A stretch of DNA of 64,000 bases from Myxococcota bacterium (GTDB lineage Bacteria; Myxococcota_A; UBA9160; UBA6930): NCBI GenBank assembly GCA_965223705.1, contig OZ245015.1, forward strand, positions 192,001-256,000. Direction: 5' to 3'. Below are positions 1 to 64,000 of this stretch, piece by piece. The number at the start of each line of letters is the position of its first letter. Position 1 is the first letter of the stretch. The notes under the pieces were generated by a model. That model was not told the DNA's origin and did not search any database. It saw only the letters and a list, made by a program, of their open reading frames with translations. A program made the translations under genes and the position numbers.

Positions 1-27
1 AGACTTCCGCAGCGATTCCCGCACGTT

Positions 28-2856
28 TTGACGGAGTCGGCTGCGCCCCGAGAATGGATCGTCGTCGAGGGCGCGCGCGAGCACAATCTCCAGGACATCG
101 ACGTCCGTATCCCGCGGGACGCGTTCGTCGTGATCACGGGATTGTCCGGCTCGGGCAAGTCCTCGCTCGCATTCGACACTCTCTATGCGGAGGGTCAGCG
201 CCGCTACGTCGAATCCCTTTCCGCGTACGCGCGCCAGTTTCTCGATCAGATGAACAAGCCCGACGCCGATACCATCGACGGCCTCTCTCCGGCGATCGCG
301 ATCGAGCAAAAGACCACGAGCCGGAGCCCGCGCAGCACCGTCGGCACCGTCACGGAAATCTACGACCACCTGAGGTTGCTGTTCGCGCGCGCCGGGGACG
401 CCCACTGTCCGAACTGTGGTCAGCCCATCGCGAGCCAGACGCTTTCGCAAATGAGTGATCACGTCTTGACACTCCCCGAAGGCACCCGCGTGCAAGTGCT
501 GGCGCCGGTCGTGCGCGGCCGCAAGGGCGAATACAAGAAGGAGCTCGCGCTCTTCCGGCGACAGGGTTTCGTGCGCGTTCGCGTCGACGGCGACACGTAC
601 GACCTCGGTGACGAAATTCGGCTCGACAAGCGGCGCGCCCACGACATCGACGTCGTGGTCGATCGCCTGTCGGTGAAGGACGCCGCGCGAGCGCGAATCG
701 CGGAGTCGATCGAGACCGCAGCGCGCTTGGCCGACGGTTTGGTCAAACTCGATGTCGCGGGCGGCGAGGAACAACTCCTTTCGGAATCGAACGCGTGTGT
801 CGACTGCGGCATCTCGCTCCCGGAGCTCGCGCCGCGCTTGTTCTCGTTCAACAGTCCTCACGGTGCGTGCGCTCGTTGCGACGGAATCGGACAGATCGAA
901 GAGCTCGATCCCGAACGCTTCGTGCCCGACCCGAGTCTCTCGGTCGCCGATGGGGCAATCGCACCGTGGCAGGGCCGACGCAACCGCAAGTACTACCGTG
1001 GGATCCTCGCCTCCCTCGCCGACGATCTGGGCTTCGATCTCGAGACTCCCTGGTGTGATCTCGAGAAGGACATACAGCGAGCACTGCTCCTCGGCACCGG
1101 GGATCGCGAAATCGAATTCGTACTCCCGCGCGGCCGACGTCGCCAGAAGTTCCGCCGCACGTTCGACGGAGTACTCGGCGATCTCGAACGCAAGCTCGCA
1201 GAAGATCCCGAGCTGGCACTCGAGCTCGCGCCGTTCGGTAGCCCCCATGCGTGTCCGGAATGCGACGGCACCCGCTTGCGCAAAGAAGCGCGTAGCGTTC
1301 GTATCTGCGGCGAAACGATCGCGGAACTGGCGGGCCGCGATGTGGCTTCCCTGCGGACTTTTCTCGACGAGCTCGCGTTGTCGCCCGAGCGTCGCGAAAT
1401 CGCGGACCGGATACTCCGCGAGGTCTCCGACCGCCTCCGTTTCCTCTCCGACGTCGGTCTCGACTACCTGACCCTCGACCGCCCGAGCGCGACGCTCTCG
1501 GGCGGGGAGGGGCAGCGCATCCGATTGGCGACACAAATCGGCGCGAGCTTGATGGGGGTTTTGTACATCCTCGACGAACCCTCGATCGGCCTCCACGCGC
1601 GCGACAATCAGAAACTCCTGGAGAGTCTCAAGCGACTGCGAGAAACGGGGAACAGTGTGCTCGTCGTCGAGCACGACGAAGCGACGATACGGGCGGCTGA
1701 CCATGTGATTGATATGGGCCCCGGCGCCGGCCGGCACGGCGGGCGCGTCGTCGCCGAGGGAAAACCCGAGGAAATTGCGGATCACCCGGAATCGCCCACC
1801 GGTGCGTACTTGGCCGGCCGTAACGCGATCGCGGTCCCGAGCGCGCGCCGGCCTGTCGGTGAGAAGAAGCTCCGCTTGGAGGGCTGCCGCGAGCACAACC
1901 TGAAGAACCTGGCCGCTGACTTCCCCCTCGGTTGTTTCATCGCGGTGACGGGTGTGTCCGGATCGGGCAAGTCGACGCTCGTCAACGACACGCTGTACCG
2001 CGCGCTCGCGCAGCGACTCTACCGGGCAAAAGATCCGCCCGGCCGCTTCCGCCGCCTCTCGGGTGCGCAGTGGATCGACAAGGTCATCGACGTCAACCAA
2101 GCTCCGATCGGGCGTACGCCGCGCAGCAACCCCGCGACGTACACGGGCGCGTTCGGCGCGATTCGAGAGCTCTTCCGCCAGGTGCCGGAAGCGCGCGCGC
2201 GCGGCTACGGACCGGGCCGCTTCTCCTTCAACGTGAAGGGCGGCCGTTGTGAATCCTGTCAGGGCGATGGGCTCATTCGCATCGAGATGCATTTCCTGCC
2301 CGACATCTATGTCACGTGCGAGGTGTGCAACGGCCGGCGTTACAACCGCGAAACGCTCGAGATCACGTACAGAGGTCGAAGCATCGCCGACGTCCTGGAG
2401 ATGACGGTTTCGGAAGCGGCGGAGTTCATGGCGAACATCCCGAGCATCAAACGCCCGCTCGAAACACTGGACGAGGTCGGGCTCGGTTACATCCACCTGG
2501 GCCAAGCGGCGACCACGCTTTCGGGCGGCGAAGCGCAGCGCGTGAAACTCGCGAAAGAGCTCGCACGCCGAAGCAGCGGTAAGACGCTCTACATCCTCGA
2601 TGAGCCGACGACAGGGCTCCATTTCGCCGACATCGATCGCCTCCTCCAGGTGCTCAAGCGTCTCGTCGAACGCGGCAACACCGTCGTCGTCATCGAGCAT
2701 CAGCTCGACGTCATCAAGTCGGCCGACCATGTCATCGACTTGGGGCCCGAGGGCGGAGGCGACGGTGGTCACGTCGTGGTCGCCGGAACCCCCGAAGACG
2801 TCGCGGCGTGTGCCGCGAGCCACACGGGCCGGGCGCTCGCCGAAGTCCTTTCATAA
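28..2856 (+). CDS. uvrA: Excinuclease ABC subunit A
   Basis: GAREHNL start, two Walker A motifs ([16 protein letters not shown]), LSGGE signatures, CxxC zinc fingers; TTG start. Confidence 0.97.
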
Positions 2857-2876
2857 CCTCGAGCTCCGGAGGCGTC

Positions 2877-3629
2877 ATGGCCGAACTGTTCACCACGGAA
2901 AACCTCGTCGCGTTGTTGACGCTCGCGAGCCTCGAGATCGTGCTCGGGATCGACAACATCGTCTTCATCTCGATTCTCTGCGCGAAGCTTCCGCCTCAAC
3001 TCCAGGCGCGGGGACGCCAGGTGGGTCTCGCCTTGGCGATGGCGCTCCGGATCCTGTTGCTGCTTTCGATCAGCTGGGTGATGGGACTGACGGAGCCGCT
3101 GTTTTCGCTGCTCGGTCACGCGGTGAGCGGGCGCGATCTCATTCTGCTCGTCGGCGGGTTGTTTCTTCTGGGCAAAGCCACGTGGGAGATCCACGACAAG
3201 CTCGAGGGTGCCGATGGCCATGGAGACGGTAGCGGCGCCAAGAAGTACGCGAGTTTTGGCGCCGTCCTCCTCCAGATTGCGGCGCTCGACTTGGTCTTCT
3301 CCTTGGATTCCGTCATCACCGCGGTCGGGATGGCGGATCGCATCGAGATCATGATCGCTGCGGTCGTGATCGCCGTCGTCGTGATGATGATTTTCGCGGG
3401 CACGATCAGTCGCTTCGTCGAGCGACATCCGACGCTCAAGATGCTCGCATTAGCGTTCTTGATTTTGATCGGCGCGATGCTCGTCCTCGAGGGCTTCGGG
3501 AAGCACGTCGAGAAGGGTTACATCTACTTTGCGATGGCGTTCTCACTCACCGTCGAGCTTCTCAACATGCGCTTCCGCAAGGTGCGCAAGCCCGTGGAAC
3601 TCAAACAGAGCTACGTAACCGAGGCGTAG
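2877..3629 (+). CDS. TerC/Alx-family membrane protein
   Basis: LEIVLGIDN and DLVFSLDSVITAVG motifs; ATG 2877 preceded by GGAGG. Confidence 0.92.
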   Translation: MAELFTTENLVALLTLASLEIVLGIDNIVFISILCAKLPPQLQARGRQVGLALAMALRILLLLSISWVMGLTEPLFSLLGHAVSGRDLILLVGGLFLLGKATWEIHDKLEGADGHGDGSGAKKYASFGAVLLQIAALDLVFSLDSVITAVGMADRIEIMIAAVVIAVVVMMIFAGTISRFVERHPTLKMLALAFLILIGAMLVLEGFGKHVEKGYIYFAMAFSLTVELLNMRFRKVRKPVELKQSYVTEA

Positions 3630-3632
3630 CGC

Positions 3633-4283
3633 TCAGCGCGCGGCGAGGGGCCCCGGCCGGAGCTCCTCGCTCACCATGCCGCGTGCGGCCAAGGCTTCGA
3701 GCAGCGAGCGAAGCACCGCGGCGGGGTCTCGGTCGGCGTCGATCCGCTCGATGTACGGGCGGCTCAGCGCGGCGAACTCGCGCGCGACGGACCGCAAGCT
3801 GTCCGCCAGCTCGAAGGCATCGTTTTCGCCCCGGTGACTCACTCGTTTGAGACCGGCGCCCACGTCGAGTTCGAGAATCAGCGCGCAATCCGGTACTGGA
3901 AAGCGCGCTTCCTGCTCGGCGAGAATCTGCTCTCGGTCGAGGCCGCGCGCGCCCTGGTAGGCCGCGGTGGAGAGGAAGTAGCGATCCGTCACCACCCACC
4001 GACCGAGTTCCATGGCGGGTAGGACGACGGAATCGACGTGCTCGGCGCGATCTTTCACGAAGAGCTCGAGTTCTTCGTTCGCCGGAAGTCGCTCGCCCGC
4101 GGCCGCCGCCGCGCGAATACGCGAGCCGTACACACCGTCGGTGGGCTCCCGGGTCAGCACGTTGGCGATACCGTCCCGCTCGAGGGCCTCGGAAAGCAAA
4201 CGTGCTTGCGTCGACTTGCCCGCACCGTCGATGCCCTCGATTGCGATCAGCAGACCGCGTTGATGTGTAGCGCCGTCGTTCAC
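3633..4283 (-). CDS. tmk: Thymidylate kinase
   Basis: IAIEGIDGAGKST P-loop, TREP, DRY..S..AYQG. Confidence 0.95.
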   Translation of the reverse strand: MNDGATHQRGLLIAIEGIDGAGKSTQARLLSEALERDGIANVLTREPTDGVYGSRIRAAAAAGERLPANEELELFVKDRAEHVDSVVLPAMELGRWVVTDRYFLSTAAYQGARGLDREQILAEQEARFPVPDCALILELDVGAGLKRVSHRGENDAFELADSLRSVAREFAALSRPYIERIDADRDPAAVLRSLLEALAARGMVSEELRPGPLAAR

Positions 4284-4351
4284 CGTATATGGACCCTAGG
4301 CCACGCACCGCCTTCAAACGAGACCAAAGCAGCGCGCCACGCGAGAGAGCT

Positions 4352-4367
4352 GGGCATGTCATTTGCG
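4352..4367 (+). promoter_or_regulatory. Putative sigma54 -24/-12 promoter
   Basis: GGGCAT-GTCAT-TTGCG; GG (4353-54) and GC (4365-66) are 10 nt apart; one mismatch at the leading T. Confidence 0.5.
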
Positions 4368-4377
4368 TTGGGTGCAG

Positions 4378-4523
4378 TGCGATGCCGTTGGGCATCGCCC
4401 GTTTGCACCCCTCTACCGGGACCGGGGGTCGGCGGGTTTTGGAGGCGCCGGGTGAGGGCTTGGCGTGACGTGGGAAAACAACATGGGGTGAGGCCTGCGT
4501 CACTGCTCGCGCCCGGCGTCTCC
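4378..4523 (+). ncRNA. Candidate structured small RNA A
   Basis: 5' hairpin 4379-4398; long hairpin 4441-4523 with five G.U pairs valid only on the + strand, opposite to both flanking genes. Confidence 0.5.
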
Positions 4524-4555
4524 CGCAGCCGGGGCGATCGCCCCGGCTGTAGGAG
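4520..4555. terminator. Strong GC hairpin after atpE, possibly a bidirectional terminator
   Basis: CTCCCGCAGCCGGGGC-GATC-GCCCCGGCTGTAGGAG; no clear U tract. Confidence 0.45.
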
Positions 4556-4566
4556 TCGCGGCGGCC

Positions 4567-4896
4567 CTAGCCGGCGGCCGGAATGCGGAAGACGAGGAGG
4601 AGGCCCACGACGAGCCCGTAAATCGCGATCGACTCGATGAGCACCATGCCGAGAATGAAGTTGGTGAACATCGACCCTGCGGCGCCGGGATTGCGCGCAA
4701 TGCCCGCGGTGGTGTTACCGGCCGTGAGCCCTTGGCCAATACCGCAGCCGAGCGCGGCGAAACCGATCGCGATGCCAGCGCCCAGTGCGTAGCCCCAGCT
4801 GTCGCCACCGCCGGTCGCGCCCTGCGCGGCGGCCGCCATCGGCATGAGCAGCACGGCGAGGGTGTAGAGTGCAATTCGGTATGCCTTACGCATCAT
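4567..4896 (-). CDS. atpE: ATP synthase Fo subunit c
   Basis: GIGQG, ARNP loop, IESIAIY with the conserved Glu; N-terminal extension. Confidence 0.96.
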   Translation of the reverse strand: MMRKAYRIALYTLAVLLMPMAAAAQGATGGGDSWGYALGAGIAIGFAALGCGIGQGLTAGNTTAGIARNPGAAGSMFTNFILGMVLIESIAIYGLVVGLLLVFRIPAAG

Positions 4897-4908
4897 CAGT
4901 CTCCTTCA

Positions 4909-5628
4909 TTAGTGCGCTTCTTCGAGCGCCAATCCGATGTAAATCATCGTGAGTAGGGCGAACACGTAGGCCTGCAAGAACGAGACGAGCACGCCAAGCC
5001 CCATGAACGCGGCCGGCAGCACCGCCGGAACCAACATCAACCAAACGCCGACAACGGTGTGGTCGGCGAACATATTGGCGAGGAGCCGGATGCCCAGTGA
5101 GAGCACCCGCGCGCCGTGCGCCACGATTTCGAGAACCAAGAAAAGCGGGGCGAGCAGGCGCAAGTGATACGTCTTGTCGCCGACCTTCAGGTCGTAGAGG
5201 CTCGGCCCGAGAAAATGATTGAGGTAGCCCCAACCGTGCTTGCGAATGCCGACCCACTCCGAGACACCGAACGCGATGAGTGCCCAAGCGAACGTCGTGT
5301 TGCGGTCGCTCGTGGCGCCCCCGATCCCGGGGATCAGCCCGATCAAATTCGAGATCAATACGAAGACGAAAATCGTGCCGACGATCGGGAACCAACGACG
5401 CCACTCCGGTCCCATGTTCTGCTCAGCGAGATCCGAGAGGAAATCGACGATGAGCTCGAACACGTTTCGGACGCTCATCCCTTCGTCCGGAATGACTCCG
5501 CCGTTGTTGGCCGCAATACCGGCTCGCACACGCCAGCCGAAAAACGCCATGATGAGGAACGTGAAGAGAGCGGAACTAACCACCCACGGAATGCCCGTGT
5601 GATCTTCGATCGTTTCAAAGATGTTCAC
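4909..5628 (-). CDS. atpB: ATP synthase Fo subunit a
   Basis: SLGIRLLANM (essential Arg), LQAYVFALL; upstream of atpE. Confidence 0.96.
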   Translation of the reverse strand: MNIFETIEDHTGIPWVVSSALFTFLIMAFFGWRVRAGIAANNGGVIPDEGMSVRNVFELIVDFLSDLAEQNMGPEWRRWFPIVGTIFVFVLISNLIGLIPGIGGATSDRNTTFAWALIAFGVSEWVGIRKHGWGYLNHFLGPSLYDLKVGDKTYHLRLLAPLFLVLEIVAHGARVLSLGIRLLANMFADHTVVGVWLMLVPAVLPAAFMGLGVLVSFLQAYVFALLTMIYIGLALEEAH

Positions 5629-6116
5629 GCTTCGTCCTCATCTTCGATGTCGTTCTCCCGGGCAAACCAGGGGTTCCAGGCCTCCCATGCGGCTTCCTCT
5701 TCGTCGAGCGGGGCCGCTTCGACGACTTGCGGGCGTGCGAGCCAGGCGGAGAGCAACGTCGACGGGACGATGAGGGAGAGGCCGATCACCAACCCGACGG
5801 GATGCGCGCCGGCCCACAGGGAGCCCGCGATCGCCGCGAGCAGCAGAGAGAAGCGCAACCCGAAGCCCGCAGCGGCGATGGCCGAGCCGTTCCAGGCATT
5901 GTTGAACGTCGCCTCGCTGTTGCGGCGCAGCGACCGGAAATTCACCGCTTCGAGAAGCGCGCCCAATGCGAGACTCCCGGTAAAAGCCGGCGTCGCCAGG
6001 GCCCACGCTGTCGCGACGGCGCCACCCGCGATCGCCGCGTGCAAGCGCTGCACGGGACCCGCGTCGAGAACCACTGCGTCGGAACTCTGGGTGTTCGCCA
6101 ATCCGTCGTCTACCAA
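5625..6116 (-). CDS. atpI: ATP synthase protein I-like membrane protein (start uncertain)
   Basis: Four hydrophobic segments; position between atpZ-like gene and atpB. Confidence 0.7.
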   Translation of the reverse strand: MVDDGLANTQSSDAVVLDAGPVQRLHAAIAGGAVATAWALATPAFTGSLALGALLEAVNFRSLRRNSEATFNNAWNGSAIAAAGFGLRFSLLLAAIAGSLWAGAHPVGLVIGLSLIVPSTLLSAWLARPQVVEAAPLDEEEAAWEAWNPWFARENDIEDEDEA

Positions 6117-6406
6117 TCGTCTTTGTCCTGTGCGTCCCACGGGTCGTCCCACGCTTCGGGCGGGAGCGGCCGCGGAGGCTCATCGCCTTCTTCTTCGATT
6201 CGCAACGCTTCGAGCCGGCGGCTGAGTCGGACGATTCGCAAGATGAACGCTCCGAAACCGACCGCCAAACCGATGAGCGTACCGACAGGCGTTGTTCCCG
6301 CCGCGTGGTCAGCCCAAAAACCGAGGCCCGTGCCGACCAGGATGGCGATCACCGCCTCGAGCCCGCCTTGGTAAGCCAAAGCGCCGCGTCGGTTGGGACT
6401 CTTCAC
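6110..6406 (-). CDS. atpZ: AtpZ/AtpI-family protein
   Basis: G.G.WAD...GTTP...LIG...G pattern; first gene of the Fo operon. Confidence 0.75.
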   Translation of the reverse strand: MKSPNRRGALAYQGGLEAVIAILVGTGLGFWADHAAGTTPVGTLIGLAVGFGAFILRIVRLSRRLEALRIEEEGDEPPRPLPPEAWDDPWDAQDKDDW

Positions 6407-6517
6407 GATGCATCACCGCGCCAGAACCCCCTACGGGGCCCGTCCTGGCTGCATGCGGGCCGCATAGTAGCCGAGGGCCCAGTGCCACTCAACGCGCCCG
6501 AGCCTCTGTCGCGCGCC

Positions 6518-7813
6518 TCAACGCGCGCGTCGAACGGCGGCGAAGGCGTCTTCCGCGGCATCGAGTGTCCGTGCCACGTCGCGTCGCGAATGCGCCGTCG
6601 AGACGAACCCGGCCTCGAACGCCGACGGCGCTAGATACACACCGGCGTCGAGCATGGCGCGGTGGAAGCGCGCGAACCGCTTGAGATCGGAGCCGGACGC
6701 CGCTTCGAAATCCCACACCGGACCGTCCCGGAAGAAGAAACCGAACATGCCGCCCACCGAAGTGGTGTGGAACGGGATCCCGAACGCCTCCGCGCGTTGC
6801 GCGAGGCCGTCCGCCAACGCGGAGGTCCGCTCGCCGAGGATCTCGTAGACGCCGTCCTCTTTGAGGGCGTCGAGCGTCACGACACCTGCGGCCATTGCCA
6901 GCGGATTTCCGGACAGCGTTCCCGCCTGATAGACGGGCCCGTCCGGTGCGATTTCTTTCATCAGCTCCTTCGAGCCGCCGTAGGCCGCGGCCGGCAAACC
7001 GCCACCGATCACCTTGCCGAAGCAGGAGAGATCGGGTTTGACGCGGTACAGGCGTTGCGCGCCCCCCCAGGCCACGCGAAATCCCGTCATCACCTCGTCG
7101 AAGATCAACAGGGCCCCGTGGCGATCGCAGAGCTCGCGAAGACCGCGCAAGAAGCCGGCGCGGGGCGGGATGCATCCCATGTTGCCGGCGACGGGTTCGA
7201 CGATGACGCATGCGAGCTCGTCGCCCCAGCGTTCGAACGCGCGCGTCACGGCCGTGAGATCGTTGAACGGCGCCTGCACCGTCAAACCCGCGAACTCCGG
7301 CGGGACGCCCGGCGAGCCCGGGATTCCGAGGGTCGCCACACCACTGCCCGCGCCGACGAGCAGTGCGTCGGCGTGGCCGTGATAGCAGCCGTCGAATTTG
7401 AGGATGCGCTTGCGACCTGTCGCCCCGCGCGCGAGGCGCAGCGCGCTCATGGTGGCTTCGGTCCCGGAGTTTACGAAGCGCAACCGGGACACGCTCGGTA
7501 GCGCGTCGCAGACCCGTTCGGCGATTTCGACTTCGAGCCGCGTCGGCGCACCAAAACTCGTGCCCCGACTCGCCGCTTCCCGAACCGCCCGCAGCACCTT
7601 CGGATGCGCGTGGCCGAGGATCAACGGACCCCACGAGCCGACGTAGTCGATGTAGCGATTACCGTCTTCGTCTGTGACCGTCGCGCCTTTGCCCGAGGCG
7701 ATGAACGGCGGCGTCCCACCGACGGCTTGGAACGCGCGCACGGGGCTGTTGACGCCACCGGGCAAACGGCGTTTTGCACGCGCAAAGAGTTTTTTAGAGA
7801 CGTCGCGCTTCAT
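6518..7813 (-). CDS. hemL: Glutamate-1-semialdehyde 2,1-aminomutase
   Basis: [37 protein letters not shown]. Confidence 0.97.
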
Positions 7814-7823
7814 CGGCCCACGA

Positions 7824-10313
7824 TCATTGCTGCGTCGCTTCCTCGCGTTCGGCCAAGCGAGCCATGGCGACCAGGTCTTCGCCCTCGCCGAGCTCCATCA
7901 CCCGGACGCCCTGGGTCGCGCGTCCCATCGTCGAAATCGTGCTGACCGGGCAGCGAAGGACCTTGCCGCCGTTCGTAATCAGCATGACTTGGTCGTCGTC
8001 GAGGACCTGCGCAACGCCCACGACCTGCCCGTTCCGCGCGCTGGTGCGGATCGTGATGATGCCTTGCCCACCGCGACTCTGGACCCGGTAGTCGTCGAGC
8101 GGTGTGCGTTTCCCGTAGCCGCGTTCCGTCACGGTGAGAATCGTCGCGCCGGGAGAAAGGATCTCCATGCCGACGACTTCATCGGCGTCGGCGAGTTTCA
8201 TTCCGCGCACGCCCGAGGCGGTCCGGCCCATCGGTCGGACTTGCTCTTCTTTGAAGCGGATCGACTTGCCACTGCGCGAGGCGAGGATGACTTCTTGCTC
8301 GCCGGAAGTGCGACTCGCGGAGATGAGTTCGTCATCGTCCGCCAAGTTGATGGCGATGATGCCGCCGCGGCGGGGATTCGAATAGGCGCCGAGACTCGTC
8401 TTCTTGATCTGTCCCTTGCGTGTACAAAGAATGACGAAGTTCTCGCCGTCTTCCTCGAATGTCCGCACCGGCAGCGTCGCTTGCACCCGTTCGTCTTCTT
8501 GAAGCTGCAGGAGGTTGACCAGCGCCTTGCCTCGCGCTGCGCGGCTGAGCTGCGGCAACTCCCAGACCTTCTTCCAGTGCACGCGACCGCGGTTCGTGAA
8601 GAAGAGAATCGTCGCGTGGGTCGAGGCGACGAAGAGGTGCTCGACGAAGTCCTGATCCTTCGTCTCCATGCCCTTCAGGCCCTTGCCACCGCGGCGCTGC
8701 GAGCGGTACTGCGTGATGGCGTTGCGCTTGATGTAACCCGAATGGGAAACCGTGACGACCATCTCTTCTTCGACGATGAGGTCTTCCGTCGTCAGGCCTT
8801 CGACCGCGCCCGTGATCTCCGTTCGCCGATCGTCGCCGTACTTCTCGCGGATTTCCGCGAGCTCCTCGAGGACGACTTCGAGAATCCTTTCGTCGCTCGC
8901 CAGGATGGCGCGCAGCTCGGCGATCTTGGCTCGCAGCTCTTCGAGCTCGTCGAGGACCCGCTGGCGTTCGAGTGCGGTGAGCGCGCGCAACCGCATATCG
9001 AGAATCGCCTGTGCCTGACGGTCCGACAGCGAGAATTCGGCGCGCAAACCGGCGCGCGCGGCGGCGGTGTCGTCGGCGCCGCGAATGATCGCGATGACGC
9101 GATCGAGATTTTCGAGCGCGATCGCGAAGCCTTCCAAGATATGCGCGCGCGCTTCTGCCTGGGCGAGGTCGTAGGCCGTGCGACGTGCGATGACTTCGCG
9201 ACGGAAGTCGAGGAAGTGTCGCAGCGAGCTCTTCAGCGGGAGGACCTGTGGTCGCCCGTTGACCAGCGCGAGCATGTTGACACCGAACGTCGTCTGGAGC
9301 GGCGTCTGCTTGTAGAGCTGGTTGAGGATTACTTCCGCCGGCGCATCGCGTCGCAGCTCGATCACGACGCGAATGCCCTTGCGGTCGGACTCGTCGCGTA
9401 GATCCGATACACCGTCGATCTTTCCGTCGCGCACGAGATCGGCAATACGCTCCACCAGCGACGCCTTGTTCACCATGTAGGGGATCTCGCTGACGACGAT
9501 CGCGTCACCGCGTTTCCCCTCTTCGATCTCGGCGCGCGCGCGGACCGTGAGCTGACCCTTGCCCGTGGCGTAGGCGGTGCGGATACCTTCCGTGCCACAG
9601 ATCATGGCGGCGGTCGGGAAATCGGGACCCGGGATCACGGCGAGGAGATCGTCGAGGTCGCAATCCGGGTTGTTCGCTTCGAGCACCAGCGCGTCGATGA
9701 GTTCGCGGATGTTGTGGGGCGGAATGTTCGTCGCCATGCCGACGGCGATCCCGGCGGAGCCATTCGCGAGGAGGTTCGGGAAACGCGTCGGAAGAACCGA
9801 AGGCTCTTCCGTGTGACCGTCGAAATTCGCGACGAAATCGACGGTTTCGCGATCGATATCGCGCAAGAGATCTTCGGCGAGCGGCGCGAGCCGCGCTTCC
9901 GTATAGCGGTATGCGGCGGCGGGATCGCCGTCGATGGATCCGAAGTTCCCCTGACCGTCGATCAGCGGATAACGAAGCGAGAAATCCTGCACCATCCGCA
10001 CCATCGCGTCGTAGATCGCGCCGTCGCCGTGAGGGTGGTAGTGCTTGATCACCTCGCCGACGACACCGGCCGCTTTCGAGTAAGGACGCGAGGGCAGGAG
10101 CCCTTCGTCGTTCATCGCATAGAGAATGCGGCGGTGAACCGGCTTCAGGCCGTCGCGCACGTCGGGGAGTGCGCGACTGACGATGACGGACATCGAGTAC
10201 GCGAGGAACGATGCTCGGACCTCGTCCTCGATATTGACGGGGACGCTTCCGGGATCGTCGGGCGGCGGCGCGGCGCCGTCTTCGGGATTTTCCGGGGGTA
10301 CGTCTTCAGCCAT
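7824..10313 (-). CDS. gyrA: DNA gyrase subunit A
   Basis: [28 protein letters not shown], GyrA box QRRGGKG. Confidence 0.98.
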
Positions 10314-10343
10314 AGAACCTAAGCCTCGCAGGGTGCGGAGCGG

Positions 10344-12893
<2,550 letters not shown>

Positions 12894-13004
12894 TCAACAG
12901 GGTGGGTCGGCGTGTTCCGCGATATCGGCTCTGCAGCAGACGCTCGTCTGCTGGCCGGAAAAGAGCCTACATAATCTCTAAGTGTGCGTAAACCCTGACG
13001 CTTC

Positions 13005-14132
13005 TCACAAACGCATCGGCATGACCACCGCGATTGCGGTGGTCTCTTCCGCGGGCTCGAGCTGTGCCGGCGCGTTCGCCCCTCCGAGGCCGATCCGGGT
13101 CTCTTTAGCCCCGATTCCGTTCATTGCGTCGAGGAGGTAGCGAGCGTTGAAACCGATTTCGAGGTCTTCCCCGTCGTAGTCGATATCGAGCTCTTCCTGA
13201 GCTTCGCCGAGATCGGGATTCGTCGCGCTGACCACGAGCGTTCCAGACGACAGTGATACTTTGATCGCTCGGCTCCGCTCAGCTGACAGCAATGCGACGC
13301 GTCGGAGAGCGCGCACGACTTCATCCGTCGGGACGTTGAACGTGATCGGGATTTCCTTGGGGATTACTTGGCGGTAGTTCGGGAACTCCCCCTCGATGAG
13401 CCGCATCACTAGCGTGACATCGCCTTTCCTCACCAGGGCGCTGTTTCCATCGAAGCCGATCATCACCTCGTCGGCGTCGTCTTCGTCCACGAGGCGTTTC
13501 AGCTCTGCCAGACCCTTGCGCGGGATGATGACACCGCTCGCGAGTCCCTCGATGTTCTCACCGCCCCCCCGCTCGACCAGGGCCAGGCGGTGACCGTCGG
13601 TGGCAACCATGCGGATGTTGCTCGATTCCGCATCGACCTCGAAGAAGACACCGTTCAGGTTGTATCGGCTTTCGTCGAGGGAGGCCGCGTACATCGTGCG
13701 CTCGACCATGTCCGAGACCACCGGTGCAGAGAGACAGACGAGTTTGCCCGGTTCGAGCTCCGGTAGATCGGGGTATTCGGAAGCTTCATTCCCAGCGAGC
13801 GAGAAACGGGCGCGTCCGCAGCGGATATCGAGGCTCGCTGCATCCTGACTGGTGAGGTGAACGGGTTCTTCGGGGAGCTCTCGCGTGATGTCGTAGAACT
13901 TTCGCGCCGAGACCGTGAGCGTGCCTTCCTCTTCCACGTTCGCGGTGTGCGTGCCTCGAATCCCGATCTCCAGATCCGTCGCGGCGAATTCGAGTTCACC
14001 CTCGCCGTCTTTCTTTCCACGAGCCGTTAGGAGCACGTTGGCGAGAATCGGCATCGTATTGCGTTTCTCGACGATGGCCTGGATGCGGCCAAGACCTCGG
14101 AGAAGCTCGCTCCGTTGAATCGTGAGTTTCAT
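13005..14132 (-). CDS. dnaN: DNA polymerase III beta clamp
   Basis: ATDLEI, VATDGHRL, FPNY, C-terminal VVMPMRL. Confidence 0.97.
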   Translation of the reverse strand: MKLTIQRSELLRGLGRIQAIVEKRNTMPILANVLLTARGKKDGEGELEFAATDLEIGIRGTHTANVEEEGTLTVSARKFYDITRELPEEPVHLTSQDAASLDIRCGRARFSLAGNEASEYPDLPELEPGKLVCLSAPVVSDMVERTMYAASLDESRYNLNGVFFEVDAESSNIRMVATDGHRLALVERGGGENIEGLASGVIIPRKGLAELKRLVDEDDADEVMIGFDGNSALVRKGDVTLVMRLIEGEFPNYRQVIPKEIPITFNVPTDEVVRALRRVALLSAERSRAIKVSLSSGTLVVSATNPDLGEAQEELDIDYDGEDLEIGFNARYLLDAMNGIGAKETRIGLGGANAPAQLEPAEETTAIAVVMPMRL

Positions 14133-14429
14133 GGCGGGTTCCCTATCTCAGATTTTCTCTTTGGTATTTAAAGACTGTGATGGCAGAGAGAGAAAGGGAG
14201 GCAGGACGGTCAGAACGCATGTAGGGGACGGAAATACCTCGGGAACTTACTCTGTCGGGAAGCGCCGACAAACGTCCGGAAGCGCACTCACGCAAGCCTC
14301 TCACCAACGGGCCCAGTTTACCACGGAAGGACCTTTAGCGGGCCAGGCACTTGCCCCTTCGAGCGTTCGTCGCTTGACATCAGGGAAGAGGCACGGTTAC
14401 GCTCGGCCGCTCCTTTCTGGAGCGCCTCG
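14133..14429. other. Candidate origin-proximal intergenic region (no dnaA)
   Basis: Divergent dnaN/rpmH junction where gene orientation flips; AT-rich patch 14145-14175; parS sites 3.5 kb away; no perfect DnaA box seen. Confidence 0.4.
14374..14403 (+). promoter_or_regulatory. sigma70-type promoter for rpmH
   Basis: TTGACA-N18-TACGCT. Confidence 0.55.
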
Positions 14430-14579
14430 ATGAAACGCACTTATCAGCCGAGCCGCATCAAGCGTCGCCGACGTCACGGCTTTCGCGCCCGCATGAAGAC
14501 AAAGGCGGGGCGGAACATCTTGAAGCGCCGTCGTGCGAAGGGTCGCAAGCGGCTCGCCGCGACGACACCCTCGAAGTAG
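14430..14579 (+). CDS. rpmH: 50S ribosomal protein L34 (not in ORF track)
   Basis: Translated by hand: [49 protein letters not shown]. Confidence 0.98.
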
Positions 14580-14600
14580 AGCGGTCCGTCGGGTGGCGGT

Positions 14601-14939
14601 ATGAGCCACTCAGGGCGAGAGCGCCGACTCCGCCAGCGCCGCGACTTCCTGCGACTCCAAAGGAGCGGTTGTCGCTCGGAGACGCGCCATTTCATCGTCC
14701 TCGACGCGGAGCGGTTTCCCGCGGCAGTCGGTGAAGCAGCACCTCGGCTCGGCGTGACCGTGAGTAAAAGGGTTGGCAACGCAGTCATGAGAAACCGCGT
14801 GAAACGCAAGCTGCGAGCGTGGTTCCACGCAACCGAGGAAGCGCTTCCCGCGCGCGACTACGTGATCATCGCCCGTCGTGGCGCGCCTCGTTTGTCACTT
14901 GCGGCGATCGACCAAGAGCTCCGTCAGGTACTGCGATGA
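14601..14939 (+). CDS. rnpA: RNase P protein component
   Basis: [21 protein letters not shown] motif; follows rpmH. Confidence 0.95.
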
Positions 14940-15193
14940 CGCGCGTCGAAACAGCTCTCGTCGGTCTGACGCACCTTGCGATCCGCGCGTACCAGCTCCT
15001 CATCTCACCACTTCTGGGCTCGTTGTGTCGCTTTGAGCCTTCTTGTTCACGCTACGCAGACGAAGCGTTGCGCCGCCACGGTTTGCTTCGCGGGGGAACG
15101 CTCGCTGTGCGACGCATACTTCGCTGTCATCCGTTCCGACCGGGTGGATATGACCCCGTTCCCGAAAACGTGACGCCTCGAAAGGCGGCTTGA
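14936..15193 (+). CDS. yidD: Membrane protein insertion efficiency factor
   Basis: [36 protein letters not shown] overlap with rnpA. Confidence 0.95.
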
Positions 15194-15196
15194 GCC

Positions 15197-16879
15197 ATGG
15201 ATCGCAACCTGTTCCTAGCGCTTGGTCTGTCGTTCCTCGTCGTCGTTTTCTGGGCGTATGCGACGGCACCACCGCCCGGGGAGAACTCGGAAGCGCCCGC
15301 GGAAGCCCCTGCGCCGCCGCAGCCCGCGGACGCATTTGCATCGCTCGACGACGTACCCGGAACGAACCCGACAACCGACGGCATCGAGGCCACTCCGATC
15401 CCAGAGCCGAGCGAGCCCGAACCGGAGCGGGAACGTGCTCCGGAGAAACGCGCGGAACTCGAAACGCCGCTCTACCGATCGCTCTGGACGACTCGCGGCG
15501 GTGGACTTCTCGCGTGGGACCTCGCGAAGTACCGAACCGAACGCGCCGAGGCCGCGCCGCCGGTTCCCCTGGTGACGACACATATTGGTGTACCGCTGGC
15601 CCTCGCGACGCCGCTTGAAGGTCTGGGCTTCGGCGATCTGTCCGGAGAGACGTACGAGTTGCTTCAGCCTGACGCGAAAACGCTGCGGTTCGTGCTCGAG
15701 AAGAGCGGGGTCACGGTCGCGAAAGAGTTTACGTTCGACGACGAGTCGTACACGCTCGGCATGCGCTTCGAGATCGAGAACGGCGGCGACCGTCACATCC
15801 GGCCGACTTTTCGGATTCGCTGGCCGGTCCAGCAGCTGGATCTTCCGGATTATGCAGAACTATCGCTCGCTACCTGGCAGGACGGCTCGCTACACACGGG
15901 AAACCTGGGTACTGGCGGCGGATTCCTCGGCTTCGGTGGTCCGCTGAAGGAAGCGGAAGAGTATGTCGGCGACACACACTGGGTCGGCTCCCAACTCCGC
16001 TACTTCGTCGCAGCGCTCATCCCGACGCAGCCACGGGATGCTTCGTCGCGTTTTCAGCCGCTCGCGCAAGGTGCGCTCGGTGTGTCTGAATTGGCGTTTC
16101 GGCCCGTCGAGATCCCTCCCGGTCAGAAAGCGACGCGCGAGCTCCGCATCTACATCGGTCCGAAGGAGTCCGAGCGGCTCGACAAGATGGGTGCCCACCT
16201 CGACGATGCGATTCCAAAGGGCTGGTTCGCTCCGCTGACGAACTTTTTCATCTGGTTGCTCGCGGCGATCCATCAGTTCCTGCCGAATTACGGCGTTGCC
16301 ATCATCGCGATAACCGTCCTCGTTCGCGTCCTGATGGTCCCTATCCTCGCTAAGCAAATGAAGTCGATGAAGCGGATGGGCGAGCTCCAGCCGCGGATGA
16401 AAGAGATCCAAGAGAAATACGGGGACGACCGTCAGAAGCAGTCCGAAGAGATGATGAAGCTGTACAAGGAAACCGGCTTCAATCCGCTCGCGGGTTGTTT
16501 CCCGATGCTCTTGCAGCTCCCGGTGTTCATCGGGCTCTACTACGCGCTACAAGGAGCGATCGAGCTGCGACACGCGCCGTTCGTCGGCTGGATCACGGAC
16601 CTTTCCGCACCCGAGACGCTCTTCACCATCGCGGGTCTCGATCTCCCGATTCGGGTACTGCCCTTGTTGATGGGCGGCAGCATGATTCTGCAACAGAGCC
16701 TGACGCCCATGACGACGATGGATCCGGCACAGGCGAAGATGATGAAGTGGATGTTGCCCTCGGTCTTCACCATCATGTTTTATCAATTCGCCTCCGGCCT
16801 GGTCCTCTACTGGCTGGTCAGTAACGTCCTCGGTATCGCCCAGCAGTGGTATACCAACCGCCAGAAGACGGCCGGGTGA
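15197..16879 (+). CDS. yidC: Membrane protein insertase YidC
   Basis: NYGVAII, GCFPMLLQLP, WITDLSAP, GLVLYW. Confidence 0.97.
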   Translation: MDRNLFLALGLSFLVVVFWAYATAPPPGENSEAPAEAPAPPQPADAFASLDDVPGTNPTTDGIEATPIPEPSEPEPERERAPEKRAELETPLYRSLWTTRGGGLLAWDLAKYRTERAEAAPPVPLVTTHIGVPLALATPLEGLGFGDLSGETYELLQPDAKTLRFVLEKSGVTVAKEFTFDDESYTLGMRFEIENGGDRHIRPTFRIRWPVQQLDLPDYAELSLATWQDGSLHTGNLGTGGGFLGFGGPLKEAEEYVGDTHWVGSQLRYFVAALIPTQPRDASSRFQPLAQGALGVSELAFRPVEIPPGQKATRELRIYIGPKESERLDKMGAHLDDAIPKGWFAPLTNFFIWLLAAIHQFLPNYGVAIIAITVLVRVLMVPILAKQMKSMKRMGELQPRMKEIQEKYGDDRQKQSEEMMKLYKETGFNPLAGCFPMLLQLPVFIGLYYALQGAIELRHAPFVGWITDLSAPETLFTIAGLDLPIRVLPLLMGGSMILQQSLTPMTTMDPAQAKMMKWMLPSVFTIMFYQFASGLVLYWLVSNVLGIAQQWYTNRQKTAG

Positions 16880-16900
16880 TACGGGCCGAAGGAGTTCCGC

Positions 16901-17773
16901 GTGTACGATCCGAAATCCGAATCGAAAGAATTTGTTGCTACGAGTCACGACGAAGCCGTGGAGAAGGCGGTCGCCTTTTTCGGGGTCGCGAGCGCCGACG
17001 ACCTGTCGCTGTCGACGCCTTCGGATGTCTCGGGGTTGGCGGGTCGGTCGGTTCTCGTAGCTCGCTCGAAGAGCGCGCCGGCAGCGGCGCCCGATCGAGG
17101 CGGTGAGCGGGAGCGCAGCACAGGTCGAGGCGGGCGAGACAGCGAGCGCGTCGAGTCGCGCGGGCGGACGCGCCGGGACCGCGGCGGCCGACGAGAGCGC
17201 AGCGAGCCCCGCGAAGAGCGCGTCGAAGCCGAAGCACCGGCGCCCTCCGCGCCCTCCGTGGGCACAGCCAAGGGTGAGCTGGACGAGGTCGGTGATTTCC
17301 TTCTCGGTACGGTCGAGCGCATGGACGTCGGCCCGTTCGAAATCGAGCAATCCGAAGAATCGGAGTACGTGATTTTCCAGCTCACCGGTGAAGCGGCAGA
17401 TCGCTTGTCCTCGGGCGACGGTCGTACCACGGATGCGCTGCAACTTCTCGTGAATCAGGCGGCCCACCGCATCCACGAGGACCCGAAGCGGGTTGTCATC
17501 GATACCGGAGGCGATTCGGACAGTCGCGAGGCCCTGCTCTCGCGGGTCGCGGGCAAGGCGGCGAAGCGAGCTCGCGATACAGGTCGATCGGTGGCTTTGG
17601 AGGCGATGAGTCCCAGCGATCGGCGGCTTGTACACGTCGCGCTGCGCGACGAGCGCGGGATCGCGACGATGAGCGTCGGAGAGGGTCGCTATCGTCAGGT
17701 GCTCGTCGTTCCCGAAGGCGCCGCTGAGTTCGATGAGGCCTCAAGCTACGGCGTGGGCAACGAAGCCGAGTAG
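16901..17773 (+). CDS. jag: Jag/KhpB (EloR) RNA-binding protein
   Basis: Jag N domain, DALQ KH-like segment, R3H motif RRLVH; follows yidC. Confidence 0.88.
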   Translation: MYDPKSESKEFVATSHDEAVEKAVAFFGVASADDLSLSTPSDVSGLAGRSVLVARSKSAPAAAPDRGGERERSTGRGGRDSERVESRGRTRRDRGGRRERSEPREERVEAEAPAPSAPSVGTAKGELDEVGDFLLGTVERMDVGPFEIEQSEESEYVIFQLTGEAADRLSSGDGRTTDALQLLVNQAAHRIHEDPKRVVIDTGGDSDSREALLSRVAGKAAKRARDTGRSVALEAMSPSDRRLVHVALRDERGIATMSVGEGRYRQVLVVPEGAAEFDEASSYGVGNEAE

Positions 17774-17789
17774 TACCCCGCCGGCCACG

Positions 17790-17805
17790 CGTTGCACGTG
17801 GAACG
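17790..17805. promoter_or_regulatory. parS: parS site 1
   Basis: CGTTGCACGTGGAACG, one mismatch from the palindrome CGTTCCACGTGGAACG. Confidence 0.85.
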
Positions 17806-17825
17806 GCGTTCACAAAAAATTGTCG

Positions 17826-17841
17826 CGTTGCACGTGGAACG
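17826..17841. promoter_or_regulatory. parS: parS site 2
   Basis: Identical 16-mer, within a 28 bp direct repeat (17788-17815 and 17824-17851). Confidence 0.85.
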
Positions 17842-17859
17842 GCGTTCACAATCGCGTCG

Positions 17860-18507
17860 GTGAGCTCTGATCCGGACGATCAAAAACACGTACTCCAAGC
17901 TCTTCGGGACGGGATGGCCCACCTCCAGCGCCACCACCCGGGCTTCCAGCCCACACCCGACTTCGAAGAGCGCGTTCTGGCCCTCGCCTCGCTGACCGCC
18001 CGCTGGGCCAAGCGGATGAATCTGACCGGACACCGCGACGGGCCGAGCGTCATGCGGCACCTCATCCTCGACGCAACGGCCCTCGCGCTCGAACTGCCCT
18101 CGTGGAGGTCACTCGTCGATATCGGCTCGGGCGCAGGCTTCCCGGGCCTACCCGTCGCTTGCTTGTACCCCGACCGCAAGATCACCCTCGTCGAACCGCG
18201 AGAACGAAGACATCATTTTCAGAAAGAGGCTCGCCGGAGTCTCGGATTAAGCCAGGTCCGTACGCTGCGCGGGCGCGCGGAGGAACTGCCCCCTGAACCG
18301 CATGACATCGCGCTCTGCCAGGCGGTCGCGACCCCCGCACAGGCAGAAGCGCTCCTGCGGCCGTGGGTGAAGGACACGGGCTGGATCGCACTTCCCCTCT
18401 CCCGCGAGCAAGCCGCGTCGATCTGTCCGCGGCCTGATGCCGAAGATCGAACCTACGTGGCCCCAGATGGTCGCGAGCGCGGCCTTCGGCTCCTCTCGAT
18501 GAATTGA
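17860..18507 (+). CDS. rsmG: 16S rRNA m7G527 methyltransferase
   Basis: MNLTG, VDIGSGAGFPGLP, GRAEE; upstream of parA. Confidence 0.93.
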   Translation: MSSDPDDQKHVLQALRDGMAHLQRHHPGFQPTPDFEERVLALASLTARWAKRMNLTGHRDGPSVMRHLILDATALALELPSWRSLVDIGSGAGFPGLPVACLYPDRKITLVEPRERRHHFQKEARRSLGLSQVRTLRGRAEELPPEPHDIALCQAVATPAQAEALLRPWVKDTGWIALPLSREQAASICPRPDAEDRTYVAPDGRERGLRLLSMN

Positions 18508-18598
18508 GCTGCCCAGATTCGCCGCCTGTGGTAGAACAACTCAAGGATGCAACGGGGCGGTGCATCCTACTGTTCAATCAGTGAGAAAGACCCTCCTC

Positions 18599-19495
18599 AT
18601 GAATCCGGTGACCCCTGGCCGAAGTCGCCTACATTTCCCCACGGGTAATAGCCCCACGGGGCATGTCATCGCTGTGGTCAATCAAAAAGGCGGTGTGGGG
18701 AAAACGACCACAGCCGTCAATCTCGCCGCCTCGCTCGCCGCTTCGGAGCACTCCACCCTTCTGATCGATCTCGACCCCCAGGGGAATGCGAGCAGTGCTT
18801 TCGGATGCTTCGAGCCTTCCCGCCAGATTTATGACGCGCTCCTCGGAGGTGCGTCATTGGCCAGCGTCGCTCAGCCCACGGAGCTGTCTCACCTCCACCT
18901 CGCGCCGGCCGCTGCCGATCTCGTCGGAGCCGAGGTCGAATTAGTCGGGCTCGAGTCCCGGGAAACGCGACTCCGTGATGCCCTCGAGCCCGTGCGCCAC
19001 CGCTATGACTTCATCTTGATCGACTGCCCGCCCTCGCTGGGCTTTCTGACACTGAACGCACTGGCTGCCGCCGATTCGGTGTTGATCCCGCTTCAGTGCG
19101 AGTACTACGCGCTCGAGGGCCTCGCGCGGTTGCTCGACACCGTGTCACGGGTGAAGCCGCTCAACCCCGAGCTCGAAGTCGGCGGCATCGTCTTTACGAT
19201 GTTCGATCCCCGGGCGAATCTGAGCCACCAGGTCGCCGAGGAAGCGAGGGAGCACTTCGGAGATCGGGTGTTCGAAACGACGATCCCTCGCAATGTCCGT
19301 CTCAGTGAAGCGCCGAGCCACGGCAAACCCGTCTTGCTCTACGATATCCGTTCCCGCGGTGCCCAGGCCTATCTCGCACTCGCGAAGGAACTCCTCTCGC
19401 GGGATCAGCGGCGCCCGCTTTCACCGCGCCCGCCGCCAGCACTCGCGGGAGCGAACGCTCCCACCGTCGGAGGCAACCATGGCCCAGCGACGTAG
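18599..19495 (+). CDS. parA: Chromosome partition ATPase ParA/Soj (start uncertain)
   Basis: NQKGGVGKTT, DLDPQGNA, IDCPPSLG, QCEYYALEG, PRNVRLSEAPSHG. Confidence 0.96.
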   Translation: MNPVTPGRSRLHFPTGNSPTGHVIAVVNQKGGVGKTTTAVNLAASLAASEHSTLLIDLDPQGNASSAFGCFEPSRQIYDALLGGASLASVAQPTELSHLHLAPAAADLVGAEVELVGLESRETRLRDALEPVRHRYDFILIDCPPSLGFLTLNALAAADSVLIPLQCEYYALEGLARLLDTVSRVKPLNPELEVGGIVFTMFDPRANLSHQVAEEAREHFGDRVFETTIPRNVRLSEAPSHGKPVLLYDIRSRGAQAYLALAKELLSRDQRRPLSPRPPPALAGANAPTVGGNHGPAT

Positions 19496-20378
19496 CGCCC
19501 TCGGTCGAGGGCTCGGCGCGCTCTTGCCCGAAGCGCCGCGCGAAGCCGCGCCCGATCCGGTGCAGGCCGCTGGCTCGCCCGACGGGTCGTCGCTCGAACT
19601 CGAGGTTGGGCGCATTCGCCCGAACCCCGATCAACCGCGTCGACAGTTCTCGGAGGAAGAGCTCGCGCACCTCGCAGATTCCCTCGAGCGCTACGGCGTG
19701 CTGCAACCGATCGTCGTTCGCGCCGTCCGCGACGACCCGAGCGCAGACTACGAGCTCGTCGTCGGCGAACGTCGGTGGCGGGCCGCACGGGTCGCTGGCC
19801 TCGAGCGGATCCCTGCGACGATCGCGGACATCGCTCCCCGGGATCTGCTCGAAGTCGCCCTCGTCGAGAACATCCAGCGCGAAGATTTGAACCCCATCGA
19901 GCTGGCCCTCGCGTTCCGGGCTCTCTCGGAATCCGGGGCGACGCAACAGGAGATCGGCGAGCGCGTGGGCCTCGACCGGTCCAGCGTCGCGAACCACATC
20001 CGGCTCCTGGACCTGCCCCGCGAGCTTCAGCAGGACGTGGAGGACGACGTGATCACCATGGGTCACGCCAAGGCGCTGCTTCAGCTCGGCAATCCGGAAC
20101 GCCGCCGCCAGCTGCGCGATCGGATCGTCGCCGAGGGCCTCTCGGTGCGAGCGGCCGAAGCCTACGCGCGGCAACTGTCGGGGACACCCGCCGCCAAAAA
20201 GGCGCGCCGCCCGGAGGTCGTCGACCCGAACGTGGCGCAGCTCCTCGACCTCCTTCGGGACCGGCTCCAGACCAAGGTTCGGATCTCCGGCACCGGGGCG
20301 CGGGGCAAACTCGAAATCGAGTTCTACGGGCCGGCGGAGTTGGATCGTATCTCGGAAGCGATCCTGGAGCGTGCCTGA
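19479..20378 (+). CDS. parB: Chromosome partition protein ParB
   Basis: LGRGLGAL, PNPDQPR, GERRWRA, ENIQREDL; GGAGG before ATG 19479. Confidence 0.96.
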   Translation: MAQRRSALGRGLGALLPEAPREAAPDPVQAAGSPDGSSLELEVGRIRPNPDQPRRQFSEEELAHLADSLERYGVLQPIVVRAVRDDPSADYELVVGERRWRAARVAGLERIPATIADIAPRDLLEVALVENIQREDLNPIELALAFRALSESGATQQEIGERVGLDRSSVANHIRLLDLPRELQQDVEDDVITMGHAKALLQLGNPERRRQLRDRIVAEGLSVRAAEAYARQLSGTPAAKKARRPEVVDPNVAQLLDLLRDRLQTKVRISGTGARGKLEIEFYGPAELDRISEAILERA

Positions 20379-20758
20379 TGGCAGCCGAAACCCCCCGGAC
20401 CCCCGAACTCCAAAGCGATGACGTGATCCTAGCGAGCGACACGCGGGCGCCGTTGATGGCGGTTCCCCAGGGTGCGCGCTTCTCGGGCACGGTGGCCTTC
20501 GCGGGCGCCGCGCGTATCGAAGGCACGCTCGACGGGAACGTCTGGGCGAGCGGCAGCCTGGAGGTTTCCACGGAGGCTCGGATCCGAGGATCGATCGAAG
20601 TCGACGAGTGCATCGTCGCGGGGTCGGTCGAGGGGGATGTCACCGCGCGCCAGCGCTTGACGTTGCGCGCCGGCGCGCGAGTCGAGGGCCGCGTCACGAC
20701 GGCGAAACTCAGTGTCGAAGACGGCGCGGTCCTGGCCGGCCCGTGCACCATCGTGTGA
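20378..20758 (+). CDS. Bactofilin (polymer-forming cytoskeletal protein)
   Basis: Beta-helix repeats RIEGTLDG, AGSVEGDV, VEDGAVLAG; TGATG-coupled to parB. Confidence 0.88.
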   Translation: MAAETPRTPELQSDDVILASDTRAPLMAVPQGARFSGTVAFAGAARIEGTLDGNVWASGSLEVSTEARIRGSIEVDECIVAGSVEGDVTARQRLTLRAGARVEGRVTTAKLSVEDGAVLAGPCTIV

Positions 20759-20954
20759 CGCACGTTTCCGCCGAAACGCGAGCGATTTCGGGTGGAAACG
20801 CATCTTGAAGTTGACCGGGGTTGTGTCAGAATCCCGCCGCTCCACGCCGTGTAAACCGCCGCGACGGGGGTCCCACCAAGTCAGGACCCAGCCTCCGCGG
20901 TCGAGCTACACGGGTGTCGAGTCCACTTCGATCCCGGGAGACGAAAACCGACCC

Positions 20955-21497
20955 ATGTTCCGAGCGCAGGCCCCGGGCTTCGTTCCGCTCTCGCTTCGCC
21001 CCGTTCGCTGGCTCGCGCCAGCGGCCCTGTTCATTCCCGCGACGGCGCAAGCCGCCGGCGGTGCGCTCGAGATCTTTCCCGACAAAGGCATTTTCATTCA
21101 GGTCGCGTTGTTCGCACTCCTGATCGCGCCCATCAACAAGTTCCTTTTCCAGCCGGTGATGCGTGTGTTGGAAGAGCGGCGCGAACAAATCGAAGGCGCG
21201 CGAGCCCGCGCTGAAGCGATGCAGAAGGACGCGAACGCCGTACTGGCGAAGTACGAAACCGCCGTGCTCGGCGCCCGCGAAGAAGTGGAGAACGAGCGCA
21301 AGGCCCGCGTCGAATCGGCTCGCGACGAGCGTGCAAAGTTGACGACGCAGGCGCGCTCCGGCGCCGAAGCGCAGGTGACACAAGCGCGCAGCGACGTCGC
21401 GTCGGCCCTCGAGGACGCGCGGAACCAGCTTCGAACGGAAGCCACGGAGCTCGCTCGCGAAGCGGCTTCACGCGTCTTGGGACGGGAGCTCTCGTGA
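20955..21497 (+). CDS. atpF: ATP synthase Fo subunit b'
   Basis: TM helix, NKFLFQPV..VLEERR, long charged helix ending VLGREL. Confidence 0.88.
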   Translation: MFRAQAPGFVPLSLRPVRWLAPAALFIPATAQAAGGALEIFPDKGIFIQVALFALLIAPINKFLFQPVMRVLEERREQIEGARARAEAMQKDANAVLAKYETAVLGAREEVENERKARVESARDERAKLTTQARSGAEAQVTQARSDVASALEDARNQLRTEATELAREAASRVLGRELS

Positions 21498-22060
21498 GGC
21501 GCGTTGCGATTCTTGTCGTCGCGTGTCTCACCGCTGCACCGTCCTTCGCCGCCGGCGGTGAAGGCGAAGGTAGCCACGTCTTTTGGGAGGTCTTCAACCT
21601 CCTGCTGCTGATCGCGGTCCTCATCTTCGTCACGCGCAAGTCGGTGACGGCGTTTCTCAAGAACCGACGCGATCAAGTGGCGAACAATCTCCGCGAATCC
21701 GAAGAGCTGCTGACGGAATCGAAGGAGCGACTCGCGGAGCTCGAGCGCAAGAGCGGCAACCTCGACGAGCAGCTCGTGGAAATCCGGCGCGAGGCGACTG
21801 AACGCGCCGAGCGGGAAGCCGAAGCCATCATCGCCGACGCGAGGGAAACCGCCGCGCGCATCGAGCGCGACGCGACCGGCGCGGTCGAGCGCGAAGTGCT
21901 CCGCGCGAAGCAGCAACTGCGTGCCGAGGCGTCGGAGCTCGCGATCGAGCTCGCCGCCGAGCGGTTGAAGAGCGACGTCAGCGACGCCGATCGGACGCGC
22001 TTGGTCGACGAGTTCATCGCGCGTGTCTCGGACGGCGCGAGCGCCTCGGGGACAAGCTAG
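21494..22060 (+). CDS. atpF: ATP synthase Fo subunit b
   Basis: Signal-like N terminus, FNLLLL TM, FLKNRR, coiled coil. Confidence 0.9.
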   Translation: MRRVAILVVACLTAAPSFAAGGEGEGSHVFWEVFNLLLLIAVLIFVTRKSVTAFLKNRRDQVANNLRESEELLTESKERLAELERKSGNLDEQLVEIRREATERAEREAEAIIADARETAARIERDATGAVEREVLRAKQQLRAEASELAIELAAERLKSDVSDADRTRLVDEFIARVSDGASASGTS

Positions 22061-22602
22061 TGGCGCGAAACGCGGCGGCCGGTCGCTACGGAAAGGCGCT
22101 CTTCGAACTCGCGACGGAAGAAGGTCGCGCGACCGAAGTGCGCGAGGAGCTCGCCGGTCTCGCCGAGGCCCTCGAACAAAGCGACGAGTTGAGCAACGTG
22201 CTGTTGCAACCGCTGTATCCGGCGAACGAACGAAAATCTGTACTCGCCGCGGTGGCTGAGCAACTCGGAACGAGTCCGACGTTGCAGCGGTTCTACTCGT
22301 TCCTGATCGACCAGCGCCGCTTGGTCGACATCGAGGCGATCCGCGAGGCGTACGAGTCGTTGGCCGACGCCGCAACGGGTGTTGCTCGGGCCGAGATTCG
22401 AAGCGCGAGCCCTCTCGACACCGAACAACTCGAGCGCTTGACGCAGGCTTTGGCGGCGCGCGTCGGGCAAGACGTGAGCGTGACGGTTGAGGTCGATCCC
22501 GAACTTCTCGGCGGCGTCGTCGCCAAGGTGGGCGACCTCCTTCTCGACGGCAGTCTGCGCAGCCAACTCGATCAAATGCGCAGCGCCTTACTCGACGACT
22601 GA
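22060..22602 (+). CDS. atpH: ATP synthase F1 delta
   Basis: RYGKALF, VDPELLGGVVAKVGD..DGS. Confidence 0.95.
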   Translation: MARNAAAGRYGKALFELATEEGRATEVREELAGLAEALEQSDELSNVLLQPLYPANERKSVLAAVAEQLGTSPTLQRFYSFLIDQRRLVDIEAIREAYESLADAATGVARAEIRSASPLDTEQLERLTQALAARVGQDVSVTVEVDPELLGGVVAKVGDLLLDGSLRSQLDQMRSALLDD

Positions 22603-22643
22603 GTGAGGACTGAGCGGGCCGACGGCCCGGCACGGAGCAAGCG

Positions 22644-26502
<3,859 letters not shown>

Positions 26503-26504
26503 GC

Positions 26505-26903
26505 ATGCCCTTCTCCCTCTATATCGCGACGCCCATCGGCGAGGCGTACGACGCCCAAGTCGAATCGGTGGTGCTGCCTGGGGTCGAGGGCGACTTCGGC
26601 GTTCTCGAAGGGCACGAGGCGTTTATTTCCGCGCTTCGCGCCGGCAGCCTGACGGTTCACGAGCTGGGTGGCGGTCAGCGCGTGGCCGCCGTTCCCGGCG
26701 GGTTCGCGGAGATCGCGGAAAACACGGTGACCGTGACCGTCGGCCGCTGCGAATTCGCCGACGAAGCGGACCGCAACCCCGAGGAAATCGCGCGGGAGCG
26801 CGCGCAAGCGATGATCGAGGAAATGCGAGCAACGGATGAAGGCGAGGCGTTCTACCAGCAGTACCAGGACGCGTTTTCGGAGAGAATCGCCAGCGAGAAC
26901 TAG
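26505..26903 (+). CDS. atpC: ATP synthase F1 epsilon
   Basis: PGVEGDFGVLEGH, GGFAEI; last gene of F1 operon. Confidence 0.92.
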   Translation: MPFSLYIATPIGEAYDAQVESVVLPGVEGDFGVLEGHEAFISALRAGSLTVHELGGGQRVAAVPGGFAEIAENTVTVTVGRCEFADEADRNPEEIARERAQAMIEEMRATDEGEAFYQQYQDAFSERIASEN

Positions 26904-27457
26904 GCGGCGCGCGCCTTCAGCTTCGCTTTTCCATCTTCGACGACCACGCGGAACTGCACGTTCTCGCAGCCGAGTTTTGCTCGCAGGGCGGTCTCCTGTT
27001 TGGAGAGCAGATCGGACAACGCTTTCGGCGTAATCCCTTTGACGTCCTGCCCACACGCTTCGCGCGCCGCGACATAAGTTTCGAAGAGCTCATTCGGGTT
27101 CTTCGAGCCTGTTTTCTTACGATCCGCTTTCGGCGGCGCGTCCTCGCGAACCCGAAGGTTCGCCTTGAAGACGTGGCGCTCGTAGGTGCCCTCTTCGATC
27201 TTGCGTTCGGTGGCGTCCCAATGTCGGCGGAACGAGAAATAACGCGCCCGCAAGTTGCTGAATTTGAAGCGGTGGCCGGTGTTTTGGATCGGCTTGTTCG
27301 CGTAGATCGCGAACATCTTCTGGACTTCTTGGCGCAGCATGTGGGGAGAGCGCGTGCGAGAACCGAGGAAGTACTGCTCGTACTCGTTCCGCAGCATCTT
27401 CAGCTTGACCTCCATGTACTGGAGGTCCTCGGTGATCTCGGTCCCGAACTCAGGCAT
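26900..27457 (-). CDS. MXAN_5187 C-terminal-domain-like protein, function unknown
   Basis: YEQYFLG..P, RFKF, W...KIEEGTY, C-terminal VQFRVVVEDGKAKLKA recalled from myxobacterial proteins. Confidence 0.7.
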   Translation of the reverse strand: MPEFGTEITEDLQYMEVKLKMLRNEYEQYFLGSRTRSPHMLRQEVQKMFAIYANKPIQNTGHRFKFSNLRARYFSFRRHWDATERKIEEGTYERHVFKANLRVREDAPPKADRKKTGSKNPNELFETYVAAREACGQDVKGITPKALSDLLSKQETALRAKLGCENVQFRVVVEDGKAKLKARAA

Positions 27458-27464
27458 CGAACCC

Positions 27465-27494
27465 CTATCGGGGTGTGATGCTTAAACCTTGATG
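27465..27494 (-). promoter_or_regulatory. sigma28/FliA-like promoter
   Basis: CATCAA-N16-CCCGATAG, 7 nt before ATG 27457; same geometry at 60967. Confidence 0.55.
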
Positions 27495-27545
27495 CGAAAT
27501 CGCAACAAAAGGGGGATCCGGACCACATTGACGCGCGTCATCCGC

Positions 27546-28676
27546 CTATGACGCGCGTATCTCCGGTTTAAGGATCTGGCCGTCACCGCCCGTGACGCGG
27601 AACTCGCCGGCACCGCCTTCGGCCTGCCGCGCCGCGAACGTCGGGTTCCCGGCAATTTCGAAACCCGCGTCTCGGATCGTCTGATAGGTCTCGTCCACCG
27701 CGTCCCCGCGCGTCGTCAGGTAGCCCTCGACGAACAAGCTGTTAGCCGGCCACAGCGCCAGCGCGCCGAGCGCGCGCAAATGGCCTTCCCGTCCCGCGGA
27801 GATCCGGACCTCGGCCCGGGGATTGATGAGCCGCATCAGCGCCAAGTGGCGCAGGCAGCGCTCGGGAGTGAGCGTTCCGTCGCCGAGAAGCCGATTCCCT
27901 TCGATGGGGATCAGGAAGTTCACCGGGATCGAGGGTACTTCGAGTTCGCGCAGCTTGAAGGCCACGTCGATGACGTCGTCCGCTCGCTCGCCCATGCCCA
28001 CGATGAGTCCGCTGCACGGTTCAATACCGCGCCGCCGGGCGGCGAGAAGGGTGTTTACGCGGTCTTCGAAAGTATGGGTGGAACAGATCTCCGGGTAGTG
28101 CGATTCGCTCGTGTTGAGGTTGTGGTTCAGCCGATCGAGCCCCGCGTCTGCGAGGATCTCGGCGTGCTCGTCACCCAGCAGACCGACGGAGAGACAGACC
28201 TCGATCGGGTACCGGGCCTTCACCTCCCGGATGACCGAGGCGAGCTCCTTCACCGTCCGCAGACTCGGACCGCGTCCCGAGAGCACCATGCAATAGCGAG
28301 ACGCACCCGACTCGGCGGCCCGGGACGCTTCCGCCAGGATTTCCTCGGTGGGCTTTACGGGGTACTTGCGGATCGAAGCATCCGAATCGCGTGACTGCGA
28401 GCAGTAGCCACAGTCTTCCGGACACAGCCCGTTCTGAACGTTGTTCAACAAATGGACCATGACGGCGCGACCGAAGTGGCGCTCTCGCGGAAGGTAGGCC
28501 GCGTGCAGGAGCGGGAGCAGCGCCACGTCGTCTCCCTCGAGCACCCAGCGGCAGGTGTTGCGATCCGGCGCGCGGTCTTCGAGTGCTGCCTCGGCGAGCT
28601 CGGCGTAGCGAGTGAAGGCCGTGATCGACGGGTCGGTTACGGCTTGCGTTTCAGACGAGAGCGGGGCTTGAGACAC
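27546..28676 (-). CDS. bioB: Biotin synthase
   Basis: CPEDCGYC radical-SAM motif, NHNLNTS, CSG.IVGMGE, SIPVNFL. Confidence 0.93.
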   Translation of the reverse strand: MSQAPLSSETQAVTDPSITAFTRYAELAEAALEDRAPDRNTCRWVLEGDDVALLPLLHAAYLPRERHFGRAVMVHLLNNVQNGLCPEDCGYCSQSRDSDASIRKYPVKPTEEILAEASRAAESGASRYCMVLSGRGPSLRTVKELASVIREVKARYPIEVCLSVGLLGDEHAEILADAGLDRLNHNLNTSESHYPEICSTHTFEDRVNTLLAARRRGIEPCSGLIVGMGERADDVIDVAFKLRELEVPSIPVNFLIPIEGNRLLGDGTLTPERCLRHLALMRLINPRAEVRISAGREGHLRALGALALWPANSLFVEGYLTTRGDAVDETYQTIRDAGFEIAGNPTFAARQAEGGAGEFRVTGGDGQILKPEIRAS

Positions 28677-28772
28677 GCGGGACCTCCGAAGGGCCGAGCG
28701 TATGCCCGGCCCGGTCCACCGTCAACGTTCGTTCGCAGACCGGTTGACAGCCGATGTCGTTACCATGGCGCG

Positions 28773-30158
28773 GTGGCAAAGGCGCGCAGCGACTTCGAAT
28801 GCGACGAGTGTGGAACCCGCCACGCGCAGTGGCTCGGCCGTTGCACGGGTTGCGGCGCCTGGGACACGATTCACGAACGCGCCGAGGACCGTGCCGCCGC
28901 CGCGGCGGGGAGCTTCGGCTGGGAGGGCCCACGGGAAGTCCGCGCCCTCAACGAAATCGCCGAATCCGCAGCAGCTCGCATCCAATCGGGTATTGGCGAA
29001 CTCGACCGCGTCACGGGCGGCGGGTTCGTCCCGGGCTCCGTCGTGCTCCTCGGAGGCGAGCCGGGCATCGGGAAATCGACCCTGAGTCTGCAGTTGGCCC
29101 GAGGGTTCGAAGAGACCGGCCGGCGTGTGCTGTACGTCAGCGCCGAAGAGAGTCTCGAGCAGCTGCGACTCCGCGCGGATCGCCTAGGGGCGCTCGGAAA
29201 CGGTTTGTTCGCGCTGCCCGAAACCCGGGTCGAAGCCCTCGAGAAACCCTGGCACGACGTCGCTCCCGGGCTGGTTGTCGTCGATTCCATACAGACCATG
29301 CGTTCCGATCGCGCGAACTCCGCTCCGGGCTCGGTCTCGCAAGTTCGAGAAAGCGCCGCGCTCCTCGCGAGTGCCGCGAAAAGCCAAGGCAGCGTTCTGG
29401 TTCTCGTCGGACACGTGACAAAGGACGGAAGTCTCGCGGGACCGCGCGTCCTGGAACACCTGGTCGACGTGGTGCTCCTTTTCGAAGGTGACCGCGGTCA
29501 GGGCTTCCGCATGCTGCGCGCCGTGAAAAACCGCTTCGGCGGAACCCAGGAGCTCGGCGTCTTCAACATGACCGCCGAAGGGCTCGAAGGCGTCCCGAAC
29601 CCGAGCGCGCACTTTCTCTCCGACCGACGAGCGGGCGCCCCCGGAACGGCCGTGGTTCCACTTCTCGAGGGAACGCGTCCGCTGCTCGTCGAGGTGCAGG
29701 CCTTGGTTGCGCCCGCCGGCTACGGCACGGCGCGCCGGACCTGTGTCGGCGTCGACGATACGCGTGTCGCGCTGCTGCTCGCGGTTCTCGATCGCGGGAC
29801 GAACCTCGATTTCGTCTCGCGCGATGTCTACATGAACGCGACCGGTGGCGTGCGCATCGCGGAGCCCGCGGCGGATCTCGCCATGGCACTGGCACTCGCG
29901 TCGAGCCGTCTCGATCGTGCGCTACCCGAAGACGTCGCGGCCTGCGGAGAGGTGGGATTGGGCGGCGAGCTCCGACCCGTGGCACGCCTCGAGGCCCGCG
30001 CCGCGGAAGCCGCGCGCCTCGGTTTCCGCCGGTTGCTCGTCCCGGAGACGCCCGCCTCACCGCCCCCGGCACGCGTCGGCCAACTCGACATCCTGCCCTT
30101 TGCCCGGCTCTCGGAAGCGGTTGCGTGGCTCGGCCAACAGGCTGTGAACGAAGGTTAA
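28773..30158 (+). CDS. radA: DNA repair protein RadA/Sms
   Basis: CxxC..W.G.CxxC finger, GEPGIGKST, KNRFG; GTG 28773. Confidence 0.96.
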   Translation: MAKARSDFECDECGTRHAQWLGRCTGCGAWDTIHERAEDRAAAAAGSFGWEGPREVRALNEIAESAAARIQSGIGELDRVTGGGFVPGSVVLLGGEPGIGKSTLSLQLARGFEETGRRVLYVSAEESLEQLRLRADRLGALGNGLFALPETRVEALEKPWHDVAPGLVVVDSIQTMRSDRANSAPGSVSQVRESAALLASAAKSQGSVLVLVGHVTKDGSLAGPRVLEHLVDVVLLFEGDRGQGFRMLRAVKNRFGGTQELGVFNMTAEGLEGVPNPSAHFLSDRRAGAPGTAVVPLLEGTRPLLVEVQALVAPAGYGTARRTCVGVDDTRVALLLAVLDRGTNLDFVSRDVYMNATGGVRIAEPAADLAMALALASSRLDRALPEDVAACGEVGLGGELRPVARLEARAAEAARLGFRRLLVPETPASPPPARVGQLDILPFARLSEAVAWLGQQAVNEG

Positions 30159-30195
30159 CTAGCTGTTTTTGCGACGGTTTTCGGCTTTCCGGGGA

Positions 30196-30224
30196 TTGCC
30201 CCGACGGTGGCGACCAGCTAGCCT
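30196..30224 (+). promoter_or_regulatory. sigma70-type promoter with leaderless geometry
   Basis: TTGCCC-N17-TAGCCT-N6-ATG. Confidence 0.6.
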
Positions 30225-30230
30225 CCCCCC

Positions 30231-31253
30231 ATGAGCGAAGCCCCTCCCCGAGGCTCCGGTCGTCCGGCAGCGCACGTGGAAACGCTCCTAGAGCTGGTCG
30301 ATGCGTGCCTGCGCGACCACCTCGCGTCGGAGAGTGCGCTGGTCCGCGCGATCGGCGATCACGTGTTCGCGAACCCGGGCAAGCGACTGCGGCCGGCGCT
30401 GCTGATGCTGGCCGCTGAGCTCTGCGGCTATACCGGCCCGCGCCGCATCCAGCTGGCCGCGGCTCACGAGATGATCCACACCGCCACCTTGCTGCACGAC
30501 GACGTCGTCGATCTCGCGGAGCTCCGGCGCGGCCAACCGGCAGCTCACGTCTTATGGGGCAACCGGCGAGCGGTGCTGGTCGGCGATTTCTTCTACGCGC
30601 GCGCATCGCAAATGATCGTCGAAGACGGCGAGCTCGCGATCGTCGGTCTGTTCGCCGACATGATTCGCCTCATGTCCGAAGGCGAGCTGTTGCAACTCGA
30701 GCGGAGCTTCGATCCCGATGCGAGCGAAGCGCACTATTACGCGGTGATCGAGCGCAAGAGCGCTGCCCTGCTCTCGGCGGTTTGCGAGATCGGCGCGATT
30801 CTCGGCGGTGTCACGCCCGCCGAACGAAAACGTCTCGCCGATTTCGGCCGCGAGCTGGGCCTCGCATTTCAAATGCGCGACGACGCGCTCGACTACGCGT
30901 CGAGCGCCGAAGAACTCGGCAAGCCGCCGCTCACGGATTTGCGCGAGGGCAAGATCACCATGCCGCTCCTGCTCGCATTGAAGCGCGCGACCCACGCTGA
31001 GTACGAAGCGGCCACAGCCGTCTTGAAGAATGCGGCGACGCGCAGCGCGGAAGGTTCGAGCGAAACCCTCGAAGACGAGGAAGTCGAGCTAGTCCGAAGT
31101 CTGGTCGAGCGCATGCGCGGCGTCGAAGACACCAATCGACGCGCGCTGTCGCATATCGATCGGGCGCGAGCGGCACTGGCCGCTTTCCCCGACAACCCCG
31201 CGAGACGCGCACTTCTCGCCGCGGCGGATTTCTCGGTGGCCCGTCGCGCTTAA
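30231..31253 (+). CDS. ispB: Polyprenyl diphosphate synthase (IspB-like)
   Basis: GKRLRP, LLHDDVVD, AFQMRDDALD. Confidence 0.88.
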   Translation: MSEAPPRGSGRPAAHVETLLELVDACLRDHLASESALVRAIGDHVFANPGKRLRPALLMLAAELCGYTGPRRIQLAAAHEMIHTATLLHDDVVDLAELRRGQPAAHVLWGNRRAVLVGDFFYARASQMIVEDGELAIVGLFADMIRLMSEGELLQLERSFDPDASEAHYYAVIERKSAALLSAVCEIGAILGGVTPAERKRLADFGRELGLAFQMRDDALDYASSAEELGKPPLTDLREGKITMPLLLALKRATHAEYEAATAVLKNAATRSAEGSSETLEDEEVELVRSLVERMRGVEDTNRRALSHIDRARAALAAFPDNPARRALLAAADFSVARRA

Positions 31254-31280
31254 GCTCCCCGAGGTCCCGGGAGCGATGCA

Positions 31281-31610
31281 ATGGAAATGACAAACCAGCA
31301 ACCCCTTTCGGCGCACGGGCGCGGCATACGAACGTTTGCCCTCGCAATGCTTTTGGCGGCGCTCGTCGCCGCCGGTGCGTTGGCGGAAGGGCGCGGTGTT
31401 GTGAACATCAACACCGCAAGTGCAGCGGAGTTGGCGCTTCTCCCCGGAATCGGGGAGAGCAAAGCGTCGGCCATCGTTTCGACCCGCAAAGCGCGGGGCG
31501 GTTTCAGCTCGGTGGACGATCTTCTTGCGGTCAAGGGGATCGGCGAGGTCGCCCTCGAGAAGATCCGCAGTCACGTCGTGCTGAAAGGCGCGACCACGCT
31601 GAAGGAATAG
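31281..31610 (+). CDS. comEA: ComEA-family helix-hairpin-helix protein
   Basis: Signal peptide; VNINTASAAEL..LPGIG; VKGIG. Confidence 0.88.
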   Translation: MEMTNQQPLSAHGRGIRTFALAMLLAALVAAGALAEGRGVVNINTASAAELALLPGIGESKASAIVSTRKARGGFSSVDDLLAVKGIGEVALEKIRSHVVLKGATTLKE

Positions 31611-33679
<2,069 letters not shown>

Positions 33680-33876
33680 GGCCCCGAGCTGGGGCGATTC
33701 GCCCTCGTCAGAAAAAGCCCTACGCAGCCATCCGTATTTTTCCTTCAGAGACCGGCAAAAAGACCTTCAGTGGTTTCCCGAGTGGTCGAAGAGATCCCAT
33801 GTGAGCGCAATACCTGAGGCCGGAATCAGGGTTTTACCGGGGACGCGCTCGGGACTCTTACGGAGGGGAAACTTCG

Positions 33877-34482
33877 ATGGCATCCGTCGCACCGCTCAGC
33901 GTTCTCATCGCCGACCCGGATCAGCGCAATGCGCGCCCGATCCAGAGCTTTCTCGAGGGCGAGGGCTATCAGGTCACGGTTCTCGAAGATCCCACCCGCA
34001 CCGCCGAGACCGTGAAAGAGGGGCGCTACCAGATGGTGTTCCTCGATGTTTCGGAGCTCGAAGAGGGCGGCCTCTCGGCGATCCGTGAAGTCCGCGGTCT
34101 CGACGACGACTTGTGCATTATCTGCACGACCCGCGAGCCCGATCTCGACGCCGCCGTCGCCGCGATGAAGCACCGCGTCTTCGACTATCTGCAACACCCC
34201 GTCGAATCCGGTGCGCTCAAGCAGGTCGTCGGGGACGCCATCAAGGAGCACGGGCTCCTGGCCAATATTGAGGACCGTCTCAACCATCTGGTCGGTGAGC
34301 GCGTGCGGATTCGACGCCACGAGCTGGGTCTCACCCTGCGTCAGGTCGCCAACCGAACCGCGCTTTCTGTGAGCTTGATCTCACAGATCGAGCTGGGACG
34401 GAGCGCGGCGTCCGTGTTGACGCTCTACAAGCTCTCGGCCGCCCTCGGCGTGCCCATTCCGTACTTTTTCCACACGGTGTAG
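33877..34482 (+). CDS. Response regulator with C-terminal XRE HTH (DigR-like architecture)
   Basis: Receiver domain (VFLD) plus GLTLRQVA..LSVSLISQIELG. Confidence 0.85.
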   Translation: MASVAPLSVLIADPDQRNARPIQSFLEGEGYQVTVLEDPTRTAETVKEGRYQMVFLDVSELEEGGLSAIREVRGLDDDLCIICTTREPDLDAAVAAMKHRVFDYLQHPVESGALKQVVGDAIKEHGLLANIEDRLNHLVGERVRIRRHELGLTLRQVANRTALSVSLISQIELGRSAASVLTLYKLSAALGVPIPYFFHTV

Positions 34483-34543
34483 CCCCGCCTGAGCGTAGGT
34501 GTACGGCCTCGCTAGGCCGGATCGGCAAGGCTAGCTTCTCGCG

Positions 34544-35665
34544 ATGCGAAGCGTCGAAGGCGTCAAGCCCCGCCCCGGCCTCTCGGTCCCGGTGGTCACC
34601 ATCGTCGACGACGACGGTCAGCTGATCGAAGAAGATCAACGCGCCGTCGTCCGCCACGTCATTCAAGACGGCTACGGCGCCGACGTCGTGTTCTCCGCCG
34701 GAACCACCGGCGAATGGGATCGTCTGCCGCCGGACGTGATGCGTCAGACGATCCGCGTGTGCACAGAGGAAGTCGCTAAAGAGAACGCTCGAACCGGTGA
34801 CGGCCTCGGCACGCCCGTCGAAGCATGGGCAGGGGTGACGTCGGGCTCACCCGAAGAAACCCTCGAAACGCTCGATTTCGCGATTGCCGCCGGCGCCGAC
34901 GCAGCGGTCCTCGCTCCGCTATCGATCCGCGGTGTCGAAGATCCCGTGCGTTTCGTCGCGCGCGACGTCGCCGATCTCCTCGATGCGCGTCCGCGACGGA
35001 TCCCGATCTATCTCTACGACAACGCCAACATCGCCGTCGACCCGAACATTCCCCACATTCGCACGCGCCAAGTCAAAGCGATGTCGCGTCTCGATTTCGT
35101 TCGGGGCATCAAAGTCTCGGCGCCGAAGAAGGTGCTCGGCAATTACACGAAAGCCGCGGAGAGCTTTCGCGAACGCGGTGAGTTCGGCATCTACGTCGGC
35201 GACGCGATGCTGATCTTCGATCTGTTCCGACCGCGCAGCGGTTGGTTTGGTGTGCTGGCCGAACATTGGCAGCGGCGCATGTTGCGCGGAACGGTACCGG
35301 TCGGTGTCGTGGCCGGCCCGGCGAACGCGCTTCCCCGCGAATGGGCGCGCGCTTGGCAGCTGTGTCGCGCGGGGGACGCGGAGCGCATGGATCGCGTGCA
35401 GTCGGTACTCACGCGATTTCGCGACGGGACCCGTTCTGCTGCCGGAAAGCGGAGTATCGCCTGCCTGAAGCGGGCACTCCTCCTCGCGGGGGTTACGAAG
35501 AGCGACCGCGTGGCACCCGGGACACCGGTGTTGTCGCGTCCCGATGTCGAACGCTTTGACGCCGTGTGGGAAGACGTTCGCGCACTGGCACGCGAGCAGT
35601 TGGTTCCGACCTGGGTGTCGCGCTTGTCGTCCGACGCCGATGACATCGGGGCGCAGACCTCGTGA
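34544..35665 (+). CDS. DapA/NanA-superfamily class I aldolase (not DapA itself)
   Basis: GTTGE, IYLYDN, GIKVS Schiff-base Lys; true dapA is elsewhere in the window. Confidence 0.8.
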   Translation: MRSVEGVKPRPGLSVPVVTIVDDDGQLIEEDQRAVVRHVIQDGYGADVVFSAGTTGEWDRLPPDVMRQTIRVCTEEVAKENARTGDGLGTPVEAWAGVTSGSPEETLETLDFAIAAGADAAVLAPLSIRGVEDPVRFVARDVADLLDARPRRIPIYLYDNANIAVDPNIPHIRTRQVKAMSRLDFVRGIKVSAPKKVLGNYTKAAESFRERGEFGIYVGDAMLIFDLFRPRSGWFGVLAEHWQRRMLRGTVPVGVVAGPANALPREWARAWQLCRAGDAERMDRVQSVLTRFRDGTRSAAGKRSIACLKRALLLAGVTKSDRVAPGTPVLSRPDVERFDAVWEDVRALAREQLVPTWVSRLSSDADDIGAQTS

Positions 35666-36255
35666 GCGAGGCCCTCGATACCTTCGACGTCATCGTCGAA
35701 GAGCTCGCAACGTTGCGGGGCGAGCTCGACCCCGAGGCCTTCGATCGGGCGTGCGCCATGATCCGAGACGCCGGGGCGAAGAGTGGCCGCGTGCACGTCA
35801 CGGGAATCGGTAAATCCGAACACGTCGCGCGCTACGCCGCCGCGCTGCTTGCGGCGACCGGTACACCGACCAGTTTTTTAGCGGGCGCCGAGATCGGGCA
35901 CGGTAGTGCTGGCCAGGTCGTCCGCGGCGACATCGTGATCGCGATCAGCAACAGCGGCGAAACGGACGAGCTGCGCACCGGAATCGAAGCGGTACTCCGT
36001 CTCGGGGCGCGGCTTCTCGCGGTGAGCGGTTCCCCCGGTTCCTGGCTCGCCCGCCAGGCGGAGACGCATTTGATCGCCGGGGTCGCGCGTGAAGGAGGTG
36101 GCCTCGGTCTCGCGCCGCGCGCGAGCGCCGCCGCGCAGCTCGTGGTCTTGGCCGCTCTGTCCGCAGCACTCGAGCGAGAGCAGGGCTTCACCCGGAGTGA
36201 TTTTCACGCCCGCCACCCGGCTGGTTCGTTGGGCAAGAAGACAGCCAGCGACTAG
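35662..36255 (+). CDS. SIS-domain phosphosugar isomerase, KdsD-like, without CBS domains
   Basis: GIGKSEHVA, AEIGHG, ISNSGET, HPAGSLG. Confidence 0.85.
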   Translation: MSEALDTFDVIVEELATLRGELDPEAFDRACAMIRDAGAKSGRVHVTGIGKSEHVARYAAALLAATGTPTSFLAGAEIGHGSAGQVVRGDIVIAISNSGETDELRTGIEAVLRLGARLLAVSGSPGSWLARQAETHLIAGVAREGGGLGLAPRASAAAQLVVLAALSAALEREQGFTRSDFHARHPAGSLGKKTASD

Positions 36256-36275
36256 AATTGGCGATCCCAAGGTTC

Positions 36276-36351
36276 GGGGCCGTAGCTCAATTGGGAGAGC
36301 GCCGCGTTCGCAACGCGGAGGTTGGCGGTTCGATCCCGCTCGGCTCCACCA
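36276..36351 (+). tRNA. tRNA-Ala (anticodon CGC)
   Basis: GGGGCCG/CGGCTCC acceptor stem with G3.U70, anticodon arm CCGCG-TTCGCAA-CGCGG, GTTCGA T loop, encoded CCA; 76 nt. Confidence 0.97.
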
Positions 36352-36453
36352 CCACTTTCCTTCGCACCCGACGTAAGATGCCCTCGCGACGAATTCAGGG
36401 ACGAGGTTGCCCGAGCTATGGCGCGCCTTGCGAACTAGGGAGGAGTTTCAAGA

Positions 36454-37275
36454 GTGAACCGGCTACAGGGAAAGCTCGCACTGGTTACCGGGGCGGCGAC
36501 CGGCATCGGCGCCGCGATCGCGCGGCGTTTTCACGAAGAAGGCGCGCAAGTGCTCATCAACGATTTGCGGGCGGACGCCGCGGAGGCGGTGGCCTCCGAA
36601 GTCGGTGGGCGCGGCTATGGGGCGGATGTCTCGGATTCCGGGGCCGTGGCGCGGATGTTCGGACAGATCGAACACGACTACGGTCGGCTCGACATCCTGG
36701 TGAACAACGCCGGCATCGGTGTCGACGGCGACCCCGAACTGGAGAAGCGCATGAACGAGGTGCCGGTCAAACAAGCGACGGAGTTCTCGGCGGGAGAGCC
36801 GGTGGCCAGTCACTGGGACATGACCGTCGAAATGAGCGACGAACATTGGCGACGCATGATCGGGATCCACCTCGATGGCACGTTTTTCTGCTGTCGCGAA
36901 GCCCTCAAAATCATGAACCCGCAGATGAGCGGAGCCATCATCAATATGGGTTCTGTGATGGGCACTGCGGGTGGCGCCGGGGCGAGCCACTACTGCGCGG
37001 CGAAGGCCGGCATCATGGGCTTCACGCGTTCACTCGCGCGGGAAGTGGCGTCGCGCAATATCCGCGTGAACGCGCTCGCGCCTGGGTTCATCGACACGGA
37101 GATGACCCAACCCCTACAAGCCTCGCGCCGCCTCATCGAAGCGGCCCACGTGATGGGCCGCTTCGGCGACGTCGACGACATCGCCTGGGGTGCGGTCTAT
37201 CTGGCGAGCGACGAGGCGAAGTTCATGACCGGGCAGGTGCTGTCACCGAACGGGGGTTTCCACATGAGCCAGTAG
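36454..37275 (+). CDS. Short-chain dehydrogenase/reductase
   Basis: TGAATGIG, NNAG, YCAAK, APGFIDT. Confidence 0.93.
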   Translation: MNRLQGKLALVTGAATGIGAAIARRFHEEGAQVLINDLRADAAEAVASEVGGRGYGADVSDSGAVARMFGQIEHDYGRLDILVNNAGIGVDGDPELEKRMNEVPVKQATEFSAGEPVASHWDMTVEMSDEHWRRMIGIHLDGTFFCCREALKIMNPQMSGAIINMGSVMGTAGGAGASHYCAAKAGIMGFTRSLAREVASRNIRVNALAPGFIDTEMTQPLQASRRLIEAAHVMGRFGDVDDIAWGAVYLASDEAKFMTGQVLSPNGGFHMSQ

Positions 37276-37285
37276 AGCGCGAGCT

Positions 37286-38182
37286 CTACTCGAGAGCTTC
37301 CGAAAGCAGCTCCACGAGAACGTCCCGGCTTGCTCGCTTCCACCCGGAGACCTGTACCGAGGTGACATTCAAGGCGGAGCCCGTCGCTCCCGCGTCGCAC
37401 TCGATCACAAAACTCGTTCCGGCGTTGCCGCCGTTGGTCCCGATTTGCTGCGCGCTGTTTACGAGAGAGCCGTCCGACGCCAGACCCAGCAGGTCGAATA
37501 CAATCGCGGGCTCGCCGTTCAACAAGTTTCCCGACTTGGCTCCCTGAGACGAGCCTTCGATCGAATAGGTTCCGACAAACACGCGATCGTCGGCAATGTC
37601 GTCGGACCCACTTACCCGAATCCGAACGGAGGTCAGCATCACCGGCTCGTTGGAGAGCACGCGGACGTTGACGAATCCGCTCGAGCCCCCGACAGCATCA
37701 CACACGACCGCGTCGGTCTCTTCTTCGTGAAACGGGATGTACTGGTCGTCGCCGCTGACCGGCGGATCATCCGGATCGAGGGCGATTGCCGTCGGCAGCC
37801 CATCCGAGCTTTCCCCGGTGACGTTTCCCGAATAATCCTCCTGTTTGAAGACCATCCGTATTCTGACCTCCGCTCCACCCGTCGACGCTCGGCAATAGAA
37901 CGGTCCTTTTGCGGCCGATAGGGACTGATGCGGAAGGCTAAAGGAACCGCCGGGAGGCAGATCGGCGAGGAGGTCCGCGACGACGGCCTCTGAGGTCGCA
38001 TCGATGATCTCGATAACGACCGAGATGAGTCCAGCGTCGTCGTTCACCACGGTGCAGACGCCGCGACCAATATAGTTGAGGTTGATCGTCCCAGACGTGA
38101 GCTCCGTAGCGTGACTCACGTTGGGCAGTAGTAAGAGAGCTAACGGGAAAGCCCAGGCGGGTAGTCGGTGGGGGATGCGCAT
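37286..38182 (-). CDS. Secreted hypothetical protein (about 298 aa)
   Basis: ATG 38182 after GGAG; signal peptide ending SHA; beta-rich sequence with several Cys. Confidence 0.65.
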   Translation of the reverse strand: MRIPHRLPAWAFPLALLLLPNVSHATELTSGTINLNYIGRGVCTVVNDDAGLISVVIEIIDATSEAVVADLLADLPPGGSFSLPHQSLSAAKGPFYCRASTGGAEVRIRMVFKQEDYSGNVTGESSDGLPTAIALDPDDPPVSGDDQYIPFHEEETDAVVCDAVGGSSGFVNVRVLSNEPVMLTSVRIRVSGSDDIADDRVFVGTYSIEGSSQGAKSGNLLNGEPAIVFDLLGLASDGSLVNSAQQIGTNGGNAGTSFVIECDAGATGSALNVTSVQVSGWKRASRDVLVELLSEALE

Positions 38183-38217
38183 TGTGTACTCCAGCAGTGT
38201 CCCGCCCCCCGACTGCG

Positions 38218-39384
38218 CTAAGCAGGATAACTTTGAGGGGTGTTCGAGGCTAGACGGCTGGGCCGTTGCCTCACCCGAGGCGAGACGCAGAGTTCTCGGA
38301 ACAGCGCGTCCCAGCGGGCGGCGGCGACCGGAACGCTGTAGTGATCGAGAGCGCGCTGCCTTCCCGCGCGCGCGAGCCCGTGAGCGAGTGCGGGTTCGCG
38401 AAGCAAGCGTCGCAGTTGTGCGTACCATGCACCCTCGTCAGCGGCGAGTAGACCCGCGCGACCATGATCGAGAACTTCGGCCGTCGTACCGACCGGGCTC
38501 GCCACGACGGGAACGCCGCAGGACATGTACTGAATCGCCTTGAGGGCGCATTTACCCTGCGACCAAGTGGTGTCGGCCAGCGGCATGAGGCCGATGTCGA
38601 ACTCCGAGATGCGCTGCCATTCATCCGCTGCGTCGGTGCGGCGAAACGGTTCGCATTCGACCGTTACGCCCGGGCAGTCGAAAGAGCGCAAGCCCAAGAA
38701 GCGAAGCGTAAACCGCTCTTCTTCGGCGAGACGATGAAGCGCGCCGCGGATCGCGGCCAGATACGGCGCACCCGATGGCGCTCCGTACCATCCGATCACC
38801 GGCGGGTCGCCGCGGCGATCGAGGGGCTTCGCCAAGGCGCGCGCATCCACTACGGTGGGAATGACCTCGACCGATCGCGCGTGTTGTCGCGCATAAGCCG
38901 CCAGGATCGAATTCCCGGCGACCACGCGATCGCAACGCGCCAGCTGCTCCGGGAGAGCTCGATCCCGGCGCATCACGCGCTCGGAAACGCGGCGCAGGGC
39001 GCCCCCGCGGTCGCGCCGAGCGTACACGGCGTCGTCGAAGTCGTAGACGATGGGGACGCGAACCCTCGTCAGGGCGCGCCATAAACCAAAGGGAAGCACT
39101 TCCTTTTGAATCCACAGCGCGTCCCAGCGGTTCGCGGTGGCGAGGGCGAGCGCGCGCCTCGAGACCCGTAGTGGGAGCCGCGCAGCCGCGAGCCCGGCGC
39201 GCACCGGGGTCGGCAACGGCCGCACGCCGTATTCGACATCGAGCGTCTGGTCGCCCACCAACGGGACCGCGGTTACCGAGATGCCCCGTCGGCGGAGCTC
39301 CGGCACGAGTTGGTGGACCCGAAACCTCGCGCTCGGCTCGCGATCGGTACCCGTGGTCAAGCAGAGAACGCGCAACGGCTGCAT
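38218..39384 (-). CDS. GT4-family glycosyltransferase
   Basis: PSARFR, YDFDDA, DIGLMPL..GKCALK..QYM..GVPVVASPVG. Confidence 0.9.
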   Translation of the reverse strand: MQPLRVLCLTTGTDREPSARFRVHQLVPELRRRGISVTAVPLVGDQTLDVEYGVRPLPTPVRAGLAAARLPLRVSRRALALATANRWDALWIQKEVLPFGLWRALTRVRVPIVYDFDDAVYARRDRGGALRRVSERVMRRDRALPEQLARCDRVVAGNSILAAYARQHARSVEVIPTVVDARALAKPLDRRGDPPVIGWYGAPSGAPYLAAIRGALHRLAEEERFTLRFLGLRSFDCPGVTVECEPFRRTDAADEWQRISEFDIGLMPLADTTWSQGKCALKAIQYMSCGVPVVASPVGTTAEVLDHGRAGLLAADEGAWYAQLRRLLREPALAHGLARAGRQRALDHYSVPVAAARWDALFRELCVSPRVRQRPSRLASNTPQSYPA

Positions 39385-39481
39385 CAAGCCCCCGAATTCG
39401 GTGGAAAAAGGAGTCCCAGGGGTTTTCGGCGTTTCCCGACGAGCTCTTGAGGTCGGAAAGCGTCTCAGCGAGGCTCTCCCT

Positions 39482-40573
39482 GTGGGCGAGGAAGAAGTCG
39501 TCGAGCGGCCGGCCGAACCGATTCCGGCAGTGGTGATGGCCGGAGACCGCGGTGCGGCCAAGGCCGTGGCCGGCCAGAGCAAACCCTATCTAGAACTCGC
39601 CGGGCGGAGCCTCGTCGCGCACGCGGTGGCGGTCCTCCAGAACGTGCCCGAGATCTCTGAAGTCTGGGCAGTCGGCGACGCCAAGAGGCTCGAAGGCGCG
39701 CTGTCCCGCGTGTCTTCGGTTCTGACGAAGCCCCTCCGCATCGTCCCGCAGTTTCGCAACCTCTACGAGAACGCGTGGCTGACCTACCGCCGGGCGCAAC
39801 CGGGAGCGGGTCCCGAGGGTCGCGACCCCAGTGAGGCGGAGGCCCGCAGGCCCTTCCTCTACATGTCCGCGGATATCCCCTTCGCGACGCCCCAGGAAAT
39901 TCGCGCGTTCATTTCTCGCAGTCGCGAGGCTTCTTGCGATTACGCGCTCGGCCTCTCCGAAGCTTCGGCCCTGCGCTCTTTCGGCGATGACGAACCCGCC
40001 TTCCAGACGGCGTACTTCAACCTGCGGGAGGGACGATTTCGCCAGAACAACCTGCATCTCGTGAAACCCGCGAGGATCGGTCGGCGTCAGTTGATTGGCG
40101 AGATGTACCGACATCGCTACCAGCGCGAGCTGGGGAATGCCCTGGCCCTCGCCTGGCAGACGTTCCGGCGGGAAGGTGGCGGTGCCCCCGTCCTCTATTA
40201 CTACGCTCTGATGCACGTCGCGGGTTGGTTCGATCGACGAGGGATGCGGCGCGCGGCCGATCGTTTGCGTCGCGGCGTCTCGCTTCCGAAAGTGGAGTCG
40301 TGTATCTCGAGCCTTCTGGGGACGGAGTTCCGATTCGTCGTCACCGACATGGGTGGGTGCGCGCTCGATATCGACAACGCGGCACAGTGGGATGCGGCGC
40401 GGTCGCGCTACGAGATATGGCTCGAACGCCAGAAACGCTCCGCCGAAAATCTCTACGGCGCGATGCCGTCGCAAGCCGTCGGTCTCTACCGACCGGAAGT
40501 CGTGGCCACGGAACAGAGTCACGAAGACGGTTGGTACGTACCCAACGAACCGAATAGCGAGGAACGCCCGTGA
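39482..40573 (+). CDS. MobA-like nucleotidyltransferase (start uncertain)
   Basis: AVVMAG..K..L.LAGR, SADIP, LDIDN. Confidence 0.75.
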   Translation: MGEEEVVERPAEPIPAVVMAGDRGAAKAVAGQSKPYLELAGRSLVAHAVAVLQNVPEISEVWAVGDAKRLEGALSRVSSVLTKPLRIVPQFRNLYENAWLTYRRAQPGAGPEGRDPSEAEARRPFLYMSADIPFATPQEIRAFISRSREASCDYALGLSEASALRSFGDDEPAFQTAYFNLREGRFRQNNLHLVKPARIGRRQLIGEMYRHRYQRELGNALALAWQTFRREGGGAPVLYYYALMHVAGWFDRRGMRRAADRLRRGVSLPKVESCISSLLGTEFRFVVTDMGGCALDIDNAAQWDAARSRYEIWLERQKRSAENLYGAMPSQAVGLYRPEVVATEQSHEDGWYVPNEPNSEERP

Positions 40574-41514
40574 GCTCACCCGTCTGTACTTGGTACCCGC
40601 TTCCCCACCGCGGGGTGATCGCCATCCGCGGGGGTGACCGTGTCCGCTGGCTCAACGGGATGATCACGAATGAAGTCGCCGACCTCGGGGACGAGCAGAA
40701 CGTTCGGCGCGCGCTGCTCCTGTCTCGGCAGGGTCGCGTCTTGGCCGACTTCTACGTCATCGCTTGGGAAGAAGCGCTGTGGCTCGAGCTCGAAGCGGAG
40801 CACATCCCGGCGGTGATCGAGCACCTCGATCGGTACATCATTGCCGACGACGTCGAGCTCACCGACTGCCGCGCGGATTTCGCGCGCGCAGCTCTTGCGG
40901 GAGCGAAGGCTCGCGACGCCGTCGCAAGGGTCGCCGATGGCTCGCTGCCCGACGACCCCGGTCATGCAAAGAAGCTCGCCGTCGGGGGCGTTGACGCCGT
41001 TGTGGCGGCCTACACGTTCGGAGTTCGGGACGAACTGCAGTTTTTCGTCGCTCCCGGAGACGCGCCGCGACTCGCGGAAGTGCTCGGCGAGGTCTTGCCG
41101 GGGCTCGAACACGGCGATGTCGGTTCATGGGACGTCGCGCGCATCGAGGCGGGGACGCCGCGCCTCGGGTTCGAACTCGACGACACGGTGTTGCCGGACG
41201 AGGCCGGTCTGGGTGACGCCGTCTCGACGACCAAGGGTTGCTACACGGGTCAAGAGGTGATCGCGCGCCTGCGGTCGCGCGGGACGCTCAAACATCGGCT
41301 GGTCGGCTTGCGTTTCGCTTCCAAAGCAAAACTCGGCGATCCGCTGAGCGCCGAGGGCAAGCAGATCGGCGAAGTGACCAGTGCGACGGAGTCTCCCGGC
41401 CAGGGGTTCATCGGCCTGGGGTACGTGAAGGCCGAGCACGGCGCGCCCGGCGAAGAACTCGATTCCCCCGGCGGCCGCGTCGAGGTCGCCGCTGTGCCCT
41501 TCGAGCGCCCCTAG
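40570..41514 (+). CDS. ygfZ: Folate-binding protein YgfZ (GcvT family)
   Basis: KGCYTGQEVIAR signature. Confidence 0.9.
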   Translation: MSSPVCTWYPLPHRGVIAIRGGDRVRWLNGMITNEVADLGDEQNVRRALLLSRQGRVLADFYVIAWEEALWLELEAEHIPAVIEHLDRYIIADDVELTDCRADFARAALAGAKARDAVARVADGSLPDDPGHAKKLAVGGVDAVVAAYTFGVRDELQFFVAPGDAPRLAEVLGEVLPGLEHGDVGSWDVARIEAGTPRLGFELDDTVLPDEAGLGDAVSTTKGCYTGQEVIARLRSRGTLKHRLVGLRFASKAKLGDPLSAEGKQIGEVTSATESPGQGFIGLGYVKAEHGAPGEELDSPGGRVEVAAVPFERP

Positions 41515-41515
41515 C

Positions 41516-42190
41516 ATGGGCCCCGTCCTGGCCGTGTTCGCGAAGGCGCCTCGGCCCGGGACGGTCAAGACCCGACTCACGCCACCGCTCTTGCCGGAGG
41601 TCGCGGCGAACTTTTACGCCGCGATGCTCGCGGACACCCTGCGCGAGTCCACCCGCGCGGGGGATCGCTTCGGTTTCGCCGTCGTGCTTTTCGGCTACCC
41701 GGAAGACGGCCTTTCCGAGATGCTGGCTCTCGCGCCCGCCGGCGTGCTTCCCCGGGTGCAGCGCGGCGAAGGGCTCGGGCGGCGCATGGCGATGGCCGCG
41801 GACGAGTTGTTCGCGGCGGGCTACGGACCGGTCGTCATCCGCGGCAGCGATAGCCCCGGCGTCACGATGGAGTCGCTCGGAGACGCCTTTGCCGCTCTCG
41901 CGTCTGCGGACGTCGTACTCGGACCCGATCGCGATGGCGGCTATCACCTGGTAGGCCTCGCCCGACCCGAGCCGCGGATCTTCGAGGTCCCCATGAGCAC
42001 GCCTCGCGTATTCCAGGCCACTGAGCAGCGGGTCGCACAGCTCGGACTGCGCTGCGCCGTCCAGGCCCCGGGGTTCGATGTCGACACCGTCGAGGATCTG
42101 GTTTTTCTGCGCTCCTGCACCCCCACAACCTGTCGCGAGACGCTGGCCTTCGCCGATCGACACGACCTCTGGCGCCATCTGAACCCATAG
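41516..42190 (+). CDS. DUF2064/TIGR04282-type glycosyltransferase-like protein
   Basis: VFAKAP.PG.VKTRL, QRGEGLG.RM, GSDSP, GPDRDGGYHL, DVDT.EDL. Confidence 0.85.
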   Translation: MGPVLAVFAKAPRPGTVKTRLTPPLLPEVAANFYAAMLADTLRESTRAGDRFGFAVVLFGYPEDGLSEMLALAPAGVLPRVQRGEGLGRRMAMAADELFAAGYGPVVIRGSDSPGVTMESLGDAFAALASADVVLGPDRDGGYHLVGLARPEPRIFEVPMSTPRVFQATEQRVAQLGLRCAVQAPGFDVDTVEDLVFLRSCTPTTCRETLAFADRHDLWRHLNP

Positions 42191-42277
42191 TTGCCTATCG
42201 AACGGGCACGGCCTGATTCCCAAGCGAGCAGACGCCGCTCGAGTCGGGCGGCCCTGCCCGCTCCGGGCCGTTCCCTC

Positions 42278-42293
42278 TGGCACGCCCTTTGCT
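42278..42293 (+). promoter_or_regulatory. sigma54 promoter of the porin-PII operon
   Basis: TGGCAC-GCCCT-TTGCT, exact consensus. Confidence 0.85.
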
Positions 42294-42390
42294 CTAGCCA
42301 CATGAGGCCCGCGAACAGGACGGAGGGGTTCGTCCCTTTTCCCGGTGCCGCGCTGCGCCCAGGTAGCGCGAAAGTCAAAGGAGGAAGCAG

Positions 42391-43740
42391 ATGCGAAGGA
42401 TCAGGGCTATCGCCGTTGCGGCGATCGCGCTCCTGCTCGCCCCCCAGGTTTCGGCTACGGAAGCCGACGTGGCGGCGGAGCTACAGGCCATGCGGGAGCG
42501 GATGAATCAGCTGGAGCAACGGCTGGAGGCGACGTCGGATGAGTTGGCCGACGCGAACGCGCGGGTCGAGGAGCAGCACCAACTCATCGAGCGATCGGGG
42601 TTGGCCGACGGTGAGGCGACGAGTTCGGGTCTCGCTTCTTTTCTCGAGAACGTCGAGATGGGCGGTTGGATCAGCGGTAGCTACGTCTACAACTTCGAAG
42701 GCCACGACGATGAGGTGCTCGGTGGGGCGAACAGCGGTCCCGGTGTGCTTCCGTTCAAGGGCGACTCCAACAGCTTCCAACTCGATCAGCTGTGGTTCGA
42801 GATCGAGAAGGGCGTCACCGAGGACAGCCGCGCCGGTTTCCGGGCAGACATCGTGTACGGCAAGACCGCCGGCCTGTTGAACGGTTGTTTCGCATGCGCC
42901 GACGGAACACTCGGCGACGAGATCGAACTCTACCAAGCGTACGTTCAGTATCTCGCTCCGATTTTCGGAGGCACGACCTTCAAGTTCGGTAAGTTCGGCA
43001 CCGTGATCGGCGCCGAGGTCGCGGGCGCGCGGGACAACTTCAATATCACGCGTGGCCATGTCTACAACTTGTTCGAGCCGATTACCCACGTCGGTATTTT
43101 GGCCTCGACCGACTTTGGAGGCGGTGGCTCGATCTCACTGGGTCTCGTCAACGAAACACGGTCTTTCCCGGGCGCAGACATTGACCTGAACAACAACAAG
43201 GCGGTCCTCTGGTCGCTCGGTTGGGGTTGGGACACCGTCGGAGTCTCGTTCGCCGGTGCGTACGGCGATGCGGACAGCGGCCAAGGCGCGTCGCTGCCCT
43301 CGAGCAACAAAGAGATGATCCTCGACTTCATCTTGTCGTGGGATCCGTCGGACAATTTCTCGGCCTATATCAACGCCGACTACATCGACAGCGAGAACAG
43401 CACCGACCGCACGTCGGAGTTCGACGGCTACGGGATTTCGGTGGCGGGGCGCTTGGCGCTTACCGATCGGCTGGGAATCGCGTTGCGCGGCGAGTACGCG
43501 ACCCTCGAGTCGGATGCTCCGCAGGTCATGGGCGTTTCCTCCGAAGAGCTCACGCTCTACGGCATTACGGGAACCGTCGACTACGCGCTGACTTCCGACC
43601 TCATGGTCAAGGCGGAACTCCGCTACGACAGTTCCGATTCTTCGGACACGTTCTTCGAGAATGCGTTTATCGGAGAGGAAGGCCTCTTCACAGAGGACGA
43701 TCAGTTCATTGGGGCGGTGGAGGTGCTCTACACGTTCTAG
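42391..43740 (+). CDS. Outer-membrane beta-barrel porin (BBP2-like) with N-terminal coiled coil
   Basis: Signal peptide, QAYV..GKFGT.IGAE, KAELRYD, terminal YTF; GGAGG RBS. Confidence 0.85.
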   Translation: MRRIRAIAVAAIALLLAPQVSATEADVAAELQAMRERMNQLEQRLEATSDELADANARVEEQHQLIERSGLADGEATSSGLASFLENVEMGGWISGSYVYNFEGHDDEVLGGANSGPGVLPFKGDSNSFQLDQLWFEIEKGVTEDSRAGFRADIVYGKTAGLLNGCFACADGTLGDEIELYQAYVQYLAPIFGGTTFKFGKFGTVIGAEVAGARDNFNITRGHVYNLFEPITHVGILASTDFGGGGSISLGLVNETRSFPGADIDLNNNKAVLWSLGWGWDTVGVSFAGAYGDADSGQGASLPSSNKEMILDFILSWDPSDNFSAYINADYIDSENSTDRTSEFDGYGISVAGRLALTDRLGIALRGEYATLESDAPQVMGVSSEELTLYGITGTVDYALTSDLMVKAELRYDSSDSSDTFFENAFIGEEGLFTEDDQFIGAVEVLYTF

Positions 43741-43753
43741 ACGGACGGAGCCT

Positions 43754-43783
43754 TCGGCCCGGAGCGGGAGCGCTCCGGGCCGA
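43754..43783. other. 13 bp perfect intercistronic hairpin
   Basis: TCGGCCCGGAGCG-GGAG-CGCTCCGGGCCGA; no U tract. Confidence 0.6.
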
Positions 43784-43834
43784 TATCCCCTCGAAAAGTC
43801 CGCTACGGTCGATCAGCGCGACGTGATACCGTAA

Positions 43835-44975
<1,141 letters not shown>

Positions 44976-44979
<4 letters not shown>

Positions 44980-45848
44980 ATGAGGCCGAACTCCTTCAAG
45001 GCGACTTGCAAACGCTCGCGGTTCGTCGCGGTGATCGGCAAGAGCGGCAGCCGAATTTCTTCGCGCACCAAACCGCGGAGAGCGAGCGCCGCTTTCACCG
45101 GGATCGGGTTGGTCTCGCAGAACATCGCTTGGATCAGCGGCAGCAAGTTGTAGTGGACGCTCCGCGCCCGCTCGAGGTCGCCGGCGCGGAACGCGCGGAC
45201 CAGTGCGACCATCTCGGCCGGCGCGACGTTCGATACCGTGGAGATCACCCCGCGACCACCGACGGAGAGAAGCGGCAGCGTCAACGCGTCGTCGCCCGAC
45301 AGGAACACGAACTCCGGCGGGCACGCGGCGATCGCGAGCGACATCTGTTCGAGGTCGCCACACGCTTCTTTCACGCCGACGACTTGGGGGATCTCCGCGA
45401 GTCGCCCCATGGTGGCGGGCTGGATGTTCGATGCGGTTCGCCCGGGGATGTTGTAGACGACGAGCGGGAAGCCCGTCTCGCTTCCGATCCGCTCGTAGTG
45501 GGCGACGATCCCGTCTTGGGTCGGCTTGTTGTAGTAGGGCGAAATGAGCAGCGCGCCGTCGGCGCCGGCGTCTTTCGCGTGCTGGGTGAGTTCGATGGCT
45601 TCCGCCGTCGCGTTCGATCCGGTGCCGGCGAGGACCGGAACGCGGCCTCGCGCTGCGGCCACCACCACTTCGACGACCCGCTGATGTTCCGCGTGGGAGA
45701 GCGTCGCGGATTCCCCGGTCGAACCGCAGGGCACGAGCCCGTCGACCCCGGCAGCGATTTGCAGCTCGACGAGTTCCCCAAGCGCCGGCTCGTCGATCTG
45801 GTCGTCGCGGAACGGAGTGACGAGTGCGGTAAAGACACCTTGAAACAT
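44976..45848 (-). CDS. dapA: 4-hydroxy-tetrahydrodipicolinate synthase
   Basis: GSTGES, PYYNKP, YNIPGRT, GVKEA, ETNPIPVK. Confidence 0.96.
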
Positions 45849-46711
45849 CACGATCCTCCCGGTCTCGAGACCGGCGGCCAGGGGGCCTCGCCGGTAAACA
45901 CTTCCGCTGCGGGACCGGTCATCAACACGTGCGCTTCCGGCGATTCCCAGACGATCTCGAGTTCTCCGCCGCGGAGCTCGATGCGGACCCTGGGATCGCC
46001 CGCGCCCAGGAGGTTCACCGCAACGCCGACGGCACAAGCACCGCTCCCGCACGCGAGGGTTTCGCCGACACCGCGCTCCCAGGTCCGCTGCCGCCAGTGA
46101 TCGCGCGACCGGCGTTCGATGAACTCGACGTTCGTCCGGTTCGGAAAAGCCGCGTGGTTTTCGATGAGGGGTCCGAGGGTTTCGACCGGCGCGCGATCGA
46201 CGTCGTCGACGACCACGACCGCGTGGGGATTCCCCATGGAAACGCAGGTCACGCGCACTTCGTCGCTACCGAGGGAGAGCGGCGTATCGATGACGGGGTC
46301 GTCGCCTCCGCCGAGGGTCGTCGGGACCTTCGCCGGAGCGAGGATCGGCCGACCCATGTCGACGCAGACGCGGTCGTCCCCCATCCATCGCGGAGTCACG
46401 ACGCCGCCGAGTGTCTCGATCTTCAACGTGTCGGCGCTCGCGATTCCGCGGTCGCGCAGGTATTTCTGGAACGCGCGGAGGCCGTTGCCGCACATCTCGA
46501 CTTCGCCGCCCTCGGCGTTCCAGATCTCCATGCGGAAATCCGCGACTTGCGAATTCCGGACGACCAGCAGTTGATCGAACCCGATGCCGAACTGGCGGTG
46601 GGCATAAGCGCGACAGAACGCGTCGAGCGGCGGGAGTTCCCCGCCTCGTCCGTCGAGAACGACGAAGTCGTTGCCCGCGCCGTGCATTTTCACGAAGGGA
46701 ACCGAAGCCAT
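45848..46711 (-). CDS. dapF: Diaminopimelate epimerase
   Basis: KMHGAGNDF, MCGNG, GNPH, ERGVGETLACGSG. Confidence 0.96.
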   Translation of the reverse strand: MASVPFVKMHGAGNDFVVLDGRGGELPPLDAFCRAYAHRQFGIGFDQLLVVRNSQVADFRMEIWNAEGGEVEMCGNGLRAFQKYLRDRGIASADTLKIETLGGVVTPRWMGDDRVCVDMGRPILAPAKVPTTLGGGDDPVIDTPLSLGSDEVRVTCVSMGNPHAVVVVDDVDRAPVETLGPLIENHAAFPNRTNVEFIERRSRDHWRQRTWERGVGETLACGSGACAVGVAVNLLGAGDPRVRIELRGGELEIVWESPEAHVLMTGPAAEVFTGEAPWPPVSRPGGS

Positions 46712-46863
46712 TACGGTTGTACCTCGTCGTCGGACTCTCCCGACGTCTCCTCGACTTTCGCATCGTCGGGCGTCGCGATGCGTTCGGGCGGGCCGTAGCG
46801 GCCGCAACCGATTGCGACGGAGATCGCTACCGCGAAGCAGACGCCGAACGCCGCGCGTCTCAT
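46711..46863 (-). CDS. 50 aa lipoprotein, LptM/YifL-like (not in ORF track)
   Basis: MRRAAFGVCFAVAISVAIGCGRYGPPERIATPDDAKVEETSGESDDEVQP; overlaps argH stop (ATGA) and dapF start (TAATG). Confidence 0.75.
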   Translation of the reverse strand: MRRAAFGVCFAVAISVAIGCGRYGPPERIATPDDAKVEETSGESDDEVQP

Positions 46864-48272
46864 ACCGACTCTCCCAAAACTCGTCTCTCCGCTTCGAGCC
46901 GCGCCTCGGTCGCTTGCAACGCCTCTTCGACGCGCCGCCGGGACGTTCCGCCGATCCCGTCGCGGGATTCGATCGAGCGCTCCAGGCCGATCAGTCTCGA
47001 GGCCGCATCCGGGAACGCTTCGTGAAACACCCGGAGCTCGTCGTGGGTCAAAGTCCGTGGGTCACGCTCTGCATCGAGGCAGTGCCGCACGAGCTTCCCA
47101 ACCACTTCGTGGGCCTCTCGAAACGGCACGCCCGCGAGCACCAGGATCTCGGCAAAATCCGTCGCTAGCAACATCGGATCCTCGGCCGCTCGCCGCATGG
47201 CGTCTCCGCGCACAGTCAGTGTCGCCACCGCGCCGGACATCACCAGCAAGCAGTCGCGCAGGGTCTCCGCCGTATCGAACACCGGCTCCTTGTCCTCTTG
47301 CAGATCGCGATTGTAGGTCAGGGGGAGGCCCTTCAGAACCGTGAGCAGCGCCACGAGGTTCCCGATGCCGCGACCCGACTTACCGCGGACCAGCTCGGGG
47401 ACGTCGGGGTTCTTTTTCTGAGGCATCAGGCTCGAGCCGGTGGAGAACGCGTCCGACAGCTCGATGAATCCGAACTCGCTACTCGACCACAACACGAGCT
47501 CTTCCGCGAGCCGCGAGAGATGCACCAGGGCGATCGCGCCGCACGAGAGAAACTCGAGCGCACTGTCGCGAGCTGCCACGGTGTCCATACTGTTCGCCGT
47601 CGGTCCCTCGAAGCCCAGCGCTTTCGCCGTGAACTCGCGGTCGAGTGGCAGCGTCGAACCTGCCATAGCGCCTGCCCCCAGCGGGGAGCGGCGGAGCCGC
47701 CCGTCGAGATCCGCGAAGCGCTGCGCGTCTCGCGACAGGACTTCGACGTGCGCGAGCCAGTGATGAGCAAGGCGAACCGGCTGAGCTCGCTGCAAATGGG
47801 TGTAACCGGGAAGGAGCGTCTCGACGTGTTCGCGCGCGCGCGTGGTGAGCGTCGCCTGCAGGTCGAGGAGACCCCGGCGCGTGGCGACGGCGGTTTCCCG
47901 CAGGAAAAGCGCGAAGTCCGTCGCCACTTGATCGTTGCGACTGCGACCCGTGTGGAGCCGACCGGCGACCGGGCCCGCGAGTTCCCGCAGCCGTGCCTCG
48001 ACGTTCATATGAATATCTTCGAACGCGGGATCGAATGGGAACGAGCCGTCCTCGAGTTCTCCCTCGACCCGATCGAGGCCCGCGAGAAGATCGGTGAGAT
48101 CGGCTTCGGAGAGGATCCCGATCTCGGCCAACATCCGGGCGTGCGCGCGAGAGCCTCGCAGGTCGAAGCGCGCCAGCGCACGGTCGAAGTGAATCGACGC
48201 GCTGAAGCGCTCGACGTCGGCATCGGTGGCCTGATCGAAGCGGCCGCCCCACGGTTTTCGGCTTTCGCTCAT
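46860..48272 (-). CDS. argH: Argininosuccinate lyase
   Basis: WGGRF, RSRNDQ, GYTHLQRAQP, GSSLMPQKKNPD; ATG 48272. Confidence 0.97.
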   Translation of the reverse strand: MSESRKPWGGRFDQATDADVERFSASIHFDRALARFDLRGSRAHARMLAEIGILSEADLTDLLAGLDRVEGELEDGSFPFDPAFEDIHMNVEARLRELAGPVAGRLHTGRSRNDQVATDFALFLRETAVATRRGLLDLQATLTTRAREHVETLLPGYTHLQRAQPVRLAHHWLAHVEVLSRDAQRFADLDGRLRRSPLGAGAMAGSTLPLDREFTAKALGFEGPTANSMDTVAARDSALEFLSCGAIALVHLSRLAEELVLWSSSEFGFIELSDAFSTGSSLMPQKKNPDVPELVRGKSGRGIGNLVALLTVLKGLPLTYNRDLQEDKEPVFDTAETLRDCLLVMSGAVATLTVRGDAMRRAAEDPMLLATDFAEILVLAGVPFREAHEVVGKLVRHCLDAERDPRTLTHDELRVFHEAFPDAASRLIGLERSIESRDGIGGTSRRRVEEALQATEARLEAERRVLGESV

Positions 48273-48378
48273 GCACGAGACTCTGGGAGAAGGCCCGAGG
48301 ACGCGCAACCGGTGGTTTGCGGGCCGATCGGGGTGGCGGTCCGTCGCGGCTTTGCGAGTCTCGTCGGGCGAGGGTGAG

Positions 48379-50784
48379 ATGGCGCGTCGCAAAAACAGCC
48401 GGGGTCGCAAGAAGGCGAAGCGCAAGTCGTCGAAGAGGCGGGCGCGCATCGTGCGAGCCCTCCGCATCGCAGGGCTCGTCATCGTGGCGGTGGGGTTCAC
48501 GTCGGGCTTTCTGGCCGGCCGTTACCTGCTGACCCTCGATCGCGAGGTGCGGGCCCGGTTCGAGGGGCGTTTGTTCCGCGTGCCCTCCCGGGTGTATTCA
48601 GCGCCCACCGTCCTGTACCCAGGCCTCGAGACCGCGCGAACCGGCCTGCGGGACACGCTTACGCAGCTCGCCTACCGCGAACGCCCCGAGGGACAAGTCT
48701 ACGAGGCGGGCGAATTCAGCTGGTCTTCGGGGCGCCTTGTCCTCTATCGCCGGGCTTTCAGCCACCCGAGCCGCGCGGAGCCGCCGCGCGAAGTCGAGAT
48801 CCGCATCGCCGAGGGCGAGATCCAGGGGATCCGGGATCTCGAAAGCCACCGCGAAATCGGTGCCTTCGTGCTGGAACCGGTATCCGTCGGGGCGTATTTC
48901 GGACCGGATCGCGAGCAACGGGAGCTGGTGAGTCTTTCCGAAGTCCCCCGTCACTTGATCGACGCGGTCCTCGCCGTCGAAGACCAGCGCTTCCTCGAGC
49001 ACCCGGGCATCGACCTGCGCCGGGTGCTCGGCGCCGTCTTGGTCAACCTCCGCGCCGGCAAGATCCGGCAGGGCGCGAGCACGTTGACGCAACAGCTCGT
49101 CAAGAACTTCTTCCTCACGCCGGAGCGGAGCTTCAAGCGCAAGCTCAACGAAGCCGCGATGTCGCTCATCGTGGAGGCGCGCTACGACAAGGAAGCGATT
49201 CTCGAGAGTTATCTGAACGAGATCTACCTGGGGCAGCGCGGCGCGACGGCGGTGCACGGCGTCGGCGAGGCATCGCTCCACTACTTCGGAAAGACGCCCG
49301 ACAAGCTCCGCCTCGAGGAGTCGGCCCTCATCGCCGCGATTATCCAGAGTCCGAACGGTCTCTCTCCCTACCGCCAATCCGACGCGGCGAAGCGACGCCG
49401 GAACCTGGTCTTGCGGCTGATGTACGAACAGGCCCGCATCGACACGGATCAGTTGGCCGAGGCGAGCGCATCGGGTTTGGGGCTCGCGAAGCTGCGCCGG
49501 GATCCGCGGGAGGCGCGTTACTTCCTCGACATGCTGCGACGTCAGCTCCCGGAGTTCTACGACTCCGACGTGCTGACGTCCGAGGGTCTGCGCGTCTACG
49601 CAACCCTCGATCTGCGGATCCAGCGGATCGCCGCTCGCGTGCTCAGCGAAGAACTCGAAAGATTGGAGAAGGAGATTCCCGGAGCGGTAGGCGAAGGGAA
49701 ACCGCCCCTACAGGGGTGTCTCGTCGCACTTCGGCCGCAAACCGGCGAGGTGCTCGCCCTGGTCGGAGGGCGCTCCTACGCCGACTCTCAGTACGACCGT
49801 TGCACCCAAGCGCGCCGGCCGTCGGGAAGCGTGTTCAAACCGTTCGTCTATGTCGCCGCTCTGGAACCGTCGTCCGGCCGCCCGCTCATCACACTCGCAT
49901 CACATCTCGACGACGGGCCCTTCGAAATCAAGAGCGGCGGACGCGTCTGGCGACCGGCGAACTACGACCGCTCGTTTCGGGGGCGCGTCGACGTTCGCAG
50001 CGCGCTCGAGCAGTCCCTCAACGTCGCGACGGCGCGGCTCGGCAGCGAAGTGGGCATCGGTCACGTCATCGACGTCGCGAGGCGACTCGGCATCGAGAGT
50101 CCGCTCCCGAACGTTCCGAGCTTGTCGATCGGAACGGCCGACCTCGCGCCGATCGAGATCGCCCGCGCGTACGCCACACTCGCCAACGGGGGCATTCGGC
50201 CACAAATCCGAAGCTTCGAGGACATCGTCGAGCCTGGGGGTCGCACGCTGGCGCGGCAGACGATCGATTTCGAACGCGTTCTCGATGCGGGCACCGCGTT
50301 TCTCGCGACGTCCCTCCTGGAAGGCGTCGCGAATCGGGGCACCGCCGCACGTCTCCGCACCATGGGTATCGAAGGGCCCATCGCTGCGAAGACCGGAACG
50401 AGTGACGATGAACGGGACGCGTGGTTCGTCGGATTCACGCCGGAAATCGTCGCCGTCGTTTGGGTCGGTTTCGACGAACCGAAAAGCATCGGGTTGCCGG
50501 CGAGCCGCGCGGCCTTGCCAGTGTGGGGTCGCTTCATGAAGGAAGTCACCGGCGGGCGAGTCCGAGGCGCTTTCACGCCTCCTCCCGACATCGTGCATCT
50601 CGACGTCGATCCGGTGACCGGGCATCGCGCGGACATCGGATGCCCGCGCAGTCAGGGCGAGTTCTTCCTGCGAGGCACCGAGCCCACGGAGCGGTGTGGC
50701 GCGCCCGCTGTGCGACGCCCGCCCCGAGAACACGCTCCCAACTTGATCGAGCGTCTGTTTCGACGCTTCCTCGACCGGCTCTAG
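48379..50784 (+). CDS. mrcB: Bifunctional penicillin-binding protein 1B
   Basis: TM helix, UB2H-like segment, EDQRF..H, QGASTLTQQL, SVFK, SLN, KTG. Confidence 0.92.
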   Translation: MARRKNSRGRKKAKRKSSKRRARIVRALRIAGLVIVAVGFTSGFLAGRYLLTLDREVRARFEGRLFRVPSRVYSAPTVLYPGLETARTGLRDTLTQLAYRERPEGQVYEAGEFSWSSGRLVLYRRAFSHPSRAEPPREVEIRIAEGEIQGIRDLESHREIGAFVLEPVSVGAYFGPDREQRELVSLSEVPRHLIDAVLAVEDQRFLEHPGIDLRRVLGAVLVNLRAGKIRQGASTLTQQLVKNFFLTPERSFKRKLNEAAMSLIVEARYDKEAILESYLNEIYLGQRGATAVHGVGEASLHYFGKTPDKLRLEESALIAAIIQSPNGLSPYRQSDAAKRRRNLVLRLMYEQARIDTDQLAEASASGLGLAKLRRDPREARYFLDMLRRQLPEFYDSDVLTSEGLRVYATLDLRIQRIAARVLSEELERLEKEIPGAVGEGKPPLQGCLVALRPQTGEVLALVGGRSYADSQYDRCTQARRPSGSVFKPFVYVAALEPSSGRPLITLASHLDDGPFEIKSGGRVWRPANYDRSFRGRVDVRSALEQSLNVATARLGSEVGIGHVIDVARRLGIESPLPNVPSLSIGTADLAPIEIARAYATLANGGIRPQIRSFEDIVEPGGRTLARQTIDFERVLDAGTAFLATSLLEGVANRGTAARLRTMGIEGPIAAKTGTSDDERDAWFVGFTPEIVAVVWVGFDEPKSIGLPASRAALPVWGRFMKEVTGGRVRGAFTPPPDIVHLDVDPVTGHRADIGCPRSQGEFFLRGTEPTERCGAPAVRRPPREHAPNLIERLFRRFLDRL

Positions 50785-50794
50785 GAGAGACCGG

Positions 50795-51298
50795 GTGCGC
50801 GTTTGGGTCATCGCGATCGGTTTGTGGTTCTTCGTCGGGTGCGCCACGCGTCCGCTGGTGGTTCCCGAGCCGCCCCCGCCGCCGTTCAAGCTCTCACAAG
50901 TTGCGTCCCATGGGGACCCCGAGCGACGCGCGTCGCACCGGTTGGTACTTCGCGGGCTCGAGCACGACGAAGCGGGCGAACGCTCGTTGGCGCGGAGCCA
51001 ATACAAGCTCGCCGTGCAGATCGATCCGGGCAACCCGTACGCGTACCTCGCTTTTGCTCGCCACTACGCCGAAGGTCGCGAGCCCGCGCGCGCGCTTCCG
51101 TTCCTCGACAAACTCGACGGTCTCCTCGTCCTCGAGAACGCACCCCAAGGGGTGGAAGCCCACAGGATCGGTGTGCGGGGAAGCGCGCTTCGCGCCGTCG
51201 GCGACACGGCGGCTGCGCGCCCGCTCCTCGAGCGCGCGAAAGAACTCGCACCCGAGGTCTGGGGAGACGGTCACCTCTCCTCCGTCGAACTGCGCTAA
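50795..51298 (+). CDS. TPR lipoprotein, possible PBP1b activator (LpoP-like)
   Basis: Lipobox FVGC, Pro linker, TPR-like helices (AVQIDP.NP.AY); directly after mrcB. Confidence 0.6.
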   Translation: MRVWVIAIGLWFFVGCATRPLVVPEPPPPPFKLSQVASHGDPERRASHRLVLRGLEHDEAGERSLARSQYKLAVQIDPGNPYAYLAFARHYAEGREPARALPFLDKLDGLLVLENAPQGVEAHRIGVRGSALRAVGDTAAARPLLERAKELAPEVWGDGHLSSVELR

Positions 51299-51329
51299 CC
51301 GCTTGCCGTGTGATAGTTTTTCGCGACCG

Positions 51330-51851
51330 ATGACACCCAAGCTGCGCGTTTTCCTAGCGACCTTAGGCGTCGCCCTTCCCGCGGATTGGGCGTCGAAGTA
51401 CTGGATCGATCAGAACTTAAGTTACAGCGATCGCATTCCGGTGATCGACGGATTTTTCTACATCACCCACGTGCGGAACCCCGGCGCGGCGTTCGGCATG
51501 CTCGCCGACATGCCAGCGGTGTTTCGCGACGTGTTTTTCATCGCGGTGACGCTCGTCGCGGCCGTGCTTGTTTTCTCGTTCTTCCGAAACCTGGCCCCAG
51601 GGGACCGCTTTGCGGCACTCGCACTGAGTCTTGTTCTCGGCGGGGCGGTCGGGAATCTCGGCGACCGTCTCACCCGCGGTGAAGTGGTCGACTTTCTCCA
51701 CTTCCGATTGATCGGTGGCTACACCTGGCCGGACTTCAACTTCGCGGATTCGTTTATCGTGGTAGGGGTCGCCATGCTCGTGCTCGAACTCGTCGCGAGC
51801 GAGGGTGAAGAGAGCGCGGAAGCGCCGCGTGATCCTCCTCTCTCGGGCTGA
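51330..51851 (+). CDS. lspA: Lipoprotein signal peptidase II
   Basis: NPGAAFG, GAVGNLGDR, VVDF, FNFADS. Confidence 0.95.
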   Translation: MTPKLRVFLATLGVALPADWASKYWIDQNLSYSDRIPVIDGFFYITHVRNPGAAFGMLADMPAVFRDVFFIAVTLVAAVLVFSFFRNLAPGDRFAALALSLVLGGAVGNLGDRLTRGEVVDFLHFRLIGGYTWPDFNFADSFIVVGVAMLVLELVASEGEESAEAPRDPPLSG

Positions 51852-51886
51852 CGCACTTTAGTGTAACTCTGCGAGGGCCGGTGTTT

Positions 51887-51907
51887 TTTTCGCACAAATT
51901 GCGAAAA
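51887..51907. promoter_or_regulatory. Inverted repeat, candidate operator
   Basis: TTTTCGCA-CAAAT-TGCGAAAA just upstream of TTGACA (51913-51918). Confidence 0.5.
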
Positions 51908-51953
51908 GCGCGTTGACACTCTGCGCTCGTTACCGATAGAAGAACGGAAGGGT

Positions 51954-52604
51954 ATGAAGTTTTTTATCGACACGGCCAACGTCTCTGAAATTCGCGAAGC
52001 TTCGGATTTCGGTCTCCTCGACGGCGTGACGACGAACCCCACCCTGCTCTCGAAGGAAAGCGGCGAACCCACCGCCATCCTGCGAGAGATCACGAAGATC
52101 GTCGACGGCCCGGTCAGTGCCGAGGTCACAGCACTCGATGCCGGCGGCATGGTCGAAGAAGGTCTCGCGCTTCGCAAAATCGCCGAGAACATCGTGGTCA
52201 AGGTCCCGATGACCCTCGAGGGCCTGAAGGCGATCCAACAATTTTCGAAACAGGGCGTCCCGACGAACTGCACGCTGATCTTCAACGCGGTGCAGGCCCT
52301 GATGGCGGCGAAGGCCGGAGCCACGTTTGCTTCGCCCTTCGTCGGCCGACTCGACGACATCTCAACGGATGGCATGGAGCTGATCGACCAGATCTGCACC
52401 ATCTACCGGAACTACGGCTTCGCCACCGAAGTCCTCGTCGCCAGCGTGCGACATCCGGTTCATGTCGTCCAAGCGGGCATGCTGGGGGCGCACGTCGCCA
52501 CGCTGCCCGCCAAGGTGCTGAAGCAGCTCGCGGCCCATCCTCTGACCGATATCGGTCTCGAGCGCTTTCTCTCTGACTGGGAGCAGGTAAAAAACCGCTC
52601 ATAA
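51954..52604 (+). CDS. tal: Transaldolase (short TalC/FSA-type)
   Basis: DTA, GVTTNP, SAEV (Glu) and SPFVGR (Phe) are transaldolase-type residues. Confidence 0.92.
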
Positions 52605-52648
52605 ACCATCGAACTTGACGACGGCTCGGCCCGTGTGGACCCCCCTGC

Positions 52649-53440
52649 ATGAAGCGACCGAAAAGCGATTACGTGATTCAGACCGTGAGCAACGCGCTGC
52701 GCTTGCTCGAATCTTTCCGCGACGACGAGGAGCTCGGTGTCACCGAGCTCTCGAAGCGGCTCGAGCTCCATAAAAACAATGTGTTCAGGCTCTTGGCCAC
52801 GCTCGAAGAGCGTGGCTACATCGAACAGTGCGGGAAGACCGATCGCTATCGGCTCGGGCCGCGTTGTCTCGAATTGGGACGCGCATTCGCGAAGACCCGC
52901 AGTCTCCTGCGGCACGCGCGAGCGGTCCTCGAATCGTTGGCCGAAGACGTGGGCGAGACGGCTCACCTGGCGAACCTCCAAGAACTCGAAGTCCTCCATC
53001 TCGACTCCCAACCCGGTACCGGCCTGGTGGTGGCCGGCGAACGCGTCGGCCAGCGCCTGCCCGCGCATTGCACGGCACTCGGCAAGGTGCTCCTCGGCAT
53101 GGGCACGCGGGAGCTGCGAGAGCGCTTCGATCGCAGCGTCGCTCAGTCGGATGGGCTGGCGGGCCGAACCGCTTTTTCCATCACCGACCGCGACAAGTTC
53201 TTCGAGCATCTTCGGGGTGTTGCGAGCGAAGAAATCGCCATCGACTTCGAAGAATGCGAGTTGGGGCTCGCCTGTATCGCCGCGCCGGTGTTCGATGCCA
53301 GCGGGCTCGTGGTCGCGGCCCTCAGCGTTTCGGGCCCCTCCGTTCGCCTCACCGAGTCCGTACTGCGGACCGATCTCGCGGGCCCCCTCCGCGCTGCGGC
53401 GGAGGAGCTATCCCGCCGGCTCGGTCAGCCGCAGCTGTAG
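52649..53440 (+). CDS. IclR-family transcriptional regulator
   Basis: N-terminal wHTH (GVTELSKRL), PAHCTALGK, CIAAPV. Confidence 0.93.
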   Translation: MKRPKSDYVIQTVSNALRLLESFRDDEELGVTELSKRLELHKNNVFRLLATLEERGYIEQCGKTDRYRLGPRCLELGRAFAKTRSLLRHARAVLESLAEDVGETAHLANLQELEVLHLDSQPGTGLVVAGERVGQRLPAHCTALGKVLLGMGTRELRERFDRSVAQSDGLAGRTAFSITDRDKFFEHLRGVASEEIAIDFEECELGLACIAAPVFDASGLVVAALSVSGPSVRLTESVLRTDLAGPLRAAAEELSRRLGQPQL

Positions 53441-53452
53441 CTCCAGGGCGGA

Positions 53453-53481
53453 TTGCCCGGCAATCGCGCCTTCCCTAGCCT
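53453..53481 (+). promoter_or_regulatory. sigma70-type promoter with leaderless geometry
   Basis: TTGCCC-N17-TAGCCT-N6-ATG, same hexamers as at 30196. Confidence 0.6.
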
Positions 53482-53487
53482 CGCAGC

Positions 53488-54627
53488 ATGGACTTTCAGC
53501 TTTCCGACGAGCAGCTGGCCCTTCGCGAGACGGCACACCGCTTCGCCGAAGAAGAAATCGCGCCGGTCGCAGCCGAGTTTGACGAGCAGGAGAAGTTTCC
53601 GCGGGATCTGATTGAGAAAGCTTGGCACCTCGGCCTGATGAACTTGTGCATTCCCGAGGCCTATGGAGGCGTGGGTCTCGGCATGCACGACGCGTGTCTC
53701 GTCTACGAGGAGGTCGCGTGGGGATGCGGGGGTGTCGGCACCTCCACCATGGTGAACGACCTCGGCTTGTTGCCGATTCGCGTCGGCGGCAGCGAAGACC
53801 AGAAGAAGGAGTGGTTCAGCTACCTCCTGTCGGATTTCTCCCTGATCTCGTTCTGCTTATCGGAGCCGGAAGCGGGCTCCGACGTGGCGGGGATGCAACT
53901 GGCCGTCGAAAAGGACGGCGAGAGCTACATCTTGAACGGGACCAAGTGCTGGATCACGAACGGCGGCGAAGCGGATTGCTACACCGTCTTCGGAAGCCTC
54001 GACCGCTCGAGCCGGCACAAAGGCATCTGTGCGTTCGTGCTTCCGTCGGACTTGCCCGGCATCACCAAGGGCAAGAAGGAAGAAAAGCTCGGCCATCGGG
54101 CCAGCGACACGCGGGTGATTCATTTCGACAACGTGCGCGTTCCGGCGGCGAATCGCCTCGGCGAAGAGGGCGAGGGCTTTCGCATCGCGATGCAGACCCT
54201 CGATACGAGCCGGCCGGGCATCGCCGCGTTGGCCAATGGGATCGCGCAGCGGGCGCTCGACGAATCCACCGCGTACGCCAAGGAGCGCAAGGCGTTCGGT
54301 GGCACCATCGCCGACTTTCAAGCCGTGCAGTTCATGCTGGCCGACATGGCGAAAGATCTCGAGGCTTCCCGGCTGCTCACCCAACAGAGCGCCTGGATGG
54401 TGGACCAGGGCATGAACGCGTCGAAGTACTCCTCCTTCGCGAAGTGCTTCGCGACCGATGCCTGTATGAAGGCCACGATTGACGCGGTTCAGATTTTCGG
54501 GGGCAATGGCTACACTCGCGAGTACCCGGTAGAAAAGCTGATGCGGGACGCGAAGCTGATGCAGATCTACGAGGGCACGAACCAGATTCAGCGGGTCGTG
54601 ATCGCTCGGGAGCTGCTCAAGGGCTAG
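53488..54627 (+). CDS. Acyl-CoA dehydrogenase
   Basis: [36 protein letters not shown]. Confidence 0.95.
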
Positions 54628-54718
54628 TACACCCCCACGGGGTGGTCTGATACAATCCGCGACCCGGCGCCGCGCGGGCGAAACCGCCCGGCCCATTTCG
54701 CGAACTCCGAGGACCCCC

Positions 54719-56005
54719 GTGACTTCGAGAAAAGAGGCCCTCGCCTACCACGCCGATGGCCGCCCTGGGAAACTGTCGGTCGAACCGACGAAGCCCACGG
54801 CGACGCAAAACGACCTTGCGCTGGCCTACAGCCCAGGCGTCGCTGAACCCTGCCGGGAAATCGCGAAGCACCCGGAGGACGCCTATCGCTATACGGCGAA
54901 AGGCAACCTCGTCGCGGTCATTTCGAATGGGACCGCGGTACTCGGGCTCGGAAACATCGGAGCGCTGGCCGGGAAGCCCGTAATGGAAGGCAAGGGCGTC
55001 TTGTTCAAAGCGTTCGCCGACATTGATGTGTTCGACATCGAGATCGACAGCGAAGACCCGGAAGAGGTGATCCGGACGGTGCAGCTCATCGCGCCGACGT
55101 TCGGGGGCATCAACCTCGAGGACATCCGAGCCCCGGATTGCTTTGAGATCGAGCGGCGCCTGAAGGAGAGCGTCGACATCCCGGTGTTCCACGACGATCA
55201 GCACGGAACCGCCATCATTTGCGCGGCAGCGTTGTTGAACGCGCTGGAGCTCACCGGTCGGCGGCCCGAAGAGGCGCGCGTCGTTTTCTCCGGTGCGGGC
55301 GCAGCGTCGCTCTCGTGCGCGAGATTGTTCTGCGACTTCGGCGTACGCCGCGAGAACGTCTTGATGACGGACCGCCGGGGTGTGATTCACCGCGAGCGCT
55401 TGTCCGAGCTGAATGAGTACAAGCGAGAGTTCGCCGCGGACACGGAGCGGCGCTCTTTGGCCGACGCTCTCGTCGACGCCGACGTCTTCGTCGGGCTGTC
55501 GCAGGCCGGACTCGTCACCCGAGACATGGTGCGCAGCATGGCGCCCCGCCCCATCATCTTCGCGATGGCGAACCCCGACCCCGAGATTTCCCCCGACGAC
55601 GTCGCATCTGTGCGCGACGACGCGATCATGGCGACCGGGAGGTCGGACTATCCGAATCAAGTCAACAACGTCTTGGGGTTCCCGTTTATCTTTCGCGGTG
55701 CACTCGACGTGCACGCGACCGGAATCAACGAAGAGATGAAGCGGGCGGCGACGACGGCTCTGGCCGAACTCGCGAGAAGCGACGAAGCGATACCCGAGGT
55801 CGTCAAGCGGGCGTACCCGAACCGCTCACTTCGCTTCGGCCCGGACTACATCATTCCCACTCCGTTTGATCCGCGCGCGCTCCTCCGGGTGGCGCCCGCA
55901 GTCGCACAAGCCGCCATGGATACCGGCGTGGCGCGCCGAACCATCGAGCTCTCCGCATATCGAGAGAAGCTCGAACAAACCGTCGAAGCTTTGGCGTCGC
56001 GGTAA
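54719..56005 (+). CDS. Malic enzyme (MaeB-type ME domain, no PTA domain)
   Basis: [44 protein letters not shown] extended -10 at 54648-54656. Confidence 0.92.
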
Positions 56006-56022
56006 CCAGAAGAGAGAGCAAC

Positions 56023-57573
56023 ATGTCGATCGAGGAGCGAATCAAGCGGCTCGAAGAGCTCTCGGCCACGGCCGAGCAGGGCGGAGGCGCCGCCCGAATC
56101 GAGCGTCAACACGAGAGCGGGAGAATGACCGCGCGCGAGCGAATCGAGCTGTTGCTCGATCCTGGTAGTTTTTCCGAGATCGACAAGTTCGTCGTCCATC
56201 GCTGCAACGACTTCGGAATGGAGAAGAACCGGATACCCGGCGACGGCGTGGTCACCGGCTCCGGCCGGATCGACGGGCGCACGGTGTTCTTGTTCGCACA
56301 GGATTTTACCGTGTTCGGTGGAAGCCTCTCGGCGACGTTTGCCGAAAAGATCTGCAAGGTCATGGATCTCGCCGCGAAGGTCGGAGCACCATTTATCGGC
56401 CTCAACGACGGAGCGGGGGCGCGCATCCAAGAAGGTGTGGCTTCCCTCGCGGGCTACGGCTCGGTCTTCTACCGGAACGTGATGTCTTCGGCGGTGGTCC
56501 CGCAGATTTCGGCAATCATGGGACCGTGCGCCGGCGGCGCCGTCTATTCGCCCGCAATGACCGACTTCATCATCATGGTGAAGAACACGAGCAATATGTT
56601 CATCACCGGTCCCGACGTCGTGAAGACCGTGACCCACGAAGAGGTGAGCGCCGAAGACCTCGGGGGTGCGAACACCCACGCCACCAAGAGCGGCGTGTGC
56701 GCGTTCGCCGCCGGTTCCGAGCAGGAAGCGATCGGGACGATCCGCAAACTCCTCTCGTACTTGCCGGCCAACAACCTCGAGGATCCGCCGTTTCTCGAGA
56801 CCGACGACGATCCGCACCGAATGGAATCCGCGCTCCACGCCTTGGTGCCGGACAATCCGAACAAGCCCTACGACATGCGCGAGCTGATCAAGATGGTGGT
56901 CGATGACGGTGACTTCCTCGAAGTCCACGCGCAGTGGGCCCGGAACATCGTGGTCGGCTTTGCACGCTTTGGCGGCCGAGCCGTGGGTGTTGTCGCAAAC
57001 CAGCCAGCGCATCTCGCGGGTTGTCTCGACATCGACAGCTCGAGGAAGGGCGCCCGATTCGTGCGCTTCTGCGATGCGTTCAATATCCCGCTAGTCACGT
57101 TCGTGGACGTTCCGGGCTTTCTCCCCGGAACGGATCAAGAGTACGACGGCATCATTACGCACGGATCGAAACTCCTCTACGCCTTCTGCGAAGCGACGGT
57201 TCCGCGTATCTCGGTTGCCACGCGAAAAGCGTACGGCGGTGCGTACGTCGTCATGAACAGCCGGAGCGTCGGTGCCGATATGTATTTCGCGTACCCGACG
57301 TCGGAGTTCGCCGTGATGGGTCCGGACGGTGCGGTGAACATCGTCTTCCGCAAGGAGCTGGCCGACGCCGACGACGCGGTCGCGAGGAAGGAAGAGCTCG
57401 TCGAGGACTATCGCGAGAAGTTCGCGAACCCGTTCAAAGCGGCGGAGCTCGGGTTGGTCGACGAAGTCATCCGGCCCGAAGAGACGCGCCCGAAAATCAT
57501 TCAAGCCCTCAACTTGCTCGCAAACAAACGGGCGGAAAATCCGCCCAAGAAACACGGCAACGTCCCGCTCTAA
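56023..57573 (+). CDS. pccB: Propionyl/acyl-CoA carboxylase carboxyltransferase subunit
   Basis: [42 protein letters not shown]. Confidence 0.92.
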
Positions 57574-57583
57574 GAGGCTACTC

Positions 57584-59110
57584 ATGTTTTCCAAGGTGCT
57601 CATTGCCAACCGCGGGGAAATCGCGGTCCGTGTGATTCGGGCTTGCCGCGAGCTCGACGTAAAAACCGTCGCGGTGTACTCGGACGTCGATCGCGACGCA
57701 CTCCACGTCCGGCTGGCCGACGAGGCGTACCACTGCGGGGCGCCCCCGGCCGCGGAGTCCTACCTACGTGTCGATCGCATTCTCGAGATCGCACGCGAGT
57801 CGGGCGCCGAAGCGATTCACCCGGGATACGGGTTCCTCTCGGAGAACGGCGACTTTGCCGAGCGCTGCGCCGAAGAGGGGATCGTCTTCATCGGCCCGGC
57901 CGGGTCCGTGATGCGTCAGATGGGCGACAAGGTAACCGCCCGACAAACGATGGAGAAAGCGAACGTTCCCATCGTCCCGGGAACGACCGAACGGCTCACC
58001 GACGAAGAGGCGAAGCAGTGGATGGAGAAGATCGGCTTGCCGGTGATGGTGAAGGCAAGCGCCGGCGGGGGCGGCAAGGGGATGCGTCTCGTCCGCGAGG
58101 CGAAGGAAATTGATCAAGCGCTCCAGCGCGCTCGGAGCGAGGCGAAGGCCTCGTTCGGCGACGACTCGCTCTATATCGAGAAGTTTGTCGAGGAACCGCG
58201 GCACGTCGAGATTCAGATTCTCGCGGATACCCACGGCAACGTGGTCCACTTGTTCGAGCGGGAGTGCTCCATTCAGCGGCGCCATCAGAAAGTGATCGAG
58301 GAAGCTCCGGCCAACCGCATGACCGAGGACCTCCGCGCCCGGATGGGCGAGGCGGCAGTGGCCGCCGCCAAGGCGGTCGGCTACCAGGGAGCGGGCACCT
58401 GCGAGTTCCTCGTCGACGCGAAAGGCGATTTCTACTTCCTCGAAATGAACACGCGTGTACAGGTGGAGCACGCGATCACCGAGGCGATCACCGGTATCGA
58501 CATCGTGAAGACGATGATCGCGACGGCATCGGGGGAGCCCTTGCCGTTTCGGCAGGAAGATCTCGCGATTCGCGGCCACGCGTTCGAAGCGCGGATCTAC
58601 GCGGAGGACCCGGACAAGAATTTCGTGCCGTCGCCGGGGGAGATCACGGTCTATCGCCCTCCCGACGGGATCGGGGTCCGCGTCGACGGGGGCGTGTACC
58701 AGGGGGCGACGGTGACTGTGAACTACGATCCCATGGTCGCGAAGCTCGTCGTCTGGGGCGCGACGCGACAGGAATCGATCGATCGGTTGCGACGCGCGTT
58801 GCAGGAGTTCGTGGTCAAGGGCATCAAGACTTCGATTCCGTTCCACTTGAAAGTGTTGCGGCACGAGAAGTTCATCGAGGGGCACTACGACACCGGCTTT
58901 ATCGACGACCACATGGCCGGCGGCAAAGGTGCACCCGAAGAGCCCGGCGAAGAGCGGCAGACCGCCCAGGCGCTGGCGGCGATTGCCGCGTTCCGCCGGG
59001 ACAAAGAGCGCGCCGAGCGCGTGTCCTCTTCCGGGGCGAATGCGTCGGCTGGCACTGCAGCTCCGTGGAAAGAATTTGGGCGCCGTCGCCAGATGGGGAG
59101 GCTGTCGTGA
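57584..59110 (+). CDS. accC: Biotin carboxylase subunit
   Basis: IANRGEIA, HPGYGFLSEN, GGGGKGMR, ERECSIQRRHQK, EMNTRVQVEH. Confidence 0.93.
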   Translation: MFSKVLIANRGEIAVRVIRACRELDVKTVAVYSDVDRDALHVRLADEAYHCGAPPAAESYLRVDRILEIARESGAEAIHPGYGFLSENGDFAERCAEEGIVFIGPAGSVMRQMGDKVTARQTMEKANVPIVPGTTERLTDEEAKQWMEKIGLPVMVKASAGGGGKGMRLVREAKEIDQALQRARSEAKASFGDDSLYIEKFVEEPRHVEIQILADTHGNVVHLFERECSIQRRHQKVIEEAPANRMTEDLRARMGEAAVAAAKAVGYQGAGTCEFLVDAKGDFYFLEMNTRVQVEHAITEAITGIDIVKTMIATASGEPLPFRQEDLAIRGHAFEARIYAEDPDKNFVPSPGEITVYRPPDGIGVRVDGGVYQGATVTVNYDPMVAKLVVWGATRQESIDRLRRALQEFVVKGIKTSIPFHLKVLRHEKFIEGHYDTGFIDDHMAGGKGAPEEPGEERQTAQALAAIAAFRRDKERAERVSSSGANASAGTAAPWKEFGRRRQMGRLS

Positions 59111-59625
59111 TTTACGAAGTTCGCGAAGGGAAAGAGAGCGCCCGGGTCGAGCTCCGCGAGACCGGCGAGAACAGCTACGAGGTCCTCATCGACGGGAAAG
59201 CGGTCCACGTCGACGTCACGAAGAGCGCGCGGACGATCTATTCCGTCATCGAGGACGGCCGGCAGTACGAGGCGATGGTCGACGAACGCAAAGGCGACCG
59301 GTTGGACGTCACCGTGGGCGGAAGGATGTTCCACTTCGACGTCGTCGACGAACGAACGCGCATGCTGGCGGAAGCCGGTGGTGGCGCCCTCAGCGGCCCG
59401 CAGACGATCGCCGCAGACATGCCGGGGAAGATCGTCAAGATCGATGCGCAGGCCGGGCAGGCGGTCACCGAGGGTGAGGTCATTCTGATTATCGAGGCGA
59501 TGAAGATGGAGAATCCCATCGCATCGCCGATCGACGGCGTGGTGACAGCGATCGATGTGAGCGAAGGGGACGCCGTCGAGGGGGGCGCGACGCTGTTTAC
59601 CGTTGAGCCGGCGGCAGAGTCTTAG
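59107..59625 (+). CDS. Biotin carboxyl carrier subunit
   Basis: MPGKIV..EAMKMEN; GTGA overlap with previous gene. Confidence 0.92.
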   Translation: MIYEVREGKESARVELRETGENSYEVLIDGKAVHVDVTKSARTIYSVIEDGRQYEAMVDERKGDRLDVTVGGRMFHFDVVDERTRMLAEAGGGALSGPQTIAADMPGKIVKIDAQAGQAVTEGEVILIIEAMKMENPIASPIDGVVTAIDVSEGDAVEGGATLFTVEPAAES

Positions 59626-60349
59626 CGTCGACGCCGCGCTTGGCGAAGAGCCCTCCCGCCACAGCTCCGATCAGGTAGAGCACGAATAGCGGGCCGGCGA
59701 GCAAGACCTGGCTGATGATATCCGGCGGCGTGAGCACGGCTCCGAGCACGAAAGCGACGAGCAGGCCGTACTTGCTTCCCGTGATCAGCCGCCGCGTGGT
59801 CACCAGTCCGGTCGCTGCCGCAAAGAACACGAGAACCGGCAGCTCGAAGCCGATGCCGAATGCGACGAACAAGCGCGTGGTGAGCGCGAACACTTCGCGC
59901 ATCGTCCAGGCCGACGCGACGAAGTCCGTCGCAAAGCCGGAGAAGAACTCGAAGACGAGCGGGAAGACCAAGCCGTAGCCGAAACTCGCGCCGCCGGCGA
60001 ACAGGACCGTCGAAGCGAGGACGAAGGGCACGGCGAAACGTTTCTCATTGGCGTAGAGACCCGGGGCGACGAAGGCCCAGACCTGCCAGAAGAACACCGG
60101 CGTCGATAGGACAAACCCCGCCAAGAGTGCGCACTTCAGATACGTGAAGAAGATTTCCGTCGGTGCGATCGCCTGCAGGGGTGCATCCGGTCCGAGGGCC
60201 GCGAGCGCGGGGGCGAGCAGCGCGCCGAAGATCTCCTCGCGCAGCTTCCAGCACAGGACCGACGCGGCGCCCCAGGCGAGCAAGATCCAGATGATGCGAC
60301 GGCGGAGCTCCGCCAGGTGCTCCGTGAGCGGGAGCTCGGCGTCATCCAC
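59597..60349 (-). CDS. tatC: Twin-arginine translocase TatC
   Basis: [31 protein letters not shown]. Confidence 0.96.
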
Positions 60350-60614
60350 CGCTAGGCGGATCCTCTTCGCCGGACGGTGTCGATGTGGCAGCGGACTGCG
60401 GTGCGTTCTTCGCCGGGGCGCCCGGAGTCTCGGGCGGTTCCGGCTTGTCTTCCGCGGCTTCGATGAGGCTCGAGCGCAAGTCGGAGGACGCCCGGCGGAA
60501 TTCCGCCATTCCGCGGCCGAGAGAACGCGCCATTTCGGGAAGTTTGCTCGGGCCGAAGATCAGGAGCGCCACCACGAGGATGACGAGAAGCTCAGGTAGG
60601 CCGATTCCAAACAC
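60342..60614 (-). CDS. Twin-arginine translocase TatA/TatB-family subunit
   Basis: [22 protein letters not shown]....EF; overlaps tatC start. Confidence 0.92.
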
Positions 60615-60650
60615 AAGGACCCCGCGGTTACGTCGAATCTAGCCTGTGCG

Positions 60651-60785
60651 GTGGCCCGCCGCTCCGCGTCGCAACGCGATCGCGCTCCCCCCATTTTCAG
60701 CGCGATCGGCCGCTCTGCGGAACGACGGGCCCACTCTCCAACCTCTCGGGGGCGGGCTCGGCTGCCCGCCGACCTTCATCATCGT
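60651..60785 (-). ncRNA. Candidate structured small RNA B (or long tat leader)
   Basis: 5' hairpin 60751-60770; long hairpin 60651-60734 with four G.U pairs valid only on the - strand; begins at the predicted +1 of a sigma54 promoter. Confidence 0.55.
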
Positions 60786-60795
60786 GCACATCTTC

Positions 60796-60811
60796 TTCAA
60801 GAGTCGTGCCA
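60796..60811 (-). promoter_or_regulatory. sigma54 promoter
   Basis: TGGCAC-GACTC-TTGAA (C->A variant at -12). Confidence 0.7.
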
Positions 60812-60827
60812 CGCCTCGGGAATTCCC

Positions 60828-60840
60828 TAACCGCTTGATT
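60828..60840 (-). promoter_or_regulatory. IHF-binding site
   Basis: AATCAA-GCGG-TTA, exact WATCAAN4TTR match just upstream of the -24 element. Confidence 0.7.
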
Positions 60841-60887
60841 TTCCTCTCGTTGGACCCACTGGGGCGGCGGCACCCCGACCGCTCTTG

Positions 60888-60903
60888 CGTTCCGATCGGA
60901 ACG
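60888..60903. promoter_or_regulatory. Perfect 16 bp palindrome, candidate enhancer (UAS)
   Basis: CGTTCCGATCGGAACG centred about 110 bp upstream of the predicted +1. Confidence 0.5.
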
Positions 60904-60966
60904 ACACACGCAACTCCGCCGCCAACCACCTCGCGGAGCGCGATTTTCGAACCGTACAAAGCGGAA

Positions 60967-60996
60967 CATCAAGCGCGCGCGATCGCACACCGATAG
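60967..60996 (+). promoter_or_regulatory. sigma28/FliA-like promoter
   Basis: CATCAA-N16-ACCGATAG, 7 nt before GTG 61004. Confidence 0.55.
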
Positions 60997-61003
60997 ACCT
61001 TCC

Positions 61004-61840
61004 GTGTGGGTTCCTCGACACGAAAAACTGAGAATCGCCGGGCTCGTCATCGCCCTTTTCCTGGCGCAGTCCGCGGGCGGTGAGATTTACCGTTGGGTGG
61101 ACGCTCAGGGTCGTGTGCATTTCACCCAAAATCTCTCCCAGGTGCCGCCGGATCAGCGCAAGAGCGCGTCACCCGCGGCACAGAGCGATCGCATTCAGGT
61201 CTATGACGCCCCCGCGACCACCCCCCGCCGGGTGAACCGTCACAAACAGGCGCATCGGGTTCCCTTCGTCAGTCGGGCCCAGGTCATGCTCGTTCAGGCG
61301 AAGATCGACGACGCGATCACGTTGACGTCGCTCGTCGATTCCGGTGCGAGCGTCGTCGTGGTCCCGACGCGCGTCGCGCAGGCTCTCGGCTACGACTTGG
61401 GACCCGGCGTGCGTCGTATTCCGATGCAGACCGCGAACGGCACCGTCATGCAGCCCGTCATCACCCTTCGCTCCGTCGAGCTCGGAAGCGCACGCGTCGA
61501 GAACGTCACGGCGGTCGTGAGCGACAGCATGAGTCAGGGCCTGATCGGGGGCTCGTTCATCAACAACTTCGTCTATCAAGTCGACGCCGCCGACCAAGTC
61601 ATCGTGCTCCGACCCAACGACCGCGTCCGCAGCGGTGCCAGCCGCGCGCAATGGCAGCGGAGTTTCCGCGACGTGCGCGGGGCACTGATGCGGGTGGATC
61701 GCTACCTCGACGAGAACGAACTCACCGACGCATCGCGCGTCCGAGAACTCGAGTCTCGTCGCAGCGCGCTTCGCGAAGAATTGGCGCAGCTCGAAAAAGC
61801 TGCGAACAACGCCGGAGTCCCCCAAGCATGGCGCGACTAG
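61004..61840 (+). CDS. Secreted DUF4124-like + retropepsin-like aspartic protease + coiled coil
   Basis: IYRWVDAQGRVHFT, LVDSGAS, QTANG, LIG.SF. Confidence 0.85.
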   Translation: MWVPRHEKLRIAGLVIALFLAQSAGGEIYRWVDAQGRVHFTQNLSQVPPDQRKSASPAAQSDRIQVYDAPATTPRRVNRHKQAHRVPFVSRAQVMLVQAKIDDAITLTSLVDSGASVVVVPTRVAQALGYDLGPGVRRIPMQTANGTVMQPVITLRSVELGSARVENVTAVVSDSMSQGLIGGSFINNFVYQVDAADQVIVLRPNDRVRSGASRAQWQRSFRDVRGALMRVDRYLDENELTDASRVRELESRRSALREELAQLEKAANNAGVPQAWRD

Positions 61841-62346
61841 TAAGCCTGTGCATCGCGACCTTCGCGGTTCTCGGTATCAGTGGATCGGCCGAAGCCGAGA
61901 TCTACCGTTGCGTAGCGCGGGACGGAACCGTCACGTACACCAGTAGCGAGTCCGCTTGTCCCGGAGCCAAGCCCCACAAGCTGCGCGGACGAATCGAGCG
62001 CGTGAACAAAGCGCCGCCGCCGGCGCGCGCCGTACGGCGCCCACAACCCGCCCCCGAGGCGGGTCAGGCCGCGCAGTGGCGAGCCAAGAAGGCGGCCGCG
62101 AAACAACAGCTCGATGTGACGACCCAACGCAGCGAGCAGTTCCGACACTTCGTTACCTGGTGCAACCGCGGCGGGGACCTCTACCAGACCGACCGGTCCG
62201 GTTTGCGTCGGCAATACTCCTGCGAAGATGCGGATCGCGAGTGGGAGAACGCGAAGCGGCAACGCGACGCGGCGGCTCAATATCTCGCAGAGGGACTCGA
62301 AGAGGAATGCCGGCGGTCGGGCTGCCTGCCCGGTTGGATTCGCTGA
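61828..62346 (+). CDS. Secreted DUF4124-like protein, Cys-rich
   Basis: ATG 61828 after GGAG; signal peptide ending AEA; IYRCVARDGTVTYT; C-terminal GCLPGWIR. Confidence 0.75.
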   Translation: MARLVSLCIATFAVLGISGSAEAEIYRCVARDGTVTYTSSESACPGAKPHKLRGRIERVNKAPPPARAVRRPQPAPEAGQAAQWRAKKAAAKQQLDVTTQRSEQFRHFVTWCNRGGDLYQTDRSGLRRQYSCEDADREWENAKRQRDAAAQYLAEGLEEECRRSGCLPGWIR

Positions 62347-62349
62347 GGC

Positions 62350-63723
62350 CTACGACGGAGGCGGCGACGAAATCCCGTAGCGATCCATTTTGCGCTTGAG
62401 TACGCGACGCGTAATTCCCAACGCTTCCGCGGCTCGGGTTTGATTCCAGTTCGCCCGCGTAAGAGCCTCACGGAGGATCTGCCGTTCGAAACTTGTCGTC
62501 GCTTGATCGAGTTTCAGGTTCCCTTCGACGACTTCGCCTTGGAGCGCGCGCACATCGCTTCTGCGTCGGAACGACTCCGGAAGATCCTCGACGCGAACAG
62601 CCTCGCCCGGTGCGAGTGCGACGCAACGCTCGACCACGTTCTGTAGTTCGCGAACGTTGCCAGGCCACGCGTGTCGCTCGAGCACCCGGAGGGCCTCGGC
62701 GTCGAAGCGCTTCGGGCCGCGCCCTTCGCGCGCCCTCGCCCGCTCGATGAACGCTTGCGCGAGCCGCGCGATATCTCCCTCGCGCTCGCGGAGCGGCGGA
62801 ACGTGGATCGGGATGACGTGGATGCGAAAAAAGAGGTCCTGACGGAAGCGCCCCGCCGCCACTTCGGCCTCGAGGTCGCGATGCGTGGCGGCCACCAGCC
62901 GCGCGGTTATTTCGATTTCTTGACCGCCCCCGACGCGTTCGATCACGCGCTCCTGTAGAGCCCGCAGAAGTTTGGCCTGAACACCCAAGCCGAGTTCAGC
63001 CACTTCATCGAGGAAAAGCGTGCCGGAGCCCGCGGCTTCAAACTTCCCGACGCGGCGTTCTACAGCGTCGGTGAAAGCGCCGCGTTCGTGCCCGAAGAGT
63101 TCGCTTTCGAGAAGTGCGTCCGGGATGGCCGCGCAGTTCACCGCGACGAAGGGCTCGTCGCGACGGAGGCCGGTTTCGTGAATGGCCCGCGCGACGAGCT
63201 CCTTGCCCGTTCCACTCTCGCCGGTAATGAGTACGTTGGCCGAGTTCAGGGCGACCCGTTCGAGGGTATCGCGCAGCGTGCGCATCGCGGGACTGTCGCC
63301 GAGGAGCGCAGCCTCGGCGCCTTTTTGTGGTGGCAGGTCGGGCTCCTTCTCCGGCGCGTCCGGCGCCGCGCCGGCGACGAGCTTCGCAACGCGCTCGCGC
63401 AACTCCGCAGCTTCGAAGGGCTTCGTGATGTAGTCGCTCGCGCCGAGCCGCATCGCTTCGACGGCGCTTTCGACGGTCCGCGTCGCGGTCACGACGACAA
63501 CCGGGGGTACGCCGCCGCTCTCGCGCCAAGCGGCGAGGAAATCGAGACCGCTCTCGCCCGGCATGATGAGATCCAAGAGGATGAGGTCCGGCGCGTGTTC
63601 GGCCAACGCGGCGAGCCCCTCGCGTACCGACGCCGCCGTGTGAACTTCGTGTGCACCGCGAAGGATCATGCGAAGGGATTCACGAACCCCCCGCTCGTCA
63701 TCAATGACCAGCACCCGCCCCAT
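62350..63723 (-). CDS. NtrC-family sigma54-dependent response regulator
   Basis: Receiver (DD..D..KP), GESGTGKE, GAFTDA, WPGNVREL, Fis HTH. Confidence 0.95.
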   Translation of the reverse strand: MGRVLVIDDERGVRESLRMILRGAHEVHTAASVREGLAALAEHAPDLILLDLIMPGESGLDFLAAWRESGGVPPVVVVTATRTVESAVEAMRLGASDYITKPFEAAELRERVAKLVAGAAPDAPEKEPDLPPQKGAEAALLGDSPAMRTLRDTLERVALNSANVLITGESGTGKELVARAIHETGLRRDEPFVAVNCAAIPDALLESELFGHERGAFTDAVERRVGKFEAAGSGTLFLDEVAELGLGVQAKLLRALQERVIERVGGGQEIEITARLVAATHRDLEAEVAAGRFRQDLFFRIHVIPIHVPPLREREGDIARLAQAFIERARAREGRGPKRFDAEALRVLERHAWPGNVRELQNVVERCVALAPGEAVRVEDLPESFRRRSDVRALQGEVVEGNLKLDQATTSFERQILREALTRANWNQTRAAEALGITRRVLKRKMDRYGISSPPPS

Positions 63724-63755
63724 CAGAGCGGAAGGTAACAGCTCTCACGCCGGTT

Positions 63756-63998
63756 TCAGGAGGCCGCGGGCAGGTCGATCGCGAGAAGTCCCAGCGTGGT
63801 CTCCGTATCGAGCGTCAGGGTGCCGCCAGCAGAAGCAAATACGGCGTCGGCAAGCGTCAACGCGAGCGAAGCGCGCGCGGGTGCCAAGTCGCCGGCGCCA
63901 AGTCGGTCGGAGATTCCCGGGAATCGGAGCAGTAGCCGAACCGATGGGGCTTCGTCACCGCGGACTACGCTTCGCCGCACGGAGAGATAGAGATCGCG
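63756..63998 (-). CDS. Partial CDS; C terminus resembles a degenerate histidine-kinase ATPase domain
   Basis: Frame is open to the window edge; SLALTLA..V....GGTLTL....LAIDLP parallels the GLGL..I....HGG.I....F...LP end of HATPase_c. Confidence 0.5.
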   Translation of the reverse strand, partial: RDLYLSVRRSVVRGDEAPSVRLLLRFPGISDRLGAGDLAPARASLALTLADAVFASAGGTLTLDTETTLGLLAIDLPAAS

Positions 63999-64000
63999 GC

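Follow-up and report, generated by a model that had tools for sequence, protein, structure and literature searches.

A candidate sigma-54-dependent, three-hairpin small RNA gene between tmk and atpE in the Myxococcota

Analysis of a 64,000-nucleotide stretch of DNA (the window) from a Myxococcota bacterium (GCA_965223705.1, OZ245015.1:192001-256000) identified a single-copy element between tmk and atpE, at 4351-4523 on the plus strand, which appears to be a sigma-54-gated gene for an RNA of about 150 nt with three hairpins; a trans-acting role of this RNA is likely. From comparison of the sequences we hold with high confidence that this is a real RNA gene driven by sigma-54. The RNA represents a well-defined family without counterpart in Rfam or in the papers searched, and it is of a kind already known, that of the sigma-54-dependent small RNAs.

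The original prediction had placed the element in a 283 bp gap between two minus-strand genes. This gap was found at 4284-4566, and both genes were confirmed by Pfam. The features of the locus are as follows.

3633-4283, minus strand: tmk (thymidylate kinase; PF02223, E 2.4e-38), divergent from the RNA gene
4283-4281, minus strand: GTG start codon of tmk
4278-4283, plus strand: candidate activator box GTTCAC, 74 nt before the GG of the promoter and overlapping the tmk start codon
4351-4367, plus strand: sigma-54-type promoter TGGGCATG-TCAT-TTGCG, with the -24 GG at 4353-4354 and the -12 GC at 4365-4366
4378, plus strand: predicted transcription start, placed by the usual sigma-54 geometry
4379-4398, plus strand: P1, 5'-terminal 8-bp hairpin, -14.9 kcal/mol
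4398-4436, plus strand: P2, two-tier hairpin with outer stem CCCGUU/GGCGGG and inner stem CCCCU/GGGGG
4417-4423, plus strand: CGGGACC in the loop of P2, invariant
4437-4440, plus strand: UUUU after P2, in this genome
4441-4523, plus strand: P3, 83-nt hairpin with a 19-bp lower stem, an internal loop and a 9-10-bp upper stem
4485-4492, plus strand: GGGGUGAG in the A-rich apical loop of P3, invariant
4520-4555 (core 4526-4549), both strands: GC-rich palindromic hairpin between P3 and the atpE stop codon
4567-4896, minus strand: atpE (ATP synthase c subunit; PF00137), convergent with the RNA gene
4909-5628, minus strand: atpB (PF00119)

Beyond atpE and atpB, the genes identified by Pfam in the window include those for TerC, UvrA, an aminotransferase and GyrA, and no activator gene was found near the RNA locus among the Pfam-identified neighbours. 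A simple scan revealed no sigma-70-type promoter in the gap 4284-4566 and no sigma-70-like promoter for tmk in 3500-5800, and the single terminator-like site that it returned lies outside the gap.

The elements that had been described within the gap could be recovered from the sequence. The GG-N10-GC element is GGGCATGTCATTTGCG at 4352-4367, with GG at 4353-4354 and GC at 4365-4366. The 8 bp hairpin at 4379-4398 reads GCGATGCC-GTTG-GGCATCGC and folds with -14.9 kcal/mol, and the 83 nt hairpin at 4441-4523 has stems of 14, 4 and 10 bp together with a loop that contains ...AAAACAACAUGGGGUGAGG, as described. All five wobbles of this hairpin are G-U on the plus strand, and the reverse complement has 0 G-U. 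The GC hairpin that closes the region at 4520-4555 is also present (-31.6 kcal/mol).

Promoters of sigma-54 are recognized by a GG and a GC exactly ten bases apart, within TGGCACG-N4-TTGCW. When 24 sequences were aligned with their upstream DNA, the consensus of the relatives was TGGCACG-N4-TTGCT, a textbook sigma-54 promoter, and the -24/-12 element proved to be conserved, with GGCA and TTGC invariant in 24/24 aligned relatives. GGCA-N7-TGC was kept in 73 of the 75 distinct homologues, and the remaining two, which read GGTACG-N4-TCGC, retained GG-N10-GC. The promoter typically lies 6 to 13 nt 5' of the first position of the covariance model. In the sister order (family f13, the only other order of the class sampled), GG-N10-GC was found just upstream on the RNA's strand in 24/24 loci. 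The predicted start at 4378, one base before P1, is set 12 nt past the C (4366) of the -12 GC, which we take to be the usual spacing. Sigma-54 itself is encoded by rpoN (PF04552, 205 bits, G000:C1:1926557-1927033).

Two matches to the strict pattern GGCAYG-N4-TTGC were counted in the 64-kb window, where 0.33 would be expected; at least two turned up in 6 of 100 shuffles. The other match, CTGGCACGCCCTTTGCT at 42278-42294 (+), is a second textbook sigma-54 promoter; it lies about 100 nt upstream of a gene for a 449-aa secreted beta-barrel porin at 42391-43740 (+; PF07642 BBP2, E 1.3e-55). Genome-wide, 63 matches to GGCAYR-N4-TTGC were found on both strands (G000:C1), which suggests a sizeable sigma-54 regulon.

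Upstream of the promoter, GTTCAC boxes are conserved in both orders as direct repeats in tandem, and they are candidates for the binding site of an activator (enhancer-binding protein). In the window's order, TTCAC boxes lie about 115 and 90 nt before the GG, at least one being present in 61/69 loci and at least two in 37/69, and the distal box overlaps the start codon of tmk, GTG AA(C/G). Sister-order loci have a TTCAC box 45-50 nt before the GG in 20 of 22 cases, and in 10 of the 22 a second box lies exactly 22 nt further upstream. The pattern is weak in the window genome, which has a single exact GTTCAC box (4278-4283), coinciding with the tmk start codon GTG AAC, along with a shorter spacer and a degenerate TTCAA at 4313-4317. 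In view of the overlap with a start codon and of the direct-repeat form, the assignment to an activator is tentative. A regulon sharing the boxes was looked for and not found: none of the 63 sigma-54-like genome sites has two of them upstream. Another semi-conserved word, AAGTGCGC (variants TAACTC and CAAGTC), was observed about 45-50 nt before the GG in main-order loci; its reverse complement, GCGCACTT, stands just before the GG in sister-order loci.

The fold consists of three separate hairpins, P1, P2 and P3, over 4378-4523. Folding of both strands confirmed the predicted hairpins, but the energy of the whole gap favoured neither strand. The gap folds better than shuffles on both (z -2.69 on the plus and z -3.04 on the minus strand), so the strand is not decided by energy alone. 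At the level of sequence comparison, it is conservation and covariation across relatives that decide that the structure is beyond chance. RNAalifold predicted 36 pairs from 24 sequences, 27 of them with compensatory change. The stem covariation that was looked for was found in 75 distinct sequences, whose alignment was fitted to the covariance model, which favours structure: 38 of the 40 pairs were changed on both sides, 94.5% of cells pair compared with 44-50% when the partners are slid by 1-3 columns, and 0 of 500 shuffles reached the observed values on any of five measures. The sister order alone gave 91.9% paired versus 32-46% slid. Compensatory change was found in 10/12 pairs of helices 1 and 2, which make up P2 (93-95% paired), and in 28/28 pairs of helices 3 and 4, which make up P3 (94-96% paired).

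P1 varies in sequence but is kept in structure. In 72/75 homologues, versus 49/75 shuffles, the corresponding 28 nt have a folding energy of -5 kcal/mol or lower, with a median of -10.5 versus -6.1 kcal/mol, and P1 is absent in a few homologues (L009, L013, L015). As for the loops, CGGGACC of P2 is at least 97% conserved over the 75 sequences; GGGGUGAG of P3 is invariant in 24/24, and over the 75 none of its columns falls below 97% conservation.

P3 folds with -51.9 kcal/mol on the plus strand compared with -33.2 kcal/mol for its reverse complement, and the RNA in the window folds with -84.0 kcal/mol on the plus versus -61.3 on the minus strand. G-U cells number 324 versus 56 A-C cells, and the model scores are 100-137 bits on the RNA's strand versus at most 36.5 bits on the opposite one. 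This excess of G-U, together with the low score of the opposite strand, indicates that the RNA is read from the plus strand of the window.

The GC hairpin at 4520-4555 is equally stable on the two strands (-31.6 and -31.2 kcal/mol) and is probably a two-way terminator that lies outside the conserved RNA. Downstream hairpins were not general in the relatives, in which the median minimum free energy was -17.6 versus -16.0 kcal/mol for shuffles, and a run of at least three T within 10 nt past P3 was found in only 13/75 homologues. A conserved extra terminator after P3 is therefore unsupported by either the hairpin energies or the T runs. The transcript would end after P3 or after the hairpin at 4526-4549. 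P2 followed by UUUU resembles an intrinsic terminator, and a short form of about 60 nt would be made if these U residues were used as one. The UUUU (4437-4440) is missing in the 23 aligned relatives.

Our analysis of gene order showed that, in the order to which the window belongs, 69 of 75 distinct loci have tmk upstream of the RNA and divergent from it, and 66 of 75 have atpE downstream and convergent, 4 to 1116 nt away. The sister order shows the arrangement atpB, atpE, promoter, RNA and tmk, all on one strand, in 22/22 loci extending far enough, and tmk follows the end of the RNA in sense after 5-180 nt. Promoter and RNA keep together through the inversion and thus move as one cassette, which was inverted in one lineage and still lies between atpE and tmk. 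The claim that the RNA is independent, and not a UTR of either neighbour, stands for this genome and its order, but not for the sister order, in which the RNA may also be a tmk leader. Location on the same strand as tmk, as in a tmk leader or riboswitch, was found in the sister order but not in the window or in 69/75 loci. In two sister-order loci (L210 and L206), a GTG within the invariant GGGGUGAGG shares the reading frame of tmk, with no stop codon in between; the GTG of a third (L207) is out of frame, and the in-frame GTG therefore looks coincidental. Throughout the class, atpB and atpE stand apart from the other ATP synthase genes, beside tmk, while the adjacency of atpBE and tmk was found in 0/9 tmk loci of other classes within the fetched flank.

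BLASTN of the gap matched 27 of 40 relatives. The matches almost always span query 125-239, which is 4408-4522 of the window, and the identity of the gap was 71-79% versus 43-59% for the adjacent tmk protein. Covariance model R1 detected the RNA in 143 of 151 class genomes, including 103 of the 104 of high quality, mostly with one match each. In a phylum-wide sample, R1 found it in 27/27 class genomes and 0/123 genomes outside the class, and R2, which was built only from the sister order, in 24/27 and 0/123, respectively. With filters off, the best score beside tmk in nine tmk loci of other classes was 14.5 bits. A GTDB-wide scan for CGGGACCGGGGG-N45-75-GGGGTGAG gave at least 119 stretches. 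Among the 80 whose DNA was examined, 28 were true homologues at 90 bits or more, labelled mostly as Myxococcota, Myxococcales or Deltaproteobacteria, with a few as Spirochaetales or Geobacter. The other 52 (Streptomyces, Nocardia and others) were rejected as chance matches in GC-rich DNA.

Losses were checked in three of the eight class genomes without an R1 match and in two same-genus genomes missed by BLASTN. In G004 and G016 the RNA has diverged (34 and 29 bits), and a promoter-like site is found where one would be expected. The RNA gave no match in G001, G002 and G036, where the atpE-tmk gap is only about 100-110 nt. These losses indicate that the RNA can be lost and is not indispensable. 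G001 and G002 (L296 and L295), which belong to the same genus, have genomes of 2.1-2.3 Mb, half the size, and have lost the cassette; G+C at their locus is about 50% versus 65-70% in the window genome.

The RNA had been said to belong to no recognized family, and a search of 3900-5000 against Rfam 15, with E up to 10, indeed returned no family at threshold. The best match, to sX5 (RF02224, a Xanthomonadaceae sRNA), scored 25.5 bits versus a gathering score of 50, and the others had E 0.28 or worse. P2 with its U4 tail (4393-4440), the terminator-like part of the RNA, aligns to the 49-position hairpin model of sX5 and gives this match, but the score is sub-threshold and the resemblance is a generic one, of a hairpin with U after it. 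The element is present as a single copy in the 4.56-Mb genome and is therefore not a REP-like repeat; a genome self-search of the gap returned the element itself and the self-complementary hairpin at 4516-4559. 6S RNA was rejected as an identity, RF00013 having no match in the genome (a model that detects 6S RNA in only 5/14 control genomes) and the fold being three separate hairpins in place of the 6S rod of about 180 nt with its large central bubble. A divergent SRP RNA was rejected as well: SRP RNA was found elsewhere in the genome at 65 bits, and the fold does not fit.

We consider it fairly probable that the main job of the RNA is in trans. Sigma-54 RNA polymerase is predicted to transcribe it once an enhancer-binding activator fires, and this activator would possibly bind the tandem GTTCAC boxes upstream. 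Transcription would begin near 4378. The two invariant G-rich loops are likely to be the working parts of the RNA, and CGGGACC and ACGGGGUGAG would pair with C-rich mRNA sites independently of Hfq. Base pairing is a tentative proposal for the mode of action, and we favour it over protein capture. Hfq (PF17209) was not found in the window genome, which is 95% complete. The inversion suggests that orientation to tmk and atpE is irrelevant to the keeping of the RNA, which argues for action in trans.

Searches were made for mRNA sites complementary to the loops. CTCACCCC, the complement of the P3 loop, is under-represented in the genome, with 134 sites versus about 325 expected from composition, and only 3 of the 134 lie near the starts of called ORFs, roughly as many as chance would place there. 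There are five places where the two loop complements share a strand and lie no more than 150 nt apart, the antisense of the RNA itself being one of them; we estimate that about five would be expected by chance. The tmk mRNA was rejected as a target in trans, because GGTCCC was found in 0/69 loci and CACCCC in 2/69 in the tmk 5' region, no more often than control motifs. In front of a lipoprotein cytochrome c gene at G000:C1:480112-480459 (-), 48 nt from the ATG, 11 nt are perfectly complementary to the P3 loop (leader 480459-480520, L255). This leader was also rejected, since only 1 of 28 orthologous leaders had even a partial match; a site that is not conserved in orthologues is probably due to chance.

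The same invariant loops can be read in another way, as a decoy whose G-rich words capture an RNA-binding protein, just as CsrB and RsmZ capture CsrA. The words would be UAACGGGAC in P2, AACGGGGUGAG and GCGGGAU in P3 and, often, YCGGGU in the internal loop of P3. Like CsrB and RsmZ, the RNA carries several similar G-rich words in hairpin loops; ACGGG-type words are repeated and invariant while the stems vary, a conserved mRNA target was not found in the tmk, ORF-start and cytochrome c tests, and CsrA is encoded in the window genome (83 bits). However, CsrA sites need a GGA core, and only two of the loop words have one. In the phylum sample, moreover, CsrA was matched in only 11 of the 27 RNA-bearing class genomes, several of those without a match being 94-99% complete, and a CsrA sponge was rejected on this phyletic pattern. 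We regard a protein-binding decoy as doubtful. Action in cis on the neighbours, which we judge quite unlikely, would have to take a different form in each order: in the sister order the element would be a sigma-54-driven 5' leader of tmk, whereas in the window's order tmk would be disturbed by transcription of the element or by an activator bound to the GTTCAC box on its start codon. A further form would be pairing of the RNA, as a perfect antisense, with a read-through transcript of atpE and tmk. It is consistent with such a role that throughout the class, whichever way it points, the cassette stays between atpE and tmk, that the atpBE-tmk adjacency is class-specific (0/9 loci of other classes), and that many sister-order loci leave no room for a separate promoter between RNA and tmk. 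The failure of the scan to find a sigma-70-like tmk promoter in 3500-5800, and the distal TTCAC box over the tmk start in the window's order, point the same way. Yet a leader is unworkable after inversion, and the inverted order keeps sequence and structure as well or better, at 100-137 bits. A fixed link to the ribosome-binding site is missing, since sister-order RNAs end anywhere between 5 and 180 nt from tmk, and the tmk 5' region holds no conserved complement to the invariant loops (GGTCCC 0/69, CACCCC 2/69). Against an antisense role, the G-U pairs speak for selection on the fold of the plus-strand RNA and not on an antisense duplex. A sigma-54-gated switch coupled to thymidylate kinase, through which a signal would set the supply of DNA precursors in both arrangements, is likewise an improbable reading of the cassette. 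Under that reading, the promoter and structured RNA of the sister order would form a leader of tmk, and in the window's order, where the cassette is flipped and the boxes lie on the tmk start, the activator would turn the RNA on and tmk off; the enhancer-binding protein would read an environmental signal, which the released RNA would carry in trans to other genes.

A minus-strand element (3' UTR of atpE, terminator or tmk leader) or a site acting at the DNA level, with a coincidental sigma-54 motif, is very improbable in our view. The minus strand of the gap does beat shuffles (z -3.04), and P3 lies 0-20 nt from the atpE stop codon in many relatives and could therefore terminate atpE. But the 324 G-U versus 56 A-C cells and the score of at most 36.5 bits on the opposite strand argue against this; the promoter motif was found in 75/75 homologues, always on the RNA's strand and also after inversion, and invariant loops would be senseless in a simple terminator. 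A small protein-coding gene hardly comes into consideration. Open frames do arise from the high GC content, and one homologue has an ORF of 39 codons, but we found no three-base periodicity (column entropy by codon phase 0.986, 0.971 and 0.980), the median longest closed ORF of the homologues is 8 codons, and substitutions are paired across the stems.

The preferred reading, that of a trans-acting RNA made from its own sigma-54 promoter, has parallels in other bacteria. Qrr of Vibrio, GlmY of enterobacteria, and CrcZ and NrsZ of Pseudomonas are stand-alone sigma-54-dependent RNA genes acting in trans, and sigma-54 small RNAs are not made until an enhancer-binding protein has relayed a signal. 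The tmk-atpE RNA is similar to them as a stand-alone RNA gene behind a -24/-12 promoter, its expression being predicted here. It differs in that its loops are G-rich and not C/U-rich, Hfq was not found in its genome, and no Rfam family resembles it in sequence or structure.

The nearest analogue is Pxr of Myxococcus xanthus and relatives. The available excerpts of the Pxr study (PMC5568312) describe an RNA of about 108 nt with a predicted sigma-54 promoter and three stem-loops, confined to one lineage, the suborder Cystobacterineae, whose gene has the activator gene nla19 on one side and an NADH dehydrogenase gene on the other. As far as those excerpts go, the two RNAs share a sigma-54-type promoter, three hairpins and restriction to a lineage, and both are from genomes labelled Myxococcota, but the tmk-atpE RNA is longer, with a third hairpin of 83 nt, and its neighbours and clade are different. 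No homology to Pxr was found by R1 or R2 in the 123 other genomes of the phylum or by Rfam, a comparison in which Pxr is represented by its description and the pxr carriers among the 123 are unconfirmed. Among the papers found by full-text search on sigma-54 small RNAs in myxobacteria or deltaproteobacteria, or beside thymidylate kinase, and judged mainly by their abstracts, there was none on the present RNA; they comprised only Pxr papers and unrelated work.

Two covariance models and an alignment, together with the promoter and the invariant loops, define the family cleanly and make it ready for an Rfam entry, for genome annotation and for experimental work. The inversion of the cassette between two orders provides a natural experiment that can separate effects in cis from those in trans. 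Nearly all searched genomes of a mostly uncultured class, with records labelled Myxococcota or Deltaproteobacteria, have kept the RNA. It would be the second lineage-specific sigma-54-dependent small RNA in the phylum, after Pxr, and it points to signal-gated riboregulation being common where sigma-54 activators abound.

Follow-up and report, generated by a model that had tools for sequence, protein, structure and literature searches.

A structured RNA gene located between tmk and atpE in this Myxococcota genome, here called A, represents a new structured RNA family without an Rfam entry that is kept across an uncultured class of the Myxococcota, and we have little doubt that it is a real sigma54 RNA gene. 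Regarding its role, our preferred reading, to which we assign a probability of roughly 0.4, is that A is a sponge of another sRNA, D, and that B, a hairpin locus near the other end of the window (the whole stretch of 64,000 nucleotides that was analysed), is the remnant of a deleted REC-HD-GYP/pilZ operon and not a paralogue of A. Locus A comprises the following features.

3633..4283, minus strand: tmk (dTMP kinase), flanking A in conserved synteny
4278..4283, plus strand: GTTCAC word, candidate enhancer (activator-binding) half-site of A, putative function
4352..4367, plus strand: sigma54 -24/-12 promoter of A, GGGCAT-N5-TTGC, with a predicted start at 4378
4378..4523, plus strand: sRNA A, about 146 nt, with an optional 5' hairpin, a middle stem-loop, and a long 3' hairpin
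4413..4423, plus strand: loop 1 of A with the invariant GGGACC
4485..4493, plus strand: seed in loop 2 of A, GGGGUGAG(G), which is SD-like and complements UCUCACCCC in sRNA D
4526..4549, no strand assigned: hairpin formed by a perfect palindrome, between A and the stop codon of atpE (sequence and alignment)
4567..4896, minus strand: atpE (ATP synthase c subunit), flanking A in conserved synteny

A was found in 75 of 81 relatives, including all 52 high-quality ones, where it is present in single copy, and a draw across the phylum revealed it in 28/28 genomes of the class and in 0/123 genomes outside of it, while in the reduced genomes it is decayed or lost. Members labelled as other phyla that share the tmk/atpE synteny are probably mislabelled bins, four of the 119 GTDB pattern loci (L113, L134, L176, L192) are chance matches, and a search of viral contigs yielded a single chance match within a coding region. 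The fold displays double changes at 29 of 45 pairs, a value reached by none of 500 shuffles, and 94% is paired compared to 40–53% in slid controls. Frame-breaking indels across members and the absence of a conserved start indicate that A is non-coding. Since the gene has the opposite orientation to tmk/atpE, together with its promoter and GTTCAC, in 6 of the 119 pattern loci, A is not a cis element. The features of an independently transcribed sigma54 sRNA are found together in A, namely non-coding character, an own conserved promoter, covarying structure, and an orientation independent of its neighbours. The long 3' hairpin probably doubles as transcription terminator; the palindromic hairpin downstream, which is not conserved among A orthologues, is probably a terminator as well.

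The sigma54 box was present at all 30 loci found by BLAST and in 113 of 115 testable members among unselected metagenome loci, which had been found via the RNA core alone, and an rpoN gene was found in the genome carrying A. GTTCAC overlaps the tmk start codon in this genome and often occurs as a tandem direct repeat in relatives. Its TTCAC core was detected upstream of A in 106/122 members of the main order, 6/6 members of the inverted clade, and 96/108 metagenome members, and it is retained at A loci without tmk upstream. A possible IHF site upstream of A gave only a weak signal (17/128 loci versus 6% in shuffles). With regard to the loops, GGGGTG of loop 2 occurs in 116/116 unselected metagenome members, and GGGACC of loop 1 remains unchanged while its closing stem changes compensatorily. 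Searches for a conserved complement of loop 1, one of which covered about half of the genome, found none. Loop 1 is as invariant as loop 2, yet the sponge model leaves GGGACC unexplained.

Scanning the whole window against Rfam resulted in no gathering match save one tRNA, and only sub-threshold matches were obtained at A, B, 20 A loci, and the further RNA candidates C and D. The genome's best site for sX5 (RF02224) of the Xanthomonadaceae lies within A (4393-4440), but scores 25.5 bits at a cut-off of 50, and 20 other A loci gave no sX5 match. A true sX5 member reached 18 bits on the A model, under the local background; it has a C-rich loop without GGGACCGGGGG and sits after a phasin-like gene, and sX5 was rejected. 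The same holds for 6S RNA (RF00013), as A folds into three separate hairpins and not into a closed rod with a central bubble; one genome (G041) carries A plus a separate 6S scoring above cut-off. No account of these predicted RNAs was found in the literature covered, which fell short of most subscription journals and supplements. The original prediction of an undescribed sigma54-type structured RNA with a G-rich loop as conserved feature is thus borne out at A, and its expectation of other sigma54-driven intergenic RNAs in the genome is matched by candidate C.

The same prediction had regarded A and B as paralogues in one sRNA family. Locus B comprises the following features.

60828..60840, minus strand: IHF-like site upstream of the B promoter, judged by the IHF consensus
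60796..60811, minus strand: sigma54 promoter of B, TGGCAC-N5-TTGA, with a predicted start at 60785
60780..60782, minus strand: ATG where the lost REC-HD-GYP start codon stood
60687..60698, minus strand: B loop GAAAAUGGGGGG, complementary to CCCCCCAUCAUC of D
60678..60680, minus strand: ATC opposite the pilZ ATG of relative G009 (alignment)
60651..60734, minus strand: long hairpin of B, 30 bp, in this genome only
60636..60641, minus strand: TAGATT downstream of the B hairpin, likely a separate sigma70 -10 of tatA

Several of the likenesses on which paralogy was based are real, e.g., the 10-mer GGTCGGCGGG at 4427-4436 and 60774-60765, the unbranched hairpins of 83 nt (4441-4523) in A and 84 nt (60734-60651) in B, and the strand-specific folding (named strand versus other strand, -84 versus -61 kcal/mol for A and -81 versus -65 kcal/mol for B). 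Compared to shuffles, the folds revealed z-scores of -4.5 (A) and -5.9 (B), and the hairpins alone -5.9 and -8.1, respectively. TTGGAG does occur at 4439-4444 and 60741-60736, though at the foot of the stem only in A, where it is paired, while it lies just outside the stem in B; sigma54-type promoters exist at both loci, with the boxes corrected to GGGCAT-N5-TTGC for A and TGGCAC-N5-TTGA for B. G-rich loops are likewise common to both. However, GGTCGGCGGG supplies the 3' side of a stem in A and the 5' side of a hairpin in B, and roughly 6% of random pairs of GC-rich intergenic regions have a 10-mer in common; the words common to A and B are no more than chance. Contrary to what had been proposed, they are not conserved: among 116 pattern loci with a second loop, GGTCGGCGGG was present in 8, TTGGAG in 2, and GAAAA..ATGGGG in none. 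A model trained on A gave 10.2 bits on B (E 1.4, rank 12 in the window) and a second model 10.8 bits, which is at background, considering that A itself scores 124 bits and the coding background 17.9. Thus, both tests set beforehand, i.e., scoring one locus with a model of the other and conservation of the shared motifs, came out against paralogy. In addition, neither invariant motif of A occurs in B, whose promoter and loop appear to trace to an mRNA operon, so that a common origin of both loci is extremely improbable.

B is instead very likely a non-paralogous operon remnant. Fifteen of 29 relatives carry its box at the corresponding position, each time followed by a REC-HD gene, and the REC-HD-GYP/pilZ operon is present in 15/29 relatives, while an orthologue was not found in this genome. 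The -12 element TTGA is non-consensus and occurs at 2 of the 46 sites of this kind that the genome contains; 11 of the 15 relatives likewise have a non-TTGC -12. The promoter of B is likely the orphaned promoter of the lost operon, the loop GAAAAUGGGGGG was likely once the ribosome-binding site of pilZ, and the ATC at 60678..60680 is likely the decayed pilZ start codon. Alignment of B with the pilZ start region of G009, the single relative in which significance was reached, gave a z-score of 4.7 (0/100 shuffles, best of 27). The ATG at 60780..60782 starts a 47-codon frame matching no known family. The hairpin itself, which tops the stability ranking of long hairpins among 709 intergenic regions scanned, was identical in the contigs of two DNA runs and showed two small differences in a third. 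BLAST against 80 relatives revealed no credible homologue of B, no repeats of it were found within its own genome, its exact loop was not found in metagenomes, and an orthologous RNA upstream of tatA is absent from 29 relatives.

Candidates C and D, both located outside the window, are class-wide sRNA candidates that emerged from a search for partners of A's invariant G-rich loops. D adjoins miaB and displays a sigma70-type promoter, a terminator, and a nearly invariant SD-binding C-rich bulge. It gave BLAST matches in 73 of 81 genomes, and its seed, unpaired in the consensus fold, was identified in 26/28 genomes of the class. D is the most accessible among 62 intergenic TCACCCC sites, and 112 of its top 200 predicted target sites fall between -20 and -1 relative to a start codon. 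The best predicted contact between A and D joins loop 2 with the D seed in 21/21, 13/14, and 7/9 genome pairs (41/44 in total), so that A, as expected of a sponge, has an accessible stretch that complements a conserved sRNA in its seed. In this genome, the A-D pairing amounts to -14.4 kcal/mol, the 1% quantile of A over 4168 translation-start windows being -12.1. As D was picked by searching the complement of A's loop, and 30/600 permuted bulges paired A as well as D's bulge does, the A-D match, taken by itself, exceeds composition only modestly. In a scan of about 80% of the genome, some 28 further intergenic sites paired with D no worse than A, and cofold gains are small (-0.7 to -9.3). In members with GGGGUGAA in A, the D seed is unchanged and the pairing drops to 7 bp; no compensatory change between loop 2 and the nearly invariant D seed was seen. 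D is retained in genomes where A is lost, and in family f10 D is decayed (2/2 examined) while the A loop is intact. B, which played no part in picking D, pairs it at -18.0 (rank 4-5 among 6234 intergenic windows, behind the antisense of D itself), matched by 2/600 permutations with composition kept.

Based on these predictions, we tentatively propose that A acts mainly by sequestering D. An enhancer-binding activator would turn A on via sigma54, its SD-like loop GGGGUGAG would pair with the D bulge UCUCACCCC without the need for Hfq, which was not found in 5/5 genomes, and mRNAs blocked by D at G-rich ribosome-binding sites would be released. At B, deletions would have fused the promoter and initial codons of the operon to the region around the pilZ ribosome-binding site, placing the former pilZ SD in the loop of the 30-bp hairpin. 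Since this old SD would bind D better than A does, B may be a young second decoy, and a function shared with A by convergence is possible because the G-rich loops of both complement D. Its complementarity to D may also be no more than a legacy of its past as ribosome-binding site, and B may be either a young, possibly convergent decoy or else a neutral scar; that it works as a decoy at present seems quite unlikely. If it did, B would be a sponge caught at birth, its target operon deleted down to promoter and ribosome-binding site. The broadest version, an ancient class-wide two-RNA switch without Hfq, made up of a constitutive anti-SD RNA (D) and a sigma54-induced SD-mimic sponge (A), with B as a newborn decoy, is improbable.

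That A stays intact where D is decayed would also fit an ordinary trans-acting sRNA whose G-rich loops bind C-rich mRNA stretches, such as the C-rich spacer together with the start codon, the D match being incidental, and invariant single-stranded seeds within a covarying scaffold agree with this as well. In this genome, several of the best-ranking sites cover CCCC-AUG starts, with energies down to -16.1 kcal/mol. However, with gene starts taken from a simple gene caller, neither seed complement was enriched near start codons, and no target stood out. Among the perfect 10-mer sites examined in five genomes (30/32 for loop 2, 30/74 for loop 1), the sole recurring non-self site lies in a conserved protein motif of a nuoN-like gene and was discarded as a coding artefact of loop 1. 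We therefore consider mRNA targets rather unlikely as the main function.

The lack of strict co-variation between A and D would suit a protein decoy, too, in which A titrates an RNA-binding protein through a related (A)ACGGG word in both loops, like multi-loop protein decoys. AACGGG is common to both loops in most members, AC precedes both G runs in 92/130, and in seven members, all of one clade, both positions are changed jointly. This concerted change is confined to that single lineage, though, the two G runs are followed by different bases (ACC versus UGA) that are invariant in either loop, Hfq is missing, and A is not CsrA-like, which makes a protein decoy unlikely. A CsrA/RsmA-titrating sRNA in particular was rejected, as A has one invariant GGA, which lacks the context of the CsrA consensus, ANGGA; csrA was found in 4/5 genomes, but not in G041, where A is present.

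Finally, A might be a general Shine-Dalgarno mimic that binds the 16S anti-SD tail or several C-rich sRNAs (C, D). GGGGUGA can pair with the 16S tail UCACCUC, and C is distributed like A (27/28 genomes of the class), carries a ACCCCUCC bulge, and was not found in the reduced genomes in which A is decayed or lost. The energies for A-16S (-6.5) and for A-C (-5.7 or weaker) do not depart from the background median, and A-C cofold gains are about zero for most pairs. Energetically, C is thus not supported as a partner of A, and a general SD mimic is very improbable.

To our knowledge, riboregulation in the Myxococcota is known from very few RNAs, Pxr foremost. Pxr of Myxococcus xanthus (Rfam RF01812) has a sigma54 promoter, an upstream enhancer, and three stem-loops, its host is without Hfq, and it is single copy in most species (PMC5684412, PMC5568312). 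A resembles it in its sigma54 promoter, multi-stem-loop fold, Hfq-less host, and single copy. While Pxr follows the gene of its NtrC-type activator and occurs in Cystobacterineae only, A is flanked by tmk and atpE. From the SL1 probe given in PMC5568312, a C-rich CACCCC loop can be deduced; therefore, Pxr is like D and C in polarity, and A carries the complement. Pxr, put forward originally as an analogue of A and B, holds as an analogy only, as its covariance model gave no match at E<=1 in the entire genome.

Sponges such as SroC for GcvB, QrrX, and InvS are described as pairing with the seed of a regulatory sRNA and releasing its targets (PMC4474525, PMC13501541). SroC is an mRNA decay fragment acting on the Hfq-dependent GcvB, while A is class-wide with its own sigma54 promoter. 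The derivation of SroC from a target mRNA is a likeness to the proposed origin of B, which would come from DNA deletion and not from mRNA decay. A has no sequence similarity to SroC, QrrX, or InvS, and its pairing is predicted. Qrr1-5 and GlnZ share with A the proposed transcription by sigma54 and an enhancer-binding activator (PMC13501541), but are Gammaproteobacterial and act on mRNAs, while A has no Rfam match and a host without Hfq.

A, C, and D are three uncatalogued class-wide RNA families of a widespread uncultured Hfq-less lineage. All three have a defined promoter and exposed seeds that hardly vary, and for the A-D pair the base pairing is predicted exactly. Sponge-sRNA pairs of deep conservation and the birth of sRNAs from mRNA remnants are open topics, and B is a candidate intermediate for the latter. 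As regards the likely tatA -10 downstream of B, 26 of 30 loci have a CTA-N3-T word like that in TAGATT no more than 70 nt from tatA.

The original prediction had proposed that loci A and B are paralogous sigma54-dependent sRNAs. The features concerned are, in window coordinates (the window corresponds to G000:C1:192001-256000):

3633-4283, -, tmk, flanking locus A
4378-4523, +, locus A, predicted sRNA with loops 1 and 2
4567-4896, -, atpE, flanking locus A
60734-60651, -, long hairpin of locus B
61004-61840, +, aspartic-protease gene, flanking locus B
-, tatA-tatC, other flank of locus B

The shared words and hairpins of A and B were found where they had been placed, and both hairpins folded well above shuffles on the strands named. 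A sigma54-type box is present at both loci, with TTGA as the -12 element of B, while UUGGAG, described as lying at the stem foot in both, sits outside the stem in B. The common 10-mer plays opposite structural parts at the two loci, and roughly 6% of GC-rich intergenic pairs drawn at random share a 10-mer. B is no paralogue of A: it reached 10.2 bits on the model of A, and it had no counterpart 5' of tatA in any of 29 relatives, that place usually being taken by a pilZ gene. What is well supported is one new sigma54 RNA family, A, rather than a pair of paralogues.

BLAST detected A throughout the order, with tmk, atpE, or both adjoining it in the best 29 relatives. A model from 69 members found it in all 52 high-quality genomes and, overall, in 75 of 81 relatives. 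In a model search of a draw from the phylum, A was present in 28/28 genomes of the host class, which we take to be GTDB class UBA9160, versus 0/123 others, and the second order of the class was represented among the matches. No Rfam family fits A. When 29 members were aligned with MAFFT and the structure was set by hand from the RNAalifold result, double changes occurred at 29 of 45 pairs and 94% of cells were paired, which none of 500 shuffles matched. The stems are variable, and the words GGGACC (loop 1) and GGGGUG (loop 2) are invariant. In one clade (loci L098, L099, L102, L185, L200, and L228), the base ahead of the G run is altered in both loops together.

Among 120 metagenome loci gathered by the loop-1 core alone, the sigma54 box was present in 113 of 115 testable loci, GGGGTG in 116/116, and TTCAC 5' of A in 96/108. 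In 6 of 119 loci, among the GTDB pattern loci listed, the gene is flipped together with its promoter with respect to tmk and atpE, and the GTTCAC word keeps with them. This indicates that A forms a transcription unit of its own, one that has a candidate enhancer. Two small same-genus genomes (G002 and G001; loci L627, L628, and L065) have cleanly lost A and retained rpoN. They are richer in AT and half as large, and tmk lies about 105 nt after atpE.

Regarding the origin of B, 29 relatives were retrieved at the protease gene. In 15 of them a sigma54 box at the position of B's box, with a -12 element that is mostly not TTGC, drives a REC-HD-domain gene, and the start codon of that gene follows closely 3' of the box, like the ATG of B. 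Orthologues of the REC-HD and pilZ genes were not found in this genome. Alignment of B with the pilZ start region of relative G009 gave a z of 4.7, the best of 27; in it the loop of B falls on the G-rich ribosome-binding site, and the pilZ ATG faces ATC 60680. DNA contigs, possibly those from which the window derives, confirm the sequence of B, and tatA apparently has a separate -10 element 3' of the hairpin. B is probably what is left of an operon, its function being uncertain, although a neutral scar does not obviously account for its hairpin being the strongest long one in 709 intergenic regions scanned. The interval from the protease gene to tatA has repeatedly lost its REC-HD-GYP/pilZ operon (window 60600-61000; loci L253-L281), and in 8 of 29 relatives tatA directly follows the protease gene, the promoter being gone. 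The -12 element of the operon's sigma54 promoter is usually non-consensus; in most relatives the start codon lies at most a few bases from the predicted +1, which suggests near-leaderless mRNAs.

Target predictions revealed no prominent mRNA targets of A. Two further sRNA candidates lie outside the window:

G000:C1 ~648,855-648,770, -, candidate C, between a folC-like and a HAD gene (loci L283, L284)
G000:C1 ~2,067,805-2,067,672, -, candidate D, beside miaB (loci L405, L410)

Neither matched Rfam. C is a single bulged hairpin (bulge ACCCCUCC) with a sigma54 box in 30/30 loci, and is class-wide like A, occurring in 27 of the 28 class genomes that carry A. Its predicted pairing with A is weak. 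Its C-rich stretch is similar to the Pxr SL1 sequence as implied by a probe printed in PMC5568312. C was not detected in the two small genomes without A, where D is kept. D, selected from a scan for unpaired CACCCC, has a TTGACA/CATAAT-type (sigma70-type) promoter and a strong terminator. BLAST matched it in 73/81 genomes (76-94% identity across the order), and it is retained even in reduced genomes. Its 20-nt C-rich bulge is nearly invariant, with the core AACCUCUCACCCCCCA in 26 of 28 class genomes. Predicted D sites concentrate at ribosome-binding sites, and D is predicted to be an anti-SD (Shine-Dalgarno) sRNA. A preprint places binding of Pxr and MXnc1 close to SD sequences (bioRxiv 10.1101/2025.09.11.675593).

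Loop 2 of A is complementary to the D bulge core. In 230 members, selected with six pairs built in, contiguous A-D pairs numbered 9, 8, 7, and 6 in 174, 23, 31, and 2. This contact was the best predicted in 41/44 genome pairs, 6 of 20 regions of one set being left out. By a custom duplex-plus-accessibility script, not IntaRNA, the loop of B pairs with the opposite end of the bulge at -18.0 kcal/mol; when the bulge letters were permuted, the value of A was matched in 30/600, that of B in 2/600, and both in 0/600. The most likely mechanism, to which we give a probability of roughly 0.4, would be that A acts mainly by sequestering D. Against it, D was picked because it is complementary to A, loop 1 is left without an explanation, and family f10 shows a decayed D beside an intact A in both genomes examined; no compensatory change between loop 2 and D was found. 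In f10 genome G049 the D seed is altered and has an internal complement, and a clear terminator is missing, while in G041 D is hardly recognisable (loci L499, L500 for both).

The literature searched, covered in part, held no description of A, C, or D. It included sources on sX5 (PMC3300014), Pxr (PMC5684412, PMC5568312, PMC11928866), sRNA sponges (SroC; PMC4474525), and QrrX, InvS, and sigma54-driven sRNAs (PMC13501541); the supplements of 10.1101/2025.09.11.675593 could hold Myxococcus relatives of C or D.

Hfq was found in none of five genomes searched, csrA in four of five. 6S RNA exceeded the Rfam cut-off in only one of five class genomes (locus L247, G041:C655:42071-42252); the syntenic position of this genome (G000:C1 ~2,650,100-2,651,400) has other sequence inserted, and no 6S was detected. 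More predicted sigma54 promoters precede long or C-rich leaders at G000:C1 476,914 (-), 1,346,245 (+), and 1,112,167 (+), one of these leaders preceding a pilin-like gene. The sole Rfam gathering match within the window is a tRNA gene (36276-36348, +). The operon for ATP synthase is divided: atpB-atpE and its remaining genes lie about 15 kb apart (window 4567-5628 and 20955-26903), with gyrA-gyrB-dnaN and the yidC-jag-rsmG-parA-parB region in between.
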